A DNA stretch of 64,000 bases from an uncultured Rhodospirillaceae bacterium (GTDB lineage Bacteria > Pseudomonadota > Alphaproteobacteria > UBA9219): NCBI GenBank assembly GCA_964390005.1, contig CAYMGM010000003.1, positions 14,271 to 78,270 on the forward strand, read 5' to 3'. This document shows positions 1-64,000 of the stretch, piece by piece; positions within the stretch are counted from its first letter, which is position 1; each line of letters begins with the position of its first letter. Both the position numbers and the translations under genes were made by a program. The notes under the pieces are model-generated. The model saw only the letters and a program-made list of their open reading frames with translations, had not been told where the DNA came from and searched no databases.

Positions 1-81
1 GGTTGTTTGCTTTTGATGCGCGATTCCGTCACCTTGCGCGCCAAGATCGTCGATTTGGATTTCAAAGGCGTCTTGTGTCAT
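1..81 (-). CDS. Partial CDS (N-terminal 27 codons, continues off window): TRAM-domain RNA methyltransferase-like N-terminus
   Basis: Complement of 'cat' at 79-81 gives MTQDAFEIQIDDLGAQGDGIAHQKQTT, resembling TRAM-domain starts of RumA/RlmD-type methyltransferases; too short for certainty. Confidence 0.3.
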   Translation of the reverse strand, partial: MTQDAFEIQIDDLGAQGDGIAHQKQTT

Positions 82-184
82 GTTTTCCTTTTCCCATGGC
101 AGCGGCGCCTATATAAAGCGCGGCGGGAAATAAAAAAAGCATAATCATGGTTAACGCTCGTGTCCGAGCAAGAAAGAGGCGAAA

Positions 185-670
185 ATGCGCGGTTATTTCG
201 GTGTCGGGGTCGAAGAAATTAGCAAAGGCGGCAATCTGGGCAATTTGGTGCGCACAGCGCACGCTTTCGGCGCGAGCTTCTTTTTTACGATCAACGCCTC
301 GGTGGATTACCGCGATGTGTTAGCTTCCGACACCTCGCATGCGGATCTACACATGCCATTTTATGCCTATCCGTCGGTTGAGGCGATGAACCTTCCCAGC
401 GACTGCAGCTTGGTGGGGGTTGAGTTGATGGAAGGGGCGGTCGATCTGCCGCGCTTTCGCCACCCGATGCGCGCGGCCTATGTGTTGGGCCCTGAAAAGG
501 GAAGCTTATCGCCAGCGCTGGTGGCGCGCTGCCAGCACATTGTCAAAATTCCCACCAAGTTCTGCGTGAATGTGGGCGTGGCCGGCGCGATGGTGATTTA
601 CGATCGGATGATCTGCATGGGCGATCAGGCCGAGCGTCCCGTCATGCCCGGCATCCGCGTCGCGCGTTAA
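185..670 (+). CDS. SpoU/TrmH-family RNA 2'-O-methyltransferase
   Basis: 161 aa ORF; C-terminal 'IPT..CVNVGVAGAMVIYDR' matches SpoU methylase knot region. Confidence 0.75.
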   Translation: MRGYFGVGVEEISKGGNLGNLVRTAHAFGASFFFTINASVDYRDVLASDTSHADLHMPFYAYPSVEAMNLPSDCSLVGVELMEGAVDLPRFRHPMRAAYVLGPEKGSLSPALVARCQHIVKIPTKFCVNVGVAGAMVIYDRMICMGDQAERPVMPGIRVAR

Positions 671-679
671 GGCACTACT

Positions 680-1408
680 TCATAAAGCGAGTCGCCCCTG
701 AGGCATGGAGATTATGCGCCGAGCCGTTCTTAGCAAGCTATCGGCAATAGCTGCTGCTTTCGTGAAATCATGAAATTTCGTGTAGGCGTTGGGGACGGCA
801 AGGCAATTCATGCCTGCCTGCGCACCAGAAATAACACCAGGCCCTGCATCTTCAAACACAAGATAGTTTTTTCGTGAGCCAAAAGTTTTTTTAACTAATA
901 GATAGATTTCTGGATCGGGCTTCGCTTTTTTGACCCTATCCCCCGAAACGACAAAATCAAATAACGAACAGACACCAAGGTTTCGACTGCCAAGGATGAC
1001 ATCAAGCCCAATTTGTCCCGTTGATGAGGCAATAGCTAATTTTTTGTTTGTTTCATCCGCGACAAAACAAAAAAGATCAATAACGCCTTCGCGCACGATT
1101 GACGAAGCTTCTGTTCCGATAAGCGAGGCGTAAATCTCTTGCCGACGTTGAACAAGGTGCTTGACCAATTTATCGGCGGGTTTTTCGTCAGGAAATAAAT
1201 CTGGAATCCATTCGGCTGCTTTACGTCCAACGCATGTCTGTATCCAGCGTTCAGCCGAGAGATGAACGTTTAAACCAATTTCCTCAAAAGCAAGGATCGA
1301 GGCGCGTTGTTGCAAAGGTTCATCGTCAATGACAAGGCCGTTGACATCGAAGACAAGAACATCCGCTTCCTCAATAAGCTGGCCTAAAAATGGATCATTA
1401 AAATACAT
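680..1408 (-). CDS. HAD-superfamily hydrolase (beta-phosphoglucomutase-like subfamily)
   Basis: 242 aa; N-terminal 'VLVFDVNGLVIDDEP' (DxDG HAD motif I), Lys and 'FEDAGPG' motif IV. Confidence 0.75.
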   Translation of the reverse strand: MYFNDPFLGQLIEEADVLVFDVNGLVIDDEPLQQRASILAFEEIGLNVHLSAERWIQTCVGRKAAEWIPDLFPDEKPADKLVKHLVQRRQEIYASLIGTEASSIVREGVIDLFCFVADETNKKLAIASSTGQIGLDVILGSRNLGVCSLFDFVVSGDRVKKAKPDPEIYLLVKKTFGSRKNYLVFEDAGPGVISGAQAGMNCLAVPNAYTKFHDFTKAAAIADSLLRTARRIISMPQGRLAL

Positions 1409-2226
1409 TACGAAGGACCTCTCGAAGAAAAACGTTCAAAAAGACTACGAAACAAGCGCGAGACTCGGCCTTGGTTTTTGCCAAGCCCCATTTGCTGTTG
1501 CGGGCCTTCTCTTTCTTGCTTCTCGCGCGCGACGCGGGCAAGAACGCCTTCGACCATGCCATCAGGCGCGGGCGTATAGGGGCCGGTGCGAAGCTGCAAA
1601 AAAGCCGCTGCTGAAGTGTTATTATATTCGACGACAACATGCGGCACGCCAAAAAAACGAAGGGTAGCGGTTACGGCTGGCAGTAAGCCTTCGCCGATGT
1701 TGCGGACGATCAATTCTTCGCCGCGACCTTGGCTTAAGGAACAGCCAAGAAGCGTAGCAATGCCTTTTTGAATAGATTCTTTTTCATTTGGCTGCATGGG
1801 GGCCATACCATCGCGAATGGTTGCGACGATCGCGGCGCGTGCGGCCATCTGTTCTTCTTTGTTCAGCCTTTCGGCGGCCAGAACGGCATAAGCGTCGGGG
1901 ATCATATCGTCGGCGCGGCGTTCAATAACGCCGCGGTCGGCATACAGGCCGACGCGGCGGATCAACTGCTGTTCATAAGCCTTTCCATCGGGAAGCGCGG
2001 GCGCATGAAAGCCCAAAAACGATTCAAGCCCCATTTGAAAACCGTTGGCTTCAAGCGCAGCGCGATAAGGCGCGGCCCCGTCCGAGTAATAGGCGAAAAG
2101 ATCGGACTTCGCGATCTGGACCGTGACGTTGGGCGCAAGGTTTAAAAGTTCGGCGATTGTTTGAGCCTGACCTTGCTGGGCCAGACAATTTAAATAGGTT
2201 GTAACCTCAAGAAGCGAGTCCATCAA
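1408..2226 (-). CDS. Conserved hypothetical protein (function not recognised)
   Basis: 272 aa ORF, start/stop overlap with downstream HAD gene (coupling); no motif recognised. Confidence 0.5.
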   Translation of the reverse strand: MMDSLLEVTTYLNCLAQQGQAQTIAELLNLAPNVTVQIAKSDLFAYYSDGAAPYRAALEANGFQMGLESFLGFHAPALPDGKAYEQQLIRRVGLYADRGVIERRADDMIPDAYAVLAAERLNKEEQMAARAAIVATIRDGMAPMQPNEKESIQKGIATLLGCSLSQGRGEELIVRNIGEGLLPAVTATLRFFGVPHVVVEYNNTSAAAFLQLRTGPYTPAPDGMVEGVLARVAREKQEREGPQQQMGLGKNQGRVSRLFRSLFERFSSRGPS

Positions 2227-2385
2227 AAGCTCATCAGGGAAAAGGCGGTTAACACGAGCCCTTGCTATATCGCCTTTAGATGAAACTAATGAGCCTGAAT
2301 TAACGTTAAAGACCTTAAAAAATGTTTCTTACGTTTAACAAGCCCCTCGCGGCATGCCAAAAAAGGCAAAAGCCCACGCATACAT

Positions 2386-3246
2386 TTATAATTCATGCCG
2401 CAAAAATTGGCTGACCAGATTGATTTGGGGTCGTTCGGCCAAAGCGGGGTAATGGCCCACGCCTTCAAAATCGACAAGCTTGGCATGGGGCCCGCGCGTT
2501 TGCAGTTGAAGCGCCAAAGGCGGCGTTAGAACGGGCGAATTGACGCCATGCAGCGCCAGCGTAGGACACGTGATCTGGTCGTAAAGAGCCCAGTCATCCC
2601 AAGCTTCTTTGGCATCGGCGGCCAGACGGTGGCGCAGCGCGATTTTTTTGTCATAGATATCGGTCCACGATCCGTCGGGCAACGCACGCCCATCGAATTG
2701 CCCGCGATAACGGCGCTCGTCATCGGTCATGGGTCCGCCGGGTTGCAAAACCATGACGCGCCAATCGATAAAGCTTTGTCGGTCGGGGAAGATGTTCGTG
2801 CGCTCTAGCCAAGCGACCAGATCGGCAGAAAACGCCGCCGGGACTTCGGGCGCGACGTCGTTCATGACAAAATGCCGCACGGGCACTTTTTCATGGGCGA
2901 TGGCGCGTACGCCAACCAGCCCGCCCAAAGATGTGCCGATCCAATCGACAGCGGTCAGGCCCAGCGATTGGATCATTTGCGCGCAGTCTTGCGCATAGGT
3001 CGGGATAAAATAGCGCATGGGGTCGGCAGCCCAATCGCTTTGGCCGTGGCCAACCAGATCGGGCTTGATGACGCGGCGGCCTTCGCTGACCAGCGCTTCG
3101 GCCAGACGGTCAAAGCTGTGGCGCGTATGGATCAATCCATGGACGCAAAAAACAGGGCAGGGATCGTCCCGATTGCCTTCGTCGTCATAGGCGAGGTTAT
3201 AAAGAACGTTGCCGCTGGTATCGCGAATTGGAAAGGTCTGACTCAT
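2386..3246 (-). CDS. Alpha/beta-fold hydrolase
   Basis: 286 aa; 'FCVHGLIHT' and nucleophile elbow 'GTSLGG', C-terminal 'GVGHYP' His motif. Confidence 0.75.
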   Translation of the reverse strand: MSQTFPIRDTSGNVLYNLAYDDEGNRDDPCPVFCVHGLIHTRHSFDRLAEALVSEGRRVIKPDLVGHGQSDWAADPMRYFIPTYAQDCAQMIQSLGLTAVDWIGTSLGGLVGVRAIAHEKVPVRHFVMNDVAPEVPAAFSADLVAWLERTNIFPDRQSFIDWRVMVLQPGGPMTDDERRYRGQFDGRALPDGSWTDIYDKKIALRHRLAADAKEAWDDWALYDQITCPTLALHGVNSPVLTPPLALQLQTRGPHAKLVDFEGVGHYPALAERPQINLVSQFLRHEL

Positions 3247-3289
3247 GACGGCAGATTAGGGACTAGATTTTTAGGTGGCAAGGCTTTCT

Positions 3290-3720
3290 TCAATTGTTGG
3301 TTAAGGACGCGATCCAGTCGCGGACCTCTTGCGGCGATGACGGCGCGGCGGATGAGCGGCCTATACGCAGGCCGATGCCGCCTAGTGCTTCACTGGCCGC
3401 GATGGCCGCTAGATCCGTGATATCGTCGCCAAGAAAAACGGGGCGGCGACCTTGAAAAGGCGCCTCCGCCATAAAAGCACGAAGCGCTGTACCTCCCAGC
3501 TTGCTGTAAACGTGCGTCAGATTGCGCACCAAGGAAGACGGGACAAAACGTTTTGCGCGCGTGGTGTGATATCGAGAAGAGCCCCGTCGATATCAAGGAA
3601 AAGAGCGTCGTGCGTTGGATCCAAAGGGGGTGAGATTTGTTGCACGGCGTTAGTCCGTTGGGCCTGCGATAAAGTTTTCAATGTGCTTGGCGGCTCCAGC
3701 TTTACGACAAGCCAGGTCAA
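3290..3720 (-). pseudogene. otsB: Trehalose-6-phosphate phosphatase (OtsB) remnant: internally deleted and frameshifted
   Basis: Two ORF fragments in different frames. N-terminal fragment has 'ALFLDIDGALLDI' (HAD motif I). C-terminal fragment 'KLGGTALRAFMAEAPFQGRRPVFLGDDITD...GGIGLRIG' closely parallels E. coli OtsB '[29 protein letters not shown]...GGMSVKIG'. About 150 aa of the cap domain are missing. Confidence 0.55.
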
Positions 3721-3900
3721 GCCGGGACAAGAAGCGGCAAAGCTGGGCCAGGGCGTTACGATGAAGGACGGCGATGGCCTGAGCGTGACGTTGCACTATG
3801 ATGCCGAGTTGAAAGATCGCTATGTCGGCCATGCCGGGATCCTTCAGGCGCGGTACGATTTTTGATCGGATATCGCCTGATACGATCTTTTCTTTATAAG

Positions 3901-3941
3901 AACGGGCGTTTGCACTTTCCCTGCAAACGCCCGTTTTGTTG
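3901..3941 (+). terminator. Perfect 14-bp inverted repeat hairpin followed by T-rich tract (terminator-like or regulatory)
   Basis: aacgggcgtttgca-ctttccc-tgcaaacgcccgtt then ttgttgg; lies in the divergent region between the otsB remnant and adh. Confidence 0.35.
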
Positions 3942-4161
3942 GTAAGGGATCATGCGCGCGCCGATCCTTTGGTGTATGGCCTTGTGTTGTTTTGTTTTTC
4001 GATCTCTTCGAACGGCATCATATCTTGATGATGTACAAATCGACCCAGGACGGCTAGACTGGTCCTTCGGACTTAACCTTGTCCCTTTCTTCTACGTTCC
4101 TTTCTGCATGCCAAAGATCGCCAAAAGAGCGATCCCATCATTCTAACAAGGAGGATCTGTC

Positions 4162-5205
4162 ATGAAAGCTCTCGTCTATGAAGGCCCCGGCAAAAAAGCC
4201 CTGAAAGAATGCCCCAAGCCGCAAATCAAAGATCCGGGCGACGCGATTGTGCGCCTGACCAAAACGACGATATGCGGGACCGATCTTCATATTTTGAAAG
4301 GCGACGTCGCGACATGCGCGCCGGGCCGCATTTTAGGGCATGAAGGCGTCGGCGTTATCGACAGCGTTGGGGCTGCCGTAACAAACTTCCGCCCGGGCGA
4401 CCGTGTGTTGATCTCTTGTATTACGGCCTGTGGTCATTGCGATTTTTGCCGCAAAGGCATGTTCTCGCATTGTAAAACGGGCGGTTGGATTTTAGGCAAC
4501 GAGATCGACGGCACGCAAGCCGAGTTCGTTCGCACCCCGCATGCCGATACAAGCCTTTACCCTATTCCTGCTGGGGCGGATGAAGAAGCGCTTGTGATGC
4601 TCAGCGACATTTTGCCAACGGGTTTCGAGTGCGGCGTTTTGAACGGCAAGGTCGAGCCCGGATGCAGCGTTGCCATTGTCGGCGCAGGCCCCATCGGCAT
4701 CGCCGCTTTGCTGACGGCGCAATTCTATAGCCCGGCCAAGATCATTATGATTGACCTTGACGACAACCGTCTGGATACGGCCCTGCGTTTTGGGGCGACC
4801 GATAGCGTGAACAGTGGCGACGGCAAAGCCATTGAGAAAGTGATGGCGCTGACGGAAGGGGCTGGGGTGGACGTAGCGATTGAAGCCGTTGGTATCCCGG
4901 CGACTTTCGAGCTTTGCCAAGGCCTGATTGCGCCGGGCGGACGCATTGCCAATATTGGCGTCCACGGGACCAAGGTTGACCTGTACATGGATAAGCTTTG
5001 GGATCGTAACATCACGATCACGACGCGCCTTGTCGATACCGAGACGACGCCGATGTTGCTAAAGACGGTTCAATCGAAAAAGATCGACCCGACGCGGCTT
5101 GTGACGCACCGTTTTAAGCTCAGCGATATTCTGAGCGCGTATGAAACGTTTGGTAAAGCGGCGCAAACGAAAGCGCTGAAGGTGATCATCGAAAATGACC
5201 TTTAA
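4162..5205 (+). CDS. Zn-dependent (MDR family) NAD(P)-alcohol dehydrogenase
   Basis: 347 aa; 'GHEGVGVI', 'CGHCDFCRKG' structural Zn Cys cluster, 'VAIVGAGPIG' Rossmann; RBS aaggagg 7 nt upstream. Confidence 0.85.
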   Translation: MKALVYEGPGKKALKECPKPQIKDPGDAIVRLTKTTICGTDLHILKGDVATCAPGRILGHEGVGVIDSVGAAVTNFRPGDRVLISCITACGHCDFCRKGMFSHCKTGGWILGNEIDGTQAEFVRTPHADTSLYPIPAGADEEALVMLSDILPTGFECGVLNGKVEPGCSVAIVGAGPIGIAALLTAQFYSPAKIIMIDLDDNRLDTALRFGATDSVNSGDGKAIEKVMALTEGAGVDVAIEAVGIPATFELCQGLIAPGGRIANIGVHGTKVDLYMDKLWDRNITITTRLVDTETTPMLLKTVQSKKIDPTRLVTHRFKLSDILSAYETFGKAAQTKALKVIIENDL

Positions 5206-5235
5206 AGACGTCGTTTGAGGTAAACAAAAGAGCGA

Positions 5236-5270
5236 AGGGCTCCGGCGTGGCGCCGGGGCCTTTCTTTTGT
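5236..5270 (+). terminator. Rho-independent terminator after adh
   Basis: ggctccggcg-tgg-cgccggggcc stem followed by tttcttttgt. Confidence 0.55.
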
Positions 5271-5340
5271 CTCATCGGCTTCATAGAGGCATGCGGTTCG
5301 ATTCTTCCCTATTGTGAATGGGCGCTGCACCAAGCCTAAT

Positions 5341-5626
5341 CTTCACCGTCAGCGACGAAACAAATGTTCCGCTTTGCCGAAAAACAGGCCTTTCAGAAGC
5401 AAAAAGCGGCGCTCAAAAAGCGCCGCGAGCTTTTTCAAAGCCAAGACAAGATCGACGCAAGACGCGAAGAGCTTCTGAATCAACGGGAACGGCGACTGCA
5501 GGGTCGTTGGTCTGAGATCAAAAACCTGTTTTGCATCCGGTGGATGTCAACCTATGACCAAAAAGCAAAAGCTGGAATTGACGTTAATTAGGAAGGATCA
5601 GAGGTCTTGGTTGGGGCCTCGGATTT
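5341..5626 (+). repeat. Degenerate copy (~80-85% identity by eye) of SNF2-helicase 3' end (~16383-16405 plus ~16693-16860) fused directly to the mod 5' start (~18200-18285); non-functional relic
   Basis: Translated fragment FAEKQAFQKQKAALKKRRELFQSQDKIDARREELLNQRERRLQ matches helicase C-terminus LAEKLAFQKQKAALEKRRSQKRHELFQSQDKIDARREELINQLERQLQ. This is followed by atgaccaaaaagcaaaagctggaattgacgt, identical to the mod start MTKKQKLELT. Confidence 0.7.
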
Positions 5627-5641
5627 TGCTGGCCTGATCGC
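5627..5641 (+). other. Candidate distal att core: imperfect copy of the tRNA-Ala 3' end region
   Basis: ttgctgg-cctgatcg vs ttggtggacctgatcg at 58670-58686 (tRNA 3' end, reverse strand). Confidence 0.3.
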
Positions 5642-5696
5642 ACTTGATGTGAAGAAATAACTCGTTGAATTAAAATGGAAATCGTTAAGGCAAAAA

Positions 5697-5721
5697 ACCT
5701 ATTACCCCACGATGTTACCCC
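5697..5721 (+). repeat. 25-bp direct repeat shared with 58532-58556 (candidate arm-type integrase site / island terminal repeat)
   Basis: acctattaccccacgatgttacccc vs acctattaccccacgatcttacccc (24/25). Confidence 0.5.
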
Positions 5722-5871
5722 CAATCCCCAAAACGGCCAAAACCACACCAGCTAGCCTTCGAACCAAGGACCATCATTCAACTTAAAAGGGAGATTAGCA
5801 CGAAACATCTACGCTCACAAACGACCAATCTTTGTTGCTCGTAGAAGTCCTTACAAACAACCAAGCCCCTC

Positions 5872-6690
5872 TTAAAGGCTTCTCTGTCCCGGTTTGGGTG
5901 TCGGCAATCCAGCGTGTCTTTGTTTGTTGTCGGGACGGAAGGCTGAAAACCCGTTGGGATCAAGCTCTGGCGCTACCTTTTCACCAAAAACGAAAAGAAG
6001 GTCTCGGTTTAGGCATGCTATTTGTTTTGGGCTCAGCGACCATTTTTCAAACAGCTGCGTCCTGAACGAGATCAAGCGTTCGTAATTGTTGGGATGAAGT
6101 TTGCCTTCGCCGACTTCGATGCATCGATTGAGCCAGTAACTATGCGTGTACGCAAGCATCAGCGAACGATAGCCAAACTTGCTTGATTGAACTGCAGGCG
6201 CGTTCATAAAATTGATAACAGCACGCGTTTCTCCAACGGTCAGCGATCCGGATTTGAGAAGAGCGCGGTACATCCAGGAAATCATATCGCGCTCGAGACC
6301 AACAAATCCTTGGGCTGGGAGCTTCTCTGCTCTGAGCATGACATATTCGACGGCGCTTAGATATTCGCTGTCCCTGTTTTTTTCGCCGTTGTCTGGCGTG
6401 AGTTCTGTTTCTGGTTTTCCGTTCGGAGAAGACGGTTTCTTGGGATTCTTTTTGAGACCAAGTTTGGTATAATCTTGAAATCCTTGTTTTGGAACAATAC
6501 CCCATTTCTTACCGCAGGAAGGTCCCGCTGGAACTTCGCCATAAACCGGATGTCGTAGGATCAAGGCGATGCCTGTCGGAAGATCGCGGGGGCAGAAAGC
6601 GCATTCAGCGACCGTAACGAAATCACGCCGTAAAAGAGGAAAGGCATGTTCGTTCAGGTTCGAGGTATCGATTAAAGGTTTATGAGCCAT
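5872..6690 (-). CDS. Hypothetical protein (AT-rich cargo)
   Basis: 272 aa ORF in a visibly AT-rich segment at the island's left end; no motif recognised. Confidence 0.45.
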   Translation of the reverse strand: MAHKPLIDTSNLNEHAFPLLRRDFVTVAECAFCPRDLPTGIALILRHPVYGEVPAGPSCGKKWGIVPKQGFQDYTKLGLKKNPKKPSSPNGKPETELTPDNGEKNRDSEYLSAVEYVMLRAEKLPAQGFVGLERDMISWMYRALLKSGSLTVGETRAVINFMNAPAVQSSKFGYRSLMLAYTHSYWLNRCIEVGEGKLHPNNYERLISFRTQLFEKWSLSPKQIACLNRDLLFVFGEKVAPELDPNGFSAFRPDNKQRHAGLPTPKPGQRSL

Positions 6691-6840
6691 TTTCGTGATG
6701 TCTTTATAAAATCCCGGATCCGGCTCATCCTAAATATCCCGAACGCTCTTTTTCAAGAGGATATCCTATTGGTTTCATAGAAAAAACTGCTTAATATCGG
6801 CGTTTGAATCGTATAACGCTTTATTCCAGCAAGGAAAATC

Positions 6841-7893
6841 ATGCCGCGTGTTGACCTTTGTGTCCCTTTTTCTGAAAAGGATGAAGCGAAAAAACTTGGC
6901 GCACGGTGGGATGCTGCGCACAAAGTTTGGTTTGTTCCCGAGGGGCTTGCGGCGGCACCTTTTGTACGCTGGCTGCCTGTGCCGGATGATGAGCCATCGG
7001 AGGTCCACATCACGCAACCGACCTCTTTCGATCATCCTGTTGTGCGGTACGATCCCGAACTGCCGGACGATCTTTTCAGCCCTCGACGCATCGCATCAAC
7101 GCAGGAAATTGCTGATTGCTTCTGGCAGGACGGTCGCCTTTTTCTGCTTCCGGTTCCCAAGGAAGATCAGGACCGTATTTTGGCCGCCGGAGCGCAACAA
7201 GGAGGCGGGGGCCTCTTTATAGGACGCGGGACTAATATTGATTTTGCCGCGTTAAACCCGTTTCTTCCTTTCGTCGGCAAATCCATCATCATGCCGCGCC
7301 TTGGAGATCTGATCCCCGCATCATCCTTTGGGGCCAATCTCTGCAATCTTCTGACGCGCCCCTCCTGGGACAAACTGCGGCAACGGACATTCGCCGAAAC
7401 AGATGGACGGTGTGAAATTTGCGGCTCGACCGAGCATCTGGAATGTCATGAATACTGGAAATATTTCGAGCCTCTGCCGCTCTATCTGGAAAAAGGAGCC
7501 TGTGGCGTTCAAAAGCTTGCTCGGCTTATGCCTCTTTGCGCTGCCTGTCATGAAACCTATCATCTGGGACTTGCCAACGTGCGAGGCCGATTTGAAATCG
7601 TCCGGGCACGCCTTCGCGCGATGAATCGCTGGACGGAAGAAGAGTATGCCGATTATGGAGACTTTCTTGATGAGCGCAGCGCGCGGCGCACCGAATGCTT
7701 CTGGGTTTTAGATTTTTCAGAACTGAAGGAAAGCACGCTTTCAGTCCACGACAAGTGGCGTTTGCGCCAGGATGGCTTTCTTGTCTGTAACACGCAGACA
7801 GGAACAACGGAAACCATGATCCTTGGCATTCCTTGGGAACACAGGGGCCAATCGCATGCGTTAATGGATCCCGTCATTGCGTACTACGAATGA
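6841..7893 (+). CDS. DUF5710-like N-terminal domain plus HNH-type nuclease motif protein
   Basis: 350 aa; N-terminal 'VPFSEKDEAKKLGARWDAAHKVWFVP' resembles the DUF5710 module seen at the C-terminus of TraC-type primases. Central 'CEICGSTEHLECHEYW...CAACHETYH' is HNH-like. Confidence 0.6.
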   Translation: MPRVDLCVPFSEKDEAKKLGARWDAAHKVWFVPEGLAAAPFVRWLPVPDDEPSEVHITQPTSFDHPVVRYDPELPDDLFSPRRIASTQEIADCFWQDGRLFLLPVPKEDQDRILAAGAQQGGGGLFIGRGTNIDFAALNPFLPFVGKSIIMPRLGDLIPASSFGANLCNLLTRPSWDKLRQRTFAETDGRCEICGSTEHLECHEYWKYFEPLPLYLEKGACGVQKLARLMPLCAACHETYHLGLANVRGRFEIVRARLRAMNRWTEEEYADYGDFLDERSARRTECFWVLDFSELKESTLSVHDKWRLRQDGFLVCNTQTGTTETMILGIPWEHRGQSHALMDPVIAYYE

Positions 7894-8161
7894 ACTGCTC
7901 AGTAAAAATGCACTCAATCTTTTGTCATGTGACCATTTCTGACCCATTGTGGCCCTATAAAGACAACAACATTTCCTAATTTGGTGTTTCGGAGGGGCGG
8001 ATGGATCGGGAACGGAATGCTCCCTTGCAGCCGATGGCGGACGACAGGGCGTACAAACCGGAGTTCGTTATCGTCTTCAGCGCATTGGCTATCTGCGGGG
8101 CTCTGGTTGGATTCTTGGTTGGTTATCTTTATCGATAACACAAAGGAGGCTTGGGGGCGTT

Positions 8162-11100
8162 ATGCGGAGAGACGAAGGAACAGGGCGTATTTTCTATGCG
8201 CCGACGGATTTGGTGACATATCTTGAATGTCCCTTTGCCACGTTGTTCGATCTTCAACAAACGCTTCACCCCATCAAACTTGCCAAGAGCGAAGACGATA
8301 GCGCGAAGCTTCTTGAACAAAAGGGGCTGGAACACGAACGGCACTATCTTGAACAGCTTCGGCGCGAGGACCTCTCAGTCGTCGAGATCCCGTCGAATAT
8401 TTCCATTCCTCGACGGATCGAGATGACGCGTGCGGCGCTGAAGGCAGGTCCTGATGTGATTTATCAAGCGGCGCTTGGCGACGAGGTTTGGACAGGGTTT
8501 GCCGATTTTCTTTTGAAAACAGACCGGCCTTCGGGGCTGGGGGCGTTCAGCTATGAAGTTGCCGACACGAAACTCGCCCTTTCGCCAAGGCCGGAGTTTG
8601 TCGTTCAGCTTTTTGTCTATTGCGAGCTTTTAGCCAAGGAGCAGGATCTCGTTCCACGCGATCTGCACATTGTCTTGGGCGACAAGAGCAAGGTTTCTTT
8701 GCGCCTCGACGATTTTCGCTATTATCAGAAACTGGCGCAGGAGCGGTTTCTCTCTTTCGTTGAAAAAGGACATATGCCGCAGCCGGGCGAACCTTGCGCC
8801 CATTGTGACAAGTGCCGTTGGTTGAGTCTCTGCGAAGAGGAATGGGAGCGCACGGAACATCTTTCTTTTGTCGCGAATATTCGGGGCGAGCAGATCAAGA
8901 AACTCCGCCGCGCCGGGATCAACAGCATGCGCGATCTTGCAGCCCTGCCGGAGGGGCAGTCCGTTCCAAAAATGGCGCCTGAAACGCTGGCGACATTACG
9001 TGAGCAAGCACGTCTTCAGATCGCCAAAAAGGATGATGGCGAGAATCGCTGTGTTCTTTTGCCGTTTGCCCTGCATAAGGGACTTGCGCGTCTCCCTAAG
9101 CCCAATGAGGGCGATCTTTTCTTCGATATGGAGGGCGATCCGTATTACGACAATCCCCGCCTTGAATATCTCTTTGGCTTTGTTCTTTTGAATGAGCAAA
9201 AAGAGGACGTGTTCAAACCGTTTTGGGCGCATGATCGCGCGGCAGAAAAGAAGGCGTTTGAGGACGTGATGGATTTCATCATGGCGCGGCTTGAAGCCTA
9301 TCCCGACGCCTATATCTATCATTATGCGGCTTATGAAGAGACGGCGCTCAAGAATCTTGCCATGTATCACGGCACGCGCGAGGCCGAGGTCGATCATCTT
9401 TTGCGCAATCGCAAGCTTGTCGATCTTTACAAAGTTGTGCATGAGGGCATCCGCGTTTCCGAACCGCGCTACTCGATCAAAAATCTTGAGCATTTCTATG
9501 CGGAAAAGCGCGGCGGCGAGGTCAAGACAGCGGGCGACAGCATCGTTATGTACGAAAAATGGCGCGTGTTACAGGACGATACCATCCTTCAGGAAATAGC
9601 CGATTACAACGAGTTCGATTGCCGTTCGACCCTGCAATGCCGGGATTGGCTGCTAACCCTCAGACCGGAGGAGATGGATTGGTTTGCGCCTTACACAGAC
9701 GATGCGGAGGCGCGGGAGAACGAGGCAAAGCGTCGAGAAGCAGAAGCGGCGACGGCACAGCTTGCCGCGAACCTGACAAACAGCGTTTCGGAACAGGAAG
9801 CAGCATGGCGCGGTCTTTTAGGGCAGCTCTTGACCTTTCACCGACGTGAAGCAAAGCCGGGATGGTGGGCCTTCTTCACGCGGCGCGATCTAACGGACAA
9901 GGAGCTTATCGACGACGCGGAATGCCTTGGAAAATGTGAACGCGATATATCAGCGCAACCCTATAAACTCGGCCCACGTGACAGGTCTCTGGTTTACGAA
10001 TACAGGTTTCCGCCCCAAGACACAAAAATGCGAGAGGAGTATGATCCGGTCAATGCCTTCACCGGCAAGCGGATCGGTAAGATCGTTGGCCTTGATCGAA
10101 AAGGCGGCAAGGTTGCCCTTAAAATCGGAGACAAGCAGGCAAACCCGCCCGATCTTCTTTCGCTTATCCCGCAGAAACCGATTGAAAATAACGATATTCG
10201 TGGGGCCATCGGACGCTATGCCGAGGCTGTTGCAAGCGGAAGCGTCTCGCGTTACGCGGCCATTACGAGCATCCTGCGCCGTGATTTGCCTCGCCTTTCG
10301 GGGAGGGCTGAGGGGGCAAGCATACTTGGGCAAGGGGATGACACAACGTCGGCCTGTATCGATGCGGTCGGACGCCTCGACAACAGCCATTTGCTGATCC
10401 AAGGTCCGCCCGGAACGGGGAAGACCTATACCTCGTCTCATGCGATTGTTGCCCTTTTGAAGGCTGGAAAACGTGTCGGCGTTGCCTCGAATGCGCATAA
10501 GGCGATCAACAATTTGTTGGAGGCTGTTGAGAAGGAAGCCGAAAAACAGAACGTCAGATTCCGAGGCGTCAAAAAATGCACATATGACGATCATGCGCTT
10601 GCCAGCCGAGGGTTTATCGAGAACACGACAGACCTTAAACAGGCCGAAAGCGGCGGCTATAGCCTTGTCGCAGGCACGGCGTGGCTCTTTTCGCGCGTAG
10701 CGTTTGATCAAACGCTAGATTATCTCTTCGTTGACGAGGCAGGACAAGTCAGCCTCGCCAATGTCGTCGCAATGGGAACGGCGGCGCGCAATATCGTGCT
10801 TGTCGGCGATCAGATGCAGCTTGCTCAGCCAATCCAAGGCGCCCATCCGGGGCAATCCGGCCTTTCGGCTTTGGAATATCTTTTAGGGGACGCGGCAACG
10901 GTTCCGCCCGAACGCGGTATTTTTCTTGCCACGACGCGCCGCATGCATCCAGCCTTGTGCGGTTTTATCTCTGCCGCCGTTTATGAGGGCAAACTGCTTC
11001 CCGAACTCGACAATGCGCGCCGCCATCTTGTGGTGAACGGGCCGGAGGAAGATGAGGCTATTGTTCCGGCAGGCATTCGGTTTATCGAGGTTGAGCACGA

Positions 11101-11584
11101 AGGATGTTCGCAAAAAAGCGAAGAGGAAGTGGAACGTTTAAAAGCCACCTATGATCGCTTGCTTGGCATGAAGTGGGTGGATGAGACCGACGAGGAGCAT
11201 GTGATCGGCAAGGAAGATATCCTTGTCGTCTCGCCCTACAACATGCAGGTCAACGAGCTGCAAAAAGCGCTTGGCCCCGACGCGCGTGTCGGCACGGTGG
11301 ATCGTTTTCAGGGGCAGGAAGCGCCCGTTGTTTTGATCTCGATGGCGACATCGTCAGGCGAGGAGCTTCCGCGCGATATCGAGTTCCTTTTCAGCCGCAA
11401 CCGCCTGAACGTGGCCATCAGTCGCGCAAAATGTTTGGCCGTCCTTTACGCCAACCCGCGTCTCCTCGAAATCCCCTGCAGCACCATCGACCAGATGCGC
11501 CTTGTCAATACGCTTTGCTGGGTTCGTGCTTATGCGCATGCGTTCGGTGGGGGAGAAGTGGTAATTAGCGCGGCAGTGGCTTGA
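8162..11584 (+). CDS. Nuclease-helicase fusion: Cas4/RecB-like PD-(D/E)xK nuclease with Fe-S Cys cluster, TM0106-type RNaseH-like domain, C-terminal Upf1/Dna2-like SF1 helicase (Nhi-like defence candidate)
   Basis: 1140 aa; 'EVADTKL' D-x-K, 'C..CAHCDKCRWLSLC' 4-Cys cluster, 'FFDMEGDPYYD' DxE, Walker A 'LIQGPPGTGKTYT', 'VDEAGQ' motif II, 'VDRFQGQE' motif V/VI. Confidence 0.75.
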   Translation: MRRDEGTGRIFYAPTDLVTYLECPFATLFDLQQTLHPIKLAKSEDDSAKLLEQKGLEHERHYLEQLRREDLSVVEIPSNISIPRRIEMTRAALKAGPDVIYQAALGDEVWTGFADFLLKTDRPSGLGAFSYEVADTKLALSPRPEFVVQLFVYCELLAKEQDLVPRDLHIVLGDKSKVSLRLDDFRYYQKLAQERFLSFVEKGHMPQPGEPCAHCDKCRWLSLCEEEWERTEHLSFVANIRGEQIKKLRRAGINSMRDLAALPEGQSVPKMAPETLATLREQARLQIAKKDDGENRCVLLPFALHKGLARLPKPNEGDLFFDMEGDPYYDNPRLEYLFGFVLLNEQKEDVFKPFWAHDRAAEKKAFEDVMDFIMARLEAYPDAYIYHYAAYEETALKNLAMYHGTREAEVDHLLRNRKLVDLYKVVHEGIRVSEPRYSIKNLEHFYAEKRGGEVKTAGDSIVMYEKWRVLQDDTILQEIADYNEFDCRSTLQCRDWLLTLRPEEMDWFAPYTDDAEARENEAKRREAEAATAQLAANLTNSVSEQEAAWRGLLGQLLTFHRREAKPGWWAFFTRRDLTDKELIDDAECLGKCERDISAQPYKLGPRDRSLVYEYRFPPQDTKMREEYDPVNAFTGKRIGKIVGLDRKGGKVALKIGDKQANPPDLLSLIPQKPIENNDIRGAIGRYAEAVASGSVSRYAAITSILRRDLPRLSGRAEGASILGQGDDTTSACIDAVGRLDNSHLLIQGPPGTGKTYTSSHAIVALLKAGKRVGVASNAHKAINNLLEAVEKEAEKQNVRFRGVKKCTYDDHALASRGFIENTTDLKQAESGGYSLVAGTAWLFSRVAFDQTLDYLFVDEAGQVSLANVVAMGTAARNIVLVGDQMQLAQPIQGAHPGQSGLSALEYLLGDAATVPPERGIFLATTRRMHPALCGFISAAVYEGKLLPELDNARRHLVVNGPEEDEAIVPAGIRFIEVEHEGCSQKSEEEVERLKATYDRLLGMKWVDETDEEHVIGKEDILVVSPYNMQVNELQKALGPDARVGTVDRFQGQEAPVVLISMATSSGEELPRDIEFLFSRNRLNVAISRAKCLAVLYANPRLLEIPCSTIDQMRLVNTLCWVRAYAHAFGGGEVVISAAVA

Positions 11585-11624
11585 AGGGCAAAGGATTTTA
11601 GACGTTTGTTATCAGGAAAGACTC

Positions 11625-12503
11625 TCAGTTTTTTTGTGCTTCACTCGAAGAAGAAAGGTATTTTTGGAAGAAGCCATCAGGAGCATCGTGTTCTGCACAA
11701 CAATAGGCGCGCTCCGCAGCTTGTGAAACAACTTCGCGGTTAACCCGTTTTACAATATCGCTGGGGGCGGATGCCAACAGAAGCCTCTTCGCTTTTGAGT
11801 CAGGCTTGAAGGCGAAAAAGATATGGCGTGGCGTTAGCGGTAGAACAATTACACAATTCGGATCATTTAGGCCCGTCGTAAATAGACAAGGTCTATCTGA
11901 TGTTAAAATACGGTTAGACGCATGGAATGCGTCCATCAAGAACCAATCCATCGACAAAATATCGCTTAAAACGTTTGAATTCGAAATGATTTTAGGAAGT
12001 TGTTTAACGCCAATATTTTCGATAAGCGCAGGGTGGTTTATTTCTACCCAGTCTTTCAGACTTTCGGGTACTTCCCCATTTAATGAGGTTGAGTCTGGTG
12101 AGCTCTTGCCTTCAAGATAATCTGAAAATTGATCGCGGAGTGTTGTTTTGATTCTTGTTACAGTTTCCGGATTTCTGATTTTCATGCTCGAGATAAATTG
12201 AGCCCATCGGATCTTTTCTTTTTTGGTTAAAGGGGCGCCCGAGATAAACTTTGCTTTTATTTCCGCTCCTGCATTATCGATCGGTTTAAAAAACCTCGTT
12301 TCAATCTCAGATCTATCTGAGGCATGAAATGCTTTTGAATATGCATATAGAAAATCCCTATACCCCGTTCCTTTGGGGGCTTTCTGTCTTTTTGAAATTA
12401 TCCCGTCAAAATTTCTAATTTCCCAAAGCTCATGGGTTCCATGTGCTACCCATGATTTCAGGTAAAACTGCGGAACAAAGTGGTGCTTCGTTGAAGTTGC
12501 CAT
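11625..12503 (-). CDS. DUF4238-like protein (defence-island associated family); true start at internal Met
   Basis: Starts MATSTKHHFVPQFYLKSW, which is the HxVPxFYL signature I associate with DUF4238; AGGA RBS 9 nt upstream; the long N-terminal extension in the ORF track is rejected. Confidence 0.6.
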   Translation of the reverse strand: MATSTKHHFVPQFYLKSWVAHGTHELWEIRNFDGIISKRQKAPKGTGYRDFLYAYSKAFHASDRSEIETRFFKPIDNAGAEIKAKFISGAPLTKKEKIRWAQFISSMKIRNPETVTRIKTTLRDQFSDYLEGKSSPDSTSLNGEVPESLKDWVEINHPALIENIGVKQLPKIISNSNVLSDILSMDWFLMDAFHASNRILTSDRPCLFTTGLNDPNCVIVLPLTPRHIFFAFKPDSKAKRLLLASAPSDIVKRVNREVVSQAAERAYCCAEHDAPDGFFQKYLSSSSEAQKN

Positions 12504-12550
12504 TATAATTTTTCCTGCTTGATATCGATTTGAAGCATGATGTCTTTTGG

Positions 12551-13540
12551 TTACGGTAGTCCATCCCATTTCCGCTGTGCGCCAGTCACCATCTTTCGGA
12601 GCGCCGACGGTTTTATCACTTCGACCTGATCGCCCCACATGTAGAGGTGCCATGTCATTTCCAAGAGCCCGCCCGCGCGGAAACGCACGATGAGCGCGCC
12701 ATCCTTTTTCTCTTCCGTTTTCTGGTTTGGATGAAAGACAAACTCTCTCGCGGCTTGTGCCGCCTTGGGCGTGAACTTCCAGACGATGTCTTGTGGTTTC
12801 TCCATCCATACGCCGAAGGATTGGTCGGCATAGGCCTGAAGATCGAACGTAGGATCGCGATGAAAGCCGTCTTTCGTGACGGTAACGCTTTCAATTTGCG
12901 AGAGGATGAAATGATACCGCGCGGCCTCGCGGCCTTTTTCGGTTCCGCCGCCGACTAGATAGTGCCGGTGGCCATAGAGAAAGCCATAGGGCGCAACGCG
13001 CTTTATCTCGGCTTGCGGTTTGCCCTTTGCATGATAGAGAATCTCGACAATCTTGCAGGCTTTGATCGCTTCGCGAAGCGCATGCAGGTGCTCGGCATTC
13101 AATTTAGGCCGGGGGCCGGGGCGCGTGGCAAGACCTTCGGCTTCGATCAGTGCTTCAAGGTCAGGTTCAACCCGGCGCGAGACGTCGCATTTCTGAAGCG
13201 TTTTGATCTTTCCGCAAAGCGACCGCAGAGCCTTCGCTTGCAAACCAAGCCCGCGTCCAGCAAAGGCCTTCGTCGCCATATCAAGGCTGGCCAGCTCGTC
13301 CGGCGTCAAGGCTAAATGCCGCCCGTTGGTCGAGGACGGGATCCGCCAACGTTTGATCCTGTTTTCATCCGTTGTCTCATCGACCTGCGGATAAACGCGC
13401 ACCACGGCATCGCGCATGCGCATGGCCGTGCGGCGGGAGACGTCAAACATATCGATGATTTCCGTGAGGGTGACACCTTCGGCATTCGACTGCATGGCAA
13501 ACGCGAGGTTCAGTAGGTCTTCGGCTTTTTCGAAACGCAT
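12551..13540 (-). CDS. WYL-domain transcriptional regulator (HTH-WYL-WCX; BrxR/CapW-like)
   Basis: 'GVTLTEIIDMFDVSRRTAMR' wHTH; WYL domain 'PYGFLYGHRHYLVGG'; C-terminal WCX-like 'WHLYMWGDQVEVIKP'. Start taken at MRFEKAEDLL. Confidence 0.75.
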   Translation of the reverse strand: MRFEKAEDLLNLAFAMQSNAEGVTLTEIIDMFDVSRRTAMRMRDAVVRVYPQVDETTDENRIKRWRIPSSTNGRHLALTPDELASLDMATKAFAGRGLGLQAKALRSLCGKIKTLQKCDVSRRVEPDLEALIEAEGLATRPGPRPKLNAEHLHALREAIKACKIVEILYHAKGKPQAEIKRVAPYGFLYGHRHYLVGGGTEKGREAARYHFILSQIESVTVTKDGFHRDPTFDLQAYADQSFGVWMEKPQDIVWKFTPKAAQAAREFVFHPNQKTEEKKDGALIVRFRAGGLLEMTWHLYMWGDQVEVIKPSALRKMVTGAQRKWDGLP

Positions 13541-13826
13541 CGACAATCCCCAACAAAAACACTGGGGAAGAGCCTGCCACAAGTGATCCGGTTGGCCAAG
13601 AGCGCATGTGACCGGAATTGTCATGTCCGGGTGCTAGAATAGAAAGCGTTAACAGAGTGGTGTGCCATGAAGCCATTAAAACTTGTCCCGTCAAAAGGTC
13701 TTGAAATGCTTTTGAGTGCATTCGGCATTCTGGGGACTATGGAGGCGAGAAAGACCAAAAAAGCCAAATACACGAACTATATCCTTGTCTATGGCCCCGA
13801 TAATAAGGTCCAAACTGTTGAAACCA

Positions 13827-13860
13827 TAAAATAACGGGATCAACCAATTATAAAATAACG
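13827..13860 (+). promoter_or_regulatory. 11-bp direct repeat (ataaaataacg x2, 12-bp spacer) in the divergent WYL / SNF2-operon intergenic region; candidate operator
   Basis: Seen directly; lies ~95 bp upstream of the SNF2 start. Confidence 0.25.
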
Positions 13861-13954
13861 ATTATTTGTCTTAATGGGCTGTCCTTGGCTGTTCTTTTGT
13901 TTTAATATTTCGCCACAAAATCGGGCAGGCTAAGCGAATCAGAGATCGGAAGAA

Positions 13955-16891
13955 ATGAGGGCGCAAAACGAACAAATCGAGACAGGCGGAGGCGGAAACA
14001 AAACACCCATATCCCCTTATCATGCCAAATATTTTGCGCACGAGATTTCGACCAAGAAATCCGCCGCTGCCGTTGATCGCCTGACAACCTCGCTTTTCGA
14101 TGCCGCCGTTGATTTAAACCCCCATCAGATTGAGGCCGCCCTTTTTGCCCTTCGCTCCCCCTTATCCAAGGGCGTTATGCTGGCCGATGAAGTCGGTCTC
14201 GGCAAAACCATTGAGGCGGGTATCCTGCTTTGCCAAATGTGGGCCGAGCATAAGCGGCGCTTGCTTGTCATTTGCCCAGCCGTTTTGCGCCGCCAATGGT
14301 CGATAGAGCTTGAGGAAAAGTTCAACCTGCCGACGCTTGTGCTGGAAGGCAGTAATTATGCCGAGCGCAGCCAAGCAGGCGATCCCTTCGATTTCAAAGG
14401 CGTCGTCATTATTTCCTACCAGTTCGCGAACCGCTGCGCCGACGAGCTTAAGGCCGGGTTATGGCATTTGGTCGTGATCGACGAAGCCCACAAACTGCGA
14501 AATCTGTTCAAAAAAGACAACAAGATGGGCCGCACGATCCAAGCGGCCTTGGCCGATCACAAAAAGGTCCTTCTTACGGCCACACCTTTACAAAATTCGC
14601 TCATGGAGCTTTACGGCCTCGCCTCGCTGATAGACGAGCGCATCTTTGGCGGGATTGATACGTTCCGCACGGCCTATGTCAACGGGACGCCCAATATAGA
14701 TGATCTCAAAGACCGCCTTGCGCCCTTTGTCCAACGCACCCTTCGGCGACAGGTTTTGGAATATATCCGCTATACACGCCGCGAAGCGGTTACCCAGCCT
14801 TTCAGGCTTTTGGGTGACGAACAAAAACTCTATGACGAAGTCTCTGACTTCCTGTTGCAGCAAGATACCTACGCCATCCCATGGGCGCAAAGAAAGCTGG
14901 TCGTTCTTATTGTTCGCAAGCTTCTGGCGTCTTCCTCTTATGCCCTGATTGGAACGTTAGAGACGATCAAGGCGCGGCTGGAACGTATGCGGGAAACGCG
15001 GCGCGAGGAAAAGTTGAACCTGCGCACCGCCTTTGTCGCCGGGCAAGACATTGATATCGAATATGCCGAAGCAGGAGAGGAGGAAGGGCCCCAGCCCACG
15101 CCCCAGCGCAAGGAAATCGACCTCGAAAAGTTGGCCTATGAAATCGAACAAATCGAAGGTTTCATCGCCCTTGCGCGCTCGATCCGGATTGAAACAAAAG
15201 CCAAAGCGCTTCTCACAGCCCTGCAAACCGGCTTTGCCCGTATGGGGGAACTTGGCGGCGCGCGCAAAGCCCTTGTCTTCACGGAATCCAGTCGCACGCA
15301 GCGTTGCCTGAAGGACTATCTGGAAGACAACGGCTATCGCGGCAAGATCGTGACATTCAACGGCCAGAACACAGACGATCTTGCGAAGGATATTTACGCC
15401 CATTGGCTCAAAAAGAACGCCGAAACAGGCCGCGCCACGGGATCGAAAAACGTCGATATGCGCATGGCCTTGGTCGATTTCTTCCGCGACCGTGCCGAAG
15501 TGATGATCGCGACCGAGGCCGCCGCCGAAGGCATCAACCTTCAGTTCTGTTCGCTTATCGTCAATTACGACCTGCCTTGGAACCCGCAACGCATCGAACA
15601 GCGCATTGGCCGCTGCCATCGTTACGGGCAAAAGCACGATGTCGTCGTCATCAACTTCCTGAACCAAGACAATCTTGCCGATCAACGCATCTATGAATTG
15701 CTGAAAGAGAAGTTCCAGCTTTTCGACGGCGTCTTTGGCGCATCAGACGAGGTTCTAGGCCGCGTCGAATCCGGCATCGATTTCGAAAAGCGTGTGCTAG
15801 AGATTTTCGAGACCTGCCGCAAACCGGAAGAAATTGAACAAGCCTTCGTCGATCTTCAGGCCGAGATGGAAGAGCCAATCCAAAGCCGCATCGCCGAAAC
15901 GCGCACTCTGTTGTTCGAGCATTTCGACGAAGATGTCACCAAACACCTGAAGTTCAGCATGGAGGCGACAAAACAGCGCCTCGATACCGTCACGCACCAT
16001 TTCTGGGAGCTGACAAAGTTCGTCTATGCAGACCAGTTTTTCTTCAACGACGAAAAGCTGATCTTCGGCGACGATGCCGCCTTCATCGCGCGCGGCGAAA
16101 GGCCGGAAGGGGGCGAACATACGCCCATCTTCCACTATCTGGAAACGCGGCAGGGCGAGGTCAAAACAGGTCTGTCCGGCCAGCCCTATCGCATGGCGGG
16201 CCCGATGGGCGAGGCCGCCCTTCAAAAAGGGCGCGCGATGGAGACGCCACCCGCCGCGCTGGCCTTTGATTTTGCCTCATACCCCCACAAAATCGCCCTT
16301 TTGGAAGAACAAAGCGGCAAGCGCGGCTGGCTTTGGTGCGACAAGCTGACAATCAAAACGTTCGAGGAAACGGAAAGCCTGATCTTCACCGTCTGCGACG
16401 AAAATGGTGCGATCCTGCCGCCCGCGTTCGGCGAAAAGCTTTTCCTTCTATCGGCCACCAACGAAGGGGCCTTGGCCCCATGCCCCCACCAAAACGCGGT
16501 CGAAGCCGCGCGCGCGTCCAGCATCGAAGCCAGTCTGAAAGAATCGGAAATCAGCAACCACAGCTATTTCGAGGAAGAGCTGGATAAGCTCGACCGCTGG
16601 GCCGAGGATCTGAAAACGGGCCTAGAGATGGAGCTGAAACAGCTCGACCGCGACATCCGCGAGGCTGCCCGTCAATCGAAACAGAGGGTCAGCCTTGCCG
16701 AAAAGCTGGCTTTTCAGAAGCAAAAAGCGGCCCTCGAAAAACGCCGCTCCCAAAAACGCCACGAGCTTTTCCAAAGCCAAGACAAGATTGACGCAAGGCG
16801 CGAAGAGCTTATTAATCAATTAGAACGGCAACTGCAGGATAGCAGGCATGAGGTGGTGCCGCTGTTTTGCGTGGGATGGAGGGTTTCGTGA
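13955..16891 (+). CDS. SNF2/RAD54-family helicase (DISARM DrmD-like)
   Basis: 978 aa; motif I 'ADEVGLGKTIEAG', 'VVIDEAHKLRN', 'LLTATPLQNSLMELY', C-lobe 'IATEAAAEGINLQ...NYDLPWNPQRIEQRIGRCHRYGQ'. Confidence 0.85.
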   Translation: MRAQNEQIETGGGGNKTPISPYHAKYFAHEISTKKSAAAVDRLTTSLFDAAVDLNPHQIEAALFALRSPLSKGVMLADEVGLGKTIEAGILLCQMWAEHKRRLLVICPAVLRRQWSIELEEKFNLPTLVLEGSNYAERSQAGDPFDFKGVVIISYQFANRCADELKAGLWHLVVIDEAHKLRNLFKKDNKMGRTIQAALADHKKVLLTATPLQNSLMELYGLASLIDERIFGGIDTFRTAYVNGTPNIDDLKDRLAPFVQRTLRRQVLEYIRYTRREAVTQPFRLLGDEQKLYDEVSDFLLQQDTYAIPWAQRKLVVLIVRKLLASSSYALIGTLETIKARLERMRETRREEKLNLRTAFVAGQDIDIEYAEAGEEEGPQPTPQRKEIDLEKLAYEIEQIEGFIALARSIRIETKAKALLTALQTGFARMGELGGARKALVFTESSRTQRCLKDYLEDNGYRGKIVTFNGQNTDDLAKDIYAHWLKKNAETGRATGSKNVDMRMALVDFFRDRAEVMIATEAAAEGINLQFCSLIVNYDLPWNPQRIEQRIGRCHRYGQKHDVVVINFLNQDNLADQRIYELLKEKFQLFDGVFGASDEVLGRVESGIDFEKRVLEIFETCRKPEEIEQAFVDLQAEMEEPIQSRIAETRTLLFEHFDEDVTKHLKFSMEATKQRLDTVTHHFWELTKFVYADQFFFNDEKLIFGDDAAFIARGERPEGGEHTPIFHYLETRQGEVKTGLSGQPYRMAGPMGEAALQKGRAMETPPAALAFDFASYPHKIALLEEQSGKRGWLWCDKLTIKTFEETESLIFTVCDENGAILPPAFGEKLFLLSATNEGALAPCPHQNAVEAARASSIEASLKESEISNHSYFEEELDKLDRWAEDLKTGLEMELKQLDRDIREAARQSKQRVSLAEKLAFQKQKAALEKRRSQKRHELFQSQDKIDARREELINQLERQLQDSRHEVVPLFCVGWRVS

Positions 16892-17718
16892 GGATTGTTT
16901 GGAAAACCATAATTGATTTTTGGTTGGCCTCACTAGACGTAGTGACTATCTGGGTTCAGCCTGTGCTGGTTGGGGTGAGCGTTCTTGCAAGTGCTTTTTT
17001 AACTTATGATTTTTCTCATGTTTACTCGTATGTTCCAAGTTGGAAGCATCAGATTGATCTACTCAGATCGGCCCTTCCCATTACGCTAGTGTTGACCCAA
17101 GTCTTCCTGTTGGCTGTGTCCATTTTTCAGGGAATTAGGCAATGCTCAATTCGCAAGTTGAAAAAACAAGTGGATGAATACAGAGAAAAAATAAATATCA
17201 TTGCAAGCAATGTTGAAACGCTTGTTGATGGTATATTGTTGAGATTGGCGGAAAAGCTAAAATTGGACAAAGGAGATCCATCGCGGCTAACAATTTATAT
17301 CCACAACAGCAATGGACACTTTATTTCCTTCGGACGGTACTCCCCAGACCCATCTCTGAATGAAAAGGGAAGGAGCCTGCTGCCTGACAACGCGGGGTGT
17401 ATATCTCAGGCGTGGAAGAGTGATTGGTGTTATGAGGGGAATTTGAGTTCTAAAGATTGCCGCCAAAAATACAAAGTTGAGCAGTCCGTTGTTGATGGAT
17501 TGAGAATGAAATCAAGGTTCTATGCCGTTAAAAGAATTGACTCATCAAACAAGCGACCTTTGGCTGTCGTTGTTTTTGAATCTGTCACCGCAAACAAGTT
17601 TGACGAACAAAAAATCAGAAACCTTCTGAACGGAGAAGAAGCATATCTAGCAGAGATAATCGATTGTCTGAAAGAGCATATTCCTAACCCGCAAGATGCG
17701 CAGAAATGGGGGTTCTAA
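16876..17718 (+). CDS. AT-rich membrane protein: 2-3 N-terminal TM helices plus cytoplasmic domain (PanT-like toxin candidate)
   Basis: ATG overlaps the last codons of the SNF2 gene; hydrophobic stretches 'VQPVLVGVSVLASAFL' and 'ALPITLVLTQVFLLAVSIF'; markedly lower GC than neighbours. Confidence 0.6.
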   Translation: MEGFVRIVWKTIIDFWLASLDVVTIWVQPVLVGVSVLASAFLTYDFSHVYSYVPSWKHQIDLLRSALPITLVLTQVFLLAVSIFQGIRQCSIRKLKKQVDEYREKINIIASNVETLVDGILLRLAEKLKLDKGDPSRLTIYIHNSNGHFISFGRYSPDPSLNEKGRSLLPDNAGCISQAWKSDWCYEGNLSSKDCRQKYKVEQSVVDGLRMKSRFYAVKRIDSSNKRPLAVVVFESVTANKFDEQKIRNLLNGEEAYLAEIIDCLKEHIPNPQDAQKWGF

Positions 17719-18206
17719 TGACCGCACTTAAAGACATCATTGCTTATGTGTGTAAGACCTATCCTTCGAACTTGCAGGATGAGTTGTCAAATGCACGTGT
17801 CACCAAAATGATTTACCTTGCTGATTGGAGGCAAGCGATCGAACATGGGCGCCAGATTTCAGATATTGACTGGTTCTTCGACAATTACGGGCCTTACGTT
17901 GATGATGTGAGGAAAGAAGTTGCTGAAAACAATTCGATTTTTGACCTTCAGCATGTTCAGAATATGTACGGGCAGCCAAAGAACCTGATTAAGCTTAAGG
18001 ATAAGAACTATGCGCCGTCCCTTTCTGATGATCAAAAGAAGTCAATTGATCATGTTATTGAAATGACTAAAAAAATGTATTGGGACACATTCATCAAGCT
18101 CGTTTATTCAACATATCCCATAACTTCTTCAGAAAGGTATTCGCATCTCAATTTGCTTGAGAAGGCTTCTGAATATAAGGCTCAGAAAGAAGAAAAAGCA
18201 CCATGA
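17706..18206 (+). CDS. Panacea-domain (DUF4065, SocA/PanA-like) protein, putative antitoxin
   Basis: 'TKMIYLADWRQAIEHGRQISDIDWFFDNYGPYVDDV' matches the DUF4065 core (LqKLlYfa.gw......pLf...feAw.yGPV). Alternative start ATG 17718 overlaps upstream TAA (TAATG). Stop overlaps mod ATG (ATGA). Confidence 0.6.
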   Translation: MGVLMTALKDIIAYVCKTYPSNLQDELSNARVTKMIYLADWRQAIEHGRQISDIDWFFDNYGPYVDDVRKEVAENNSIFDLQHVQNMYGQPKNLIKLKDKNYAPSLSDDQKKSIDHVIEMTKKMYWDTFIKLVYSTYPITSSERYSHLNLLEKASEYKAQKEEKAP

Positions 18207-19888
18207 CCAAAAAGCAAAAGCTGGAATTGACGTGGATTGGGAAGGATCAGAGGCCTCGGTTGGAGCCTCGAATTTTGGTGGAGGATGATGCGCGGTCGTA
18301 TCATGCGGACAAACGCGTTACGGATCATGATCTATTCGACAATAAGCTGATCTTTGGCGACAATTTGCTCGCGCTCAAGGCGCTGGAGCAGGAGTATGCG
18401 GGGAAGGTCAAATGCGTCTTTATCGATCCGCCCTATAACACCGGATCGGCCTTCACGCATTACGACGACGGGCTTGAGCATTCCATCTGGCTCGGCCTCA
18501 TGCGCGACCGCTTGGAGATCCTGCGCAACCTCCTCTCCGAAGACGGCTCAATCTGGATCACCATCGACGACAACGAATGCCATTACCTCAAGGTGCTTTG
18601 CGATGAGGTGTTTGGAAGGGGAAACTTTTTGTGCGATATCGCTTGGGAGAAGCGATATTCTCCTCCACCGGACACAAAGGACTTTGGCTATGTACACGAT
18701 CATATTTTGGTCTACAGAAAGACACCAGCTTTTCGACGCAACTTATTGCCCTTAACGGAAGACCAATCTGGTCGATATAAAAATCCAGATAACGATCCCC
18801 GCGGCCCTTGGAAAGCTATGGATTACACTTGTCGATATTCTGCCGACGAACGCCCTAATCTCAATTATCCGATTATACAGCCCCACACGAAGAAAGAGAT
18901 ATGGCCAAACAAAACGCGAGTCTGGGCAATGTCGCGGGAAGTTCATGAAAAGAACGAACGAGAGAATAGAATTTGGTGGGGAACAAAAGGCACAAATAAT
19001 GTTCCTGCACTAAAAAACTTTTTCTCGGATATCAATCAGGGCATGATGCCAATGTCATTATGGAAACATACTTTGGCAGGCCATAATCAAGATGCGATGA
19101 AAGAAATGTTATCTCTCTTTGGGCGAGATGTTTTTTCAACACCAAAACCCGAGCGCTTGATACATACGGTTCTTCACATAGCCACCAATCCCAACGACCT
19201 CGTCCTCGACTCCTTCGCGGGTTCTGGCACCACCGGCGCTGTTGCTCATAAGATGGGGCGGCGGTGGATTATGATTGAGTTGGGGGAGCATTGTCATACG
19301 CATATCATTCCGCGCCTCAAGAAAGTGATCGATGGCGAGGATAAGGGCGGGATTACCGAGGCGGTGGCTTGGAAAGGCGGCGGGGGCTTTCGGTATTATG
19401 CGCTGGCGCCGTCTCTCATCACAATGGACAAATACGGTCAAGCGGTCATCAACAAAGACTATGACCCCGCCATGCTGACGCAGGCCATGTGCAAGCTGAT
19501 GGGCTTTGCCTATGCGCCGTCTGAGACCGTTTATTGGCAGCAAGGTCATTCAACCGAGACCGACTTTATCTATGTGACGACGCAAACGCTGGATCAGGCG
19601 CAGCTCGCCGCTCTTTCGGAAGAAGTGGGGGACAAGCAAAGCCTCCTCATCTGCTGCTCGGCCTTTCGCGGCAAGGCAGACGGTTTCGAAAACCTAACCC
19701 TCAAAAAAATCCCTCGCGCGGTGTTGGCCAAATGCGAATGGGGCCACGACGACTACAGCCTCAACGTCCAAAACCTGCCTCTCGCCGAGGAGGACCAAGT
19801 GGACATCCCCACGCCGCGCAAACAAAAAGCCAAAGCGCGTGCCAAGGCAAAAGCGGCGGAACCTTCTTTGTTTGGAGATGTGGAATGA
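18203..19888 (+). CDS. mod: Type III restriction-modification Mod subunit (beta-class N6-adenine DNA methyltransferase)
   Basis: 561 aa; 'FIDPPYN' motif IV precedes 'DSFAGSGTTGAVA' motif I (beta permutation); central variable TRD. Confidence 0.85.
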   Translation: MTKKQKLELTWIGKDQRPRLEPRILVEDDARSYHADKRVTDHDLFDNKLIFGDNLLALKALEQEYAGKVKCVFIDPPYNTGSAFTHYDDGLEHSIWLGLMRDRLEILRNLLSEDGSIWITIDDNECHYLKVLCDEVFGRGNFLCDIAWEKRYSPPPDTKDFGYVHDHILVYRKTPAFRRNLLPLTEDQSGRYKNPDNDPRGPWKAMDYTCRYSADERPNLNYPIIQPHTKKEIWPNKTRVWAMSREVHEKNERENRIWWGTKGTNNVPALKNFFSDINQGMMPMSLWKHTLAGHNQDAMKEMLSLFGRDVFSTPKPERLIHTVLHIATNPNDLVLDSFAGSGTTGAVAHKMGRRWIMIELGEHCHTHIIPRLKKVIDGEDKGGITEAVAWKGGGGFRYYALAPSLITMDKYGQAVINKDYDPAMLTQAMCKLMGFAYAPSETVYWQQGHSTETDFIYVTTQTLDQAQLAALSEEVGDKQSLLICCSAFRGKADGFENLTLKKIPRAVLAKCEWGHDDYSLNVQNLPLAEEDQVDIPTPRKQKAKARAKAKAAEPSLFGDVE

Positions 19889-20415
19889 GCAATCTTATTG
19901 ATGGGCTAGCTTTGGTCGTTGCGCTGGGATCAGCTGTGGTTTCTTGTTTATCTGCGGGAGCTGCAAAGGCCTCCGCAGACGCTGCAAAAATCTCTGCGGA
20001 GGAAACGAAGAAACAACGAAAGATTAGCCAATATGTGACATTGTCCCCCCATTTTTTTGCTGTAAGCCAGATTCTTTCAGCCCTAAGCGATGGAAAGGAA
20101 ACACCGAAGCGTCTTCTTGCGGCAAGAGACTCTCTTGTCTTTTTAAAGAAAGCTTTACCAAAGGACGAAGAGCTAATTGCCGTTGTCAATGAGATCGAAT
20201 ACAGATTTGAAGAGACGATCTCCGATGGCATTACAACCTTTAGAAGTCATTTAGTAAATTACCCAGCAAGGGAGACTGAGGATAACTTTGCTCAATTCAA
20301 TCTCGATCATAACGTCGATAAGGATCCAACTAAAAAAAGATTTAAAATTGCGCAACTAAAGGAAATGCTGTCGATGATTGAAGGAAGATATATTTCTTTG
20401 GATGACACCCCATGA
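19885..20415 (+). CDS. Small membrane-anchored protein of unknown function inserted between mod and res
   Basis: ATGA overlaps with both the mod stop and the res start; N-terminal TM helix 'LIDGLALVVALGSAVVSCLSAGAA'; AT-rich. Confidence 0.55.
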   Translation: MSNLIDGLALVVALGSAVVSCLSAGAAKASADAAKISAEETKKQRKISQYVTLSPHFFAVSQILSALSDGKETPKRLLAARDSLVFLKKALPKDEELIAVVNEIEYRFEETISDGITTFRSHLVNYPARETEDNFAQFNLDHNVDKDPTKKRFKIAQLKEMLSMIEGRYISLDDTP

Positions 20416-23066
20416 ACCGTTTCCTCAACGCCATCTCAAACCGCCTCTCTCTCCGCACGCCGCAGCGGGAGTCTCTTGAAATCCTTGCGCGCGTGGCGGA
20501 CGTCGTGCCGCTCAACAAAACGCGCGATGTGGCTGAGGCGCTGCGGGTCATTCACGAGGATTATCCGAGCGTTGAGGATTTTGAGCGCGATTTTCCTTCG
20601 CTCTGTTTTGCGCTTGCCACGGGCGTTGGCAAAACGCGGTTGATGGGGGCGTTTATCGCTTACTTGCATCTTGCGAAGGGCATGAAGCATTTCTTCGTGC
20701 TGGCCCCAAACCTCACCATCTATAACAAGCTCATTGCCGATTTCACGCCAAACACGCCGAAATATGTGTTTCAGGGGATTGCGGAGCTGGCGATCACGCC
20801 GCCGGAAATCATCACGGGCGACAATTACGAAAGCGGGCGCGGCATTCGCGGCACCGACCTTTTGGGCCAAGCCGACAACATTCACGTCAACATCTTCAAC
20901 ATCTCGAAAATCAATACCGAGACGCGGGGCGGGGCCTCGCCGCGCATCAAGCGGCTTTCGGAATACTTAGGCGAAAGCTATTTCGAATATCTGTCCAAGC
21001 TCGACGATCTTGTTTTGCTGATGGATGAATCGCACCGTTACCGCGCCTCGGCGGGCATTCGGGCGCTGAATGAACTGAACCCCGTTCTTGGGCTTGAACT
21101 GACCGCGACGCCGCAGATTGAAAACGGTGCAAAGGCCGTGCCGTTCAAGAACGTGATCTATAGCTATCCGCTCTACAAGGCGATGGAAGACGGCTATGTG
21201 AAGGAACCGGCGGTTGCCACGCGTGAAAACTTCGATCCATCTAAGTTCACGGAAGACGAGCTGGAGAAAATCAAGCTCGAAGACGCTATTTGCATTCATG
21301 AAAACGTCAAGGCCGAGCTGAAGGTCTATGCCGATAACAACAATCGGCCTTTGGTCAAGCCCTTTATCCTCGTCGTCGCGCAGGACACGACGCATGCCGA
21401 AAATCTGATGGCTTTGATTAAATCGGATGCCTTTTTCGAGGGGCGCTATCGGGATCGCGTGATTACGGTGCATTCGAACCAGCGCGGCGAGGAAAAGGAC
21501 GAGACGATCCAGAAACTTCTCTCGGTCGAAGACCCTGCCGAGCCGACCGAGATTGTTATTCACGTCAATATGCTGAAAGAAGGATGGGACGTCACCAACC
21601 TTTACACGATTGTGCCTTTGCGTGCGGCGAACTCGCGCACGCTTGTTGAACAATCGATTGGGCGCGGGCTTCGTTTGCCTTATGGAAGGCGCACAGGTGT
21701 TGCCGCCGTAGATCGTTTGACCATTGTGGCACACGACCGGTTTGATGAGATTATCCGCGAGGCGAACGATCAACACTCGATCATCCGCGCAGGCGTTGTG
21801 ATTGGCAAAGACATTGCCGCCAAGCCGAAGCAAGCCGTTGAGATTAAATCGAACATTGAATTGATCGTGACCGGCGAAGCGCCGGTGAAACCGGAACAAA
21901 AGCCTTTGTTCACAGAAGAAGAGCGTCCGATTGCCAAGGCCTCGTTTGAGGCGATACGGGATTTTGAGCGTCTGCCAAGCTCGCGCGATCTTCTGAAGCC
22001 GGAAACGCAACAGAAAATCGTCGAGCGCGTGATTGAGAAAATCACGCCCGCGCAGGGAACGCTTGGCGGGATCATTGAAAAGCCCAATGTTGAGAACATC
22101 GTCCGGCGTCAGATTGAAGCCTATGTCCAGAACACCATCGACATTCCGCGTGTGACCGTGACGCCGATTGGCGCGGATAGCTATGCGTTCACGGACTTCG
22201 ATCTTGATACAAAAAACCTGCCGCGCCTTCAGCCTGTCGAGGATAAAATCCTGATCCAGAATTTGCGCACTTATGAGCGCGAGCAAATGGCCAAGGGCGA
22301 GGCCATCGGCCAAGAAGCGCGACTGGAGGACTATATCGTCGCCGTTCTGATCGATAAGGATGACATTTCCTATGATGACCACGCCGACCTGCTCTACAAA
22401 CTGGCGGGGCAAATGGTGGCGTTTATTTTTTCCTATTTGGGAGATACCGAGAAGACGAAAAACGTCATTCAGTTTTATCGCACAAAGCTGGCCGATTTGA
22501 TCCATGCGCAGATGGATGCGCATGTGAAGCTTGGCTACACGGACTTTCAGGCTTCCGTTACGCGCGGGTTTGAGCAGCCGAAAATGGGTGCGGTAACGAT
22601 TGATGCGGGCGAGAAAGTCAGAAACTTCCGGCAGACGTTGGCCAATGTTTCCGACATTCGCGGCATGGTGTTCGAAGGTTTTTCAAAATGCCTCTATCCG
22701 CAGCAGAAGTTTGATTCCGACACGGAACGCCAGATGGCTATCTTGCTCGAAGACGAAAAGAGCGTTCTGAAATGGTTCAAGCCTCTGCGCAATGACGTTA
22801 AAATCTACACGAATGAAAATGACGGTTATGAGCCTGATTTTGTCGTGGAAACTTCTGGCGAGAAGCTTCTTATCGAGACCAAACGTGCGGACGAAGTCGA
22901 AAGCGATGCGGTCCAGCAGAAAGCTCGCGCCGCACTCAAATGGTGCGAGGCGGCCACAAAACATGAAACGGAGAATGGAGGCAAACCGTGGCGGTATCTT
23001 CTGGTGCCCCACGATGCCGCTAAGCCGAATGCGACGCTTGGTGGATTATTGGTTCAGTACCGCTAG
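20412..23066 (+). CDS. res: Type III restriction enzyme Res subunit (SF2 helicase plus C-terminal PD-(D/E)xK nuclease)
   Basis: 884 aa; Walker A 'LATGVGKTRLMG', 'LLMDESHRY' DEAH-like, C-terminal 'EPDFVVE...LLIETKRADE'. Confidence 0.85.
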   Translation: MNRFLNAISNRLSLRTPQRESLEILARVADVVPLNKTRDVAEALRVIHEDYPSVEDFERDFPSLCFALATGVGKTRLMGAFIAYLHLAKGMKHFFVLAPNLTIYNKLIADFTPNTPKYVFQGIAELAITPPEIITGDNYESGRGIRGTDLLGQADNIHVNIFNISKINTETRGGASPRIKRLSEYLGESYFEYLSKLDDLVLLMDESHRYRASAGIRALNELNPVLGLELTATPQIENGAKAVPFKNVIYSYPLYKAMEDGYVKEPAVATRENFDPSKFTEDELEKIKLEDAICIHENVKAELKVYADNNNRPLVKPFILVVAQDTTHAENLMALIKSDAFFEGRYRDRVITVHSNQRGEEKDETIQKLLSVEDPAEPTEIVIHVNMLKEGWDVTNLYTIVPLRAANSRTLVEQSIGRGLRLPYGRRTGVAAVDRLTIVAHDRFDEIIREANDQHSIIRAGVVIGKDIAAKPKQAVEIKSNIELIVTGEAPVKPEQKPLFTEEERPIAKASFEAIRDFERLPSSRDLLKPETQQKIVERVIEKITPAQGTLGGIIEKPNVENIVRRQIEAYVQNTIDIPRVTVTPIGADSYAFTDFDLDTKNLPRLQPVEDKILIQNLRTYEREQMAKGEAIGQEARLEDYIVAVLIDKDDISYDDHADLLYKLAGQMVAFIFSYLGDTEKTKNVIQFYRTKLADLIHAQMDAHVKLGYTDFQASVTRGFEQPKMGAVTIDAGEKVRNFRQTLANVSDIRGMVFEGFSKCLYPQQKFDSDTERQMAILLEDEKSVLKWFKPLRNDVKIYTNENDGYEPDFVVETSGEKLLIETKRADEVESDAVQQKARAALKWCEAATKHETENGGKPWRYLLVPHDAAKPNATLGGLLVQYR

Positions 23067-23094
23067 TGGAGGCAAAATCCATTTTTTAGCTATT

Positions 23095-23364
23095 TTAGTC
23101 CGTTTTCATAAGATGTTGGGGGCCATATTCTCGTATCCATTTGGCACGGGTTAGGTGTGACGCCCAACATTGGCGTGCAACATCAGGGGCGAGACTTGGA
23201 TCGCGATGTAGCACGATGCGGGAGACCTCGCGCCAGTCGGCGCCTTCCGCTTCGGCGTCGAGAATGCGCGCATAGGTGATGAAGTGCGCCTCATCATAGG
23301 GCGTAATGCTCTCTGCGGAGGGCGCTTCGTCGGCGACATCGGGATCGAGGATCGTCTTGGGCAT
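23095..23364 (-). CDS. Small conserved ICE-associated hypothetical protein (divergent partner of DUF2285 gene)
   Basis: 89 aa ORF, high GC, divergent from 23681. Confidence 0.45.
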   Translation of the reverse strand: MPKTILDPDVADEAPSAESITPYDEAHFITYARILDAEAEGADWREVSRIVLHRDPSLAPDVARQCWASHLTRAKWIREYGPQHLMKTD

Positions 23365-23469
23365 AGGGTAGTTTTGACCTTATCTCGTGGGGCTGTCCAT
23401 CCGGTTTCGCGGGCCGCTTTGGGAACGTTGAGGGCATTCTATGTCGGGAAGGCTTCAAAAATCTTAAGA

Positions 23470-23530
23470 AACTAGGAATATATTCCTTGACAAAATGGGA
23501 TAATTCCCATATTGACATTCCTACGACGTA
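23470..23530 (+). promoter_or_regulatory. Putative promoter with flanking palindromes upstream of DUF2285 gene
   Basis: 12-bp perfect palindrome ggaatatattcc, TTGACA hexamers, and tggga-taat-tccca inverted repeat. Confidence 0.3.
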
Positions 23531-23598
23531 CTGCGCCCATCTGCCCCCGGTTTTGCGGACTTGGCGATGATGAGGACGGGAGTGACTTGTTTTTGCGA

Positions 23599-23622
23599 GA
23601 CGGCTTTTGGCCGTCTTTTTTT
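23599..23622 (+). terminator. Terminator-like hairpin in the 5' leader of the DUF2285 gene (attenuator or sRNA terminator candidate)
   Basis: gacggc-ttttg-gccgtc followed by ttttttt. Confidence 0.35.
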
Positions 23623-23680
23623 GTGGCCGAAAGCCTCCTGCGTCGGAACCTGATTTCCTTTTTTTCGTTGGAGAAGATTC

Positions 23681-24520
23681 ATGCCCGAGACCGCTGTGTC
23701 CGGCCTGCGGCCGTGCGTCGACTGGCGCAATGCCGAAGATTATCGCCATCTTCTGGATTATGACCGCGCCGGATGGGCTGGCGAATGGCTCAGGCGCAAT
23801 CCGGCTTTTGTTGCCGATGTCCATCGTGCGCCCCATTATTCGGATGCGTTCCGCTTCGGCTCTGATCTGGATGTTGCCATCATAGATGGAGGGAAAGATA
23901 CATCGTTAGCGCGTTGGGGATTGCACGGTATTTGCCCAGGGACTGAGCCGCTTTTCTTCTGGCGTCCGGAGGTCAATGCGCAGGTTCTGACGCTTGAAGC
24001 CAAAAAGGCAACGAACGAAGCCGAGGGGCTCGACCTGCGTCAATGTACTTTGTTTAAGGCGGCGTTTCGCGGCGCGGATCAAGATACGCATCTTCTGTTT
24101 GGGGACGGCGTCCGGACGCTGCAGGTCGTCGTCAAGGGCGATGTTTCCTTTGAAAGCCCCATGAACTTTCGGTGCGCCTTGTCCGGTTGGAGCGAGTTTG
24201 AGACCAAGCCATTGAGCTTACGTCGGTTGTGTTGTCTTTACAGGCTGGGACGTCTTTCCAGTTCCCTTTATCCCAAGGAGCAACGGGCCCATCGCTGGGT
24301 CGAAATGATCCGTGCATGGGACGGCGTTCAGGCCGGGGCCAAGCAACGCGATATTGCCATCGCTATTTATGGCGATCGCGCGGTGCGTGAAGATTGGGAT
24401 TCAGGCTATCGCACCCGTGTGCAAAGATTGATCCGTTCATCGGAACGGATGGTCGGCGGCGGTTATCTGGACCTTCTGCGTAGCGGCAGCGGAGACACGG
24501 CGCACAAAGGCGCTTTATGA
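23681..24520 (+). CDS. DUF2285-family protein (ICE leading-region regulator-like)
   Basis: 279 aa; matches my recollection of the DUF2285 proteins that open alphaproteobacterial ICE backbones. Confidence 0.6.
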   Translation: MPETAVSGLRPCVDWRNAEDYRHLLDYDRAGWAGEWLRRNPAFVADVHRAPHYSDAFRFGSDLDVAIIDGGKDTSLARWGLHGICPGTEPLFFWRPEVNAQVLTLEAKKATNEAEGLDLRQCTLFKAAFRGADQDTHLLFGDGVRTLQVVVKGDVSFESPMNFRCALSGWSEFETKPLSLRRLCCLYRLGRLSSSLYPKEQRAHRWVEMIRAWDGVQAGAKQRDIAIAIYGDRAVREDWDSGYRTRVQRLIRSSERMVGGGYLDLLRSGSGDTAHKGAL

Positions 24521-24826
24521 AATCTTCCTGCTTACGATCTTTTCGCCATCCCAAAAGGCGAACACGCCGTCCGATCCGTCCGGAAGCGAGCCGCCTGTGA
24601 CAATATAGGCGCATTCTTCCGGCGGGCTCCATGTGTGGCCGCAGGGCCTGCCGTCTTCGACATTGACAAGGCCCTTCACGCTCGCGTTCCTTTTCTGCCA
24701 TTCATGGACGCGTTTGCAAGCGTTTTCCGGCGTAGAGGCCTTGGCGTCAAACTCGAAGCGTTGGTTGCAAACCGTCGTAACGCGGTAGGTTTCCATCTTG
24801 GGCGTTTTGTCTTCTGTATTACTCAT
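24515..24826 (-). CDS. Hypothetical small protein
   Basis: 103 aa ORF convergent with DUF2285 gene. Confidence 0.35.
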   Translation of the reverse strand: MSNTEDKTPKMETYRVTTVCNQRFEFDAKASTPENACKRVHEWQKRNASVKGLVNVEDGRPCGHTWSPPEECAYIVTGGSLPDGSDGVFAFWDGEKIVSRKIS

Positions 24827-25074
24827 GGCGGTGCTCGTCTCGTTTTATGGCCACGCGATCTTACGGGATCAAACGTCGTTTCTCAATTCGGAAAAAGCCG
24901 AGGCAACAGCGATGGAATAAACGAAGCCGGGAAGAAGAAGGTTCGGCTCGTCCGGTTCATGGAATGGATGGACCCGTGCGTGTGGGCCGGGCGAGAGGAA
25001 AAGGCAGGGAGGGTTTGGGGGACAGGCCTAAGGGGAAAGAGAGGGCTCTTTCCGGGCTGTCGCGGAGAACCACC

Positions 25075-27114
25075 ATGAATAATCCTGAAACCATCTCTCT
25101 GTCCCCATCGCGAGACATTCCCTTTAACAGGCTTGTACTGTCCGATCGCAATGTGCGGCGTATCCAGACGGGCCTTTCCATCGAAGAACTGGCCGAAGAC
25201 ATCGCGCAACGTTCATTGTTACAGTCCCTCAGCGTCCGACCGATGGAAGGCCGCGAGGGATTTTATGAGGTGCAGGCCGGAGGACGGCGCTATCGGGCGT
25301 TGGAGCGGCTTGTGGCGCAAAAGCGGCTGGCGGTCGATGCGCCCATTCCCTGTCTTGTGCGTGAGGACGGGATTCTCGAAGAAGACTCGCTCGCCGAAAA
25401 CGTGCAGCGGCAGAACCTACATCCGCTCGATCAGTTTCGTGCGTTTCTGGCTTTGCGCGATCAGGGGCTCGGCATCGACGACATCGCTGCGCGTTTCTTT
25501 GTGACGCCGCAAATCGTCAAACAACGGCTCAAGCTTGCGAGCGTGTCGCCGAAGCTTTTGGACATCTATGCGGCGGACGACATGACGCTCGAACAGCTCA
25601 TGGCCTTTACGGTCTCGGACGATCCTGCCCGTCAGGAACAGGTTTGGGAATCTGTGTCCCAAGGCTACAACAAAAGCGCCTATCAGATCCGCAGGCTTCT
25701 GACGGAGAATGCGGTCGATACGGACGACAAGCGTGTCCGTTTCGTCGGCCTTGAGGCTTATGAAACTGCGGGCGGCGGCGTTCTCCGCGACCTGTTCTCC
25801 GAGAATGGCGATGGGTGGGTGCAGGATGTCGGGCTTCTTGAACGCCTCGTTGCCGAAAAACTCGTCTGCGAGGCCGAGACGATCAAGACCGAGGGTTGGA
25901 AATGGCTGCAAGTCGCCGCCGACTTCCCTTACGGCCATACGCAAGGTCTGCGCCGCATCGCGGGCGAGGAAGAGCCGCTGAGTGCCGAAGAGGAAGCGCA
26001 ACGCGCCGCGCTGGTTGACGAAAAAGAGGAGATTGAACGGCGGTATTTTCAGGAGGATGGCGAAGAAATCCCTGACGATGCCGAACGGCGGCTCATCAGG
26101 ATTGAGGAAAGGATCGAAGAAATCGACGAGCGGCCCTTACGTTACGATCCTGCCGCTATTGCCCGTGCGGGCGCGTTTGTGAGCATCGATGAAGATGGCG
26201 GCCTGTTGATCAAACGCGGTTATGTGCGGCCGGAAGACGACAAAGACGATGCGAATGCGGCGAACGATGAAGACGAAACGGATGCGCCGGATCGTTCCTG
26301 TTGCATCGTCCTTTCCGGTGGGCAGTCCTCCGGCGCTGCCGCCGAAGAACCGGAAGAAGAAGGCTTAAAGCCGCTTTCGGACCGGTTGGTGATAGAACTG
26401 ACCGCACAGCGAACCTTAGCCTTGCGCGACGCGCTGGCCAATGATCCGGACACGGCGTTTCTGGCCGTTTTGCATGCGCTTATTCTCCAAACCTTCTATC
26501 GTTTTGCGATGGAAAGCTGCCTTGAGATCACCGCGAAAAGCTCCGGCTTTTCTGTGCAAGGGCCGGATCTGAAAGACTGCGCTTCGGCCAAGGCCATTGA
26601 GGCGCGACACGCCGCATGGGAAAAGCAGCTTCCCAAGGACGAAAAGGATCTTTGGGAGACGCTGCGAACTTTCGACGGAGACAGCCGCAACGCCCTGTTC
26701 GCCCATTGCGCCGCGCTGACCGTCAACGCCGTGCAGGAACCTTGGAATCGCGCGCCTGGGCGCAAGGGCCACGCCGATCAGCTTGCGAACGTGCTTGCGC
26801 TCGACATGGCGGCAATCGGATGGAAGCCGACTGCCGCCAATTATCTCGGCCGCGTGTCCAAGGCACGGATTCTGGAAGCCGTCACGGAGGCCAAAGGCGC
26901 TGCGGCGGTGGAATGGATCGAGAATCTGCGCAAACAGGAGATGGCGCAGCAGGCGGAACGGATGCTGGCCGATACCGGCTGGTTGCCGGAGCCGCTGCGC
27001 ACACCGGGCATCGAGTCCAGGCCTGTTGCGACGGCATCAACGCCACCAGAGCCTTTCCCAGCGCCGGACATCGCGGCCGCCGAACTGCCCTCTTTCCTCA
27101 CCGAAGCCGCCTGA
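25075..27114 (+). CDS. ParB/sulfiredoxin-like nuclease-domain protein (ICE-associated, ~680 aa)
   Basis: N-terminal ParB box 'YEVQAGGRRYRALERL'; start at MNNPET (internal to a longer ORF); acidic repeats mid-protein. Confidence 0.8.
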   Translation: MNNPETISLSPSRDIPFNRLVLSDRNVRRIQTGLSIEELAEDIAQRSLLQSLSVRPMEGREGFYEVQAGGRRYRALERLVAQKRLAVDAPIPCLVREDGILEEDSLAENVQRQNLHPLDQFRAFLALRDQGLGIDDIAARFFVTPQIVKQRLKLASVSPKLLDIYAADDMTLEQLMAFTVSDDPARQEQVWESVSQGYNKSAYQIRRLLTENAVDTDDKRVRFVGLEAYETAGGGVLRDLFSENGDGWVQDVGLLERLVAEKLVCEAETIKTEGWKWLQVAADFPYGHTQGLRRIAGEEEPLSAEEEAQRAALVDEKEEIERRYFQEDGEEIPDDAERRLIRIEERIEEIDERPLRYDPAAIARAGAFVSIDEDGGLLIKRGYVRPEDDKDDANAANDEDETDAPDRSCCIVLSGGQSSGAAAEEPEEEGLKPLSDRLVIELTAQRTLALRDALANDPDTAFLAVLHALILQTFYRFAMESCLEITAKSSGFSVQGPDLKDCASAKAIEARHAAWEKQLPKDEKDLWETLRTFDGDSRNALFAHCAALTVNAVQEPWNRAPGRKGHADQLANVLALDMAAIGWKPTAANYLGRVSKARILEAVTEAKGAAAVEWIENLRKQEMAQQAERMLADTGWLPEPLRTPGIESRPVATASTPPEPFPAPDIAAAELPSFLTEAA

Positions 27115-27182
27115 CGCGCTTTTCCTTTTCCATTCAACGGCTCGGCCTTGTGCCGGGCCGTTTCGTTTCAAGGAGATTTCCG

Positions 27183-27539
27183 ATGAACTGGTACCAATCC
27201 TGCGCCTATGACAACGTGCAAAAACGCTGCTTCCACGTTACCGGCTTGAAGCGTTTACGAGCCTTGGCCAAAGCCCTTCGCTTTGCCGCGAACAGCTTCG
27301 ATGTCCGTTCCAACTGTGGTGGCATCGCTGTCTCCGGCGAGGTCACGCTGCACCATGAGGGCCTTTATGTGCAGATCAGCCAACCGGCGACGCATGCCGA
27401 CAGCGGCATCCTGATCCGAAGCTGCAAGGGACGAAAGGACTATACAGGCGGGCGGAACCATTTTGCGTCGCTTGCGATGCTGGACGACATTCCGGCGCTG
27501 GCCAGCCTCTGCCGCTCCATTTTGCAGCAGGGAGGGTAA
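27183..27539 (+). CDS. Hypothetical ICE protein
   Basis: 118 aa starting MNWYQSCAYDNV, in-frame inside a longer GC-artifact ORF. Confidence 0.5.
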   Translation: MNWYQSCAYDNVQKRCFHVTGLKRLRALAKALRFAANSFDVRSNCGGIAVSGEVTLHHEGLYVQISQPATHADSGILIRSCKGRKDYTGGRNHFASLAMLDDIPALASLCRSILQQGG

Positions 27540-27543
27540 AGCC

Positions 27544-27759
27544 ATGGCTATTCCCGATTGTGCCCGCGTGAATTTTGAGACCCTGCTCCGCGCTGCGCAA
27601 AACGGCGATCTTGCGCTTCTGGAATGCGCGGACGCCGCGACGGGCGTGCCGCGCTACGTCGTTTGCGCCGTGGGGCGGGATGAAAACGATTTTGTCTTCA
27701 CGCCGTTCGGGCATCTGGCGGAGGGGAATCCTTACGAGGCCTACCGTCCGCCAGAGTGA
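27544..27759 (+). CDS. Hypothetical small ICE protein
   Basis: 71 aa MAIPDCARVNFETLL...; tightly packed between neighbours. Confidence 0.45.
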   Translation: MAIPDCARVNFETLLRAAQNGDLALLECADAATGVPRYVVCAVGRDENDFVFTPFGHLAEGNPYEAYRPPE

Positions 27760-27845
27760 GAGGAAGGCCGGGAGGAAGCGAGCCGGAAAGGACAAGAGAA
27801 AGTCCGGTCCGGCTCGATCTTCAACCTTATCCCGGAGACCCTCCC

Positions 27846-30800
27846 ATGAATCTGACCCTGCCCAGGGCGGCCGTTTGCGCCGCCGCGCCCTTTCGCACGC
27901 CTTGCGATACAGCCTCCTGCATCCTGCAAGCGGCGGAAGGCTTGTGCGCCTTTCTTGAAAAAGGCATTTTGATCGAAGCCTGTATTTTGCGCAAAACGAT
28001 GGAGTCCGCGTTCGGCGGTTCCGATGCCGAGGGACTTTGGAACTGGAAGACGGCCTATGAGGCCTGCGAGGCGGCACAAATCCTATTTTTGCGCAAATAC
28101 GGCCCCGCCATGCAGGCGCGCGCCGCAACACCCGCCCTGCTTCTTTCCATGATGCAAAGGATGGCAGGGCTTCTACCAACCCATACGCGCCGCACGCAGG
28201 AATCTGAAGCTTTGCAGCAATTCTCGACGCCCGCGCCTTTGGGACTGATCGCCAGCCTTGCCGCTTGCGTCACGCCGGATGATGTCGTTCTGGAGCCTTC
28301 TGCTGGCACCGGCATGCTCGCGATCTTTGCCGAGACGCAGCGTGCGCATCTGGCGCTCAACGAGATCGCCGAGGTGCGCGCGGCGCTGTTAAGACTGCTG
28401 TTCCCCGATGTCGCCGTCACGACGCATGACGCTTCCACACTCCACGACCGGTTGGACGCTGGCGTGCGTCCCTCCGTCATTTTGATGAACCCGCCCTTTT
28501 CGGCGACGCTGCACGTCGCGCAACGGCAGGCGGACACGGCGTTCCGGCATATTGTCTCGGCCTTCGCGCGTCTGGCGGAAGGCGGCAGGCTTGTCGCCGT
28601 TACGGGTGCGTCCGTTGCGCCCGACAATCCAGCCTGGCGTCCTTCCTTCGTTCAGCTTCAGGAGAAAGGCGGTTGCGTCCGCTTCTCCTGCGCTATTGAT
28701 GGCGCGGTTTATGCCAGGCATGGCACAAACTTCTCCACACGCCTGACCGTTATCGACAAGATCGCGGTGCCGGATGCGACTGTTTTGCCGCCTTCCGTGC
28801 CGCAGGCCGAGAGCGCCGCCGATTTGCTGCAAAAGGTCATCGCTAACGTCCCGTCACGCAGTGCGCTGGCCGAGCCAATCGGCGTTGTGAATACCGTTAG
28901 GCCGGTCGTTACGGTCAAGGCGCTATCCCCCGTTTTTGCGAAGCCGCAACTTGTCGCCCCGCCTGCCACGTCGGACGCGATCGAACTTTCCTATGAAGCC
29001 GCCGCCGAAACGGGCGCGGTCGATGGCGCGGTCCTGACCGACGCTCTTTATGAAGGCTATACGCTGGGCGCCATCCGCATCGCGGGCGCAAGGCCGCATC
29101 CGACCAAACTGGTGCAATCCGCCGCCATGGCGTCCGTCGCCCCGCCTTTTCCTTCCTATCGTCCCCATCTGCCGGAACGGGTCGTCAGCGACGGCCTTCT
29201 GTCCGATGCCCAGATTGAAAGCGTGATCTATGCGGGCGAAGCCCATGCGTCTCTTCTTTCCGGATCCTGGGTCGTCGATGGGGGTTTCGACAACATTCAC
29301 GCCGCTCCGGATGCCGCTGAAAACGCTATCCGTTTCCGGCGCGGCTGGTTTCTGGGCGACGGCACCGGTTGCGGCAAGGGGCGACAGGTCGCCGGGATTA
29401 TCCTCGACAACTGGATCAAAGGCCGCCGCAAGGCCATCTGGATCTCCAAATCCGACAAACTGATCGAAGACGCTCAGCGCGACTGGGCTGCGCTTGGACA
29501 GGAAAAGCTTTTGATCCAGCCGCTGTCCCGCTTCAAGCAAGGCACGCCGATCCGTTTGAGCGAGGGTATTCTTTTCTGCACCTACGCCACCCTGCGTTCC
29601 GCCGAGCGCGAGGGGAAAGTCTCACGGCTTCAACAAATCGTCGATTGGGTCGGCCAAAATTATGACGGCGTGATCGTCTTCGACGAAGCCCACGCGCTCG
29701 CCAACGCTGGAGGCGGCAAAGGCGAACGCGGCGACGTGCTGCCCTCCCAGCAAGGCCGCGCAGGCCTTCGCCTGCAACGTGCCCTGCCAAGCGCCCGCAT
29801 TGTTTATGTCTCGGCCACGGGAGCGACGGATGTGCGCAATCTGGCCTATGCCGAACGGCTGGGCCTTTGGGGCGGCGAGGATTTCCCGTTCGCCAACCGG
29901 GGCGAGTTCGTTCAGGCCGTCGAGGCGGGCGGCGTCGCGGCCATGGAGGTTCTGGCGCGGGATCTGAAGGCGCTCGGCCTCTATACGGCCCGGTCGCTAT
30001 CCTATGAAGGCGTCGATGTCGAGATTGTCGAACATCCGTTGACGCCGGAACAGACCGCCATCTACGACGCCTATGCCGAGGCGTTTCAGATCATCCATCA
30101 GAATCTGGCCCGGGCGCTTGAGGCGTCGAACATCACCGGCAGGTCGGGAACGCTTAACGGGCAGGCAAAATCCGCCGCAAGGTCGGCCTTCGAGTCGGCG
30201 AAGCAGCGCTTCTTCGCGCATCTCCTGACTTCCATGAAGACGACGACGTTGGTCAAGAGCGTTGAGGCCGATCTTGCGGCGGGGCATGCCGCCGTGATCC
30301 AGCTTGTCTCCACGGGCGAGGCCGTGATGGAACGCAAGCTGGCCGAGATCCCCGCCGAGGAATGGAGCGATCTGTCGATTGACCTTTCGCCGCGCGAGAT
30401 CGTCGGCAGCTACCTGTCTCATGCCTTCCCGACGCAATTGTTCGAACCCTACACGGACGAGGAAGGCAATCTTCATTCGCGGCCTGCTGTTGATGAAGGT
30501 GGCAATCCCGTCCTTTGTCGTGAAGCGGTTGAAGCCCGCGACAAGATGATCGAGCATCTTGCGACGCTTGATCCCGTGCCGGGGGCGCTGGATCAGATCG
30601 TGCAGCGTTTCGGAACGGATCAGGTGGCGGAAGTGACGGGCCGCTCGCGCCGGATCGTCAAGAAAGGCGACAGACTTGCCGTCGAGACGCGCCCACCTTC
30701 GGCCAATCTGTCCGAAACGCAGGCCTTTATGGACGACGAGAAGCGGATCCTTGTCTTCTCCGACGCGGGCGGCACGGGGCGAAGCTATCATGCCGACCGG

Positions 30801-32174
30801 GGCGCGAAGAACCAGCGTTTGCGCGTTCATTATCTTTTGGAGGCAGGCTGGAAGGCCGACACGGCCATTCAGGGTCTTGGCCGCTCAAACCGCACCAATC
30901 AGGCACAGCCGCCGCTCTTCCGGCCCATCACGACGGACGTGAAGGCAGAAAAGCGGTTTCTGTCGACCATCGCGCGGCGTCTCGACACGCTCGGCGCCAT
31001 CACACGCGGACAGCGGCAGACGGGCGGTCAAGGGCTGTTCCGGGCCGAGGACAATCTGGAGGGTGAGCAAGCCCGCGCGGCGCTTCGGCAGTTTTATATG
31101 CTGTTGGCGCAGGGGGGCGTAGTGGATTGCTCGCTTCAGCGGTTTGAGGACGCGACGGGTTTGTCGCTTCTGGCCGAAGGTGGCGGGCTGAAGGAGGAAC
31201 TACCGCCGATCACGACTTTCCTGAACCGGTTGCTGGCCCTTCCCATCGGTTTGCAGAACATTTTGTTCACCGCGTTCGAGGAATTGCTCAGCTCCCGCAC
31301 GGAGGCGGCGCTTGCGGCGGGCACCCTCGATGCGGGGCTGGAGACGATCCGGGCCGAAAGCCTCGTCGTCACCGACCGCCGCACGGTCTGGAAGCATGAG
31401 AGCGGCGCGGAGACGCAGCTCTTCATGATCCAACGCAAGGACCGCAATCGTCCCCTGTCGGCGGACGAGGCTGTTTCAATGCATGGCGGCAAGCTTCTGA
31501 TGAACAGTCGCTCCCACCGTGCGGCGGTGCAGATCGCGGCCCCCGGTTTGATGCTGGACGATGGGAGTCTTGAACGGCGCGTTCGGCTTGTTCGGCCATT
31601 GCAGCGCGACACTCTGTCCGTGGCGGAGCTTGCCGACAGCCATTGGGAGGAAGCCGACGAGGACGCCTTCCGCTGCGCTTGGGATGCCGAGGTCGCCGGA
31701 ATCCCGTCCCATTCGATCAATACCTTCCATCTGGTGACGGGGCTTCTTCTGCCAATCTGGCGGCGCTTGCCGGAGAAAAACGCGCGCGTTTACCGGCTTC
31801 AGACGGACGAGGACGAACGCATCATCGGACGCATGCTCTCGCCCGTGGAGGCCGAGGGCGTTTGCAGGAATCTCGGCATCGATGCGCCAAAACTTTCCGC
31901 CGATCAGGCCTGGGCGCTTGTCGATGACGGCAAGGTGGCGGTGCATCTGGCCGATGGGCTTGCGCTGCGGCGCGTCCGCGTGATGAATGAAAACCGCGTC
32001 GAACTGACGGGCTTTACGTCCGGTATGGTCGATGGGCTCAGGGCTCGGGGTCTGTTCGGTGAGATCATCGCGTGGAAATTGCGCCTCTTCGTGCCGATCG
32101 GTGACGCCGGCAAATCCGTGTTCGATGGACTTCTCGACCGCTGGCCCCTCACGGAAATCGTCGAGCGGGGTTGA
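27846..32174 (+). CDS. Large N6-adenine methyltransferase / SNF2-like (strawberry-notch type) helicase fusion protein typical of ICE leading regions
   Basis: 1442 aa from MNLTLP; 'FSTP', 'LEPSAGTGMLA' motif I, 'NPPF' motif IV; helicase 'LGDGTGCGKGRQ', 'FDEAHALAN'. Confidence 0.85.
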   Translation: MNLTLPRAAVCAAAPFRTPCDTASCILQAAEGLCAFLEKGILIEACILRKTMESAFGGSDAEGLWNWKTAYEACEAAQILFLRKYGPAMQARAATPALLLSMMQRMAGLLPTHTRRTQESEALQQFSTPAPLGLIASLAACVTPDDVVLEPSAGTGMLAIFAETQRAHLALNEIAEVRAALLRLLFPDVAVTTHDASTLHDRLDAGVRPSVILMNPPFSATLHVAQRQADTAFRHIVSAFARLAEGGRLVAVTGASVAPDNPAWRPSFVQLQEKGGCVRFSCAIDGAVYARHGTNFSTRLTVIDKIAVPDATVLPPSVPQAESAADLLQKVIANVPSRSALAEPIGVVNTVRPVVTVKALSPVFAKPQLVAPPATSDAIELSYEAAAETGAVDGAVLTDALYEGYTLGAIRIAGARPHPTKLVQSAAMASVAPPFPSYRPHLPERVVSDGLLSDAQIESVIYAGEAHASLLSGSWVVDGGFDNIHAAPDAAENAIRFRRGWFLGDGTGCGKGRQVAGIILDNWIKGRRKAIWISKSDKLIEDAQRDWAALGQEKLLIQPLSRFKQGTPIRLSEGILFCTYATLRSAEREGKVSRLQQIVDWVGQNYDGVIVFDEAHALANAGGGKGERGDVLPSQQGRAGLRLQRALPSARIVYVSATGATDVRNLAYAERLGLWGGEDFPFANRGEFVQAVEAGGVAAMEVLARDLKALGLYTARSLSYEGVDVEIVEHPLTPEQTAIYDAYAEAFQIIHQNLARALEASNITGRSGTLNGQAKSAARSAFESAKQRFFAHLLTSMKTTTLVKSVEADLAAGHAAVIQLVSTGEAVMERKLAEIPAEEWSDLSIDLSPREIVGSYLSHAFPTQLFEPYTDEEGNLHSRPAVDEGGNPVLCREAVEARDKMIEHLATLDPVPGALDQIVQRFGTDQVAEVTGRSRRIVKKGDRLAVETRPPSANLSETQAFMDDEKRILVFSDAGGTGRSYHADRGAKNQRLRVHYLLEAGWKADTAIQGLGRSNRTNQAQPPLFRPITTDVKAEKRFLSTIARRLDTLGAITRGQRQTGGQGLFRAEDNLEGEQARAALRQFYMLLAQGGVVDCSLQRFEDATGLSLLAEGGGLKEELPPITTFLNRLLALPIGLQNILFTAFEELLSSRTEAALAAGTLDAGLETIRAESLVVTDRRTVWKHESGAETQLFMIQRKDRNRPLSADEAVSMHGGKLLMNSRSHRAAVQIAAPGLMLDDGSLERRVRLVRPLQRDTLSVAELADSHWEEADEDAFRCAWDAEVAGIPSHSINTFHLVTGLLLPIWRRLPEKNARVYRLQTDEDERIIGRMLSPVEAEGVCRNLGIDAPKLSADQAWALVDDGKVAVHLADGLALRRVRVMNENRVELTGFTSGMVDGLRARGLFGEIIAWKLRLFVPIGDAGKSVFDGLLDRWPLTEIVERG

Positions 32175-32177
32175 GCC

Positions 32178-33248
32178 ATGTCCCGCGCCGCCGATCTTGC
32201 GCACCGCCTCAGCCGAGAGGCCGAGGCGGTGTGCCGCGTCTATCTGCCCAATGGCCGCCGTCAGGGCCGTTATTGGCACTGTGGCGATGTGCAGGGCACG
32301 CCGGGGCAGAGTCTTTACGTTCATCTTTCCGGCCCACGTGCCGGACGTTGGACCGACGCCGCCACGGGCGAGCATGGCGATCTGCTCGATCTCATAGCGC
32401 TGAACCAAGGCTTTGATCTACGCGCCGCCTTCGTTGAAGCGGAACGGTTTCTTGGTCTGCCACGTCCGCCAGCGCAATCCGATATGCCTTGCATCCCTTG
32501 CGGTTCGCCTGAGGCTGCGCGTCGTCTGTTTACCGCCTCGAAACCGATCCACGGCACGCTGGCGGAAGCTTGGCTTCACAGTCGCGGGATCGTTTTGCCT
32601 GCGGACGTCGCGGCGTTGCGGTTCCATCCGCGCTGCTATTACGGCACGCCGAAGGGGCGCGAAGTTTGGCCCGCTTTGATCGCCGCCGTCACGGACATGG
32701 AGGGCCGCATCACAGGCGTGCATCGGACGTGGCTTGATCCGACGGGCGGCAAGGCGCCTGTCGATCAACCGCGCCGCGCGATGGGGCATCTTCTCGGCAA
32801 CGGCGTGCGCTTTGGCGCTGTCTCGGGCGTGCTTGCGGCGACGGAAGGGATCGAGACCGCGTTGGCGCTCAAAAGCGTCATGCCCGATCTTCCCGTTATC
32901 GCGGCGCTTTCGGCTTCGCATCTCGCCGCCCTGATCCTGCCGTCTTCCTTGCGCCGTCTCTATGTCGCGCACGACAATGACGAAGCCGGACGCCTGGCGC
33001 TGGAACGGTTGCGCGAACGGTTCTGCGGCGTTGCCGTCGAGCTTCGGGCGCTTGTGCCGCGAGCCGAGGACTTCAACGCGGATTTGCTGACCCTTGGCCC
33101 GGATCGGCTGCGGGACTGGCTTGCGGCGCAGCTCGCGCCGGACGATTGCCGCCGTTTTCTTTTCCCCGATGGGCTGCGGCGCGGCATGGAAGGTTCGCCG
33201 GAATCGGGCCCGGAAGGAAGGCAAGCCTCAGGGCGGGTCTTGCGTTAA
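32178..33248 (+). CDS. Toprim-domain protein with N-terminal zinc-binding-like region (primase-like, ICE-associated)
   Basis: 356 aa; C-terminal 'LYVAHDNDEAGRLA' Toprim DxD. Confidence 0.7.
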   Translation: MSRAADLAHRLSREAEAVCRVYLPNGRRQGRYWHCGDVQGTPGQSLYVHLSGPRAGRWTDAATGEHGDLLDLIALNQGFDLRAAFVEAERFLGLPRPPAQSDMPCIPCGSPEAARRLFTASKPIHGTLAEAWLHSRGIVLPADVAALRFHPRCYYGTPKGREVWPALIAAVTDMEGRITGVHRTWLDPTGGKAPVDQPRRAMGHLLGNGVRFGAVSGVLAATEGIETALALKSVMPDLPVIAALSASHLAALILPSSLRRLYVAHDNDEAGRLALERLRERFCGVAVELRALVPRAEDFNADLLTLGPDRLRDWLAAQLAPDDCRRFLFPDGLRRGMEGSPESGPEGRQASGRVLR

Positions 33249-33430
33249 AGGGCCGCGCTACGGCCTTTCCTTGCGGGGGATCTGCCAGCGCCAAGCGGCT
33301 TTGCAACGGCCTTTGGCCGTCCTCCACTTCGTTGCGGCCTCAAGAGGTGCAAAGCCGCTTTTTACGCTGGCGGGCGATCCCCGGAAAGGCCGTGACAGGC
33401 GCGGCCTCGTAAAAATGCAGGAGACCCGCC

Positions 33431-34378
33431 ATGACGCTTGATACTTTCCAGCCCGACTTCGCCAACGAACCGCTCCATACGTCCTCGCCGACCGCCCATC
33501 TTCTCGATGAATTGCAGCTCTACGGCTGTCGCCCACAAAGCGACGAGCCCGATCCACGCCCTCTGCCCGAAGCCGATCAGGCCGAGCGGGAGATTGCTTC
33601 CTGCGTTGAAGCCCTCCGGGATCTCATGGCCGACACACCGCTTGAAGAGGATCTCGGCGACGTCCTCTGGTCGTTTGCGTATCTGTTCCATCGCAAGATC
33701 ACCGTCCTCGACCGCGTGCTTGACGACAACGAGCGGGCGCAACGCCGGGCGCAGGAGGAACAGGACGGCTCCGAGGTCAAATCCGTCGAGCTGGAGCGTC
33801 TGACGGCGAAGGGCCTGTCGCTGATCGACCGCCGCAACGCATTCGAGACCTTCCGCGACATCGCCGCAAACCAGCACGAGACGATCACCGGCTCCGCCTG
33901 GCGTCCGCGTACCGGTTCGTTGACGAGCCGCAAGACGCTGACCGCCGCCATGATCGACAGCCGCGATTTCATCGCCGCTAGGCGCCGCGCCGAGATCGAG
34001 CCGCTTTTGCCCGCAGGCCCCCGCATCGCCTTCACGGGCGGTATCGATTGCAACGACACGGCCCGCATCTGGGCCGCGCTCGACAAGGCGCGCGCCAGCC
34101 ATCCCGGCATGGTGCTGATCCACGGCGGATCGCCCAAGGGCGCCGAGCGTATCGCCGCCTGCTGGGCCGATCAACGCAAGGTCCCACAGATTGTGTTCAA
34201 GCCCGACTGGAACCGCCACAAAAACGCCGCGCCCTTCAAGCGCAACGACGCTATGCTCGAGGTTCTGCCCATCGGGGTCATCGTGTTTCCGGGTTCCGGC
34301 ATCTCGCAAAACCTCGCGGACAAGGCGCGGAAGATGGGGATTCCGGTGTGGCGCTTCGATGCGGAGGGCGGCGCATAA
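33431..34378 (+). CDS. DUF2493 (SLOG-like) domain protein
   Basis: C-terminal 'IAFTGGIDCND...MVLIHGGSPKGAERIAACWA' matches DUF2493. Confidence 0.65.
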   Translation: MTLDTFQPDFANEPLHTSSPTAHLLDELQLYGCRPQSDEPDPRPLPEADQAEREIASCVEALRDLMADTPLEEDLGDVLWSFAYLFHRKITVLDRVLDDNERAQRRAQEEQDGSEVKSVELERLTAKGLSLIDRRNAFETFRDIAANQHETITGSAWRPRTGSLTSRKTLTAAMIDSRDFIAARRRAEIEPLLPAGPRIAFTGGIDCNDTARIWAALDKARASHPGMVLIHGGSPKGAERIAACWADQRKVPQIVFKPDWNRHKNAAPFKRNDAMLEVLPIGVIVFPGSGISQNLADKARKMGIPVWRFDAEGGA

Positions 34379-34401
34379 GCGCCGCCGCTACCTCTAATGA
34401 T

Positions 34402-35190
34402 TTAGTGTGGCGCTCTCACAAAACCGTGCCGCCTCTTGTCCAACAATGAAGCATTGGATCTCGTACATGCAGGAAAGCATCCCTTGTCAGAATGGGCGGT
34501 TATTATTCGTCCTGCCTCGTACACACCGAAAATTGTATTGGATGGCAAACAATGTCCATAAGGACCTTGGCGCTTTAACAAGATTGACGAGCTTCCATGT
34601 TCATCATGAGAAGATTCAAACGGAAGCAACAACGGTGGCTTCCTTATCTCTCCGTTCACAGAAAGGGTTTGGGAAAATAGATCGATGATATGATCTTTAA
34701 CGAAATCAATTGCGCCATATCGCATAGCGATGCCCAGAGCGATACTCGATACGCTCATGGTCAGGCTGATCTTGAAATATTTCATGGCCCTTTTTTTCGC
34801 GGCGACAAGCTGCTCGTTGGTTCCATCCAATTTCTTGTGCAAAATAGCATTCTCTCTTATCAAGTTCTCATTTTGAACCTGAATGGAGGTTGTCACGTCG
34901 GTAACGGTTGATATTTTTGATTCGATAACGGCAAGCCTTCTCGAATTTTCAGCTTCGAGGCTGCCTGCCTGTTCTTCCAATTCTTGACGGGCGTCTTGGA
35001 TAAGCCCATCCGTGAATTCTTCATCCGATAGAAGAGCAAGCGCAACAGGAAGGGTTAGTTTGCGGCCGACGATTTCTTCCTGAAACATTTTTAGGGCAAC
35101 GGCGGCGACAGCGTTGTCTTCCTTCTTTTTCGAAGAGAAAACCTCAAGAGAGCCCCGGATAAAATCTTTCCACGATTTTACTATGCCCAT
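34402..35190 (-). CDS. AT-rich coiled-coil protein with C-proximal TM helix; paralog of 43197-44285
   Basis: Shared motif 'KKRAMKYFKISLTMSVSSIALGIAM' vs 'KQRAIRYFKVSVTMGSTGLLIGLIGLA'. Confidence 0.55.
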   Translation of the reverse strand: MGIVKSWKDFIRGSLEVFSSKKKEDNAVAAVALKMFQEEIVGRKLTLPVALALLSDEEFTDGLIQDARQELEEQAGSLEAENSRRLAVIESKISTVTDVTTSIQVQNENLIRENAILHKKLDGTNEQLVAAKKRAMKYFKISLTMSVSSIALGIAMRYGAIDFVKDHIIDLFSQTLSVNGEIRKPPLLLPFESSHDEHGSSSILLKRQGPYGHCLPSNTIFGVYEAGRIITAHSDKGCFPACTRSNASLLDKRRHGFVRAPH

Positions 35191-35270
35191 TTTAAAACCC
35201 CATACCTTGAATATGGGGTCATCTTAATCAGAAATATGAAATATTTTGTTAACTTATAGAATATGTCACC

Positions 35271-35540
35271 TTATTCGACGACAAAATGCCTTAGCCTATT
35301 GTCAAAGCGCTGCTTAAACCTGCTCCGTATCCCCGGAGTTGCCCGATCAACAATCTCGCCTAAGGCATCAACAGCATCCTTTGCCACACGACGCTGCGCG
35401 GGTGAAAGCGCTGCCAAATCTCTTTTTTTAACAGGGGTTCCAGACAACATCCCTCGAACAACGCCAAACGTTTCAGGTGGATACACGACATCCCTTTGAG
35501 GATCCCGGCCTTCCCCATTGTCTCCCGAAACTAATCGCAT
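35271..35540 (-). CDS. Small hypothetical protein (module partner; weak similarity to 44365-44694)
   Basis: 89 aa; N-terminal MRLVSGDNGEGRDPQRDVV vs MLTFGNIIGQGQVPNGAVV. Confidence 0.4.
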   Translation of the reverse strand: MRLVSGDNGEGRDPQRDVVYPPETFGVVRGMLSGTPVKKRDLAALSPAQRRVAKDAVDALGEIVDRATPGIRSRFKQRFDNRLRHFVVE

Positions 35541-35693
35541 GATTATCTCCCTGTCGCTTTAGTAAGCATCTAGTAACTTATAGCATTATTCAGAACCCCA
35601 TGCAAAAACATCTCCTTTAGAAGAAGGTTAGCTCAGCATGGTTGGCAACCCATTAATAACATTTGTTAAAAATGTCTTAAATGATTAAAGGCG

Positions 35694-36068
35694 CTAATGA
35701 GTGAAAGTAAATATCTCGGCTGACGATGTTTTGCGTCGGAGAAACTGGGAAATCGCGTTTGCAAACGGCCTGAGCACCTCGCGACTTATGGCGTGTCGAC
35801 ATTGACTTGGGTGTGACTCGTTGAGGCCGATGGAGCCCGATTGATGGTTGTTTAGATGATTTCGCCATGCCCTAACGCCCCCGTCTTCCCTGAGCGTTTC
35901 GACCACGCGGCACGACCTGCATGAAAAACGCAGCAGTTGTTTTTGAATTACTTCTTGCGTGAAAAATGCTGATTGGATGTCGGCGAGTTTTCTGTTTAAA
36001 ATTGCTCCAACAAAGCTGTCCTTTCCGTCTAGCAAAGGCAGTTCGCGAGGGCCATACCACCTTCCCAT
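35694..36068 (-). CDS. Hypothetical protein (AT-rich module)
   Basis: 124 aa ORF. Confidence 0.3.
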   Translation of the reverse strand: MGRWYGPRELPLLDGKDSFVGAILNRKLADIQSAFFTQEVIQKQLLRFSCRSCRVVETLREDGGVRAWRNHLNNHQSGSIGLNESHPSQCRHAISREVLRPFANAISQFLRRKTSSAEIFTFTH

Positions 36069-36385
36069 GCCCCGTTCATCGCTGCAGAACCATTCCTGCT
36101 TGTCCCCGATTGCGTAAAGCCCGCGTCGTACCGTTCAACCCGCAGGTCGGGAAAATTTCCCCTGCGGCGAGAGGGTGCTCCGCTGCGCTTCGCCCCATTC
36201 GGGTGACAGCAAGCTGTCAACCCTTTGCCGCATTCCTCGCGAAACAAATTTTCCCTCCCTTGCGGGCGCTCCACTGCGTTCCGCCCTTGCGCTGCGCTTC
36301 AGGTGAACAGGCCCGCCTTTGCGGGCTTTTCGCCGGGGTCATCGCAGGGATGGTCCCTGACGACGAACAGCAAAGGAGACAGACA

Positions 36386-36724
36386 ATGGCTATCACTCTC
36401 GGTACCTTCACCAAACAGAACGACGGCAGCTTTGCGGGCGCTCTCAAGACCCTCAACATCACCGCCAACCTCGCCATCGTCCCCGCGACGAAGCAGTCCG
36501 AACAGGCTCCCGACTTCCGCGTCTATGCCGGAAACGGCCACCGTTACGAGGTCGGCGCAGGCTGGAGCCAGGTCGCCAAAACAAGCGGCGAAACCTATCT
36601 GAACCTCAAGATCGCGGCCCCGGAGTTCGGCCCGAACTGGGTTCGCGCACGGCTCGTCAAGCTCGAGACGCCGACCGAAGACGGCGTTACGCATCTGGCC
36701 CTTTGGGAACCGCGCGAGCGCTGA
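36386..36724 (+). CDS. DUF736-family protein
   Basis: 112 aa MAITLGTFTKQNDGSFAGALKTLNITANLAIVPA...PDFRVYAG; RBS aaaggag. Confidence 0.75.
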   Translation: MAITLGTFTKQNDGSFAGALKTLNITANLAIVPATKQSEQAPDFRVYAGNGHRYEVGAGWSQVAKTSGETYLNLKIAAPEFGPNWVRARLVKLETPTEDGVTHLALWEPRER

Positions 36725-37035
36725 TCCCGCCTCGTTCCCAACCCCTCGTCGGAGCGCATCCGGCGAGGGGTTTTTCTGTGTTTACGCCAGCAAGCTATGC
36801 GGAGTCGGCGCAAGCGCCGACGGGCTTTCCGTCTCGACCGGCCCATCTTGCCATCCGGTCTTTGCGCGAGCCTCAATGCTCCGCGGTGCCCCCAATTTTT
36901 TGGCGAAGGGTGCCAAAAAATCGGCTCCCCCGCGTCCCGCCAGAGCGGCGCTGCGCGGCCTTGACCCTCGCCGACCGGATGACCGGGAGACCCGTTCTCG
37001 ACGGGAGAACGGTTCACTCACAAGGAGATCATCCC

Positions 37036-37248
37036 ATGACCGCTTCGTATCGGATCCAGCAGATCGCAGGCAACAATCGCATCGAATATCAGGGCCATTT
37101 TTACGCCGCAGAAGAGCTTGTTGAGACCATCTGGATCGTCAACATGGAGCTTAGAAACGGTCTGCCAAAGCGCGAACGCGTCGCAGCCAAGTGGCAAATC
37201 GCGCGGTACGAGGCGCTTCTCGCCGCCTTGCGGGAGGCGGGGGCATAG
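37036..37248 (+). CDS. Small hypothetical ICE protein
   Basis: 71 aa; RBS aaggag 8 nt upstream of ATG. Confidence 0.5.
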   Translation: MTASYRIQQIAGNNRIEYQGHFYAAEELVETIWIVNMELRNGLPKRERVAAKWQIARYEALLAALREAGA

Positions 37249-37389
37249 CCACCGCTTTCTTGCTTTCCGACCTGTTGGCGCACAAAGGGGGCTCGCTTTC
37301 CGCACCCCCTTGTTTTCGAGCGTCCTCATACGCGCCGTTTCTCGCCATCCTGTGCCCATTCACGTCGAACTGCACCGAAAGGACACGGA

Positions 37390-37626
37390 ATGGACAACGA
37401 AAACACAAGAGCGCTGAAAGCTCGTCAGGGCTGCCCGTTTTTAACCACCAAGGAGGCTGCGCACTACCTTTGCCTTTCCGCCCGCACGCTTGAAAAGATG
37501 CGCCTGATCGGCAACGGCCCGCGCTTTCGCAAGCATGGGCGGTACGTGCGTTATCACATTAACGATCTCGATATCTGGTCGGAAGGAAGACGGCAGGCTT
37601 CGACCTCCGGCGAAGGGGTGCGGTGA
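37390..37626 (+). CDS. Helix-turn-helix (AlpA/excisionase-like) DNA-binding protein
   Basis: 'LTTKEAAHYLCLSARTLEKMRLIGNGPRF'; paralog of 54890-55084. Confidence 0.65.
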   Translation: MDNENTRALKARQGCPFLTTKEAAHYLCLSARTLEKMRLIGNGPRFRKHGRYVRYHINDLDIWSEGRRQASTSGEGVR

Positions 37627-38129
37627 TGCGGAAGGCATCGCTTCGTGCCCTCGGCGCTGCCGGGATCGGGCTTGCCTTGATCGGCTTTGGGGCCTTTATA
37701 GCCCCAGTCCCGTTACTGGTCTGGAACGCCTCGGCAAGCGTGCCGCTTGGCCTTTATCGGCTTGCCTTCGGCGCGCCGGAACGCGGGGATTTTGTGCTCG
37801 TCAGAATGCCGGAAAGCGCCGGAAGGCTGGCGGCGGAACGGGGCTATCTGCCCATTGGCATCCCTCTCGTCAAACACGTCGCGGGCTTTGTCGGAGACTC
37901 TGTTTGCGTCCGGAACGGGGCCGTCGCTATCGATGGAAAGACTGTCGCATACCAGCTTCAAGCAGATCATGCGGGACGTTCTTTGCCGCGTTGGGAGGGG
38001 TGCCGAAGGCTTGAGGCGGGTGAATATTTTCCGCTGGCGGACGCACCGGATTCCTTCGACAGCCGGTATTTTGGGCCCGTGACAAAAGCCGATCTGATCG
38101 GGAGGCTCGTGCCGCTATGGATCGAATGA
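37626..38129 (+). CDS. traF: Conjugative transfer signal peptidase TraF (S26 family)
   Basis: Signal/TM N-terminus and S26 peptidase core. The whole protein matches Ti-type TraF peptidase by my recognition. Confidence 0.8.
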   Translation: MRKASLRALGAAGIGLALIGFGAFIAPVPLLVWNASASVPLGLYRLAFGAPERGDFVLVRMPESAGRLAAERGYLPIGIPLVKHVAGFVGDSVCVRNGAVAIDGKTVAYQLQADHAGRSLPRWEGCRRLEAGEYFPLADAPDSFDSRYFGPVTKADLIGRLVPLWIE

Positions 38130-38746
38130 TCACCCTGCTTTTGCTTGCCGTCGTCCTGTCGACAGGGTCTGCCCATGCCGCAGATAATGCCCCTTGGCAA
38201 ACTTATGTTTCTGAGGCTGCCGAGCGGTTCGCGATCCCCAAAGATTGGGTTCAGGCCGTCATTGCAACCGAGAGCCATGGCGATGCCAAAGCCGTCTCAC
38301 CCAAAGGCGCAATGGGCCTGATGCAGCTCATGCCCGGTACATGGGAGGACCTGCGCGCCGCCCATGCGCTTGCACCTGATCCCTTCGACCCTCAGGCCAA
38401 CATCCTCGCCGGAACGGCTTATCTGAAAACCATGTACGACCGCTTCGGCTACCCGGATATGTTCGCGGCCTACAATACCGGACCGGCCCGTTTCGAAGAC
38501 CATCTCCGCACCAGCAAACCGCTTCCCGACGAAACCAGCGCCTATGCGGCGAGCATCGAAAAGGCGCTTTCCGGAGCGCCCTTTCTTGCGTCGAAAAGCG
38601 CACCGCCACCCTTGCAAATTGCTTCCGGCACAGGGTTGTTTTTTCGGCTTTCGACCGCCCAAAACGCCTCCAAGAGCGAGGCGGATTCCGTCCCGCCGAG
38701 TGATCTTTTCGTGCGGCTTTCTGCACAAAAGGAGGCGTCAAAATGA
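38117..38746 (+). CDS. Lytic transglycosylase (SLT domain)
   Basis: Signal peptide; 'ESHGDAKAVSPKGAMGLMQLMPGTW' catalytic Glu motif. Confidence 0.8.
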   Translation: MDRMITLLLLAVVLSTGSAHAADNAPWQTYVSEAAERFAIPKDWVQAVIATESHGDAKAVSPKGAMGLMQLMPGTWEDLRAAHALAPDPFDPQANILAGTAYLKTMYDRFGYPDMFAAYNTGPARFEDHLRTSKPLPDETSAYAASIEKALSGAPFLASKSAPPPLQIASGTGLFFRLSTAQNASKSEADSVPPSDLFVRLSAQKEASK

Positions 38747-38905
38747 CCCGGGATTCCGCCTCATTTTCAGCGCTCTCGGCCGCTTTTTCTGTCACCCCAT
38801 CCTTGTTGCCGCGCCTCGTGTTCCTCTCGCCATGGCCAAGGTGGGCGCAGGTGAGCGTGGGTAGTCGCAGGCCGGTTCAGGAAAGTCGCGTAAGGCAAGA
38901 TAAAA

Positions 38906-38923
38906 GAGGCCTCGGACCGAGGC
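38906..38923. promoter_or_regulatory. Inverted repeat upstream of relaxase gene (oriT candidate)
   Basis: gaggcctcgg-a-ccgaggc, flanked by aagag/ctctt. Confidence 0.3.
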
Positions 38924-39022
38924 TATCTCTTTGTCTGCACATCTTTTTTTCGGAGGCTTTGGACGCGGCAGAGATTTTCTTGGGCAAGTTTTTGATATTC
39001 CATTGTGATTTTGGAGGCTGTT

Positions 39023-40987
39023 ATGAGCGAGGAAGATTTTGAACCGAGGCTTGGTCGGCTGCGCTCGGGAGGATCGAAGGCAGGCAAACGCTACAGCCAC
39101 CAGGTGCTTGCCGCCGTCAATCGCGCGGGCGGGCGGGCGGTTCGCAAGGGTGGTTTTACTGGCAAGTTCGGACGCGGCGGTGCCATGGGCGCGCTGCTTG
39201 TCAATCGGGATCGTTTTGCGGCGTTCAGGCAGCGTCGTGTGATCGTCAAGGCGCGTATCGTGAAGCTGGCCGGAAAGGGTCTGGACGGGGCGAAAGCCCA
39301 CATGCGTTATCTTCAGCGCGACGGCGTGACCCGCGAGGGCGAAAGGGGCCTGCTTTACACCACCGAAAAAGACTGCGCGGACGGCAAGGCCTTCGTTGAA
39401 CGAGCGAAGGATGACCGGCATCAGTTCCGCTTCATCGTCGCACCGGAAGATGGGCTCGATTACGACGATCTGAAGCCGTTGATCCGCCGTTTGATGATGC
39501 AGATGGAGGAGGATCTCGACAAGTCTCTCGACTGGGTGGCTGTCGATCATTTCAACACCGGGCACCCACATGCCCATATCCTTGTTCGCGGCAAAGACGA
39601 TACGGGGCGCGATCTCGTCATCGCTCCGACCTATATCAGCACCGGCATTCGAGAACGCGCCGCCGAGTTGGTCAGCCTCGATCTAGGTCCCCGCACCGAC
39701 AACGAGATCGAAACTAGATTGAGAGGAGAAGTGGACGCGGAAAGCCTCACAAGCCTCGACAGACATCTTTTGCGCCTGAAGAGCGACGACGGCATGGTAA
39801 AAGCCTTCAGCAAGGATCCTTTCCGCCAAACTCTGCTCATGGGCCGCCTCAAGCATCTGGAGCGCCTCGGCCTTGCCGAAGAAGAACGTTCCGGCTGGAG
39901 GCTTGCGGACGGTTTGGAAGACACGCTGCGCCGCATGGGCGAGCGAGGCGACATCATCAAGACCATGCATCGCGAGATGACGTCCCAAAACATCGCCCAC
40001 AGTCCCGCCGATTACGCGATTTACAATCCCACAGATCTGAACACAAAACCTGTTACTGGCCGCGTCGTGGCGCGTGGCTTGTTGGACGAGCTTAACGACC
40101 GCCACTACCTGATCGTCGATGGTGCGGACGGGTGCGCCCATTACATCGATATTGGCCGTGACGCGGCAACCGAGCCGACCCCGCGCGGCAGCATCGTGCA
40201 CGTGTCGCCAAAAAGCGTGGAGCCAAGGCAGGTGGATCGCACCGTTGCCGAGATCGCGGCGGCGAACGGTGGGCGCTATACAAGAGACCTGCATATGAGG
40301 CACGATCCCCGTGCCACCGAGGCGTTTGTCGAGACCCACATCCGGCGACTGGAAGCGATCCGCCGTGTGACCGGCGGCGTGACCCGTGAGCCGGACGGAA
40401 CATGGACCATCGCCCCGGATCACCTCGACCGCGCCGCCGCCTACGAGCAGGCTCAGGCCAAGACCGCGTCTGTCATCGTGGACAGGCTCTCGAAACTCAC
40501 GCTCGATCAGCAGGTCGGGACAGACGGCGCCACCTGGCTTGATCGCGAGCTTGTCTCCGGCCATCCTGAACAGACGCGCGATTCAGGTTTCGGCCATGAA
40601 TTTCGCGAAGCCACGCAACGCCGCCGACAATGGCTCATCGAACAAGGTCTGGCGCAGGAAACACCCGAACGCATGGTCTATCGTTCCGACATGCTGGCGA
40701 TCCTCCAAAAACGCGAGCTAACCCGCATCGCCGGGCAGCTCTCTGACCAACTCGGCCTTGCTTATGTCGAAACCCGCCCCGGCGACCGCGTGGAAGGTCG
40801 CCTGAGCCGCGCTATTGAACTGGCCAGCGGCAAGGCCGTCGTTATCGAGAAAAGCAAGGAATTTACCCTCGTTCCGTGGCGGCCTGTCCTTGATCGGCAT
40901 ATCGGAAAACAGGTCTCAGGGATCATGCGTAGCGATGGCGGGATCTCGTGGACGATAGGGAAACAGAAGGGAATGGGCGTCGAGTAA
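39023..40987 (+). CDS. Conjugative relaxase (MobA/VirD2-like relaxase domain with DUF3363-type C-terminal region)
   Basis: 654 aa; 3-His motif 'HFNTGHPHAHILV'; GGAGG RBS 5 nt upstream of ATG 39023. Confidence 0.85.
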   Translation: MSEEDFEPRLGRLRSGGSKAGKRYSHQVLAAVNRAGGRAVRKGGFTGKFGRGGAMGALLVNRDRFAAFRQRRVIVKARIVKLAGKGLDGAKAHMRYLQRDGVTREGERGLLYTTEKDCADGKAFVERAKDDRHQFRFIVAPEDGLDYDDLKPLIRRLMMQMEEDLDKSLDWVAVDHFNTGHPHAHILVRGKDDTGRDLVIAPTYISTGIRERAAELVSLDLGPRTDNEIETRLRGEVDAESLTSLDRHLLRLKSDDGMVKAFSKDPFRQTLLMGRLKHLERLGLAEEERSGWRLADGLEDTLRRMGERGDIIKTMHREMTSQNIAHSPADYAIYNPTDLNTKPVTGRVVARGLLDELNDRHYLIVDGADGCAHYIDIGRDAATEPTPRGSIVHVSPKSVEPRQVDRTVAEIAAANGGRYTRDLHMRHDPRATEAFVETHIRRLEAIRRVTGGVTREPDGTWTIAPDHLDRAAAYEQAQAKTASVIVDRLSKLTLDQQVGTDGATWLDRELVSGHPEQTRDSGFGHEFREATQRRRQWLIEQGLAQETPERMVYRSDMLAILQKRELTRIAGQLSDQLGLAYVETRPGDRVEGRLSRAIELASGKAVVIEKSKEFTLVPWRPVLDRHIGKQVSGIMRSDGGISWTIGKQKGMGVE

Positions 40988-41074
40988 TTCGAACAGGGAT
41001 CCGTGAGGATGGATGATCGCACATAAAGGCTATAACCAATTTATCGCCCCTGCAGGACAATCGTTCCGTGTATT

Positions 41075-43138
41075 TTGATGTGTAGAATGAGGCCCATGAC
41101 CCCAACCAAACTCCTGATCGGCCAGATTATCATCGTCTTCGCCATCGTCGTCCTCGGTGTATGGACGTCCACGCAATGGTGTGCGGAGATGCTTGGTTAT
41201 CAAGCGCAGCTTGGCACACCGTGGGGTGTTCTGTTCGGCTGGCCGTGTTACGCACCGTGGAAGCTATTCGATTGGTGGTACCACTACGAGGCCTATGCGC
41301 CTCATGTATTCGACAAGGCTGGGATGCTCGCGGGGGCGAGCGGCTTTATGGGTTGTGCGGCGGCGATTATAGGATCGCTATGGCGGGCGCGGCAGAGCCG
41401 GTTGGTTACGACCTATGGCTCATCGCGCTGGGCAACGGCCATTGAAGTCAAACGGGCCGGGTTATTCCATCCGTCCGGCGTGTTCCTTGGCCGGTTTGGC
41501 GCCGACTATCTCCGCCATAACGGTCCCGAACACGTTATGGCCTTCGCGCCGACCCGTTCAGGCAAGGGTGTCGGGCTTGTTGTGCCGACGCTTTTGTCGT
41601 GGACCGGCTCTGCCGTCATTCACGACATCAAGGGCGAGAACTGGCTTCTGACGGCGGGCTGGCGTTCGACCTTCTCGCATACGCTTTTGTTCAACCCGAC
41701 CGATCCGCGTTCGGCGCGTTACAATCCGCTCCTGGAAGTGCGCAAAGGGCCGGACGAAGTGCGTGACGTGCAAAACATCGCCGATATTCTGGTAGATCCG
41801 GAAGGCGCTCTCGAAAAGCGCAACCATTGGGAAAAGACGAGCCATAGTTTGCTTGTCGGGGCCATCTTGCATGTGCTTTATGCCGAAGAGGAAAAAACGC
41901 TCGCTCGCGTCGCGACATTTCTGTCCGACCCGCAGCGGTCCTTCGCCCATACGTTGCGCCGGATGATGTCCACCAACCATCTCGGTACGCCGGAGAACCC
42001 AAAGGTTCACCCCGTCGTGGCCTCGGCGGCGCGGGAGGTTCTGAACAAGTCGGAAAACGAACGCTCCGGCGTTCTCTCCACAGCCATGTCGTTTCTTGGC
42101 CTCTATCGCGACCCGACCGTGGCGATGACAACCTCGGCCTGTGACTGGCGGATTGCCGACCTGATGGATGCCGAACACCCGGTTTCGCTTTACCTCGTCA
42201 TCCCGCCGTCTGATATCTCGCGCACGAAACCGCTGGTGCGTCTTGTTTTGAACCAAATCGGGCGTCGGCTCACGGAACGGCTGGAAGGCGACCCGAAGAA
42301 AAGCCGCAAGCATCAATTGCTGATGATGTTGGACGAGTTTCCCGCGCTTGGGCGATTGGATTTCTTCGAGACGGCACTCGCTTTCATGGCCGGTTATGGC
42401 ATCCGCGCATATTTGATCGCCCAAAGCCTCAACCAAATTTCCAAAGCCTACGGCGAAAACAACGCTATCCTCGACAATTGCCATGTTCGCATCGCGTTTT
42501 CGTCCAACGATGAGCGGACAGCCAAACGCATTTCTGACGCGCTGGGTACAGCAACGGAGCTACGCGCACAACGCAATTATGCAGGACATCGTCTTGCCCC
42601 TTGGCTTTCCCATGTCATGGTTTCGCGTCAGGAAACAGCCCGTCCGTTGTTGACGCCCGGCGAGGTGATGCAATTGCCGCCTTCGGACGAGCTTGTTCTC
42701 GTCTCAGGCCTCCTTCCGATCCGGGCGAAGAAGCTTCGCTATTACAAGGACAGGAACTTCACAGACCGCGTACTGTCTGCCCCCGAACTTTCCGAAGGCG
42801 TTTATGCCGATAAGCCCACCTCGCGTCCTGACGACTGGAGCGGGCAGGTGCGTGGCATTGATGATCGCCTGATTATTGCTGCGGACGAAAACGGAGATGC
42901 CAACGTCTTTTTCGATGAAGGTGGCCCCCAGCAGCAACGCCATCCTGGGTTGCCAGAAGACCTAGGCGCGAAAGTGCCTGAGCCTGACCAAGGCAACTCG
43001 TTCAAAAACGCCGACGACGACCAAGACAGCATCGCCGACAAACAGGTCATGGATAAGCTTTCCGTCGCAACGCGCGTATATGGCCTTGATGAAGGCGTTG
43101 GACCCGACAAGGAGGAAGACTTGTTGCCAGGGTTCTGA
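41075..43138 (+). CDS. traG: Type IV coupling protein TraG/VirD4
   Basis: 687 aa; N-terminal TM helices, Walker A 'PTRSGKGVGLVVPT', Walker B 'LLMMLDEF'. Confidence 0.9.
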   Translation: MMCRMRPMTPTKLLIGQIIIVFAIVVLGVWTSTQWCAEMLGYQAQLGTPWGVLFGWPCYAPWKLFDWWYHYEAYAPHVFDKAGMLAGASGFMGCAAAIIGSLWRARQSRLVTTYGSSRWATAIEVKRAGLFHPSGVFLGRFGADYLRHNGPEHVMAFAPTRSGKGVGLVVPTLLSWTGSAVIHDIKGENWLLTAGWRSTFSHTLLFNPTDPRSARYNPLLEVRKGPDEVRDVQNIADILVDPEGALEKRNHWEKTSHSLLVGAILHVLYAEEEKTLARVATFLSDPQRSFAHTLRRMMSTNHLGTPENPKVHPVVASAAREVLNKSENERSGVLSTAMSFLGLYRDPTVAMTTSACDWRIADLMDAEHPVSLYLVIPPSDISRTKPLVRLVLNQIGRRLTERLEGDPKKSRKHQLLMMLDEFPALGRLDFFETALAFMAGYGIRAYLIAQSLNQISKAYGENNAILDNCHVRIAFSSNDERTAKRISDALGTATELRAQRNYAGHRLAPWLSHVMVSRQETARPLLTPGEVMQLPPSDELVLVSGLLPIRAKKLRYYKDRNFTDRVLSAPELSEGVYADKPTSRPDDWSGQVRGIDDRLIIAADENGDANVFFDEGGPQQQRHPGLPEDLGAKVPEPDQGNSFKNADDDQDSIADKQVMDKLSVATRVYGLDEGVGPDKEEDLLPGF

Positions 43139-43196
43139 ACTCATGAGAACCACAAAAAATGCTCGCTTTTTGATAAGCGGAAAAATGCCGTGATAT

Positions 43197-44285
43197 CTAC
43201 TGGTTGGGGAAGAAGTGATTTCTTACACGTCTACGAGAAACGGGCAAACATGGACGCATCTCGATGGTGATATTAGGGGTATCCGGTAAAGATATCCTTT
43301 TGCCGTCTTCGAGAAGTTCGCGCATATTTTTGTTTGTGATAGGATCAAAGGGGCCGCTTTGTCCTTTCAGTAAAGGGATGACCTTTTCAAAAGAGGGGGC
43401 CTCGATACCCTTTTTTTGATCTTTCTGCTGACCGTGGCTGAACGGTACAGCCGTTTGAGGTAAATGAGACGACTGCGTTTCTGTGGTCGTTGATGATGGG
43501 CTTTCCTTTGCTGTTCTCGAAAGTGCTTTTTGCTGTTCTTCGGACGCCTTTTTCCTTTCGAAAGGAAAAACAAGGCCAAAACGAGCAGCGAGGCCTATAA
43601 GGCCGATAAGTAGGCCTGTGGATCCCATTGTGACAGAAACTTTGAAGTATCTAATCGCACGCTGTTTTGCTTTTTCAAGTTTGCTGTTTGCGCTTTTGGT
43701 TTCTTGATGCGCCTCATCGAGTCTTCTTTCCATGTTCTCGAGCTGCTGTTGCATCGACTCTCGATATTTAGAAAAAGCTTCTGTGGTTTTCTTCGTTTCT
43801 TTCCGCGAGGCTTTAAGTTCCGCTCTAAGCTTTAATGTTTGCTTCTCTCCATCCAGAAGCATTTTCTTCAAAATGCCTTGTTCGCCCAAGGATGATGTTG
43901 TTTTCGTTTCGATGATTTTAACGAGCGCGTGGATTTCGTTTAGGACGGTTGCACGAAATTCTTTCTCTATTTCCGTGCGAGCAGCAGTCTTAGCTTTTTC
44001 GATAGCGTCTGAAACTAAGGCTTTACGGTCTGCTTCGTCTACTTGCTGGAGATCGGCGCGAACTTTGTCGATAAAATCGCAAATGGCCTTGTCGTTTTGA
44101 AGATCGACCTTGGCCTTTTTGAAGGAAGCAGGGCTTTTTTCTGCAAGAGAGAGGAAAAGGGCCAGCGCATACGCTGCATCAGGATCATTTATTTTATCGC
44201 CTTGCCGAAATTTCCGTACGGCATCACTTAAAAAGTGATCAGATAAAATAGATTTGGCCATGAAAACTCTCTTGTTAAAATACAA
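43197..44285 (-). CDS. AT-rich coiled-coil / TM protein; paralog of 34402-35190
   Basis: 362 aa; shared 'RAIRYFKVSVTMGSTGLLIGLIGLA' motif. Confidence 0.55.
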   Translation of the reverse strand: MYFNKRVFMAKSILSDHFLSDAVRKFRQGDKINDPDAAYALALFLSLAEKSPASFKKAKVDLQNDKAICDFIDKVRADLQQVDEADRKALVSDAIEKAKTAARTEIEKEFRATVLNEIHALVKIIETKTTSSLGEQGILKKMLLDGEKQTLKLRAELKASRKETKKTTEAFSKYRESMQQQLENMERRLDEAHQETKSANSKLEKAKQRAIRYFKVSVTMGSTGLLIGLIGLAARFGLVFPFERKKASEEQQKALSRTAKESPSSTTTETQSSHLPQTAVPFSHGQQKDQKKGIEAPSFEKVIPLLKGQSGPFDPITNKNMRELLEDGKRISLPDTPNITIEMRPCLPVSRRRVRNHFFPNQ

Positions 44286-44364
44286 GAAGATATTAACCGG
44301 CGTTAGTTAGGGGATCTTTAATTTTTGAGAGGGGAGATAAAAAAATCAATCCAGCAATAATGGA

Positions 44365-44694
44365 TTAAGGCTGGGCGGCTTCCGTGCATGAGCCTCGAAC
44401 CTGATTTTGAAATAACTCCAACCGACGGTCCCGTCTGGTTGGCAGGGCCGCAGCTTGGTCTTCAATGACTTTGGCTACGGTTGAATCAATGCAACCGCCG
44501 ACTTTGTCCATGAATCGTCCCGTTGCTTGCTCTGCATAAAGGCGAGCAATTTCCTTGTCATCGCCAAGCTGACCGCCAAGCAACTGTTCGCTCGTGCTTT
44601 TGCCTGCATTTGGCTTTATGGCGTTGTTCTTCGGCATAACGACGGCTCCGTTCGGGACTTGTCCTTGTCCAATAATATTACCGAACGTTAGCAT
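44365..44694 (-). CDS. Small hypothetical protein (module partner)
   Basis: 109 aa. Confidence 0.4.
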   Translation of the reverse strand: MLTFGNIIGQGQVPNGAVVMPKNNAIKPNAGKSTSEQLLGGQLGDDKEIARLYAEQATGRFMDKVGGCIDSTVAKVIEDQAAALPTRRDRRLELFQNQVRGSCTEAAQP

Positions 44695-44744
44695 TTTATA
44701 GCCGCCTTTGCAAAATTATTAACCTATTTCACCATGTTCCCATG

Positions 44745-45008
44745 TTAGCTGCAGGTCATTGATAACTCATTAATAATTTGTCTATAAGGGGGCGCAAAAT
44801 GCAAAAGCTGGATCGAGGAAAGTATTTTAAGGCCCTTTAGGGCCCACTCAACGGCATTTGACGTTTTCAGTTCTCCCAAGTGATAGGGAGCAACTTTGAA
44901 TTCCGCATTCCATCGCGCGTGATCGTACATAAGGGCCATAAGAGGATTCCGGCATTTAGCGGATGATCGTTCCGACAAGGAGCGATCAGATGCAAGCCAA
45001 GAAGACAC
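44745..45008 (-). CDS. Hypothetical small protein (possibly frameshifted; alternative frame 44867-45067)
   Basis: Two overlapping small ORFs in different frames. Confidence 0.25.
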   Translation of the reverse strand: MSSWLASDRSLSERSSAKCRNPLMALMYDHARWNAEFKVAPYHLGELKTSNAVEWALKGLKILSSIQLLHFAPPYRQIINELSMTCS

Positions 45009-45406
45009 GACACCAGTTCCTGCTTGAAGCGGGCCTCAGCGAGAAACTCGAGAGGCTTTGCCGCCATCCGGGGACGAAGAAATCAGACCTCGTCGCCAAG
45101 GCCGTTACGGCCTTTCTCGAACGGCGCGGCGAGAGCGAGCTGGATCAGCGCTATGCCAAACGGCTTGATCGGCTTTCACGCGATATCGCGCATGTGCGCC
45201 GCGACGTTGAGACGGCGCTTGAAAGCCTCGCGCTTTTTATCCGCTTCGTCATCACGCTGAACGCCCACACGCCCGTGCCGGACAAGGCGACGCAGGCGGT
45301 GGCCAACGAACGCTTTCTCAAATTCATCGATCAGGTCGGTCGCCAGATCGCGGGCGGCAGATCCTCCTTCGGTTCCAAAGACGAGAACAAGGAGGCGCAA
45401 GCATGA
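44990..45406 (+). CDS. CopG/ribbon-helix-helix regulator preceding trb operon
   Basis: 'KKTRHQFLLEAGLSEKLERL...SDLVAKAVTAFLERR' RHH; stop overlaps trbB start. Confidence 0.65.
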   Translation: MQAKKTRHQFLLEAGLSEKLERLCRHPGTKKSDLVAKAVTAFLERRGESELDQRYAKRLDRLSRDIAHVRRDVETALESLALFIRFVITLNAHTPVPDKATQAVANERFLKFIDQVGRQIAGGRSSFGSKDENKEAQA

Positions 45407-46368
45407 TCAATGAGACCGCCGACCAACGCCGCCGCGCCATGTTGCGCACCGCCATGGGGCCCGTGATTGCCCATGCGCTGGCCGATCCGGACGTGATCGA
45501 AGTGATGGCCAATCCGGACGGCAGCCTCTGGATCGACCGGCTTGGCAAAGGACGCGGGCCTGCCGAAGGCCAGATCCATGTGTCCGAGGTCGAGCGCATC
45601 ATCCGGCTTGTGGCGAGCCATGTTCGTGCCGAGGTGCATGAGAACAATCCCATTGTTAGCGCCGAACTTCCTTCCGGCGAACGGTTTGAAGGCATCTTGC
45701 CGCCGGTGGCACCAGGGCCGTGTTTTGCGATCCGCAAACCCGCCGCCAAGATTTACACCCTGTCCGATTACGTCCGCGACCAGATCATGGTGCCCCTTCA
45801 AGCCGAAGCGTTGCGCAAGGCCGTGTGGGACCGCCGCAACATCCTCGTCGCGGGAGGCACGTCGTCGGGCAAGACGACGCTCGCCAATGCGCTTCTGGCA
45901 GAAATCGCGGACAGCGACGAACGGGTGATCCTGATCGAGGACACGCGCGAGCTACAATGCGCCGCTAAGGATTGCGTGCCGCTGCGCACACGGCCCGGAA
46001 TTGTAACGCTGGCCGACCTTGTGCGTTCGACGCTCCGCTTGCGTCCCGACCGGATCATCGTCGGCGAGGTACGTGGGGGCGAGGCGCTCGACATGCTCAA
46101 GGCCTGGAACACGGGCCATCCCGGCGGCATCGCGACGGTGCATGCCAATTCCGCTTCGGCGGCACTCTATCGGATCGAGCAGCTTGTACAGGAATGCGTG
46201 GCGCTCGCCCCCAAGCGATTGATCGCGCAGGCCATCGATCTTGTCGTTTTCATCTCCGGGCGTGGTCCGGCCCGCCGTGTCGAGACCATCGCCGAAGTCG
46301 GCGGCCTCGATGCGAACGGCGATTACGCCGTCAAGACCCTGTCTCTCCCGCAATTGCAGCAATTTTGA
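45403..46368 (+). CDS. trbB: TrbB (VirB11-family ATPase)
   Basis: Walker A 'GGTSSGKTT', 'RPDRIIVGEVRG'. Confidence 0.9.
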   Translation: MINETADQRRRAMLRTAMGPVIAHALADPDVIEVMANPDGSLWIDRLGKGRGPAEGQIHVSEVERIIRLVASHVRAEVHENNPIVSAELPSGERFEGILPPVAPGPCFAIRKPAAKIYTLSDYVRDQIMVPLQAEALRKAVWDRRNILVAGGTSSGKTTLANALLAEIADSDERVILIEDTRELQCAAKDCVPLRTRPGIVTLADLVRSTLRLRPDRIIVGEVRGGEALDMLKAWNTGHPGGIATVHANSASAALYRIEQLVQECVALAPKRLIAQAIDLVVFISGRGPARRVETIAEVGGLDANGDYAVKTLSLPQLQQF

Positions 46369-46380
46369 AAGGACATTTCC

Positions 46381-46689
46381 ATGCGCAAAAGACTTTCGCT
46401 CCTGTTTTCTCCCTTGCTGGCGCTTTTGGCGGCAACGCCTGCCTATGCGGCCGGGTCAGGGATGCCGTGGGAGGCTCCCTTGCAGCAGATTCTCGATTCC
46501 GTGCAGGGCCCCGTCGCCAAGATCGTCGCGGTCATCATCATTATCGTGACAGGCCTGTCTTTGGCCTTCGGCGAGACGAGCGGCGGTTTCCGACGGCTGA
46601 TCCAGATCGTTTTCGGTCTGTCGATCGCCTTTGCGGCCAGCTCGTTCTTCCTTTCCTTCTTCTCTTTCGGCGGTGGAGCGCTCGTTTGA
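46381..46689 (+). CDS. trbC: TrbC (VirB2-like pilin)
   Basis: Signal peptide, two hydrophobic helices. Confidence 0.85.
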   Translation: MRKRLSLLFSPLLALLAATPAYAAGSGMPWEAPLQQILDSVQGPVAKIVAVIIIIVTGLSLAFGETSGGFRRLIQIVFGLSIAFAASSFFLSFFSFGGGALV

Positions 46690-46958
46690 TGAACGCATCT
46701 CCTCATCTCGAGGGATTTGAAATCCCCGTTCATCGCGCGCTGACCGAGCCTCTTCTGCTCGGCGGCGCACCCCGCGCCGTCGCCATCCTGAACGGCACGT
46801 TGGCCGCCGCCATCGGTTTGGGCCTCCAGCAATGGATCGCAGGACTTGGCCTGTTCGTCGCGGGGCAGACGCTCGCAGTCTTCGCCGCCAAGCGCGACCC
46901 GGACTTTCTGGCGGTTCTGGTCCGTCATCTGCGGCAACGGGGGTGGCTCGGATGTTGA
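46689..46958 (+). CDS. trbD: TrbD (VirB3-like)
   Basis: 89 aa from MNASPHLEGFEIPVHRAL; overlaps trbC stop. Confidence 0.8.
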   Translation: MNASPHLEGFEIPVHRALTEPLLLGGAPRAVAILNGTLAAAIGLGLQQWIAGLGLFVAGQTLAVFAAKRDPDFLAVLVRHLRQRGWLGC

Positions 46959-49378
46959 GTCTCGCCGAATATCGCTCCCAAGCCGACAGACTGGCCGATT
47001 TCCTGCCATGGGCCGCGCTTGTGGGGCCGGGCATTGTTCTTAACAAGGATGGCAGCGTTCAGCGGACGTTTTTGTTTCGGGGCCCCGATCTCGAAAGCGC
47101 CTCCGAAGGCGAACTGGTCGGGCTTTGCGCCCGCGCGAACAACGCGCTCAAGCGGCTGGGTTCCGGCTGGGCGCTCTTTTTCGAGGCGGAGCGCGCCGGG
47201 GCGCAGCATTATCCGACCTCAAACTTTCCGGACGCCGCCTCATGGCTCGTGGACGAGGAACGCCGTATTTCTTTCGAGGAAGGCCATCAGGGCAAGCATT
47301 TCGAGAGCCGGTATTATCTGACGCTTCTCTTTATGCCGCCGCCCGATGCGCAGGCCCGCACCGAAAAGGCACTTTTGGATTCCGGCCGGGAGGAAGAAGG
47401 ACGGGACTGGCGGCGGGAGCTTGGCCGGTTCCGGGAAGAAACCGACCGGATGCTGGACCTTCTGTCCGGCTTCCTGCCCGAGATCCGCGCGCTTGATGAC
47501 GCGGAAACGCTGACCTATCTGCACGGAACCGTCTCGACCAAACGCCATCCCGTGGCCGTGCCGGAGACGCCGATGTATCTCGACGGCGTTCTGGCCGATA
47601 CGTCCTTCACGGGCGGGCTTGAGCCCATGCTGGGCGCGGCGCATCTGCGCACGCTTACCATTCTCGGCTTTCCGAACGCGACGTGCCCCGGCATTCTCGA
47701 TGCGTTGAACCATCAGGATTTCGGGTATCGCTGGGTCACGCGCTTCATCCCGCTCGACAAGACCGAGGCGACGAAGGTCCTGACACGCTTACGCCGTCAA
47801 TGGTTCGCCAAACGCAAATCTGTCACGGCCATTCTGCGCGAGGTGATGACGAGCGAATCTTCGACGCTTGTGGACAGCGACGCCGACAACAAGGCGCGGG
47901 ATGCCGATGCGGCCCTTCAGGCCCTTGGCGGCGATCATGTCGGTTTCGGCTATTTCACCGCCAGCGTCACGGTTTGGGATAAGGACTGGCAACAGGCGGA
48001 GGACAAGGCCCGCGCGGTCGAGCGTATTATCAACAATATCGGCTTCACCTGTATCCGCGAAAGCGTGAACGCCGTCGAGGCGTGGCTCGGCAGCCTGCCG
48101 GGGCATGTCTATGCCAATATCCGGCAGCCGTTGGTCCACACCTTGAACCTTGCCCATCTCATGCCGCTTTCGGCGCTTTGGGCGGGGCCGGAGCGCAACG
48201 CGCATCTCGACGGGCCGCCACTCTTTTACGCCGAAACCTCCGGCTCGACGCCGTTTCGCTTTTCGACCCATGTGGGCGATGTCGGGCATATGCTGGTCGT
48301 GGGCCCCACTGGGGCGGGTAAATCCGTCCTTTTGTCCCTGATCGCTCTTCAGTTTCGTCGCTATCAAGGGGCGCAGGTTTATATCTTCGACAAGGGGCGC
48401 TCGGCCCGCGCCGCGACCTTGGCCATGGGCGGCGAGCATTACGCCCTCGGCGCGGACGGGGCGCTGTCCTTTCAGCCGCTTCGGAACATCGACGATCCCG
48501 CCACGCGCAGTTGGGCTGCCGAATGGATCGGCGGGTTGCTTGCGCATGAGCAGGTTCAATTGACGCCCGATGTCAAGGAAGCCGTCTGGTCGGCGCTCAA
48601 CAATCTGGCGGGCGCGCCGCCGGAAGAACGCACGCTGACGGGACTTTCTGTCCTTGTTCAGGCCAATCCGCTCAAGGCCGCGCTTCAGCCCTACACGCTG
48701 GACGGGCCTTTCGGGCGCTTGCTTGATGCCGCTGAAGATCGGCTTGCCTTGTCGGATGTGCAATGTTTCGAGACCGAAGACTTGATGCATGAGTCCGGCG
48801 CCGTTCTGCCCGTTCTGACCTACCTGTTCCACCGGCTTGAGGAACGTTTCGATGGAAGGCCGACCCTGCTCATCCTTGATGAGGCTTGGGTCTATCTCGA
48901 CAATCCGCTTTTTGCCGCCCGCATCCGGGAGTGGTTGAAGGTTCTCAGGAAACGCAACGTCTCGGTTCTGTTCGCGACGCAGTCTCTGGCCGACATCGCG
49001 GGTTCCTCTATCGCGCCCGCGCTCATCGAATCCTGCCCGCAACGTCTCTTCCTGCCCAACGACCGGGCCGTCGAGCCGCAGGCGCGGACGGCCTATGAAC
49101 GTTTCGGCCTGAACGAGCGGCAAATCGAGCTGATCGCCCGCGCGACGCCCAAACGGCACTATTACCTGCAATCGCGGCGCGGCAACCGCCTGTTCGAACT
49201 CGGTCTCGGCCCCGTGGCGCTGGCCCTCTGCGGCGCGTCCGATGCCACCGCGCAGAAGCTGATCGACAGTCTTCTTGCGGAACACGGCCCCGAAAACTTC
49301 GCAGCCGCGTTCCTGAAGGCGCGAGGCCTCGATTGGGCCGCCGGGCTTGTGCACGATTTTGGAGGAGGCAAGCCATGA
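46952..49378 (+). CDS. trbE: TrbE (VirB4 ATPase)
   Basis: Start MLSLAEYRS overlapping trbD; Walker A 'VVGPTGAGKS', 'LILDEAW'. Confidence 0.9.
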   Translation: MLSLAEYRSQADRLADFLPWAALVGPGIVLNKDGSVQRTFLFRGPDLESASEGELVGLCARANNALKRLGSGWALFFEAERAGAQHYPTSNFPDAASWLVDEERRISFEEGHQGKHFESRYYLTLLFMPPPDAQARTEKALLDSGREEEGRDWRRELGRFREETDRMLDLLSGFLPEIRALDDAETLTYLHGTVSTKRHPVAVPETPMYLDGVLADTSFTGGLEPMLGAAHLRTLTILGFPNATCPGILDALNHQDFGYRWVTRFIPLDKTEATKVLTRLRRQWFAKRKSVTAILREVMTSESSTLVDSDADNKARDADAALQALGGDHVGFGYFTASVTVWDKDWQQAEDKARAVERIINNIGFTCIRESVNAVEAWLGSLPGHVYANIRQPLVHTLNLAHLMPLSALWAGPERNAHLDGPPLFYAETSGSTPFRFSTHVGDVGHMLVVGPTGAGKSVLLSLIALQFRRYQGAQVYIFDKGRSARAATLAMGGEHYALGADGALSFQPLRNIDDPATRSWAAEWIGGLLAHEQVQLTPDVKEAVWSALNNLAGAPPEERTLTGLSVLVQANPLKAALQPYTLDGPFGRLLDAAEDRLALSDVQCFETEDLMHESGAVLPVLTYLFHRLEERFDGRPTLLILDEAWVYLDNPLFAARIREWLKVLRKRNVSVLFATQSLADIAGSSIAPALIESCPQRLFLPNDRAVEPQARTAYERFGLNERQIELIARATPKRHYYLQSRRGNRLFELGLGPVALALCGASDATAQKLIDSLLAEHGPENFAAAFLKARGLDWAAGLVHDFGGGKP

Positions 49379-50091
49379 AACGCAGGACATTACGCCTTCT
49401 TGTCCTCGCGGCAACGCTTGGGATAGGGCTGGTCTCCACCCCAGCGCGAGCGCTCATCGTCTATGACCCATCGAACTACAGCCAGAATGTGCTGACGGCG
49501 GCACGGGCGCTTGAGCAGATCAATAACCAGATCCTCTCGCTCCAAAATCAGGCCGTCATGCTGCAAAACATGGCGCGGAACCTCCAAAGTCTCGATTATT
49601 CGTCGCTGGGACAGATGAATGGGGCGTTGACCCGCATCGGTGCGCTTATGACGCAGGCCGACGGACTCAGCTACAACCTCGCGCAGTTGGAAAGCCAATG
49701 GGAGACGCAATATCCGGACTCTTATGGCGCGAGCGTTAGCACAAACGACACGGCCGCTGCCGCGCAGCAACGTTGGCACAGCGCCATGAGCGCCTACCGG
49801 CAGACGATGCAGGTGCAGGCGCAGATTGTCGATAACGTCCAGAACGATCAGCCCCTTTTGACCGACCTTGTGAACCAGAGCCAAGGCGCGGCGGGCGCGT
49901 TGCAAGCGCAGCAGGCGACAAATCAGCTTTTGGCCCTTTGCGCCAAGCAACAAATGCAAATTCAGGAACTGATGGCGGCCCAGTACCGCGCCGAGGCCGA
50001 AGACGCAGCCCGCAAGGCGCAGGCCGAGGAAGCGGCGCGCGCGACCACGCAGCGTTTTCTGGGCACCGACACGGCCTATACGGGGGAGTGA
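49375..50091 (+). CDS. trbJ: TrbJ
   Basis: Signal peptide then 'LIVYDPSNYSQN' coiled-coil protein; ATGA overlap with trbE. Confidence 0.85.
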   Translation: MKRRTLRLLVLAATLGIGLVSTPARALIVYDPSNYSQNVLTAARALEQINNQILSLQNQAVMLQNMARNLQSLDYSSLGQMNGALTRIGALMTQADGLSYNLAQLESQWETQYPDSYGASVSTNDTAAAAQQRWHSAMSAYRQTMQVQAQIVDNVQNDQPLLTDLVNQSQGAAGALQAQQATNQLLALCAKQQMQIQELMAAQYRAEAEDAARKAQAEEAARATTQRFLGTDTAYTGE

Positions 50092-50097
50092 GGCATC

Positions 50098-51375
50098 ATG
50101 AACGACCTTGGCATCATCGACAGTTTCATGACGACCTTCAGTCGCTATATCGACAGCGGCTTCGGGCTCCTGTCCGGCGACGTGGCGTTTCTGTCCACCA
50201 CCCTGATCGGCATCGACATCACGCTGGCCGGTCTTCTCTGGGCCTTTGGCGGCGAGAACAACGTGATCGCGCGGCTGATCCGGAAAGTCCTTTATGTCGG
50301 CGCATTCGCCTTCATTTTGAACAATTTTCAGAACCTTGCCACCATTGTTTTCAACTCCTTTTCCACTCTGGGGCTCAAGGCCTCCGGCAGCGGGATGAGC
50401 GCGGCGGACCTCCTGAAGCCCGGCGTGATCGCGGGAACGGGCTATCAAGCCGCGCATCCGCTTCTGGTCGAGGTCGGCCATTTGGTCGGGTTTCCGGAAA
50501 TCTTCAGCAACGCACTGACCGTGTTCGTTTTGCTGATCGCATGGCTTCTGGTCGTCTTCGCCTTCTTCATTCTGGCGATCCAGCTTTTTATCACGGTTCT
50601 GGAGTTCAAGCTCACGACGCTCGCGGGCTTCGTGCTTGTGCCGTTTGCCCTCTGGAACAAGACAGCCTTTCTGGCCGAGCGGGTTCTGGGGAACGTCATC
50701 TCTTCCGGCATCAAGATGATGGTGCTCGCCGTCGTTGTCGGCATCGGCTCCACGCTGTTTTCAAGCTTCACGGGAAGCCTGCAAGGACAGGATGCCACGC
50801 TGGCGGCCGCCATGTCGCAGGTGCTGGGGGCCTTGACGCTTCTGGGGCTCGGGATCTTCGGCCCCGGCATCGCGGCAGGCCTTGTCTCCGGTGCGCCGCA
50901 ACTGGGTGCAGGCGCCGCGCTTGGCACCACAGGTGCCGCCGTAGGCGCCGTCGCCCTGACAGGGATCACGGCGGTCGGCGCGGCGCGTATGACTGGAGGC
51001 GCGACTTTGGGCGCGATCCGCGCTGGAACTTCTCTGGGATCGGCCGCAACCGCTTCCTATCAAGCCGCGCAGGCCGCTTCGGGCGAAACAGGCGCTTCAG
51101 GCGTGGCGGCAGGAATGGGCGGCGTGGCCCGCGCTGCAGCCTCCTCCATCCGGCAGAGCGTCAGGAGCGGAAAGACTGAGACAGCTACGGACAGCACCAC
51201 AGGTGAAGCCGCTTCCACACCATCCGAGCCCGCATTCTCCGCGCCCGACTGGGCCAAACGCCTACGCACCCAGCAAGCCGCGCAGGCCAGTCGTCATGCC
51301 GTAAGCCAGGCCATCAAAGATGGCGACAGGCCGGGGCACGGCGCGACACCATCCCTCCATCAAAAGGAAGATTGA
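50098..51375 (+). CDS. trbL: TrbL (VirB6-like)
   Basis: Polytopic membrane protein with Gly/Ala-rich C-terminus. Confidence 0.85.
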   Translation: MNDLGIIDSFMTTFSRYIDSGFGLLSGDVAFLSTTLIGIDITLAGLLWAFGGENNVIARLIRKVLYVGAFAFILNNFQNLATIVFNSFSTLGLKASGSGMSAADLLKPGVIAGTGYQAAHPLLVEVGHLVGFPEIFSNALTVFVLLIAWLLVVFAFFILAIQLFITVLEFKLTTLAGFVLVPFALWNKTAFLAERVLGNVISSGIKMMVLAVVVGIGSTLFSSFTGSLQGQDATLAAAMSQVLGALTLLGLGIFGPGIAAGLVSGAPQLGAGAALGTTGAAVGAVALTGITAVGAARMTGGATLGAIRAGTSLGSAATASYQAAQAASGETGASGVAAGMGGVARAAASSIRQSVRSGKTETATDSTTGEAASTPSEPAFSAPDWAKRLRTQQAAQASRHAVSQAIKDGDRPGHGATPSLHQKED

Positions 51376-51378
51376 TCC

Positions 51379-52098
51379 ATGTTTTTTAAACGCCCGATCC
51401 AACGTTATGGCAGTACGCCGAAACCTGTTACGCCTTATCAGAAAGCCGAACAGCTTTGGGATGAACGCATCGGCTCGGCCCGCGTCCAGGCCAAGAACTG
51501 GCGGTTCATGGCCTTCGGCTGCTTCGCCCTGTCTGCTTGTCTCTCGGCGGCGCTTGTCTGGCAGGGAATGCAAAGCCGTGTTGTGCCGTATGTGGTCGAG
51601 GTGGACAAGCAGGGCGAAACCCGCGCCGTGGCGCCCGCGCTTCAGGATTACAAGCCCGCCGATGCGCAGATCGCGTGGTATCTGGCGCAGTTTATCGGTC
51701 AGGTGCGCTCGGTTTCGACCGATCCGGTTCTTGTGCGCAAAAACTGGCTTGGCGCTTACGATTTTGCAGGCGAACGCGCCGCCTTGTTTCTGAACGCCTA
51801 TGCCCGCAAGGCCGATCCCTTCGGTCAGATCGGCACGCGCAGCGCCTCGGTTCAGGTGACCAGCGTGATGCGCGCCTCCGATACGTCCTTTCAGGTCAAA
51901 TGGATCGAACAGATCTTCGAGCGCGGTTCTCTGGTCCGCACCGAACGCTGGAGCGCGATCCTCGCCGTCGCCCTTCAGCCGCCGCGCACGGCGGAGCAAC
52001 TCCGTAAAAACCCGCTCGGCCTTTACGTCACGGCCATCGACTGGGCGCGCGAACTCGATCCCGCAACAAATCCTCAAACCAAGGAGTCCGTTCCATGA
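51379..52098 (+). CDS. trbF: TrbF (VirB8-like)
   Basis: Single TM then NTF2-like domain. Confidence 0.85.
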   Translation: MFFKRPIQRYGSTPKPVTPYQKAEQLWDERIGSARVQAKNWRFMAFGCFALSACLSAALVWQGMQSRVVPYVVEVDKQGETRAVAPALQDYKPADAQIAWYLAQFIGQVRSVSTDPVLVRKNWLGAYDFAGERAALFLNAYARKADPFGQIGTRSASVQVTSVMRASDTSFQVKWIEQIFERGSLVRTERWSAILAVALQPPRTAEQLRKNPLGLYVTAIDWARELDPATNPQTKESVP

Positions 52099-53087
52099 GA
52101 AAGTTTCTCGTTCTCTCTGTCTCCGCGCTTGCGCTTGCCGCCTGCGCGGACAAGCCGCCGACAATCGCCTACGACCCGGAGCCTGCAATGGTGGCCCCGG
52201 AGCCGCCCAAACCCATCCAGATCGTGGAAGTCCCGAAGGTTTTGGCGCTGCCCGGCCAGCTTCAGCCGGAACCCGGCAAACGTAAGACGGACACACGCCC
52301 ACCCATGGAGCGGGTCACGGCGGCGAACAAGGCGGCCACGCGCGAGCCGACCAAGTTTGGTTATCTCAACGCCATTCAGGTCTATCCCTTTGCCGAGGGC
52401 GCGCTCTACCAGCTTTATGCCGCGCCGGAGCATGTGAGCGACATCGCCTTGCAACCCGGCGAGAAGCTGACCTCCGTTTCCTCCGGCGATACCGTGCGCT
52501 GGGTCATCGGCGACACGACAAGCGGCTCGACGGACGGCCAGCAGGTTCACGTTCTGGTCAAACCCTTTGCGCCGGATCTCAAGACGAACCTCGTCATCAC
52601 GACCGACCGGCGGTCCTATCACCTGCAACTGGAAAGCACGACCAAGACTTTCATGGCCGCGCTGTCTTGGACCTATCCGCAGGATCAGTTAACGGCATTG
52701 CGCAGACAGAACGGCGAAGCCGCCGCTGCGGAACCCGTGGCGACGGGGATTGCGCTTGAGAAGATTCATTTCCGCTACGAGGTCACCGGCGACGATCCGC
52801 CATGGAAGCCCGTGCGCGCTTTCGATGACGGGCAAAAGGTCTATATCGAGTTTCCGCGCCGGATCGATCAGGGTGAAGCGCCGCCGCTCTTTATCGTGGG
52901 GCCCAACGGCGACAATGAACTCGTGAACTATCGCATGCGCGGCAATTATTACGTCGTGGATCGTCTGTTTGGGGCCGCCGAGCTTCGGCTCGGCACGGAT
53001 CCGCAGCAGATCGTGCGCATCAACCGCACCGACGCGCCGGATCAAAAAGAGCAACCCGCACCGCGCAAGAACTGGGGGCGGTCATGA
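52095..53087 (+). CDS. trbG: TrbG (VirB9-like)
   Basis: Lipoprotein-like signal 'LALAACADKPP'; overlaps trbF stop. Confidence 0.85.
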   Translation: MRKFLVLSVSALALAACADKPPTIAYDPEPAMVAPEPPKPIQIVEVPKVLALPGQLQPEPGKRKTDTRPPMERVTAANKAATREPTKFGYLNAIQVYPFAEGALYQLYAAPEHVSDIALQPGEKLTSVSSGDTVRWVIGDTTSGSTDGQQVHVLVKPFAPDLKTNLVITTDRRSYHLQLESTTKTFMAALSWTYPQDQLTALRRQNGEAAAAEPVATGIALEKIHFRYEVTGDDPPWKPVRAFDDGQKVYIEFPRRIDQGEAPPLFIVGPNGDNELVNYRMRGNYYVVDRLFGAAELRLGTDPQQIVRINRTDAPDQKEQPAPRKNWGRS

Positions 53088-54256
53088 ACGAGAAGATCGA
53101 CGCGAACAAGCTCGAACTACGCGCGGCCCCGCCGCACCGCGTGGTGCGGTTTAAAAAAGGTCTTGTGATCGGCCTCACGGCCTTTGGCATCGGCCTTCTC
53201 CTCTGCGTGACCATGCTGGCGCTGCGCAAGCCGTCGTTTCGGGCGCCAACCGAGGCGCAGGAGCTTTATGACACGCAAAAGAAGCCGACCCCCGACGGGC
53301 TTGCCGCTCTGCCGGGGGACTATAGCCAGCTCCCCCCCAAACCCGTTCTGGGGCCGCCCCTACCGGGCGATCTTGGGCGGGCCGTTCTAGCCCATCAACG
53401 CGCCGAGGGCATCGGGCATACGCAATCGGAACAGGAACAGCGGCTGGCCCAACAGGCCGTGCAAGCGGAAGAATCTGGCGTCTTCTTCCGGATCGAGAGC
53501 AAGCCAAGGCAGAACGCGACGGGGGCCTCGGCGCAACAAGCCGCCGCGACGGTTGCAGAACAGCCGAAAGACGCCCGGTTGGCGCTTGATCCGGATCACG
53601 ACCAGAACAATCAGCAGCGCAAGCTGGACTTCGTGAACCAGCGCGATGCGGGCAGCATCTACAATCCGCATGCCCTGCAGACGCCGGCCTCGCCTTATCA
53701 AGTCATGGCGGGCAGCCTCATCGCGGCAAGCCTGATCACGGGTATCAATTCCGACCTGCCGGGGCTTGTGGTCGCGCAGGTCACCGAGAACGTTTACGAC
53801 ACACCGACGGGCCGGACCTTGCTCATCCCGCAGGGCAGTCGTTTGATCGGCGCCTATGACAGCGTGGTCGCCTATGGCCAATCCCGCGCCTTGCTCGTCT
53901 GGCAGCGCATTGTGATGCCGGACGGCTCTTCCGTCCAGATCGACAATCTGCCCGCGACCGACGCGCAAGGCTATGCCGGGCTCGAGGACGGGGTGGATTA
54001 TCACACCTGGCAGCTTCTCAAGGGTGTGGCGCTTTCCACCTTGCTCGGCATCGGCACGCAACTCAGCCTCGGTGGAAACGAAAGCGATCTTGTCCGTGCC
54101 ATCCGCGAATCCACCCAGCAAAACGTCTCGCAGGTCGGCCAGCGCATTACCGAAAAGAACATCAACATCCAGCCGACCATCACGATCCGGCCCGGCTGGC
54201 CCGTGCGCGTCATCGTGCACAAGGACCTGATCCTCAAACCTTATCGTGGGGCCTGA
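53084..54256 (+). CDS. trbI: TrbI (VirB10-like)
   Basis: TM, Pro-rich region, C-terminal VirB10 domain. Confidence 0.85.
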   Translation: MNEKIDANKLELRAAPPHRVVRFKKGLVIGLTAFGIGLLLCVTMLALRKPSFRAPTEAQELYDTQKKPTPDGLAALPGDYSQLPPKPVLGPPLPGDLGRAVLAHQRAEGIGHTQSEQEQRLAQQAVQAEESGVFFRIESKPRQNATGASAQQAAATVAEQPKDARLALDPDHDQNNQQRKLDFVNQRDAGSIYNPHALQTPASPYQVMAGSLIAASLITGINSDLPGLVVAQVTENVYDTPTGRTLLIPQGSRLIGAYDSVVAYGQSRALLVWQRIVMPDGSSVQIDNLPATDAQGYAGLEDGVDYHTWQLLKGVALSTLLGIGTQLSLGGNESDLVRAIRESTQQNVSQVGQRITEKNINIQPTITIRPGWPVRVIVHKDLILKPYRGA

Positions 54257-54259
54257 TCC

Positions 54260-54574
54260 ATGCTGAAACTTCCCAAACTGCCCGACCGCACGCCGATCAA
54301 GATCACAGTCACCGTGAACGCAGCCCTCAATCAAGCGCTTCACGGCTACGCCGCCCTTTATCGCGCGACTTATGGCGAGATGGCCTCCGTGCCCGATCTG
54401 ATCCCGTTCATGCTGGACTGTTTCCTGAAAAGCGATCCTGCCTTCGCCAAGGCCTTGAAGGAAGGTTTGCTGGAAAACGAACAGGAAAAGCCCCTCGGGC
54501 GCACAGGGCGTAAACGTGGCGAAACCCCCGCAATCCAGAACGCCCCACCCACATTGCAACCGAAGGAGGCCTGA
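54260..54574 (+). CDS. DUF2274-family protein
   Basis: 104 aa immediately after trbI, as in related ICEs. Confidence 0.7.
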   Translation: MLKLPKLPDRTPIKITVTVNAALNQALHGYAALYRATYGEMASVPDLIPFMLDCFLKSDPAFAKALKEGLLENEQEKPLGRTGRKRGETPAIQNAPPTLQPKEA

Positions 54575-54575
54575 T

Positions 54576-54893
54576 ATGCAAATCGGCAGCTTCACCTTAT
54601 CCAAAGACGGCGGTTGGACAGGATGCGTCCACACGCTGACCATGGACCGGAAAATCCGCCTTGTTCCCAACGACGACCGCGCGAACGACAAAGCTCCAGC
54701 GTTCCGCATCCTCGTCGGAAACTTCCGCATCGGCGAGGCCTGGGAGGCCAGAACCACAGGCGAAGCGCCCAAGGCCTATTTGCGCCTGCGCCTCGACGAC
54801 CCCAGCCTGTCCGAGCCGCTCAACGCCGCGCTGTTCCCATCCGACGACGGCGCCAAAGCCCAGCTCGTCTGGAACCGACGGAGGGGCGAATGA
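54576..54893 (+). CDS. DUF736-family protein (second copy)
   Basis: MQIGSFTLSKDGGWTGCVHTLTMDRKIRLVPND...APAFRILVG. Confidence 0.7.
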   Translation: MQIGSFTLSKDGGWTGCVHTLTMDRKIRLVPNDDRANDKAPAFRILVGNFRIGEAWEARTTGEAPKAYLRLRLDDPSLSEPLNAALFPSDDGAKAQLVWNRRRGE

Positions 54894-55084
54894 CCGACAA
54901 GCTGCATCTCCGCACGCCCGAAGCCGCCGACTATCTCGGCCTCAGCGCCTCCACCATGGAAAAAATGCGCCTACGCGGCGACGGACCGAGGTACGCCAAG
55001 CTTGGCAGGCTGGTCGTTTACGCCATCGCTGATCTTGAGGCGTGGGTCGACGCACGGAAGAGAATGTCAACGTCGGAGGAGTGA
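54890..55084 (+). CDS. Helix-turn-helix (AlpA/excisionase-like) protein
   Basis: 'LRTPEAADYLGLSASTMEKMRLRGDGPRY'. Confidence 0.65.
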   Translation: MTDKLHLRTPEAADYLGLSASTMEKMRLRGDGPRYAKLGRLVVYAIADLEAWVDARKRMSTSEE

Positions 55085-55337
55085 AAGTAATCTGATATGA
55101 GCCGAACTACACAGGCTTATGGGCGCTATGGTTAAAAGGCGTTTGAAATATCCAGCGTTTTCGAGCTTCTTCGTTAAAGTAAGGGCATTGTTAAAGAAAA
55201 AATAACCAACCCATTGAACAAGCTTGGAAATTTGTTTTTCCGGCATTTTTTTGTTAACATGCCTCATACAGGAACGCCATACAACACGATTAATAAATTA
55301 TTAACGAAACTATTGCTCACCCCCATAGGAGAACGGT

Positions 55338-55958
55338 ATGTTTGACGCACGGCAGATTTTATCTTCACTTTCCATTTTTCGAGGCCTTATGCCCGCTGCC
55401 AACGCGCATAGCTATTCCCCGCCTTTTGAGGTTGAGCTTTTTGTTCATCCTCGAAAAGAAGAGGAATGCGTGCGCCCTGCCGTCGGAAGAGAAGAAGAAA
55501 TCCCCTGCCTTAAGGGACAGCATACGTCAGCTGCCGGGGTTGTGGTTGTCGATGGCCAAGAGGTTAAAGTCGAAGAAACAAAAGATGTTGTTCCTTGGGA
55601 GACCCTTTACCTTGTGAACGGAAATATCGTTGCCGTTCATAATGATTACGATTCAGACACAGAGCAAACGACCTGTGATTTAGGCTTTGCCCGTTACGTC
55701 GAAAGCATCCGTGATCGCGGAGGCGATTTCAGCACATCAAGCACCGTAGGAACGAACAGCCCCGACGGTAGAGTGTTGTACCTGTCTTTACGCGACGAGC
55801 AAGCGCTGTATCGTGTCCTTGTCGATGAGAGACAGAACATCGTCATCCCGCTTTATCCAAAAGCTGAAGGAAACTTTCGTCCAAACCCTAAACATCCCCG
55901 CGTAAAAAAACGCAAACCATCTGATATTTCTGACCTCTTCGCAAAATTGATCCAATAA
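55338..55958 (+). CDS. Hypothetical protein (AT-rich cargo)
   Basis: 206 aa ORF in AT-rich block between ICE backbone and integrase. Confidence 0.45.
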   Translation: MFDARQILSSLSIFRGLMPAANAHSYSPPFEVELFVHPRKEEECVRPAVGREEEIPCLKGQHTSAAGVVVVDGQEVKVEETKDVVPWETLYLVNGNIVAVHNDYDSDTEQTTCDLGFARYVESIRDRGGDFSTSSTVGTNSPDGRVLYLSLRDEQALYRVLVDERQNIVIPLYPKAEGNFRPNPKHPRVKKRKPSDISDLFAKLIQ

Positions 55959-55977
55959 CTCTCGCCGAGCGGGGAAC

Positions 55978-56892
55978 GTGGACATGTTTGCGGGGCGAAA
56001 GACAGCGCGCGGGGTTAATGCGCAAATTGATCGACGGGTTATAAAATATGGCCCCCGGAAAGCCTTCCGTGTTTGTGGGCGGCTTATGCTCTCATCCGGG
56101 CCTCATGAAAAATACCTCGACGATGTCGAACCCGGCTTTTCAAAGAACGACATACGAGCAGAGTTTCAAGCGGCTGCTTTTGAAACAACGATTATCGGAA
56201 AAACACCCATTGGACGTTATGTCTTCCGAAAGGACCGTATATATGTCCACTTCGGGAAGCTTTATCCGGGAAAGAAAAACGAAAGAAAGCGACAGAAGGA
56301 AACAGAGGCCGTCGAAAGCCACATTTCAAGACTTTTTGTATGTTCTTCGAATGGCCACGCCCATACCGCTGTTTGCGGGGCGAACAAGAAGAGAATCTTC
56401 TATCGTGTGGAATTGCATGCGCTGGCGGTTGATATACCGGACCTTATTGATGCGCTTCTGAAAAACGACGACATAACGCATGTCAACGAAGTCCCTGTCG
56501 ACAAAATCCGTACGCTTTATAACACAGGCAAGCATGATGCGGCGTATCGCCTGATCTGTTTGAGCGAATTACGGTTGATGGCGCGTTGTGCAAGACGCGC
56601 CGAGGAAAAGAGCAAAACGGCTTTGGCACTTTGGTTCTGGAAAGAGTATGCCGAACGCAAAGAGCTATATCTGTTGGAGCGCAAGGATGCCTGGGGCTCG
56701 GATCCAAAAGGGATGCGACCAATCTACAATCTTGATGCAAATGCCCGGTTGCTTCGTCGAAACAAGATTCTTGATGGGTTTAAGGCCCGCATACTTGCAC
56801 GAGCGGCTGCGGCAGGAAAGGCTATCTCCAAAAGGACTTTCGCGCCTATGACCGTGCGGACAATCCGCGGACAAGCCCTTGCCCTGTTATAA
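55978..56892 (+). CDS. Hypothetical protein (AT-rich cargo)
   Basis: 304 aa ORF. Confidence 0.45.
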   Translation: MDMFAGRKTARGVNAQIDRRVIKYGPRKAFRVCGRLMLSSGPHEKYLDDVEPGFSKNDIRAEFQAAAFETTIIGKTPIGRYVFRKDRIYVHFGKLYPGKKNERKRQKETEAVESHISRLFVCSSNGHAHTAVCGANKKRIFYRVELHALAVDIPDLIDALLKNDDITHVNEVPVDKIRTLYNTGKHDAAYRLICLSELRLMARCARRAEEKSKTALALWFWKEYAERKELYLLERKDAWGSDPKGMRPIYNLDANARLLRRNKILDGFKARILARAAAAGKAISKRTFAPMTVRTIRGQALALL

Positions 56893-57027
56893 TCCCGCCT
56901 GAGCAACACGCTCTTATGTCTTTAAAGGGGGTAACGGGATACATCGTCGTAGATAAAGGCCCTAAGCATTTTCTCCGTCTTGCGCGATCATGACCACCAC
57001 GATCAATCGCTCACACGACGGTGTAAA

Positions 57028-57267
57028 ATGATGCAGAACCCAATTGACGAAATCCTGAGCAAAATCGACGACCGCACACGCCTGTTGCGCCTTAAAGAGG
57101 TCATAGAAATTGTCGGCATGAAGAGATCGACAATCTATGAACACATTCAGGCCTCAAGCTTTCCTCGCCCTATAAATATTGGCCCTCGAGCCGTGGCGTG
57201 GTTGAATACAGACATTCAGGCTTGGATAGCGCAGCGGGTGATGTCCGACGGACCCAAGCGGCTTTGA
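57028..57267 (+). CDS. alpA: AlpA-family phage/ICE regulatory protein (HTH)
   Basis: 'RLLRLKEVIEIVGMKRSTIYEHIQASSFPRPINIGPRAVAW'. Confidence 0.65.
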   Translation: MMQNPIDEILSKIDDRTRLLRLKEVIEIVGMKRSTIYEHIQASSFPRPINIGPRAVAWLNTDIQAWIAQRVMSDGPKRL

Positions 57268-57316
57268 CCTACTCCCATCCCTTTTCGGGCGTCGAAAATA
57301 TCTGCAAGAAGAGGGG

Positions 57317-58507
57317 TTATTTTTTCCCTCTGAGCTTGTCCAGATAGTCCGCCCATTTCTGCATCATCTTCCTGCGTTCAGCCAAATGTGCCGTTCGGTT
57401 ATAGGCGCGCCCGTTCGGGTCGCGAACGGCATGGGCGAGCTGATGCTCGATATAGTCCGGGCGAACATGTAGAACTTCGTCAAGAATTGTGCGAGCCATG
57501 GCGCGGAAACCGTGACCCGACATTTCGTTTTTTTCGAACCCCATGCGCCGCAGCGCACCGAGAACGGCATTTTCGCTCATGGGGCGTTGGCTTGATATGG
57601 CGCTGGGGAAGACGTATTTGCCCTTGCTCGTTAGAGGCTGCAGCTCCGTTAAAATATCCACGGCTTGGCGCGAGAGGGGGACAAGATGCGGCTCGCGCAT
57701 TTTCATGCGTTCAGCCGGAATGTTCCATTCGGCAGCCTTCAGGTCTATTTCCTGCCATTCCGCGTTACGAAGCTCCCCCGGACGGACAAAAACAAGCGGC
57801 GCCAGACGCAAGGCGCAACGCGTCACCAGATTTCCGTTGTAGGCGTCTATGGCCCTTAAAAGCCCGCCGATGGCCTTGGGATCTGTGATGGCGGCAAAAT
57901 GGCCTTCTTTGATTGGGGAAAGGGCTCCGCGCAAATCGATGCTGCAGTCCCGTTCGGCACGCCCGGTCGCCACCGCATAACGCAACACCTGACCACAGTT
58001 CTGTAAAGCCCGATGGGCTGTATCAATGGCTCCGCGTTTCTCAATGCGACGGATGACATCCAAAAGCTCATAAGGCTTAATGTCGCCGACGGGACGGCTT
58101 CCTATCCAAGGAAAGATATCGGCCTCAAGACGGCGAATGATTTTCTCGGCGTGGGCTTCGGCCCAAATCGAGGAGCGCCGTTCAAACCATTCTCTGGCAA
58201 CGACCTCGAATGTGTTTTTCTGGCCATCGGCCTTTGTTAGCTTGACCTGTTTACGGTTAAGGGAAGGGTCAATATCGAAAGCGATGTTTTTTCGTTCCTG
58301 ATCGCGGCGGACTCTGGCTTCTTTAAGGGTGATCTCGGGGTAGACGCCCAAGGAGAGCAGCTTCTCTTTGCCGCCGAAGCGGAACTTCAGCCGCCACCAC
58401 TTGTTTCCCGTGGGTGTTACCAAGAGAAACAGACCATCGGAATCATAGATTTTATAAGGCTTTTTGCGGGGTTTTGCGCTGCGAACGGCAGTGTCGGTAA
58501 GGGACAT
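57317..58507 (-). CDS. int: Tyrosine recombinase / integrase (P4-like)
   Basis: 396 aa; N-terminal 'LTDTAVRSAKP...YKIYDSDGLFLLVTPTGNKWWRLKFRFGGKEK' P4-int signature; adjacent to the tRNA 3' end. Confidence 0.9.
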   Translation of the reverse strand: MSLTDTAVRSAKPRKKPYKIYDSDGLFLLVTPTGNKWWRLKFRFGGKEKLLSLGVYPEITLKEARVRRDQERKNIAFDIDPSLNRKQVKLTKADGQKNTFEVVAREWFERRSSIWAEAHAEKIIRRLEADIFPWIGSRPVGDIKPYELLDVIRRIEKRGAIDTAHRALQNCGQVLRYAVATGRAERDCSIDLRGALSPIKEGHFAAITDPKAIGGLLRAIDAYNGNLVTRCALRLAPLVFVRPGELRNAEWQEIDLKAAEWNIPAERMKMREPHLVPLSRQAVDILTELQPLTSKGKYVFPSAISSQRPMSENAVLGALRRMGFEKNEMSGHGFRAMARTILDEVLHVRPDYIEHQLAHAVRDPNGRAYNRTAHLAERRKMMQKWADYLDKLRGKK

Positions 58508-58531
58508 TGGGGTAACTCCATATGTCAGATC

Positions 58532-58556
58532 ACCTATTACCCCACGATCTTACCCC
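58532..58556 (+). repeat. 25-bp repeat, partner of 5697-5721 (candidate arm-type site between int and the tRNA)
   Basis: acctattaccccacgatcttacccc. Confidence 0.5.
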
Positions 58557-58671
58557 AAAAAATCTTCGGCTGCCACCGGATTTCGCCGGAGCGCAATAGC
58601 CGAAAACGCGGCCTTTTTATTGGGTTTTTCGTGATTTTCCGGATGGTGCCGGATGCCTTCGGAAGGGTTTT

Positions 58672-58747
58672 TGGTGGACCTGATCGGGATCGAACCGACG
58701 ACCTCAACATTGCGAACGTTGCGCTCTCCCAGCTGAGCTACAGGCCC
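58672..58747 (-). tRNA. tRNA-Ala (anticodon CGC)
   Basis: Reverse complement GGGCCTGTAGCTCAGCTGGGAGAGCGCAACGTTCGCAATGTTGAGGTCGTCGGTTCGATCCCGATCAGGTCCACCA; G3:U70, loop TTCGCAA, TPsiC GGTTCGATCC, CCA encoded. Confidence 0.85.
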
Positions 58748-58963
58748 TTTCGCGACCGCACCAGACTTTCCGTGCGGGGCCCTCTTTATGAAAGCTGGGC
58801 GCGGCTCTGTCAAGCGCTTGATCGCGCCTTGGGCAGAAAACTTCTCGATCCTGCACCCTAAAGGCGTTTTCCTCTCAAGATAGTCTTGTCAGAGGCTTGG
58901 CTGATGCTTTAACCTGATCTTGGTTGTTAACCTTTTACCCTTCCTTTGTCGAAAGATTCGGTT

Positions 58964-59272
58964 ATGCCCGTCGTCTCGTCTTTTCTGGCCGCCTTTTTTG
59001 AAATCGCCGGGGTCGTCCTTGATCTTTACATTTGGGTCTTGCTGATCGGAGCGGTTCTTAGCTGGCTGATCGCCTTTGATATTGTCAACCGGGGCAACCG
59101 TTTTGTCCGGATGGTTGAAGATTTTTGCTATCGCGTGACCGAGCCGCTTTTGGGCCCGATCCGCCGTCGCTTGCCGCCCATGGGCGGGCTGGATTTGTCG
59201 CCGCTTCTTTTGATCTTTGCGGTGATGTTTGTTCAATCGTTCCTCCGGCACTTGATGATGAGCTTGCTATGA
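58964..59272 (+). CDS. yggT: YggT-family membrane protein
   Basis: [42 protein letters not shown]... typical YggT. Confidence 0.75.
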
Positions 59273-60144
59273 CCGCAAAAATTATCGACGGCAAGACCGT
59301 CGCCGCCCGCGTCCGCCAAGGGGTGATGGCGCATACCGCCGAGCTGAAAAAGCGCTATGACCTTGTTCCGGGTCTTGCCGTTGTGCTGGTGGGTGAGGAT
59401 CCGGCAAGCCAGGTTTATGTGCGAAATAAGGTTAGAACTTGCGAGGAAATGGGCTTCCGGTCCTATAACCAGATTTTACCTGTCGAAACGACGCAAGACG
59501 AGCTTCTGGCTCTCATCGGCAAGCTAAATGCCGATCCGCAAGTTAACGGAATTTTGGTGCAGATGCCGCTTCCGCCACAGATCAATGAAAAAATCGTTAT
59601 CAATGCGATCGATCCGTTGAAAGATGTCGATGGCTTTCATCCCGTCAATGCGGGGCGCCTTGCGACGGGGTTGATGTCGTTGGTCCCTTGTACGCCGCAA
59701 GGCTGCTTGGTTTTGTTGGCCGAGGTGTTTCAAGATCTGGCGGGTAAACGCGCCGTGGTGATTGGACGCTCGAACATCGTTGGTAAGCCGCTTGCCCTGT
59801 TGCTTCTGCATGAAAACGCGACAGTAACCGTGGCGCATTCGCGCACGCGCGATTTGCCTGCGGTTTGCCGCGAGGCCGATATCCTTGTGGCGGCTGTCGG
59901 GCGACCCAAGTTTGTGCGCGGCGATTGGATCAAGCCAGGGGCCGTCGTCATTGATGTTGGGATCAATCGCATGACGGATGCAACAACCGGCAAAACCAAA
60001 TTGGTTGGCGACGTGAATTTTGAAGAAGCGGTTGAAAAAGCATCGGCCATCACACCGGTGCCGGGCGGCGTGGGGCCGATGACGATTGCGTGTTTGATGC
60101 AAAATACGCTGCAAGCGACACTAATGCAGAACGGCTGGGCCTAA
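59269..60144 (+). CDS. folD: Bifunctional methylenetetrahydrofolate dehydrogenase/cyclohydrolase FolD
   Basis: [12 protein letters not shown]...; '[14 protein letters not shown]', '[10 protein letters not shown]'. Confidence 0.9.
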
Positions 60145-60147
60145 GTA

Positions 60148-60924
60148 ATGACGGAAAAACTGAGCGCCTTGATTGTCGCGCGCAATGAAGAAACGCGCCT
60201 TGAAGCGTGTCTTCAGGCGCTTGGCTTTGTCGATGAGATTGTGGTCGTCTTAGATCGTTCGACCGATGGATCGGCGGCGTTGGCGCAAGCCCACGGCGCT
60301 AAAGTTCTTGAAGGCGCGTGGCCCATCGAGGGCGCGCGCCGCGCGGCAGGGCAAGAGGCCTGCGCCGGGCCTTGGATCCTTGAAGTCGATGCCGATGAGC
60401 TTGTCAGCCCGGCGCTGGCCGATGAGATCAAACAGGTTCTCAGCACGCGCTCCGCCGATGGCCCTGATTGGTGGCGCATTCCGTTTGATAATTATATTGG
60501 CAAGCGGCTGGTGCGGTATGGCTGGGGTGCGCAGTTTGGCGTTGGCGCGAAGGCCATTTTGTTCCGTAAGGGCTTGAAAAGCTGGGGGAGCCAACGGGTT
60601 CATCCGCGCGTTCAAATGGCCGGGGCGCAAGGGACAACCTTGACGCAAACGATGCGGCACGAATTGGACGACAACATCTCCGATATGCTGCAGCGGTTGG
60701 ATCGCTATACGACGCTGCATGCCGAGGATTTGATAGATGAGGGTAAAGTCGGCACGCTGCGTAAAAACGTTTTGCGCATCTTTGGCCGTTTCTGGAAATG
60801 CTATGTCCGGCGCAAAGGTCATCGTGAAGGCGGCCTTGGGCTTGCCATCGCGATCTTTGCCGGACTTTATCCATTTTTGTCGTATTTAAAGGCCGTTGAG
60901 AAGCAAGAAGCGTTAACTGGTTAA
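60148..60924 (+). CDS. Family 2 glycosyltransferase
   Basis: 'LSALIVARNEE', 'EVDADE' DxD. Confidence 0.75.
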   Translation: MTEKLSALIVARNEETRLEACLQALGFVDEIVVVLDRSTDGSAALAQAHGAKVLEGAWPIEGARRAAGQEACAGPWILEVDADELVSPALADEIKQVLSTRSADGPDWWRIPFDNYIGKRLVRYGWGAQFGVGAKAILFRKGLKSWGSQRVHPRVQMAGAQGTTLTQTMRHELDDNISDMLQRLDRYTTLHAEDLIDEGKVGTLRKNVLRIFGRFWKCYVRRKGHREGGLGLAIAIFAGLYPFLSYLKAVEKQEALTG

Positions 60925-61051
60925 TTTTAATTGACCTTTGACGGTCTTTTTGTTGAAAACACCCCAAATTTCATTTTGAAACTATTCCAAAACACCCTTC
61001 CTATATGGTAGGGTGCCATACCTTTCTTTAATTTTTTTTTGCGTGGCGTGC

Positions 61052-63406
61052 ATGCGGTATTCTTTTTCGCATTTTTTGAAACAGACCTTGCTGGCCGGTG
61101 TCTCTCTTTTAACCTTGGCCACCCCCTTTTCAAAAGCCGAAGCGGCCTTTGCGCCCGATATGAAAGCGGTCAAGGACGTTGCCGCCGTTGAAAAGGCTCA
61201 AACGGCTTCGTCTGCTGTGCAGCTTGTTCAAGGCACGATGGGGCGCGCTTTTTTCTCAAGCGCGGTCAAGGGCGGCGTTCCCGCGCCTGTAGTCATGGAA
61301 CTGGTCGAAGAATTCCGAAAGCAGCATATTAATTTTAAGCATTTGGATCGTTCGGACGGTTTTGCCATTTTGATGAAGGATGGCAAAGTCGTTGGTGCCC
61401 AGATTTCATTCCGTGAAAAAATTTATCGTGTCGGTGATAGCCAACAATTGCAAGATGCTTTGTACAATCCAGCGGCGTCTGAAACGCCGGCACCTGCGCC
61501 TGCTGTCACGCCGCCCGCGCCTGTTCAAACGGTTTCGACGCCAGAGCCCTCATCGCCTTTGGCGGCTGCGGGGTTGGCCGAGCCTGCGCTTGAGGCGCAA
61601 AGCAAGCCGAAGCCGCCAGCGCCAGCCGTGAAGAAAGAGGAAGCTGCGCAAGAAAAACCTGCCCGCAAAGGGAAAGACCAAAAAAAGAAAACGGCTATAG
61701 CCGCCGCGCAGGATGAAGTGACAACGCCACGCGTCGCGCCGCTTGAGGCAAAAGAATACACGCTGCACAAGGGCGAAGGGCTTGAGGCGCTTCTCTTGCA
61801 GAGGGCGGGGATTGTTTCGCGTCAAGAGGTGCGCAAGGCGCTTGGGAAAATTGGTGGGGCTCTCGACAGCGCTTCATTGCCGGAAGGGTTGAAGATTGAC
61901 GTCGTTCAACGTCAAGGCGTTTTGCAAAGCTTTTCCTTTGTTGCTGCCGATAAAGGAAAGATGGGATCGGCCCGCTATGTGATCGAACGCACGGCGCTGG
62001 GGGGCTTTAGGCTGCGCAAGGATGCCAGCGGTTTTACGACCAAGCTTGTCGTCGGTATGGGCGAGATCCAACACAATCCCTCTACCGATTTGAAACAGGC
62101 CGGGGCGCGCGGCAATGAAATCGCTAAAATCGCGCTTGAGCTTAGCGGCTCGGATCGCTTGGCCAAACTTCCCAAAGGATCGGGCTTTACCTTTGTGATG
62201 AAGCGCCGCTTGGCGCCAGATGGAACGGTCCTTGCCAGTGAACCGGCGTATATTGCGATAGGTGGGCAAGAATATCTTTTTGCAAGATTCGCAGGCCAAA
62301 AAACGCATGCCTACGATTTAGCGGGCGAAGCCGTTGGGCCTGTGATGATTGTGCCCGTCAAAGGCGTAAAGACGTCAGGTTTTGGTTGGCGTCCTGATCC
62401 CATGAATCCTGACCACATGCAGAAACATAATGGAAATGACATTGCGGCGCCGATTGGATCTGCTGTTGTCGCGATGACTCGTGGAAGGATTGTTGAAAGC
62501 GGCACCAGCGCTGAAGGCGGTAACTTTTTAGTCGTCGATTGTGGTGGTGGGCTGCGCTTTAAGCTGTTGCATTTGCGAGACCGGACTTTTTTGCCGGTCG
62601 GGTCGATGGTTGAGCAAGGGCAGTTGATTGCTTATGTTGGCAATACGGGGATCCGGACAACGGGCCCTCACACCCATGTGCGGGTCGAGTTTATGGGCCA
62701 ACCGCGTGATGCCGAAGAGTTTTGGAATTTAGCCAAACTTACAGGCCCTTCGTTGCAGGCCTTGAAAGCGAAGAAGCGGGTCATTGATTATGCTATTCAG
62801 GCGGCGATTGCCGAAAAAGAGCTGAAAAGCAAATATCAAAGCATCATGATCCAAGACCGCCAGGCTCAGATGTTGAAGGGCAAGGCAGCCGGTGAGGCCG
62901 CGTTAACACAGACAATCGCGCAGGGCATGAAGCTGGCCGGTCATGGGGTGACGTTGCCGGGCGGGGCTCTTTCAAACGAGATTTATTATGCAACGCTAGC
63001 GCGTTTGACGGGCAAAGAAGCCTTGGGGCAAAAAGCGGATGATAAGCCATCTTATCAGCAGCTGGTGGCCCAGATTCGTAAGGAAAAAGATTACCAAGCC
63101 AAGGTGGATGCGTATTTCGATGCCGTTGCGGCGCGGACAAAATATCCGACTTTGTTGCCGGGGGCTGCGCCTTTGGCTGTGACGGCCAGCGAAGACAAAA
63201 TGCCAGATAATAAGACCTTGGCGGCGTTGGGCGTCAAAACAGATGATTTGACAGGTATCGGTGGTCCTTTGGATGATGAGGGGACGATCTTGTCCGTCGA
63301 AAAAATGTCGCCGTCTTTGGAAAAACCAAACAGTGCGGCGGCGCACGGGCGTCACAGGCATCATTGGGCGCTGCGCCAGCATAAGAACGTCGCGCCAAAA
63401 CGTTAA
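61052..63406 (+). CDS. M23-family (LytM) metallopeptidase with long N-terminal region
   Basis: Signal peptide; C-terminal 'HNGNDIAAPIGSAV', 'GNTGIRTTGPHTHVRVE'. Confidence 0.75.
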   Translation: MRYSFSHFLKQTLLAGVSLLTLATPFSKAEAAFAPDMKAVKDVAAVEKAQTASSAVQLVQGTMGRAFFSSAVKGGVPAPVVMELVEEFRKQHINFKHLDRSDGFAILMKDGKVVGAQISFREKIYRVGDSQQLQDALYNPAASETPAPAPAVTPPAPVQTVSTPEPSSPLAAAGLAEPALEAQSKPKPPAPAVKKEEAAQEKPARKGKDQKKKTAIAAAQDEVTTPRVAPLEAKEYTLHKGEGLEALLLQRAGIVSRQEVRKALGKIGGALDSASLPEGLKIDVVQRQGVLQSFSFVAADKGKMGSARYVIERTALGGFRLRKDASGFTTKLVVGMGEIQHNPSTDLKQAGARGNEIAKIALELSGSDRLAKLPKGSGFTFVMKRRLAPDGTVLASEPAYIAIGGQEYLFARFAGQKTHAYDLAGEAVGPVMIVPVKGVKTSGFGWRPDPMNPDHMQKHNGNDIAAPIGSAVVAMTRGRIVESGTSAEGGNFLVVDCGGGLRFKLLHLRDRTFLPVGSMVEQGQLIAYVGNTGIRTTGPHTHVRVEFMGQPRDAEEFWNLAKLTGPSLQALKAKKRVIDYAIQAAIAEKELKSKYQSIMIQDRQAQMLKGKAAGEAALTQTIAQGMKLAGHGVTLPGGALSNEIYYATLARLTGKEALGQKADDKPSYQQLVAQIRKEKDYQAKVDAYFDAVAARTKYPTLLPGAAPLAVTASEDKMPDNKTLAALGVKTDDLTGIGGPLDDEGTILSVEKMSPSLEKPNSAAAHGRHRHHWALRQHKNVAPKR

Positions 63407-63636
63407 GGCGTATGCAGGTAAACGGTTTAGAATAAGGCCATTTTGTGAAATTGGCCTTTCAAGGCGACGGAAAACATTTTTTCGTCACGTTTTCTTTGTA
63501 GATTTTGAGCCGTTCAAAAAACAAAAAGAAGAAGGGATCGGTTTCGATCACCCTGACGAAAGGGCGACGCGAAAAACACGTGAAATTTGTGCACGAGAGA
63601 GAGTGCCTCCATGAGAAAAAGGTGAAGACGCAGAAG

Positions 63637-64000
63637 ATGGAAGAGAAGAAAAAGAATATTGGTGTTGTTTCTATTTTACAGGCTTGTGTTTTAACGGGCT
63701 CGGTTCTTTTAGCGCATCCCGTCGCTGCCGGGCAGACAAAAGAAGCGGCAAAGAAAGAAGCGCCTGCAGATCATCATGCGATCAGCCCGCAGCGTGCCGA
63801 GGAAATTGACGCTTGTGTGGTTCGCTTTATCGATAAAGGTCTTTGGACTGTGGCGTGTCATGTCGGGGCCGTCAGCGGGCAAGCGCCAGAGAACCAATTT
63901 TTATACCCGTTCAACGAGACACGTGTCGGCTTGGCCGATAAAGGCAAAGGCGAAAACGGCTCAAATTTTTATCGCTATGAGCCCGAACGTTTTGTCGAAG
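63637..64000 (+). CDS. Partial CDS (runs off window): secreted hypothetical protein
   Basis: ATG 63637; MEEKKKNIGVVSILQACVLTGSVLLAHPVAAGQ signal-like; no stop before window end. Confidence 0.35.
   Translation, partial: MEEKKKNIGVVSILQACVLTGSVLLAHPVAAGQTKEAAKKEAPADHHAISPQRAEEIDACVVRFIDKGLWTVACHVGAVSGQAPENQFLYPFNETRVGLADKGKGENGSNFYRYEPERFVE

Follow-up and report, generated by a model that had tools for sequence, protein, structure and literature searches.

The ICE and its attachment site

The window (the whole 64,000-nt stretch that was analysed, from contig CAYMGM010000003.1 of an uncultured Rhodospirillaceae bacterium) contains a 53-kb Trb-type ICE, extending from about 5641 to 58671 and integrated in a tRNA-Ala(CGC) gene. 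The features that define its ends are:

58672..58747, minus strand: tRNA-Ala(CGC), the integration target, on the attR side (ARAGORN; the only tRNA in the window)
57317..58507, minus strand: P4-type tyrosine integrase of the ICE, adjoining tRNA-Ala (Pfam Arm-DNA-bind_3, Phage_int_M and Phage_integrase)
5624..5640, plus strand: degenerate attL core, the displaced tRNA-Ala 3' end, reading TTTTGcTGG-CCTGATCG; a mod homology described below ends with its first 9 nt
5698..5721, plus strand: candidate integrase arm-type site in the ICE left arm, one copy of a unique 24-nt repeat
58533..58556, plus strand: candidate integrase arm-type site in the ICE right arm, the other copy of that repeat

With the integrase beside the tRNA, a conjugation module lies inside the element; the interior encodes a relaxase (DUF3363), TraG, a ParB-like protein, a Strawberry-notch-type helicase/methylase and homologues of TrbB, TrbE, TrbL, VirB8, TrbG and TrbI. 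At the tRNA-distal end the tRNA 3' end recurs as a direct repeat that is weak when judged by itself: 5624-5640 and the tRNA end at 58669-58686 (TTTTGGTGGACCTGATCG) agree in 16 of 18 positions and differ by one substitution and a 1-nt deletion. The repeat is credible as attL by its position and by the unique 24-mer CCTATTACCCCACGATSTTACCCC, which has exactly two copies in the window (0 expected in shuffles), one lying 57 nt right of the 17-mer at the left end and the other 112 nt left of the core at the tRNA end. One copy would thus fall in each arm of the reconstructed attP, as expected of arm-type sites, for which both copies are candidates. The tRNA-3'-end-like sequence had been noticed in the sequence-only reading as a sign of att context, and it is real, though short and degenerate.

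Just leftward of this core are the remains of an operon, hereafter the relic, on the chromosomal side and outside the present ICE. It is very unlikely that the relic instead sits inside the mobile element, with the ICE really starting at 5332 or further left and the tRNA-like 17-mer matching by chance. The att-like repeat is indeed short and imperfect, and was missed by an ungapped 20-mer search allowing up to 3 mismatches; moreover, all of 680-58671 is absent between spoU and the tRNA in two relatives (L172, L173). Against this, the two copies of the 24-nt repeat are placed as the arms of a single attP should be, no better tRNA-end repeat was found anywhere in the window, and CCTGATCG comes directly after the end of the mod homology.

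A plus-strand tRNA fragment at 5294-5330 was considered and rejected, its T-loop-like GGTTCGATTC not being at a tRNA-compatible distance from the CCA-like end. The leftmost protein of the ICE (272 aa) has essentially no homologues; exact-protein look-ups with this gene and with the flanking ADH gene returned the same strain only. The arm-site pattern was absent from viral contigs. Integrase homologues found by tblastn against plasmids have at most 59% identity. A Ralstonia integrase homologue adjoins a tRNA-like 3' fragment, an observation that is supportive only.

The tRNA-Ala locus in relatives

The source organism has no close relative in the collections, its best FolD match being 75% identical. 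The gene order tRNA-Ala(CGC)-yggT-folD-GT2 is nevertheless kept in the nearest relatives (FolD 73-74%), where tRNA-Ala(CGC) again lies upstream of yggT-folD. On the other side the locus is an insertion hotspot: spoU (orthologue 79% identical) is 134 nt from tRNA-Ala in L172 and L173 versus 58 kb in the window, and L170 and L171 have another left neighbour at the tRNA. Because of this difference in spacing, window 680-5331 may likewise be DNA inserted at an older date; it holds genes for a HAD hydrolase and an alpha/beta hydrolase, unknown genes, and an ADH that has spread horizontally. These genes do not travel together elsewhere, and a search left of the relic for the att remnant of an older island found none, the spoU-HAD intergenic region being 9 nt. 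A genome-contig scan for a syntenic empty site by way of the flanking ADH, a poor synteny anchor on account of its horizontal spread, gave only orthologues of at most 80% identity, from many phyla and with no synteny. Neither a genome with the putative earlier element nor a close relative with an empty site was found, and the history proposed below rests on one genome.

The intact operon and its cassette

The left-hand cargo region of the ICE is an intact SNF2/mod/res operon:

13955..16891, plus strand: DrmD-like SNF2 helicase, intact, the source homologue of relic blocks 1 and 2 (Pfam SNF2-rel_dom, Helicase_C)
16876..18206, plus strand: embedded cassette, absent from the relic, of a ~280-aa protein with two N-terminal hydrophobic segments (hydropathy) and a Panacea-domain antitoxin-like protein
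18203..19888, plus strand: Type III mod methyltransferase, intact, the source homologue of relic block 3 (Pfam N6_N4_Mtase; PADLOC MTase_III, 724 bits)
20412..23066, plus strand: Type III res subunit (Pfam ResIII; PADLOC REase_III, 761 bits)

The operon has the Mod (N6_N4 MTase) and Res (SF2 helicase/endonuclease) pair of a Type III R-M system, its mod and res genes being separated by a small ORF. Against the NCBIfam profile DISARM_DrmD_b (NF038318), the SNF2 protein reaches 691 bits, below the cut-off of 950, with only the helicase core (residues 46-685) aligning, and no DrmA/B/C-like gene is present in 13955-23066. DISARM was therefore ruled out as the identity of the operon, by the sub-cut-off SNF2 score together with the lack of DrmA, DrmB and DrmC. 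The distance between the intact SNF2 and mod genes, earlier put at about 1.3 kb, is 1311 nt (16891 to 18203). The cassette that occupies it has a GC content of 0.41-0.43 versus 0.53-0.59 in the flanks, and is not flanked by repeats; its Panacea protein matches Pfam SocA_Panacea at 49.5 bits.

A three-block relic outside the ICE

When 5200-5760 was compared with the whole window by blastn, three stretches of the intact operon were matched colinearly by 5332-5632, and significant matches to operon-like sequence occurred nowhere else. They are (i) 5332-5360 with SNF2 16375-16403 (93% over 29 nt), (ii) 5356-5502 with 16677-16838 (78% over 162 columns, with one 15-nt gap, E 2e-36) and (iii) 5554-5632 with mod 18203-18281 (90% over 79 nt, E 1e-25). 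A fourth off-diagonal match pairs 5697-5724 with 58532-58559, and all remaining matches are of 12-30 nt with E of at least 0.1. The blocks of the relic are:

5332..5360, plus strand: block 1, SNF2 codons ~807-816, homologous to 16375-16403, reading LIFTVSDE in a frame that differs from that of block 2
5356..5553, plus strand: block 2, the SNF2 C-terminal tail, homologous to 16677-16891, with a 15-nt in-frame deletion
5554..5632, plus strand: block 3, the first ~26 codons of mod, its first 30 nt identical to 18203-18232

Global alignment of 5332-5645 with the three concatenated intact pieces gave 254/312 identities (81%), and unrelated regions of the window were not comparably similar; chance similarity and low-complexity sequence were considered as sources of the match and rejected. 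The sequence-only reading had described a relic of about 290 bp from 5341, which is real and specific but starts at about 5332. It had also given the SNF2 part as the last ~55 codons with an internal deletion; there are in fact two deletions, and the SNF2 content is a 29-nt piece (codons ~807-816) plus the last 71 codons minus 5. Overall, the relic retains about 76 of the 978 codons of SNF2 and 26 of the 561 of mod.

Blocks 1 and 2 are joined at a 278-nt frame-shifting deletion whose ends are both CGAAA (16399-16403 and 16677-16681), and the block 2 peptide, AEKQAFQKQKAAL...FCIRW, is out of frame with LIFTVSDE. The 15-nt deletion within block 2 removes SQKRH, which is otherwise invariant. The tail peptide of the relic is LQGRWSEIKNLFCIRW and its mod peptide is MTKKQKLELTLIRKDQRSWLGPRILLA*. 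The last ~17 codons of block 2 are strongly diverged, far more than the rest of the relic. Such a C-terminal tail was found in none of 21 close SNF2 homologues, and among the fetched homologues the nearest to the relic is the window's own operon.

The 30-nt exact repeat (5554-5583 and 18203-18232) raises the question of a wrong join in the assembly, and independent short-read (Logan) contigs do terminate exactly in it, at ~5583 (L001) and, by coordinate arithmetic, at ~5555 (L082). The chance that the relic is such an artefact is very small: the sequence on both sides of the repeat in the relic is unique and diverged, the alternative join would give a nonsense mod after the Panacea gene plus a closed 12.6-kb circle, and the join in the window gives an intact mod matching the family consensus.

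The relic is a pseudogene

The relic is a decaying pseudogene, a non-functional scar, because it has a frameshift, has lost a stop and bears mostly amino-acid-changing substitutions, unlike functional orthologues. Homology and truncation are evident from blastn and the alignment, and the reading frame is broken by the 278-nt deletion, by the disappearance of the SNF2 stop and by an in-frame stop after mod codon 27. Relaxed constraint is seen as well, on a small sample. Over 78 nt, the relic mod shows 8 differences from the intact gene, with six codons changed in amino acid and one synonymously, and the conserved W11 and G13 are lost; functional mod orthologues have 9-15 nt differences over the same stretch. 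The ratio of synonymous to amino-acid-changing codons in mod codons 1-26 is 1:6 for the relic versus 8:1 and 14:1 for two orthologues (L090 and L086; Fisher p = 0.009 and 0.0006, respectively), and in the SNF2 tail it is 7:16 versus 19:6, 15:8 and 14:11 for orthologues.

We considered whether the segment could be functional, as a ~75-aa coiled-coil peptide (ORF 5364-5591, hand-derived coordinates) or as an RNA interfering with the intact operon. An open frame, MFRFAEKQ...GIDVN*, does survive, and a gene caller predicted it on L001. We give such a function next to no credence: a promoter scan found no promoter-like site in the relic, which lies just behind the strong terminator of ADH (5234-5264), an Rfam scan gave no match above threshold, no homologue of the fused ORF was seen, and the substitution pattern is that of neutral decay.

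The SNF2-mod junction

One further feature of the relic falls at the boundary of blocks 2 and 3:

5544..5556, plus strand: fossil SNF2-stop/mod-start junction, ACC TATG ACC, with the stop expected on the ATG, as TGATG or TAATG minus one base

The relic SNF2 tail reads ...F C I R W M S T and is followed directly by TATGACC. Every SNF2 homologue ends in W, three residues and a stop, so the SNF2 stop is expected exactly on the relic mod ATG. The spacer of 7 nt once proposed between the tail and the mod ATG is thus approximate; 10 bases there are unalignable, and the codon register leaves no spacer. A relative that lacks any cassette, L146, has TGG AAG GTT GTC TGATG GCA at this point (TGGAAGGTTGTCTGATGGCA), with the SNF2 stop overlapping the mod ATG, and in nearly all relatives SNF2 is coupled to the next gene by an ATGA, TAATG or TGATG overlap. 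The TATG of the relic is the L146-type overlap with one base missing, which speaks for a native SNF2-mod junction and against one made by a random 1.3-kb deletion. Since stop and ATG coincide in position, as in L146, the source operon of the relic probably never held a cassette, a precise later loss being less likely.

After the divergent ~17 codons of SNF2, identity to the window's operon resumes at the mod ATG (30/30 matches), and the synonymous codon choices in the relic mod 5' end are the same as in the window's mod. The source would accordingly be a distinct allele, with the last ~17 SNF2 codons largely different and the codon choices of the mod 5' end as in the window. Such a mosaic of divergent SNF2 end and identical mod start is the pattern that cassette exchange by recombination in conserved flanks would produce.

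The main alternative is that the operon of the present ICE was itself partly duplicated, for instance through a transient tandem ICE dimer, and that the relic is this copy with the cassette and most else then deleted. Its appeal lies in the similarity of the relic to the window's own genes, greatest among all fetched homologues, and in the 30 identical nt and shared synonymous codon usage at the mod start. It would have to account for a neutral divergence of about 10-20% between two copies within one cell, for the far greater divergence of the last ~17 SNF2 codons than of the rest of the relic, and for a 1.3-kb deletion that recreated the stop/ATG junction in exact codon register, as in natural empty slots. 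We consider this origin unlikely.

A variable slot between SNF2 and mod

The distance from SNF2 stop to mod start was surveyed at SNF2 homologue loci, 63 of which were evaluable. SNF2 and mod are adjacent in 36 of them, and for this reason adjacency is common and plausibly ancestral for the family. All but two of the adjacent loci (34/36) belong to a more distant clade, in which SNF2 is ~48% identical, mod is ~1000-1140 aa and the two genes usually adjoin; the Klebsiella plasmid pAP855 is an annotated example. The short-mod clade, with a short mod like that of the window (at least 50% identical), is represented by 17 distinct loci, and here the slot is filled in 15, being empty only in L123 (42-nt spacer) and L146 (overlap).

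The contents of the slot in the short-mod clade, all on the strand of the conserved flanking core genes, amount to 15 distinct fillings and are largely unrelated: (i) an OLD-type AAA_15 with a TOPRIM nuclease; (ii) AAA_15/21 ATPases; (iii) RHH and PIN proteins with an ATPase, with GmrSD, or with MNT and HepT; (iv) Abi_2 with AIPR; (v) RhuM with AIPR; (vi) Bro-N, KilA-N or SieB modules; (vii) MBL-fold proteins; (viii) DUF1828; (ix) IS256 with Abi. In the window, the slot holds the two-hydrophobic-segment protein and the Panacea protein. Judged from domain content, the slot cassettes are putative defence or toxin-antitoxin genes.

The earlier suggestion that the ancestral system was SNF2-mod-res and that the cassette came later is supported at the level of the family, given the adjacency at 36 of 63 loci, the low GC of the cassette and the native-type junction in the relic, but for this lineage gain versus loss is not proven. 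We go further at about even confidence: the SNF2-stop/mod-ATG junction may be a dedicated hypervariable docking point at which unrelated cassettes are swapped with coupling kept on both sides, the relic being a fossil of the empty state. Were this so, the gain of the Panacea cassette and the recombination tract, from the last ~17 codons of SNF2 to the mod ATG, could be mapped to the base.

The junction with the tRNA end

At the right-hand end of the relic, the mod homology stops within TTTTGGTGG and the sequence continues as the tRNA sequence CCTGATCG. The intact mod reads CGAATTTTGGTGGAGGATG at the junction, the tRNA end GGGTTTTTGGTGGACCTGATCGGG, and the relic CGGATTTTGCTGGCCTGATCGCAC. The 10-mer TTTTGGTGGA is common to the intact mod (18273-18282) and the tRNA 3' end, and the mod and tRNA homologies overlap over this 10-nt stretch found in both parents. 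We infer from the overlap a deletion through microhomology, of which it would be the signature; integrase action at a pseudo-site appears less likely. The microhomology could be partly coincidental. The bases ahead of TGGTGGA in relatives are AGGG or AAAA, and the TTTT ahead of the tRNA end today comes from the ICE's own attP arm. That source of the TTTT modestly supports the idea that the att site of the deleted element was of the type which the present ICE has.

A proposed history of the relic

The sequence-only reading had offered, as its second option, that islands lie here in a tandem array and that the segment is the scar of an earlier system that decayed. That option gains support from the pseudogene state of the relic, from its position outside the ICE att core and from spoU lying 134 nt from the tRNA in a related lineage as opposed to 58 kb here. 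We therefore favour, as fairly probable, the explanation that the relic is the scar of an earlier cassette-less copy of the ICE-borne SNF2/Type III R-M operon, a copy truncated at the 3' end of tRNA-Ala, with the present ICE now lying between it and the tRNA. The observations behind it are the homology and colinearity of the blocks, the native-type junction, and the slot in relatives, which is empty in some and filled in various ways in others. Counting against it, besides the single-genome basis and the failure to find a left att remnant, are that the relic mod head is closest, among the sequences found, to the ICE's own mod, which also fits an origin from the present element, and that the att core at the relic is short, with two differences from the tRNA.

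The order of events would be as follows. An earlier, closely related, cassette-less operon would have been present on the 3' side of tRNA-Ala(CGC), probably as cargo of an earlier island or ICE, with its SNF2 and mod genes translationally coupled, the stop overlapping the ATG. A deletion via the shared 10-mer would then have joined mod codon ~26 to the tRNA 3' end, removing the remaining mod, res and everything up to the tRNA, and leaving the tRNA intact as an attB. Further deletions, again perhaps microhomology-driven, would have taken everything upstream of SNF2 codon ~807, the 278 nt between the CGAAA repeats and another 15 nt, and point mutations would have built up without selection. Finally, the present 53-kb ICE with its cassette-bearing operon would have entered the tRNA, displacing the old tRNA 3' end, which would be the degenerate attL core that abuts the relic. 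The attB predicted by this model is CGGATTTTGCTGGCCTGATCGGGATCGAACC, with the relic remaining in the chromosome.

On this history, elements with defence operons of one and the same family would have entered the tRNA-Ala site repeatedly, a microhomology deletion could strip an element down while regenerating a usable attB, and a cassette-less allele would have existed in the immediate lineage of the operon that now has a Panacea-type cassette. The 30-nt perfect repeat shared by the relic and the intact mod breaks short-read assemblies, and could in principle mediate a deletion that removes attL, locking the ICE in place.

Comparison with known systems

Tandem accretion and remnants beside tRNA att sites are well known from ICE/CIME systems, such as the ICESt elements of Streptococcus thermophilus. 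The relic resembles them as a remnant without integrase or transfer genes beside an att repeat, with a complete ICE then occupying the regenerated tRNA site in a side-by-side array. It differs in that it is not bounded by att sites on both sides: there is one recognisable flanking att (the shared middle one), and a second tRNA-end repeat was searched for leftward and not found, so the relic does not qualify as a CIME. The remnant here has also shrunk to two pseudogenes of ~300 bp in all, to which a few metabolic genes may belong.

Variable embedded genes in multi-gene defence operons have been described for Hma, BREX, DISARM and Type I R-M, and such genes are present in 62.7% of Hma systems, with ATPase/TOPRIM, PIN and GmrSD modules among them (Payne et al. 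2024, bioRxiv 10.1101/2024.01.29.577857). TgvAB is likewise embedded inside a Type I RM operon (PMC11411939). The slot described here is alike in being a variably occupied point, same in orientation, between core helicase and methylase genes, in its ABC-ATPase/TOPRIM, PIN, GmrSD, Abi and TA contents, and in being empty in some cases. It is unlike them in its host operon, a DrmD-like SNF2 with Type III mod/res, in having a single precise junction (SNF2 stop/mod ATG) with translational coupling kept on both sides, and in the occurrence of a fossil empty state beside a filled copy in one genome. This precise hypervariable SNF2-mod slot is the most useful by-product of the analysis, as it could be mined for new defence genes in the way of the Hma, BREX, DISARM and Type I operons.

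The core of the operon, a predicted system, is like Type III R-M systems of the EcoP15I type in that its Mod and Res match PADLOC MTase_III and REase_III, but an SNF2 helicase gene is added upstream and a small ORF separates mod from res. To DISARM it is linked by its SNF2 protein, whose best family match is DISARM_DrmD_b/PADLOC DrmD. Panacea antitoxin domains and PanA/PanT toxin-antitoxin pairs have been described (PMC8832971); the window's cassette is alike in that its Panacea-domain protein immediately follows a small protein bearing two hydrophobic segments at the N-terminus, and unlike in that no family was matched by this putative toxin. As embedded defence genes and att-site remnants are known kinds, the finding adds a further example of them and not a new kind.

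Variable and possibly conserved parts of the SNF2-mod-res operon

Almost all close relatives carry a same-strand cassette at the junction of the SNF2 helicase and Type III mod genes. The cassette differs from one relative to the next and is usually coupled to SNF2 and mod on both sides by overlapping stop and start codons. The filled slots are as follows.

Filled SNF2/mod slots in the window and in close relatives
Window, 16876-18206
L084, L086, L089, L090, L091, L098, L113, L158
L162, L164, L165, L167, L174, L175, L176

Among the genes in these slots are those for an OLD nuclease, ABC ATPases, RHH-PIN, GmrSD, MNT-HepT and Abi_2 with AIPR, as well as RhuM with AIPR, KilA-N, SieB, Bro-N and IS256 with Abi.

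A small ORF of 136-174 aa lies between mod and res in most of the relatives that share the short mod. It has no Pfam match, and the N-terminus of the window copy is hydrophobic; the ORF may represent a fourth, conserved part of the SNF2-mod-res system.

Examples of the small ORF between mod and res
Window, 19885-20412
L086, 17018-17521
L174, 6609-7043
L175, 12627-13037

In an 80%-identical relative (L084 14389-15811, L085 10462-11884), mod is predicted as a pair of ORFs, of 219 and 264 aa, and aligns to the window mod only from residue ~279 onward; it may be disrupted or rearranged.

Two companions accompany the operon: a 1140-aa RNase_H_2/Cas4-like protein fused to an SF1 helicase, whose matches to MkoA are weak, and a WYL/WCX regulator. 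Because this linkage is seen both in the window (8162-13624) and in a 74%-identical relative (L086 2509-8146), it suggests a larger conserved defence module. Compared with L086, the window region has an additional DUF4238 gene.

The relic and its chromosomal flank

The relic and the intact mod share a perfect 30-nt direct repeat (5554-5583 and 18203-18232), which is also visible in independent short-read (Logan) contigs: L001 terminates within the repeat, at 5583, and L082 at ~5555 by coordinate arithmetic. Recombination across the two copies would remove attL together with 12.6 kb of cargo, immobilising the ICE. Elsewhere in the relic, the sequence left by its 15-nt deletion reads as a near-perfect GC-rich hairpin (5406-5426, GCGGCGCTCAAAAAGCGCCGC). 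The hairpin has T-runs on each strand and is scored as a bidirectional terminator, which is probably incidental.

In one related lineage (L172 and L173 6778-7469) 134 nt lie between spoU and tRNA-Ala. In the window, five genes (680-5331) separate spoU from the relic, encoding a HAD hydrolase, a 272-aa unknown protein, an alpha/beta hydrolase, a 137-aa unknown protein and an ADH. The ADH has homologues at 75-80% identity in Alpha-, Beta- and Gammaproteobacteria as well as in Verrucomicrobia, a distribution that suggests horizontal spread.

Composition and candidate arm-type sites of the ICE

The ICE is a mosaic in composition: the conjugation and maintenance backbone (24000-54000) has a GC content of 0.58-0.65, versus 0.49-0.54 for the left-hand defence cargo (5642-24000), near the chromosomal 0.52-0.55.

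Each arm of the reconstructed attP carries one copy (5698-5721 and 58533-58556) of a unique 24-nt repeat, CCTATTACCCCACGATSTTACCCC, with two TTACCCC units within it. These copies are candidates for the arm-type sites of the Arm-DNA-bind_3 integrase. An integrase from Ralstonia with 59% identity likewise adjoins a tRNA-like 3' fragment and repeats rich in ACCCC (L178 1265-1302).

Follow-up and report, generated by a model that had tools for sequence, protein, structure and literature searches.

A putative 53-kb ICE carrying defence genes between paired candidate arm-type integrase sites at a tRNA-Ala gene of an uncultured Rhodospirillaceae bacterium

Gene content of the locus

The window, which is the whole stretch of DNA analyzed here, spans 64,000 nucleotides of a genome from an uncultured Rhodospirillaceae bacterium (GCA_964390005.1, CAYMGM010000003.1:14271-78270). 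The features located in it are listed in Table 1. The conjugation gene set identified by Pfam comprises a DUF3363/Relaxase protein, a TraG coupling protein (T4SS-DNA_transf), and most of the Trb mating-pair-formation genes; full-length reading frames that match their families strongly are seen for the integrase, the relaxase, the coupling protein, and the majority of the Trb genes. Pfam gave no hit for the ORF in the TrbJ position (49333-50091), and neither TrbD nor TrbJ was separately confirmed. The FseA-type DUF2285 gene (23681-24520) matched both PF10074 and PF20109. The SLT gene (38117-38746) adjoins the relaxase gene, and the ORFs upstream of it (36703-37248 and 37535-38014) had no family hits. 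The backbone order is common to relatives L021, L023, L026, and L030, and plasmid Trb operons match that of the window at approximately 65% DNA identity.

The integrase contains the Pfam domains Arm-DNA-bind_3 (1e-23), Phage_int_M (8e-38), and Phage_integrase (2e-16), and it scored 289 bits against NCBIfam NF007246, under the cut-off of 434 bits. A Pfam scan of the ORFs found no second integrase in the element. The start of the AlpA-family protein is likely the methionine of MMQNP near 57028, and the HTH_17 protein weakly matched TIGR01764 (“excise”). In L021, AlpA adjoins the integrase gene directly, and HTH_17 and AlpA are adjacent, the low-GC patch that lies between them in the window being missing; the two ORFs of this patch had no family hits in Pfam and NCBIfam profile searches.

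The distal cargo includes both the Mod methylase and the Res endonuclease of a Type III restriction-modification system, together with a DrmD-like SNF2 helicase. Assignment of the gene at 8162-11584 to the Mokosh system was rejected, as its MkoA match was partial (C-terminal helicase region, 2e-42) and it has RNase_H_2 instead of a PLD domain. The G+C content of the cargo is approximately 0.42 to 0.56, versus 0.58 to 0.65 for most of the ICE core, which indicates that the two have separate origins.

Table 1. Features of the tRNA-Ala locus, in window coordinates
Feature	Position	Strand	Basis or remark
Degenerate relic of DrmD C-terminus and Type III methylase N-terminus, outside the element	5332-5632	plus	
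Distal imperfect core (attL core), TTGCTGG-CCTGATCG	5627-5641	plus	
Distal arm (P arm), homologous to L004 distal arm	5642-5780		Alignments
Distal 25-mer, two TTACCCC units, candidate arm-type integrase sites	5697-5721	plus	Counterparts in L004 and L019
Distal cargo	5872-23066		Pfam, PADLOC
272-aa ORF without assigned family; DUF5710 protein	Within 5872-23066		
MkoA-like RNaseH/SF1 helicase	8162-11584		
DUF4238 protein; WYL regulator	Between MkoA-like and DrmD-like genes		
DrmD-like SNF2 helicase	13955-16891		PADLOC DrmD, 1.5e-207
ORF without assigned family and SocA/Panacea protein	16867-18206		
Type III methylase	18203-19888		PADLOC MTase_III, 4.5e-218
Type III restriction enzyme	20412-23066		PADLOC REase_III, 4.8e-229
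ICE backbone	23095-55084		Pfam
Backbone, early part: 89-aa gene; DUF2285 (FseA-like); ParB-like; SNF2/methylase (Strawberry notch type)			
Backbone, middle: toprim DUF7146; DUF736; SLT; DUF3363 relaxase; TraG coupling protein			
Backbone, Trb run: TrbB, TrbC, TrbE, ORF 49333-50091, TrbL, TrbF (VirB8 domain), TrbG (CagX domain), TrbI			
Backbone end, after TrbI: DUF2274; DUF736; HTH_17			
HTH_17/excisionase-like protein, second candidate directionality factor	54890-55084	plus	Pfam HTH_17
Second low-GC cargo patch, two ORFs between HTH_17 and AlpA	55100-56950		GC 0.47-0.50
AlpA-family small DNA-binding protein, candidate recombination directionality factor	56980-57267	plus	Pfam Phage_AlpA, 7e-19
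P4-type heterobivalent tyrosine integrase (int), 396 aa	57317-58507	minus	Pfam
Integrase-proximal arm (P' arm), between int start codon and tRNA 3' end	58508-58671		Alignment with L004, L005, and L007
Inverted GGGGTAA unit over int ribosome-binding site and start codon, candidate integrase autorepression site	58509-58515	plus	
Proximal 25-mer, two TTACCCC units, candidate arm-type integrase sites	58532-58556	plus	
Proximal core (last 15 nt of tRNA), TGGTGGACCTGATCG on plus strand	58672-58686		
tRNA-Ala(CGC), integration target	58672-58747	minus	ARAGORN

Architecture of the two ends

The initial annotation had placed the integrase against the 3' end of tRNA-Ala and described a near-identical 25-mer inside each end of the island, and both observations held. 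The coding sequence of the 396-aa integrase begins 164 nt away from the tRNA-Ala(CGC) 3' end, and the FolD-YggT-tRNA-Ala-int synteny recurs in relative L005; the intervening arm of the window also contains a CCGGATG direct repeat (approximately 58640 to 58658). The 25-mers lie at the positions given there, in direct orientation, with 24 of 25 nucleotides identical, and the similarity around them reaches 46 nt at 78%; no such pair is expected by chance (0 in 100 dinucleotide-preserving shuffles, even at three mismatches). Each contains TTACCCC twice, with the units 13 nt apart. The 64-kb window holds seven TTACCCC/GGGGTAA 7-mers, five of them at the two 25-mer spots, and no further arm-like site was found in the window even at two mismatches.

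The distal resemblance to the tRNA end, also pointed out in that annotation, is real but weak when taken alone. When TGCTGG-CCTGATCG (5628-5641) is aligned with TGGTGGACCTGATCG, 13 positions match, one differs, and one is a gap. Four other places in the window scored equally well when a 108-nt query was used under harsh scoring, and the similarity by itself was not significant there; a 30-nt query centered on the tRNA end ranked it first among 2,520 windows, and none of 5,000 shuffles reached its score. The distal core is considered real because of its context, as 55 nt separate it from the distal 25-mer and the same arrangement is present in two independent relatives, the 2.2-kb minimal element L004 and the metagenome contig L019. 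In these, the paired motif is followed, after 62 nt in L004 and 55 nt in L019, by a copy of the 15-nt tRNA-Ala terminus, which is perfect in L019 and has in L004 the same 1-nt deletion as in the window. All three distal copies leave the tRNA match directly after CCTGATCG, so that the core is 15 nt long. The distal arm of L004 is approximately 88% identical to window positions 5697 to 5775.

Conservation and co-variation of the paired motif

The paired motif is present upstream of the integrase gene in all nine fetched loci whose integrases are 80% to 98% identical to that of the window, as is the inverted copy at the start codon, and all nine sit at tRNA-Ala. The sequence (T/C/A)TACCCC directly before the ATG is kept in L004, L005, L007, L016, and L018. 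In L021, the proximal arm region is nearly identical to that of the window and the 25-mer itself is identical; trbI-DUF2274-DUF736-HTH_17-AlpA-int, this 25-mer, and the tRNA end are all found within 4.6 kb, which indicates that the integrase belongs to the ICE. The distal side is less constant. L005, which has an 83% identical integrase at the same chromosomal site, retains the proximal motif, but the distal arm and core are absent within 11 kb, and a Ralstonia island has no distal partner within 21 kb, showing that distal arms can be lost.

With more distant integrases the motif changes. A sister ICE (L023/L030) encodes AlpA and HTH_17 proteins 76% and 87% identical to those of the window, respectively, but the two integrases share only 37% identity. 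The sister ICE occupies tRNA-Cys, where a 20-nt tRNA-Cys repeat is flanked on both arms by the paired motif GGGTACC-N5-GGGTMCY. The Ralstonia integrase (59% identical) is accompanied by GGGGGTT-N6-GGGGGTT and an inverted AACCCCC. Since the sister ICE has similar AlpA and HTH_17 proteins and a different integrase and motif, the motif tracks the integrase rather than the candidate excisionases and thus behaves as arm-type sites should. The sequence comparisons therefore support the earlier suggestion that the 25-mers are P/P' arm-type sites, and the paired GGGGTAA units are regarded as candidate sites of this type.

An alternative, in which these pairs serve as operators bound by a regulator or a directionality factor (AlpA or HTH_17), or are simply conserved promoter elements of the integrase gene that were duplicated at the far end, appears improbable. 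The proximal pair and the inverted unit do lie where the promoter, operator, and ribosome-binding site of the integrase gene are expected, and a further 7-mer copy lies upstream of alpA (56928-56934). Direct repeats in att arms are also bound by directionality factors, TorI of KplE1 being an example (PMC2951348). Against this, besides the co-variation with the integrase, L004 keeps both pairs although neither an AlpA nor an HTH_17 domain is present in its sole ORF other than the integrase, there is no gene for the distal pair to regulate, the distance of this pair from the core is fixed in three elements, and a search for a sigma-70-like promoter over the 25-mer gave none.

Extent and integrity of the element

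The region from 5627 to 58686 is probably a single ICE of approximately 53 kb, inserted into the 3' end of tRNA-Ala(CGC) through a P4-type tyrosine integrase and carrying the defence genes inside its ends. The conjugation genes are enclosed by the arms (5627-5780 and 58508-58686) together with the element's own integrase, and the two 25-mers and the imperfect copy of the tRNA end mark its ends, in agreement with the initial delimitation of the element; this layout is an ordinary design for conjugative elements. No attP or attB junction (circular form or empty site) was found in public data.

A composite locus, with mobility confined to the ICE proper (approximately 23 to 58 kb) and a defence cluster that is chromosomal DNA or a separate and older island at tRNA-Ala, seems very improbable. 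The lower GC of the cluster (approximately 0.5) would fit such a composite, as would the earlier occupation of the site shown by the relic at 5332-5632 and the use of the same integrase family and tRNA by the small non-conjugative islands L004 and L005. However, no second arm-like motif or core was found between 5.8 and 58.5 kb, even at two to three mismatches, there is no second integrase, and the sole sequence homologous to a distal arm is that at 5627-5780, which makes the defence genes cargo within the ends of the element. In addition, the gap between the restriction gene and the 89-aa gene, the first of the backbone, is only 28 nt and leaves no room for an internal att site. In the sister ICE, the arm directly adjoins the 89-aa gene with nothing in between. 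Defence genes fill 17 kb of the window at this position, and the cluster is thus placed in the cargo slot that belongs to the element; a reverse-transcriptase cluster is present there in another relative. The description of the defence island as distal cargo of the ICE is thus upheld.

A different question is whether the element is now fixed, with a decayed distal core, an ICE that no longer excises, and a layout that is historical rather than functional. This is on the unlikely side, though it carries some weight. The distal core has two differences in 15 nt (one substitution and one deletion), which could lower excision, and if they fall in the strand-exchange region, excision may be lowered or abolished; the loss of distal ends in L005 and the Ralstonia island points the same way. 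However, the deletion is common to L004, which suggests that it was inherited in attP rather than produced by decay, eight contiguous identical bases (CCTGATCG) remain, the 25-mers have barely diverged, and the integrase and conjugation genes named above are full-length.

Proposed mechanism and comparison with known systems

From the sequences, their conservation and co-variation, the gene content, and the lack of internal arms, we infer how binding, autorepression, excision, and transfer may proceed. On the circular form, attP would be approximately 320 bp, read from the integrase gene as a 164-nt arm, the 15-nt core, and an arm of approximately 140 nt. Each arm contains one pair of GGGGTAA units 13 nt apart, with a third, inverted unit overlapping the integrase start. 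The N-terminal arm-binding domain of the integrase is predicted to occupy these units and its catalytic domain the cores; bridging of arm and core would lead to integration and, with AlpA and/or the HTH_17 protein, to excision. Occupation of the units next to the integrase gene may repress it. The defence genes (5.9 to 23.1 kb) fill the variable region that separates the distal arm from the start of the backbone genes, so that any integrase-mediated excision would take them along.

The window element is of a known kind and is closest to the IntS/attP system of ICEMlSymR7A, in which an attP of 283 bp requires five IntS arm-type sites and IntS is autorepressing (PMC11963761). Both are alphaproteobacterial-type ICEs with a tyrosine integrase beside a tRNA-gene junction, that of ICEMlSymR7A being found in Mesorhizobium japonicum R7A (PMC11963761). 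They share an attP of a few hundred base pairs with repeated arm-type motifs on both sides of the core, a DUF2285 (FseA-like) regulator, and a DUF3363-type relaxase module with an SLT gene. The ICEMlSymR7A integrase promoter lies in the att arm and is self-repressed; in the window, an arm unit overlaps the integrase start, making autorepression a candidate property. The two differ in target (tRNA-Phe versus tRNA-Ala), arm motif (five copies of TGKTGGTATC versus paired GGGGTAA), and size and cargo (502 kb with symbiosis cargo versus approximately 53 kb with defence cargo), and the ICEMlSymR7A directionality factor RdfS is encoded far from the integrase, whereas AlpA and HTH_17 lie beside it in the window. 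With respect to the rdfS-traF-msi107-rlxS operon of the ICESym family, the SLT-relaxase adjacency is seen in the window, and the ORFs upstream have no family hits.

Satellite phage P4, the P4-type genomic islands, and KplE1 resemble the window in their Arm-DNA-bind_3 integrase beside an intact tRNA with its 3' end as the target, AlpA-family partner, and arm sites over the integrase promoter, but P4, P4-type, and KplE1 elements are phage or satellite islands without conjugation genes, and their motifs and targets differ. In KplE1, the IntS arm sites overlap the intS promoter (PMC2951348). Tn4371-family and other Trb-type (MPF_T) ICEs have the DUF3363 relaxase, TraG, TrbB/C/E/L/F/G/I, DUF2274, and ParB-like genes in common with the window, but the integrase of Tn4371-type elements is a different one, and their target is short and not a tRNA gene. 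SXT/R391 ICEs carry hotspots with defence-system cargo, and like these the window has a conserved conjugative backbone with anti-phage systems in a variable slot, although its backbone family is different and its slot lies directly beside the att arm.

A relic at the distal core

The degenerate relic outside the element is 83% to 93% identical to 16375-16852 and 18203-18281 and ends exactly at the distal core. The sequence of the intact mod gene at the relic end-point is TTTTGGTGGA (18273-18282), which matches the tRNA end. One reading, which we consider doubtful, is that the imperfect distal core, whose 1-nt deletion is shared by the window and L004 in different hosts, is a heritable attP half-core and not a product of decay, and that the relic was left by an integrase-mediated deletion between a pseudo-att in the Type III mod gene of an older resident island and the true att. 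If the half-core is heritable, strand exchange would fall at the very CCA terminus of the tRNA gene and immediately past it. If the relic arose in this way, the integrase itself would prune and replace defence islands at tRNA-Ala.

Organization of the element

A region of ~53 kb at the 3' end of a tRNA-Ala(CGC) gene differs in composition from both flanks. The left chromosomal flank encodes a SpoU methylase, a HAD hydrolase, an alpha/beta hydrolase, and a zinc alcohol dehydrogenase (adh), and the right flank, beyond the tRNA gene, encodes YggT, FolD, a glycosyltransferase, and an M23 peptidase. A defense-type gene cluster is followed by a Trb-type conjugative backbone and, at the integrase end, by genes for AlpA and a 396-aa tyrosine integrase, the start of which is 164 nt from the tRNA 3' end. 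The integrase has an Arm-DNA-bind_3 N-terminal domain (Pfam), typical of P4-type heterobivalent integrases. Cargo genes were identified with PADLOC and Pfam and also encode DUF4238, WYL, and DUF5710 proteins. The initial annotation placed the defense island inside the ends of an ICE, an interpretation supported by relatives, gene content, and the lack of internal ends. The data support a putative conventional tRNA-integrating ICE with a heterobivalent integrase, candidate arm-type repeats on both arms, and defense cargo.

Features of the ICE candidate and its borders (positions in the window)
Feature	Position	Strand	Remarks
Zinc alcohol dehydrogenase (adh)	4162-5205		Strong terminator hairpin directly after
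DrmD/methylase relic	5332-5632		Just outside the element
Distal core	5628-5641		Imperfect copy of tRNA end
Distal 25-mer	5697-5721
Defense-type gene cluster	5.9-23.1 kb		GC about 0.42-0.56
RNaseH-fold/SF1 helicase	8162-11584		Partial MkoA similarity
DrmD-like SNF2 helicase	13955-16891
Two-gene insertion between drmD and mod	16867-18206		GC 0.42; 283-aa ORF without assigned family and SocA/Panacea protein
Type III methylase (mod)	18203-19888
Type III restriction enzyme	20412-23066
89-aa ORF, first backbone gene	23095-23364
Trb-type conjugative backbone	23.1-55.1 kb		GC mostly 0.58-0.65; low-GC patches near 35 and 43-45 kb
Small low-GC patch	55.1-56.9 kb
Single GGGGTAA unit	56928-56934		About 50 nt upstream of alpA ORF
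Tyrosine integrase (int)	57317-58507	minus	396 aa
Proximal 25-mer	58532-58556
CCGGATG-N3-CCGGATG	58640-58658		Beside tRNA end
tRNA-Ala(CGC)	58672-58747	minus	Right edge

Repeats and core at the two ends

The near-identical direct 25-mers reported just inside each end were confirmed, with 24 of 25 positions identical, and none of 100 dinucleotide-preserving shuffles matched the 25-mer even with 3 mismatches allowed. Two TTACCCC units, 13 nt apart, are present in each 25-mer. The window has seven TTACCCC/GGGGTAA 7-mers, of which five are at the two end spots, including an inverted copy over the int start codon; the others are in the left chromosomal flank (2446-2452) and upstream of alpA. The unit upstream of alpA might link expression of alpA to the integrase, or its presence might be due to chance. 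A promoter scan found no sigma-70-like promoter in either arm. The 283-bp attP of ICEMlSymR7A has five required IntS arm sites, and the integrase represses its own promoter (PMC11963761); in KplE1, the intS promoter is overlapped by IntS arm sites (PMC2951348).

The distal core, TGCTGG-CCTGATCG, aligns with the last 15 nt of the tRNA except for a single mismatch and a single gap. Under harsh scoring, a 108-nt query matches this copy and four other places in the window equally well. A 30-nt query centered on the tRNA end ranks the copy first among 2520 windows, its score being reached by 0 of 5000 shuffles. Sequence similarity alone is equivocal, so the argument for the core depends on its context and on comparative evidence. 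A second short-repeat pair beside the tRNA end varies between elements, being CCGGATG-N3-CCGGATG in the window and GACGTC(C/T)-N5-(G/A)ACGTCT at the equivalent place in three tRNA-Ala relatives (L004 [positions 9853-9872], L005, and L007); these pairs may be directionality-factor sites or serve core-proximal binding. The T-loop-like string GGTTCGATTC at about 5305-5314 (in 5301-5320), between the adh terminator and the relic and in the orientation opposite to the tRNA, was considered as an inverted tRNA fragment; it has no supporting stem complementarity and is therefore probably a chance occurrence.

Conservation of the arms in related loci

Homologues of the integrase number in the thousands. 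Nine loci with integrases 80-98% identical to that of the window were fetched, and all nine have a tRNA-Ala gene beside the integrase and the arrangement GGGGTAA-N6-GGGGTA(ATAGGT), about 20 nt, and then (T/C/A)TACCCC immediately before the ATG. L005 also shares the FolD-YggT-tRNA-Ala chromosomal context. Two of the loci (L016 and L018; integrases 88% and 81% identical) yielded proximal arms only, since their contigs stop right after int.

The distal repeat was found in other copies as well; its absence from them had been named in the initial annotation as grounds for refutation. The minimal element on contig CBCZUR010000012.1 (L004; about 2.2 kb, integrase 86% identical) has the order int, short ORF, GGGGGTAACATCATGGGGTAGCAGT, then 62 nt, and then CGATCAGGCCACCAA, and its copy of the tRNA end is missing the same base as that of the window. 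The distal arm of the window (reverse complement of 5627-5780) aligns with L004 over about 150 nt, with about 88% identity in the block around the 25-mer, and the similarity ends at the core. A search of metagenome contigs for the paired motif followed after 45-75 nt by CGATCAGG yielded one additional case, Ga0326728_10001124 (L019), in which GGGGTAATATATTGGGGTAATAAGG is followed by 55 nt and a perfect GCGATCAGGTCCACCA, with no tRNA gene nearby and housekeeping methylases beyond. All three distal copies diverge from the tRNA directly after CCTGATCG, which indicates that the putative core is the terminal 15 nt of tRNA-Ala. The exception among copies with regard to the distal repeat is the small mobilizable island of L005, where no distal arm or core was found within 11 kb. 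A genome-contig scan with the over-specific pattern GGGGTAANATCRTGGGGTA gave seven matches, mostly chance ones in unrelated phyla, with those in Azospirillum and Sandaracinobacter being uninformative, and no distal-arm pattern was found in viral contigs.

No empty site (attB) was found: looking up adh and YggT in the flanks by exact protein match returned contigs from the same genome or near-identical ones only, and these break at the relic repeat or the tRNA end. Logan contigs from several runs likewise terminate precisely at the tRNA-Ala 3' end or within the relic repeat (starts of L002 and L003; ends of L021 and L001), which fits assembly-graph branching at repeated or variable junctions; attB or attP junctions might be present among the raw reads.

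Covariation of the repeated word with the integrase

The best match in a plasmid protein search with the integrase, from a Ralstonia megaplasmid, is 59% identical. The same layout lies upstream of it with another word, GGGGGTT-N6-GGGGGTT, and the inverted AACCCCC is further downstream, about 45 nt before the ATG. In the Ralstonia island no distal partner was seen over 21 kb, so it is usable only for motif covariation. The sister ICE (L023/L030), the TrbI of which is 88% identical to that of the window, is located in tRNA-Cys rather than tRNA-Ala, with a 20-nt direct repeat of the tRNA-Cys 3' end at both ends. Its AlpA and HTH_17 proteins, candidate directionality factors, are 76% and 87% identical to those of the window, versus 37% for the integrase, and both of its arms carry GGGTACC-N5-GGGT(A/C)C(C/T) (GGGTACC-N5-GGGTMCY) as against GGGGTAA-N6-GGGGTAA. 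In these comparisons, the repeated word is seen to change with the integrase and its target and not with the candidate excisionases, which matches the prediction for arm-type integrase sites. The sole ORF besides int in L004 has no AlpA or HTH_17 domain, yet both motif pairs are kept.

Within its backbone, the sister ICE contains other defense-type cargo, namely an AAA_12+PLDc_2 protein, an AAA_11 protein, and AbiEi/AbiEii (L023 1-2750; L030 18419-20105).

One element or two, and the history of the site

It is very unlikely that only the ICE proper is mobile and that the defense cluster is separate from it. In L021, where TrbI and the integrase are 93% and 98% identical to those of the window, trbI-DUF2274-DUF736-HTH_17-AlpA-int, an identical 25-mer, and the tRNA end all fall within 4.6 kb, and by this linkage the integrase is part of the ICE. 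No second integrase was found among the larger ORFs of the window, all scanned against Pfam, nor was a second tRNA-end copy or, even at 2 mismatches, a second arm-like motif inside the element. The stop of the Type III restriction gene and that of the 89-aa gene are only 28 nt apart, and nothing internal could serve as an element end. The arm of the sister ICE is about 270 nt from the 89-aa gene with nothing between, and the same slot holds a reverse transcriptase and a weak bAvd-family match in another relative (L027/L028); by this comparison, the 17-kb defense cluster sits in a cargo slot of variable content next to the distal arm. The lower GC content of the cluster shows separate acquisition, and on present sequence the cluster, though separately acquired, is now inside the only recognizable ends. 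When plasmid DNA was searched with the ICE right end, the matches obtained were Trb operons at only about 65%; a Niveispirillum locus from this search was unannotated and was dropped. The low-GC patch (55100-56950), which contains two ORFs without assigned family (206 and 304 aa) between HTH_17 and AlpA, is absent in L021, and L023 has HipA and an AEP/DEAD helicase in a neighboring slot between AlpA and int, which suggests a second cargo region close to the integrase end.

Tandem islands, with the distal 25-mer as the leftover upstream region of a second integrase, were also considered and rejected, since there is no int remnant next to the 25-mer and the core is found on its other side, at a conserved spacing. 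Just outside the element is a degenerate relic, with 83-93% identity to 16375-16852 and 18203-18281, in which a DrmD C-terminus runs directly into a Type III methylase N-terminus. The SocA insertion is absent from the relic, suggesting that the two-gene patch is a toxin-antitoxin-like insertion that entered the operon later. The relic stops exactly where the distal core begins. At the equivalent position (18273-18282), the intact methylase gene has TTTTGGTGGA, matching the tRNA end (TTTTTGGTGGACC). The simplest reading is that an older island with the same kind of Type III system was once at this tRNA and was mostly deleted by recombination between the methylase pseudo-site and the true att site. 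Read in this way, the relic supports 5632/5633 as a genuine recombination joint and shows serial occupation of the tRNA-Ala site. The sister ICE also has a relic beyond its att site, an integrase fragment there versus a DrmD/methylase relic here. This 99-aa fragment (Arm-DNA-bind_3 only; L023 18411-18710) marks earlier occupation of the tRNA-Cys site by another island.

Predicted junctions and implications

Excision would give the attP junction ...CCGGATGCCTTCGGAAGGGTTTT-TGGTGG(A)CCTGATCG-CACTTGATGTGAAGAAATAAC... and the attB junction ...GGTTGGGGCCTCGGATTT-TG(S)TGG(A)CCTGATCG-GGATCGAACCGACGACC.... The DrmD/Type III restriction-modification, MkoA-like helicase, and WYL/DUF4238 genes lie inside the candidate mobile unit and so could spread by conjugation. 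These results leave the current understanding of the mechanism of such elements unchanged. They define exact ends, and candidate sites for the integrase, in a Trb-type ICE family found widely among metagenomic Alphaproteobacteria, and such islands can be annotated as a shared backbone with interchangeable integrase/attP cassettes (tRNA-Ala versus tRNA-Cys) and a variable cargo slot beside the arm.

Follow-up and report, generated by a model that had tools for sequence, protein, structure and literature searches.

The open reading frame at positions 8162–11584 (forward strand) of the window, the whole 64,000-nt stretch of DNA analysed here, encodes a 1140-aa protein that is best explained as a single-polypeptide, Dna2-like DNA-end-processing machine combining an Fe-S nuclease, a DEDDy exonuclease and a 5'-3' SF1B helicase, and the best explanation for its promoter is that it carries a predicted operator for a DriD-type WYL regulator. 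Because it lies in a defence-gene setting on a mobile element and is apparently controlled by a single-stranded DNA (ssDNA) sensor, the protein is a good candidate for a novel inducible enzyme of defence or DNA damage.

Residues 15–497 matched the NCBIfam model TIGR03491, 'TM0106 family RecB-like putative nuclease', over model positions 4–462 of 462 (E=1e-81, 275.3 bits; curated cut-off, 97.45 bits). The protein is therefore a clear, full member of the TM0106 family (TIGR03491/COG2251), a large, uncharacterised family without an assigned function. A 2014 survey of the RNase H-like superfamily placed PF13482/COG2251 among the 3'-5' exonucleases and already recorded the COG2251 fusion of PF13482 with a DUF83-like PD-(D/E)xK nuclease and tandem AAA domains (PMC3985635). 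An earlier note on this DNA had described three fused domains, namely a four-Cys Cas4/RecB-like nuclease, a TM0106-type exonuclease with a DxE motif and an Upf1/Dna2-like SF1B helicase, and each of these modules was recovered by the profile searches (TIGR03491, PF13482, AAA_11/AAA_12) and by invariant catalytic residues.

The N-terminal module (aa 1–235; 8162–8866, forward strand, as are all modules of the protein) was assigned as a Cas4/RecB/Dna2-type PD-(D/E)xK 'iron-staple' nuclease from profile matches, conserved residues and Foldseek comparisons. The Cas4 profile matches were weak and covered aa 111–225. Residues D115, D135-T136-K137, Q149, Y153, C23, C215 and C218 were invariant among 100 homologues, and C212 and C224 were each kept in at least 90% of them. 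The iron-staple pattern Cys23 ... Cys215-x2-Cys218-x5-Cys224 flanks nuclease motifs I–III and QhxxY, N-terminal to the motor, and the protein is expected to hold an Fe-S cluster. A helix-hairpin-like linker (aa 236–295) lies ahead of the second module, a DEDDy 3'-5' exonuclease fold (aa ~296–505; 9047–9676) that was recognised by its match to Pfam RNase_H_2 (PF13482; aa 319–497, E=7.8e-25), by its catalytic residues and by Foldseek; the complete DEDDy set, D322-x-E324, D421 and Y482-x3-D486, was invariant among 100 homologues. Residues ~506–727 (9677–10342) probably form a helical stalk and a beta-barrel where Upf1 and Dna2 have theirs, as suggested by the secondary structure of the AF2 model and by the whole-length match to Dna2. 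The C-terminal module (aa ~728–1130; 10343–11551) is an SF1B helicase core of the Upf1/Dna2/IGHMBP2-like type with AAA_11 and AAA_12 matches, a Walker A motif GPPGTGKT at 748–755 and a DEAGQ motif at 858–862, and its nearest solved structures by sequence (phmmer) were IGHMBP2, Upf1 and Dna2.

The AlphaFold model of the protein (pLDDT 90, pTM 0.86) had mouse Dna2 (5ean/5eaw/5eax) as its best whole-length Foldseek match, with E~4e-28 over ~1240 columns and TM-scores of only 0.36–0.39. The N-terminal half matched the Dna2 nuclease, Cas4 (8d3l, 4r5q), ACE1, MrfB, RNase T and the PolC exonuclease. A search against the PADLOC models, one of the checks proposed earlier, gave matches in the helicase core and no model that covered the protein beyond it. 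Mokosh was rejected, as the MkoA/MkoC matches lay only within aa ~830–1100 (the helicase 2A region) and there was no PLD domain. A CRISPR-associated Cas4 was likewise rejected (TIGR00372, 20.5 bits versus a cut-off of 65), and neither a CRISPR-DR Rfam match nor a tandem array was found in the window.

The gene is preceded by a ribosome-binding site, AAAGGAGG (8142–8149), and starts with ATG. A public gene call on the identical contig places a 45-aa ORF, whose product has a transmembrane helix at its C terminus, between operator 1 (described below) and the helicase gene (8001–8138, forward strand), and this ORF is probably co-transcribed with the helicase gene. At the orthologous locus L087 a 52-aa counterpart occupies the same position and has the common motif ...GALVGFL.G.LY[RK]*, while no counterpart was present at the orthologous locus L001.

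Two genes downstream of the helicase gene, on the reverse strand, lies a 329-aa wHTH-WYL-WCX regulator (12551–13540). Over its full length (aa 1–319) it matched the DriD structures 8tp8 and 9pfq with E~4e-60 and 37% identity; it was 75% identical to the WYL protein of L001 and, again over the full length, 35–41% identical to the products of WYL genes divergent from helicase homologues at 10 loci. By these comparisons the protein is an orthologue of Caulobacter crescentus DriD and appears to be the cognate regulator of the helicase family. One of the four residues by which DriD contacts ssDNA is identical (Y192), two are conservatively replaced (W206 by F, Y240 by W) and one is replaced non-conservatively (R207 by I). 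While the earlier note was right about the adjacent WYL regulator and the defence island, it had missed that this regulator is a DriD orthologue with operators ahead of the helicase gene.

Pattern searches identified two DriD-type operators on the forward strand. Operator 1, GACCATTTCTGAC (7931–7943; GAC-N7-GAC), is preceded by CATGT, points at the helicase gene and is followed, after an 11-nt spacer, by the -10-like element CTATAAAG at 7955–7962. Operator 2, GACCGGAATTGTC (13610–13622), also preceded by CATGT, points rightwards from between the start of the WYL gene and the SNF2/type III restriction-modification (R-M) operon, and an 11-nt spacer separates it from the -10-like element CTAGAATA at 13634–13641. 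The extended pattern GACN6TGNCN11YTA had exactly two matches in the 64 kb, versus 0.39 expected, and the degenerate 13-nt core alone had four matches in the window, versus 1.3 expected. Counterparts of operator 1 were found upstream of the helicase gene in the orthologous loci (L001, 9908; L087, 7734), and counterparts of operator 2 were ATGTGACCGGAATTGGC in L001 (15781) and GTGACCGAATCTGAC in L087. A GAC-N7-GTC box with 11 nt and a -10 element was found 5' of the helicase gene in the window and in L001, L087, L024, L028, L037, L046, L049, L057 and L077, and this box was 10-fold enriched in the -400 to +60 regions relative to the remainder of the loci. The DriD site of C. crescentus is ATACGAC(X)7GTCGTAT and overlaps the -35 position (PMC13004042), and the promoter sequence of C. 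crescentus CCNA_03891 displays the same arrangement of box and -10 element. The geometry of operator and -10 element found here equals that of the solved DriD-activated promoters (PMC13004042).

The slot between the helicase and WYL genes holds a gene for a 292-aa DUF4238 protein (11625–12503, reverse strand), which shares its strand with the WYL gene and follows it in the direction of transcription. Protection of E. coli against T7 was reported for a DUF4238 protein encoded in a P2 hotspot (preprint 10.1101/2021.01.21.427644). On the other side of the WYL gene is, as context only, a defence operon (13955–23066, forward strand) that encodes a DrmD-like SNF2 helicase (13955–16891) followed by a 283-aa ORF, a SocA/Panacea-domain protein (17706–18206), a type III Mod (18203–19888) and a type III Res (20412–23066). 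A Trb-type ICE of ~53 kb carries the entire island as cargo.

Full-length homologues with 39–70% identity were found in Alpha-, Beta- and Gammaproteobacteria, Actinomycetota, Chloroflexota, Melainabacteria, Gemmatimonadota, Planctomycetota and Acidobacteria, and the N-terminal module was represented by 1674 clusters at 50% identity (E<=1e-30). The distribution of the TM0106-type enzymes is patchy across phyla and accessory, and a full-length copy was found on at least 59 plasmids. In 74 genome loci, WYL, McrBC, RmuC and type I R-M genes recur near the homologues. It had been proposed that the defence idea would fall if the best homologues were housekeeping Dna2/RecB-family proteins in conserved synteny. 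Conserved synteny of a housekeeping kind was not found, and the best homologues lay in accessory, variable, defence-rich or plasmid/ICE contexts, so that the idea is not refuted by this check. Among the closer relatives, nine of nine annotated contexts contained defence-type or mobile-element genes, including Bil-like ubiquitin systems, GmrSD, an MZB helicase, Vsr/HNH/Dcm and SNF2. Many immediate neighbours of the homologues are ordinary metabolic genes; the PADLOC matches among 119 immediate neighbours comprised 11 WYL proteins and one each of HmaC, REase III, SngA, dGTPase, ThsB and others. No phage-borne copies of the family were found, which is neutral for a role in defence.

We lean towards the reading that the TM0106-type enzyme is induced by ssDNA and destroys foreign DNA in a RecBCD-like way. 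In the proposed mechanism, ssDNA would build up when a phage or plasmid replicates, when DNA enters by conjugation or when DNA breaks. Once bound to ssDNA, the WYL regulator would activate the promoter of the helicase gene and, at the same time, the SNF2/type III R-M operon. The TM0106-type enzyme would load at ssDNA or at single-strand/double-strand junctions and move 5'-3', the Cas4-like nuclease cutting the tracked strand and the DEDDy exonuclease removing the 3'-ended strand. We propose that cutting by both nucleases during translocation would destroy linear or replicating foreign DNA in the manner of RecBCD. Points against this reading are the partial conservation of the ssDNA contacts in the WYL protein, the degeneracy of the operator pattern and the ordinary metabolic genes next to many homologues. 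No publication was found that assigns the TM0106 family to defence or to a WYL/DriD regulon, or that reports an experiment linking it to phage or plasmid resistance; the defence and WYL/DriD links of the family are new from the present analysis.

A serious but distinctly less probable alternative is that the enzyme belongs to a DriD-controlled DNA-damage response, carrying out resection or clean-up like AddAB, RecJ or Dna2, as an accessory repair function that also travels on mobile elements and has no role in immunity. The cognate regulator is, after all, a DriD orthologue, and in Caulobacter DriD governs a DNA-damage response (didA, recA, recJ, bapE, dnaG) and not defence (PMC9186387). The fold is closest to Dna2, the exonuclease domain resembles the repair exonuclease MrfB, an RmuC gene is operonic with the homologues at 5–6 loci, and pairs of Metallophos and SMC-like genes occur at 4–5 loci; repair fits the Dna2, AddAB and MrfAB analogues and the RmuC and SbcCD-like neighbours as well as defence does. 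Against it stand the patchy, often plasmid- or ICE-borne distribution, the McrB-like and McrC genes that follow directly 3' on the same strand within the operon (gaps of 0–16 bp or overlapping) at 8–9 of the 74 loci, and the restriction, Bil, GmrSD or DISARM-like genes that adjoin the homologues in most inspected contexts. Moreover, the second operator in the window faces the type III R-M operon, and the C. crescentus operon divergent from driD encodes a TonB-dependent transporter instead of a TM0106-type enzyme (PMC12340889).

It is rather improbable that the enzyme works only as part of a multi-gene module and depends on partners, which here would be the WYL protein with the slot gene and/or the SNF2/type III R-M operon, and elsewhere McrBC or RmuC. 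The layout of helicase gene, variable gene or genes, WYL gene and divergent operon is indeed kept in four orthologous loci (the window, L001, L087 and P0005), McrB/McrC or RmuC are co-operonic in other clades, and the DNA2-like Bad of Geobacillus stearothermophilus always adjoins a gene for a type III Mod-like methyltransferase (PMC7430649). However, the slot is filled by different genes in the orthologous loci, the opposite of what an obligate partner would show. Recurrent neighbours among the 74 genome loci included WYL (22), RmuC (7) and type I R-M genes, but apart from WYL every partner occurred in at most ~13% of loci, and 45 of the 74 had no WYL, McrBC or RmuC gene within six genes.

The mobile setting itself raises the question of a function that serves the element, for example processing or protection of ICE or plasmid DNA while or after it enters by conjugation as ssDNA, or an attack on competing elements, the incoming ssDNA acting as the inducer; we regard this as very unlikely. 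The helicase gene does lie within the Trb-type ICE, near one end, beside genes for ParB-like, strawberry-notch-like, Toprim/DUF7146 and DUF5710 proteins; the family is present on the 59 or more plasmids noted above, and of the 76 matching records 28 were conjugative; and an ssDNA-sensing regulator would fire upon entry. Many homologues, on the other hand, are chromosomal with no conjugation genes nearby, the association with R-M and McrBC genes is typical of defence cargo, and we know of no establishment function with a nuclease-exonuclease-helicase architecture. Finally, membership in the Nhi (nuclease-helicase immunity) family, the parallel drawn in the earlier note, is refuted, with a negligible chance of being correct, and survives only as a loose functional analogy: the order of a PD-(D/E)xK nuclease followed by an SF1B-like helicase in one protein is shared, but the PF09848 match at the Walker A region was below threshold (18.7 bits, cut-off 24) and restricted to aa 744–860, no Nhi-named model appeared among the PADLOC matches up to E=1, and the protein has an AAA_11/AAA_12 Upf1-type helicase, an Fe-S Cas4/Dna2-type nuclease, an extra DEDDy domain and, at 1140 aa, about twice the size.

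Beyond the destruction of foreign DNA by the enzyme itself, we tentatively raise the broader possibility, which we consider doubtful at present, that DriD-type WYL activators have TM0106 enzymes as their ancestral or cognate cargo, the two making up a widespread 'ssDNA alarm plus DNA shredder' module on mobile elements. If so, the RecBCD-like nuclease-helicase with its three activities, neighbouring restriction systems and a swappable effector slot would be switched on only upon the appearance of ssDNA from phage or plasmid replication or conjugative entry, and Caulobacter's chromosomal, SOS-independent response to DNA damage would be a domesticated relative of an inducible immunity circuit borne on mobile elements.

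Among known systems, eukaryotic Dna2 and bacterial Bad have the same N-terminal four-Cys iron-staple RecB nuclease and C-terminal SF1B 5'-3' helicase as the protein described here, but Dna2 lacks a DEDDy exonuclease, whereas the central insert here is a DEDDy domain with intact catalytic residues. Bad is a DNA2-like helicase-nuclease of 1245 aa with nuclease residue D150 and Walker residue K815, is sporadically distributed, has a central domain reported to be without detectable homology, and was proposed by its authors to be a new kind of restriction enzyme (PMC7430649). The comparison with Bad is one of motif spacing and description only; D150/K815 and D135/K754 are similarly spaced, which implies a large central insert in Bad as well.

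Nhi (SERP2475; 606 aa) consists of an HsdR-like PD-(D/E)xK nuclease, a DUF2075/PF09848 Dda-like helicase and a Glyas_Bleomycin-R tail (preprint 10.1101/776245), and degrades phage replication intermediates. Both Nhi and Hna are activated via phage SSB or ssDNA. They also combine a PD-(D/E)xK nuclease and an SF1-type helicase in one polypeptide, as here, and are plausible functional analogues, although Nhi lacks the Fe-S cluster, the DEDDy exonuclease and WYL control. In RecBCD and AddAB a helicase drives the breakdown of both strands starting at a DNA end; these enzymes serve repair and also destroy linear phage DNA, and AddB carries the same type of iron-staple nuclease. The protein described here differs from these core enzymes in being accessory, with no known Chi-like control, and in consisting of one polypeptide whose sole motor is of the SF1B type and in which a DEDDy exonuclease replaces the second RecB nuclease.

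The known targets of DriD are didA, recA, recJ, bapE, dnaG, CCNA_02375 and CCNA_03891/CCNA_01149, the last a TonB-dependent transporter, and include neither a TM0106 enzyme nor an R-M system. Like DriD, the regulators PafBC, BrxR and CapW belong to WYL-controlled DNA-damage or defence modules, and BrxR and CapW share with the regulator described here a location in defence islands. BrxR and CapW are repressors; unlike them, the WYL regulator of the helicase gene is predicted from its DriD-like operator geometry to act as an activator.

The enzyme is encoded by an open reading frame of 1140 aa that starts with ATG and occupies positions 8162-11584 on the + strand, with a strong ribosome-binding site (AAAGGAGG, 8142-8149) 12 nt before the ATG. 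The NCBIfam model TIGR03491 ('TM0106 family RecB-like putative nuclease') is spanned entirely by aa 15-497 (E=1e-81, 275 bits against a cut-off of 97 bits), RNase_H_2 (PF13482) is matched at aa 319-497, weak matches to Cas4 models fall at aa 111-225, and the Pfam models AAA_11, AAA_12, AAA_30 and AAA_19 are matched across aa 738-1095. In an alignment of 100 full-length homologues, the RecB/Cas4 motifs D115, D135-T136-K137, Q149 and Y153 are invariant, as are C23, C215 and C218, with C212 and C224 kept in at least 90%; the cysteines fit the iron-staple pattern Cys...Cys-x2-Cys-x5-Cys. The complete DEDDy exonuclease set (D322, E324, D421, Y482 and D486) is likewise invariant, and the same alignment contains the helicase motifs GPPGxGKT (748-755) and DEAGQ (858-862).

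The AlphaFold2 model of the whole enzyme was confident (pLDDT 90, pTM 0.86), and its best whole-length match in the PDB was mouse Dna2 (E~4e-28, with TM-scores to Dna2 of only 0.36-0.39), followed by IGHMBP2, Upf1 and Sen1. A separate model of the N-terminal half (pLDDT 93) matched the Dna2 nuclease, Cas4 and ACE1, an Argonaute-associated enzyme of the Cas4 family, and its second domain matched the MrfB, RNase T and PolC exonucleases; a sequence search of the PDB with this half found no relative. The profile matches, conserved motifs and fold matches therefore bear out the domain description in the earlier note, namely a Cas4/RecB nuclease with a cysteine cluster motif, a TM0106-type RNaseH-like exonuclease module and a Upf1/Dna2-like SF1B helicase. 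The enzyme is a member of TM0106/COG2251, a family for which a 2014 survey noted the joint occurrence of PF13482, a DUF83-like nuclease and tandem AAA domains and predicted a 3'-5' exonuclease activity (PMC3985635). Literature searches on TM0106, PF13482 and COG2251, including the themes of Cas4/RNase H/helicase/WYL and Dna2-like anti-phage proteins, returned no functional study of the family.

The WYL regulator noticed near the helicase gene is real: public gene calls on the identical contig place a 329-aa WYL protein at 12551-13540 (-) and a 292-aa DUF4238 protein at 11625-12503 (-). The WYL protein aligns over its full length with DriD of C. crescentus (PDB 8tp8 and 9pfq; E~4e-60, 37% identity), shares 75% identity with its counterpart in L001, the closest locus, and is 35-41% identical, again over the full length, to helicase-adjacent WYL genes in 10 loci (L003, L005, L027, L028, L031, L037, L046, L049, L076 and L077). 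Judged from these alignments, it is a DriD orthologue and the cognate regulator of the helicase family. DriD is a transcription activator that is switched on by ssDNA in an SOS-independent damage response, and its optimal site, ATACGAC(X)7GTCGTAT, overlaps the -35 element at a fixed distance to the -10 element (PMC9186387, PMC13004042). Of the four DriD residues that contact ssDNA, one is identical in the WYL protein, two show conservative aromatic changes, and R207 is lost. Such an enzyme is mentioned neither in two papers on Acinetobacter/Moraxellaceae WYL regulons nor in the SiwR paper. The idea that CCNA_03891/CCNA_01149, the DriD-activated operon divergent from driD in C. crescentus, encodes this enzyme was refuted; CCNA_01149 is a TonB-dependent transporter (PMC12340889).

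The intergenic regions between WYL and helicase genes share a GAC-N7-G(T/A)C box, followed after 11 nt by a CTAT or TTAT -10-like element. Two putative operators of this kind are present in the window, one upstream of the helicase gene (7931-7943; CATGT-GACCATTTCTGAC, 11 nt, CTATAAAG) and one between the WYL start and the SNF2/type III R-M operon (13610-13622; CATGT-GACCGGAATTGTC, 11 nt, CTAGAATA), and the promoter of CCNA_03891 in C. crescentus is arranged in the same way (GACCGTTTCTGTC, 11 nt, ACAATCTT; PMC13004042). The extended pattern GACN6TGNCN11YTA has exactly two matches on both strands of the 64 kb, which are the two operators, against 0.39 expected, and two of 100 shuffles reached two matches. 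Both operators are kept in the orthologous loci L001 (9908 and 15781) and L087, in spite of divergence in the intergenic sequence around them. Across 74 loci carrying helicase homologues, a relaxed box is 10-fold enriched at -400 to +60 of the helicase gene, and the extended pattern lies directly upstream of this gene in L001, L024, L028, L037, L046, L049, L057 and L077, including two loci (L024 and L057) in which the nearest six genes include no WYL gene. On its own, the 13-nt core has weak specificity (four matches in the window vs 1.3 expected), and its intragenic matches at 16160 and 19427 were treated as chance. Another operator pattern, GACNNNNTTNTGWC, was in the wrong register and missed the real sites, and a scan of the window for promoter and terminator consensus sequences gave counts no different from shuffle level. 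By analogy with DriD, the geometry of the operators predicts activation of both the helicase gene and the rightward R-M operon.

A small open reading frame (8001-8138, +), placed after the DriD-type box and before the helicase gene, encodes a 45-aa protein with a C-terminal transmembrane helix. It is kept in L087 (7795-7953), an orthologous locus of 62% identity, with the shared ending …GALVGFL.G.LY[RK]*, and is absent from L001 and the wider family, being limited to the nearest clade. By description it resembles DidA, a small membrane protein that inhibits division.

The enzyme has more than 3600 matches among database proteins, and the best 120 of these are all 1108-1174 aa long, with 53-70% identity and at least 98% query coverage. 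A search with the N-terminal module alone gave 1674 clusters (50% identity, E<=1e-30), most of them ~1110-1180 aa long. Full-length copies with 39-54% identity occur in Proteobacteria, Actinomycetota, Chloroflexota, Melainabacteria, Gemmatimonadota, Planctomycetota and Acidobacteria. At least 59 plasmids carry a full-length copy; conjugative plasmids account for 28 of the 76 matching records, and none of the phage records searched with the N-terminal module encodes it. When ORFs were called in the 74 genome loci and six neighbours per side were clustered, no housekeeping synteny emerged around the helicase homologues. The earlier note had named housekeeping Dna2/RecB-family homologues in a conserved chromosomal context as the finding that would count against a defence gene; this explanation was rejected, as the neighbours vary in the 74 loci, on plasmids and in nine annotated contexts. 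The gene is accessory, not housekeeping.

WYL/WCX regulators are found in 22 of the 74 loci and stand directly upstream of the helicase homologue in at least 10, mostly divergently; further recurrent neighbours are Metallophos and SMC-like pairs and type I HsdR. PADLOC, applied to 119 immediate neighbours, identified HmaC, a type III REase, several MTases, SngA, dGTPase, ThsB, DUF499 and PDC candidates, and ordinary metabolic genes were present too. For closer relatives, all nine annotated contexts hold defence-type or mobile-element genes, including an Eco57I-type MTase with T5orf172/ResIII, GmrSD, MZB and SNF2 helicases, Vsr/HNH/Dcm, VapBC with an integrase and, twice, Bil-like ubiquitin conjugation systems (L083, Phenylobacterium plasmid pA, 4600-7957; L085, Caulobacter sp., 3890-6734). 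Each of the latter two systems adjoins its helicase homologue directly; one consists of multiubiquitin/E2/ThiF-E1/DUF6527 and the other of BilA/BilB/BilD.

The reading best supported, which we hold with moderate confidence, is that the DriD-type regulator and the Dna2-like enzyme bring about a RecBCD-like destruction of foreign DNA. The regulator would sense ssDNA and switch the enzyme on; the SF1B motor would track one strand 5'-3', the Cas4-like nuclease would cut that strand, and the complementary 3' end would be trimmed by the DEDDy exonuclease. Acting in concert with the co-regulated restriction operon, the enzyme would in this way destroy foreign DNA that is linear or replicating. This reading builds on the observed architecture, family, distribution, regulator orthology and operators, and takes the polarity, substrates, activation and defence outcome by analogy from Dna2, Bad (the DNA2-like helicase-nuclease of G. 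stearothermophilus), Upf1 and DriD. Its main rival, which we consider possible but distinctly less probable, is a horizontally spread DNA-repair enzyme in a DriD damage regulon; the damage-response regulon of DriD and the likeness of the fold to Dna2 suit that rival, and the patchy, often plasmid- or ICE-borne distribution and the defence-type neighbours of the closer relatives are to be weighed against it.

An obligate multi-gene module is improbable as an explanation. Recurrent operon partners are present in a minority of the 74 loci. Genes for a McrB-like AAA_5 protein and McrC lie directly 3' of the helicase homologue on the same strand in 8-9 loci (L012, L016, L024, L029, L045, L068, L076 and L077, with L046 on the other strand), at gaps of 0-16 bp or overlapping, so that the three genes may form a type IV-restriction-like operon. 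These loci span different classes, and the McrB-like protein is long (700-1200 aa). A survey of CoCoNuT/McrBC systems mentions no Cas4 or TM0106 partner and no such operon. RmuC occurs in seven loci and is operonic in 5-6; in L006, L011, L012, L066 and L072 its gene directly adjoins that of the helicase homologue, in the same orientation and 5-50 bp away, which suggests a second recurrent operon partner.

The defence-island setting described for the window was confirmed. Beyond the WYL gene, positions 13955-23066 encode a DrmD-like SNF2 helicase, a 283-aa ORF, a SocA/Panacea-domain protein, and type III Mod and Res. DISARM was rejected for this operon, the DrmD-like protein (PADLOC 1.5e-207) scoring 691 bits with DISARM_DrmD_b against the NCBIfam cut-off of 950, and no DrmA, DrmB or DrmC being detected in a PADLOC scan of ten ORFs at 16867-35190. 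To the right of this operon follow genes for a RovC-like regulator, a ParB-like protein, a strawberry-notch-like helicase-methylase and a DUF7146/Toprim protein. A 46-nt direct repeat (5679-5724 and 58514-58559; 78% identity, spacing 52,835 bp) brackets all of these genes as well as those for TrbE (46832-49378) and a tyrosine integrase (57317-58507, -) beside tRNA-Ala (58672-58747, -). The region therefore looks like a ~53-kb Trb-type ICE with the defence island as its left-end cargo. A function benefiting the ICE or plasmid is in keeping with this location and the plasmid-borne copies, and seems still slightly less probable than an obligate module.

The helicase and R-M cargo region (1-24000) has a G+C content of 0.49-0.55, and the ICE backbone genes (24000-34000 and 46000-54000) have one of 0.58-0.65, a contrast consistent with a different origin of the cargo. 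Just outside the left repeat, a degenerate relic (5356-5632; 83-90% identity) joins the drmD-like 3' end (16677-16852) to the 5' start of type III mod (18203-18281) and lacks the two small genes (16867-18206) that part them in the intact copy, suggesting either an earlier rearrangement or the decayed remains of a second system.

The order of helicase gene, opposite-strand gene(s), WYL gene and divergent operon is kept in the window, L001, L087 and the P0005 locus. The genes in the slot between helicase and WYL genes differ in all four orthologous loci, being DUF4238 in the window (11585-12550), a gene for a 435-aa unknown protein in L001 (13417-14724), genes for 232- and 143-aa proteins in L087 (11428-12612) and three small genes in the P0005 locus, with both flanks and both operators conserved. 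This pattern suggests a swappable cassette slot that would be co-transcribed with the regulator. In the window, the DUF4238 gene immediately follows the WYL gene and shares its strand. E. coli was made strongly resistant to T7 by a DUF4238 protein encoded in a P2 prophage hotspot (preprint 10.1101/2021.01.21.427644), and by analogy the DUF4238 protein of the window, which has no match in PADLOC v2, may be a second, separate single-gene defence.

TM0106/COG2251, a very large, functionally uncharacterised family of many phyla, is hereby given a concrete setting, in which it is coupled to a DriD-type sensor of ssDNA and forms part of defence islands and McrBC operons. In the literature searched, none of these associations seems to have been described. 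If the enzyme is a defence gene, a common single-gene, inducible DNA-degrading system would join the known repertoire, and the reach of DriD-type activators would extend from DNA repair to the control of entire ICE-borne defence islands. As a repair enzyme, it would instead be a horizontally spreading bacterial analogue of Dna2. Under either reading, the predicted promoters and catalytic residues make direct experiments possible.

In comparison with known systems, the enzyme is a new variant of the nuclease-helicase kind from a known yet uncharacterised family. The parallel drawn earlier with the nuclease-helicase immunity protein Nhi (SERP2475) holds as a functional analogy at most. Membership of that family is highly improbable and was rejected on domain families and size: Nhi has 606 aa, with an HsdR-like PD-(D/E)xK nuclease, a DUF2075/PF09848 Dda-like helicase and a Glyas_Bleomycin-R tail (preprint 10.1101/776245), and PF09848 scored 18.7 bits on the enzyme, under the cut-off of 24. 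PADLOC matched the helicase core alone, to Mokosh MkoA/MkoC and DpdJ, and no model named Nhi is listed among its matches. The nearest characterised analogue, judged by its published description, is Bad. Bad has 1245 aa, an Fe-S nuclease (D150), a 5'-3' SF1B motor (K815) and an unexplained central domain; it is sporadically distributed, is always adjoined by a type III Mod-like gene, and was proposed by its authors to be a new type of restriction enzyme (PMC7430649). Compared with Dna2 itself, the enzyme is Dna2-like and carries, in addition, a proofreading-type exonuclease.
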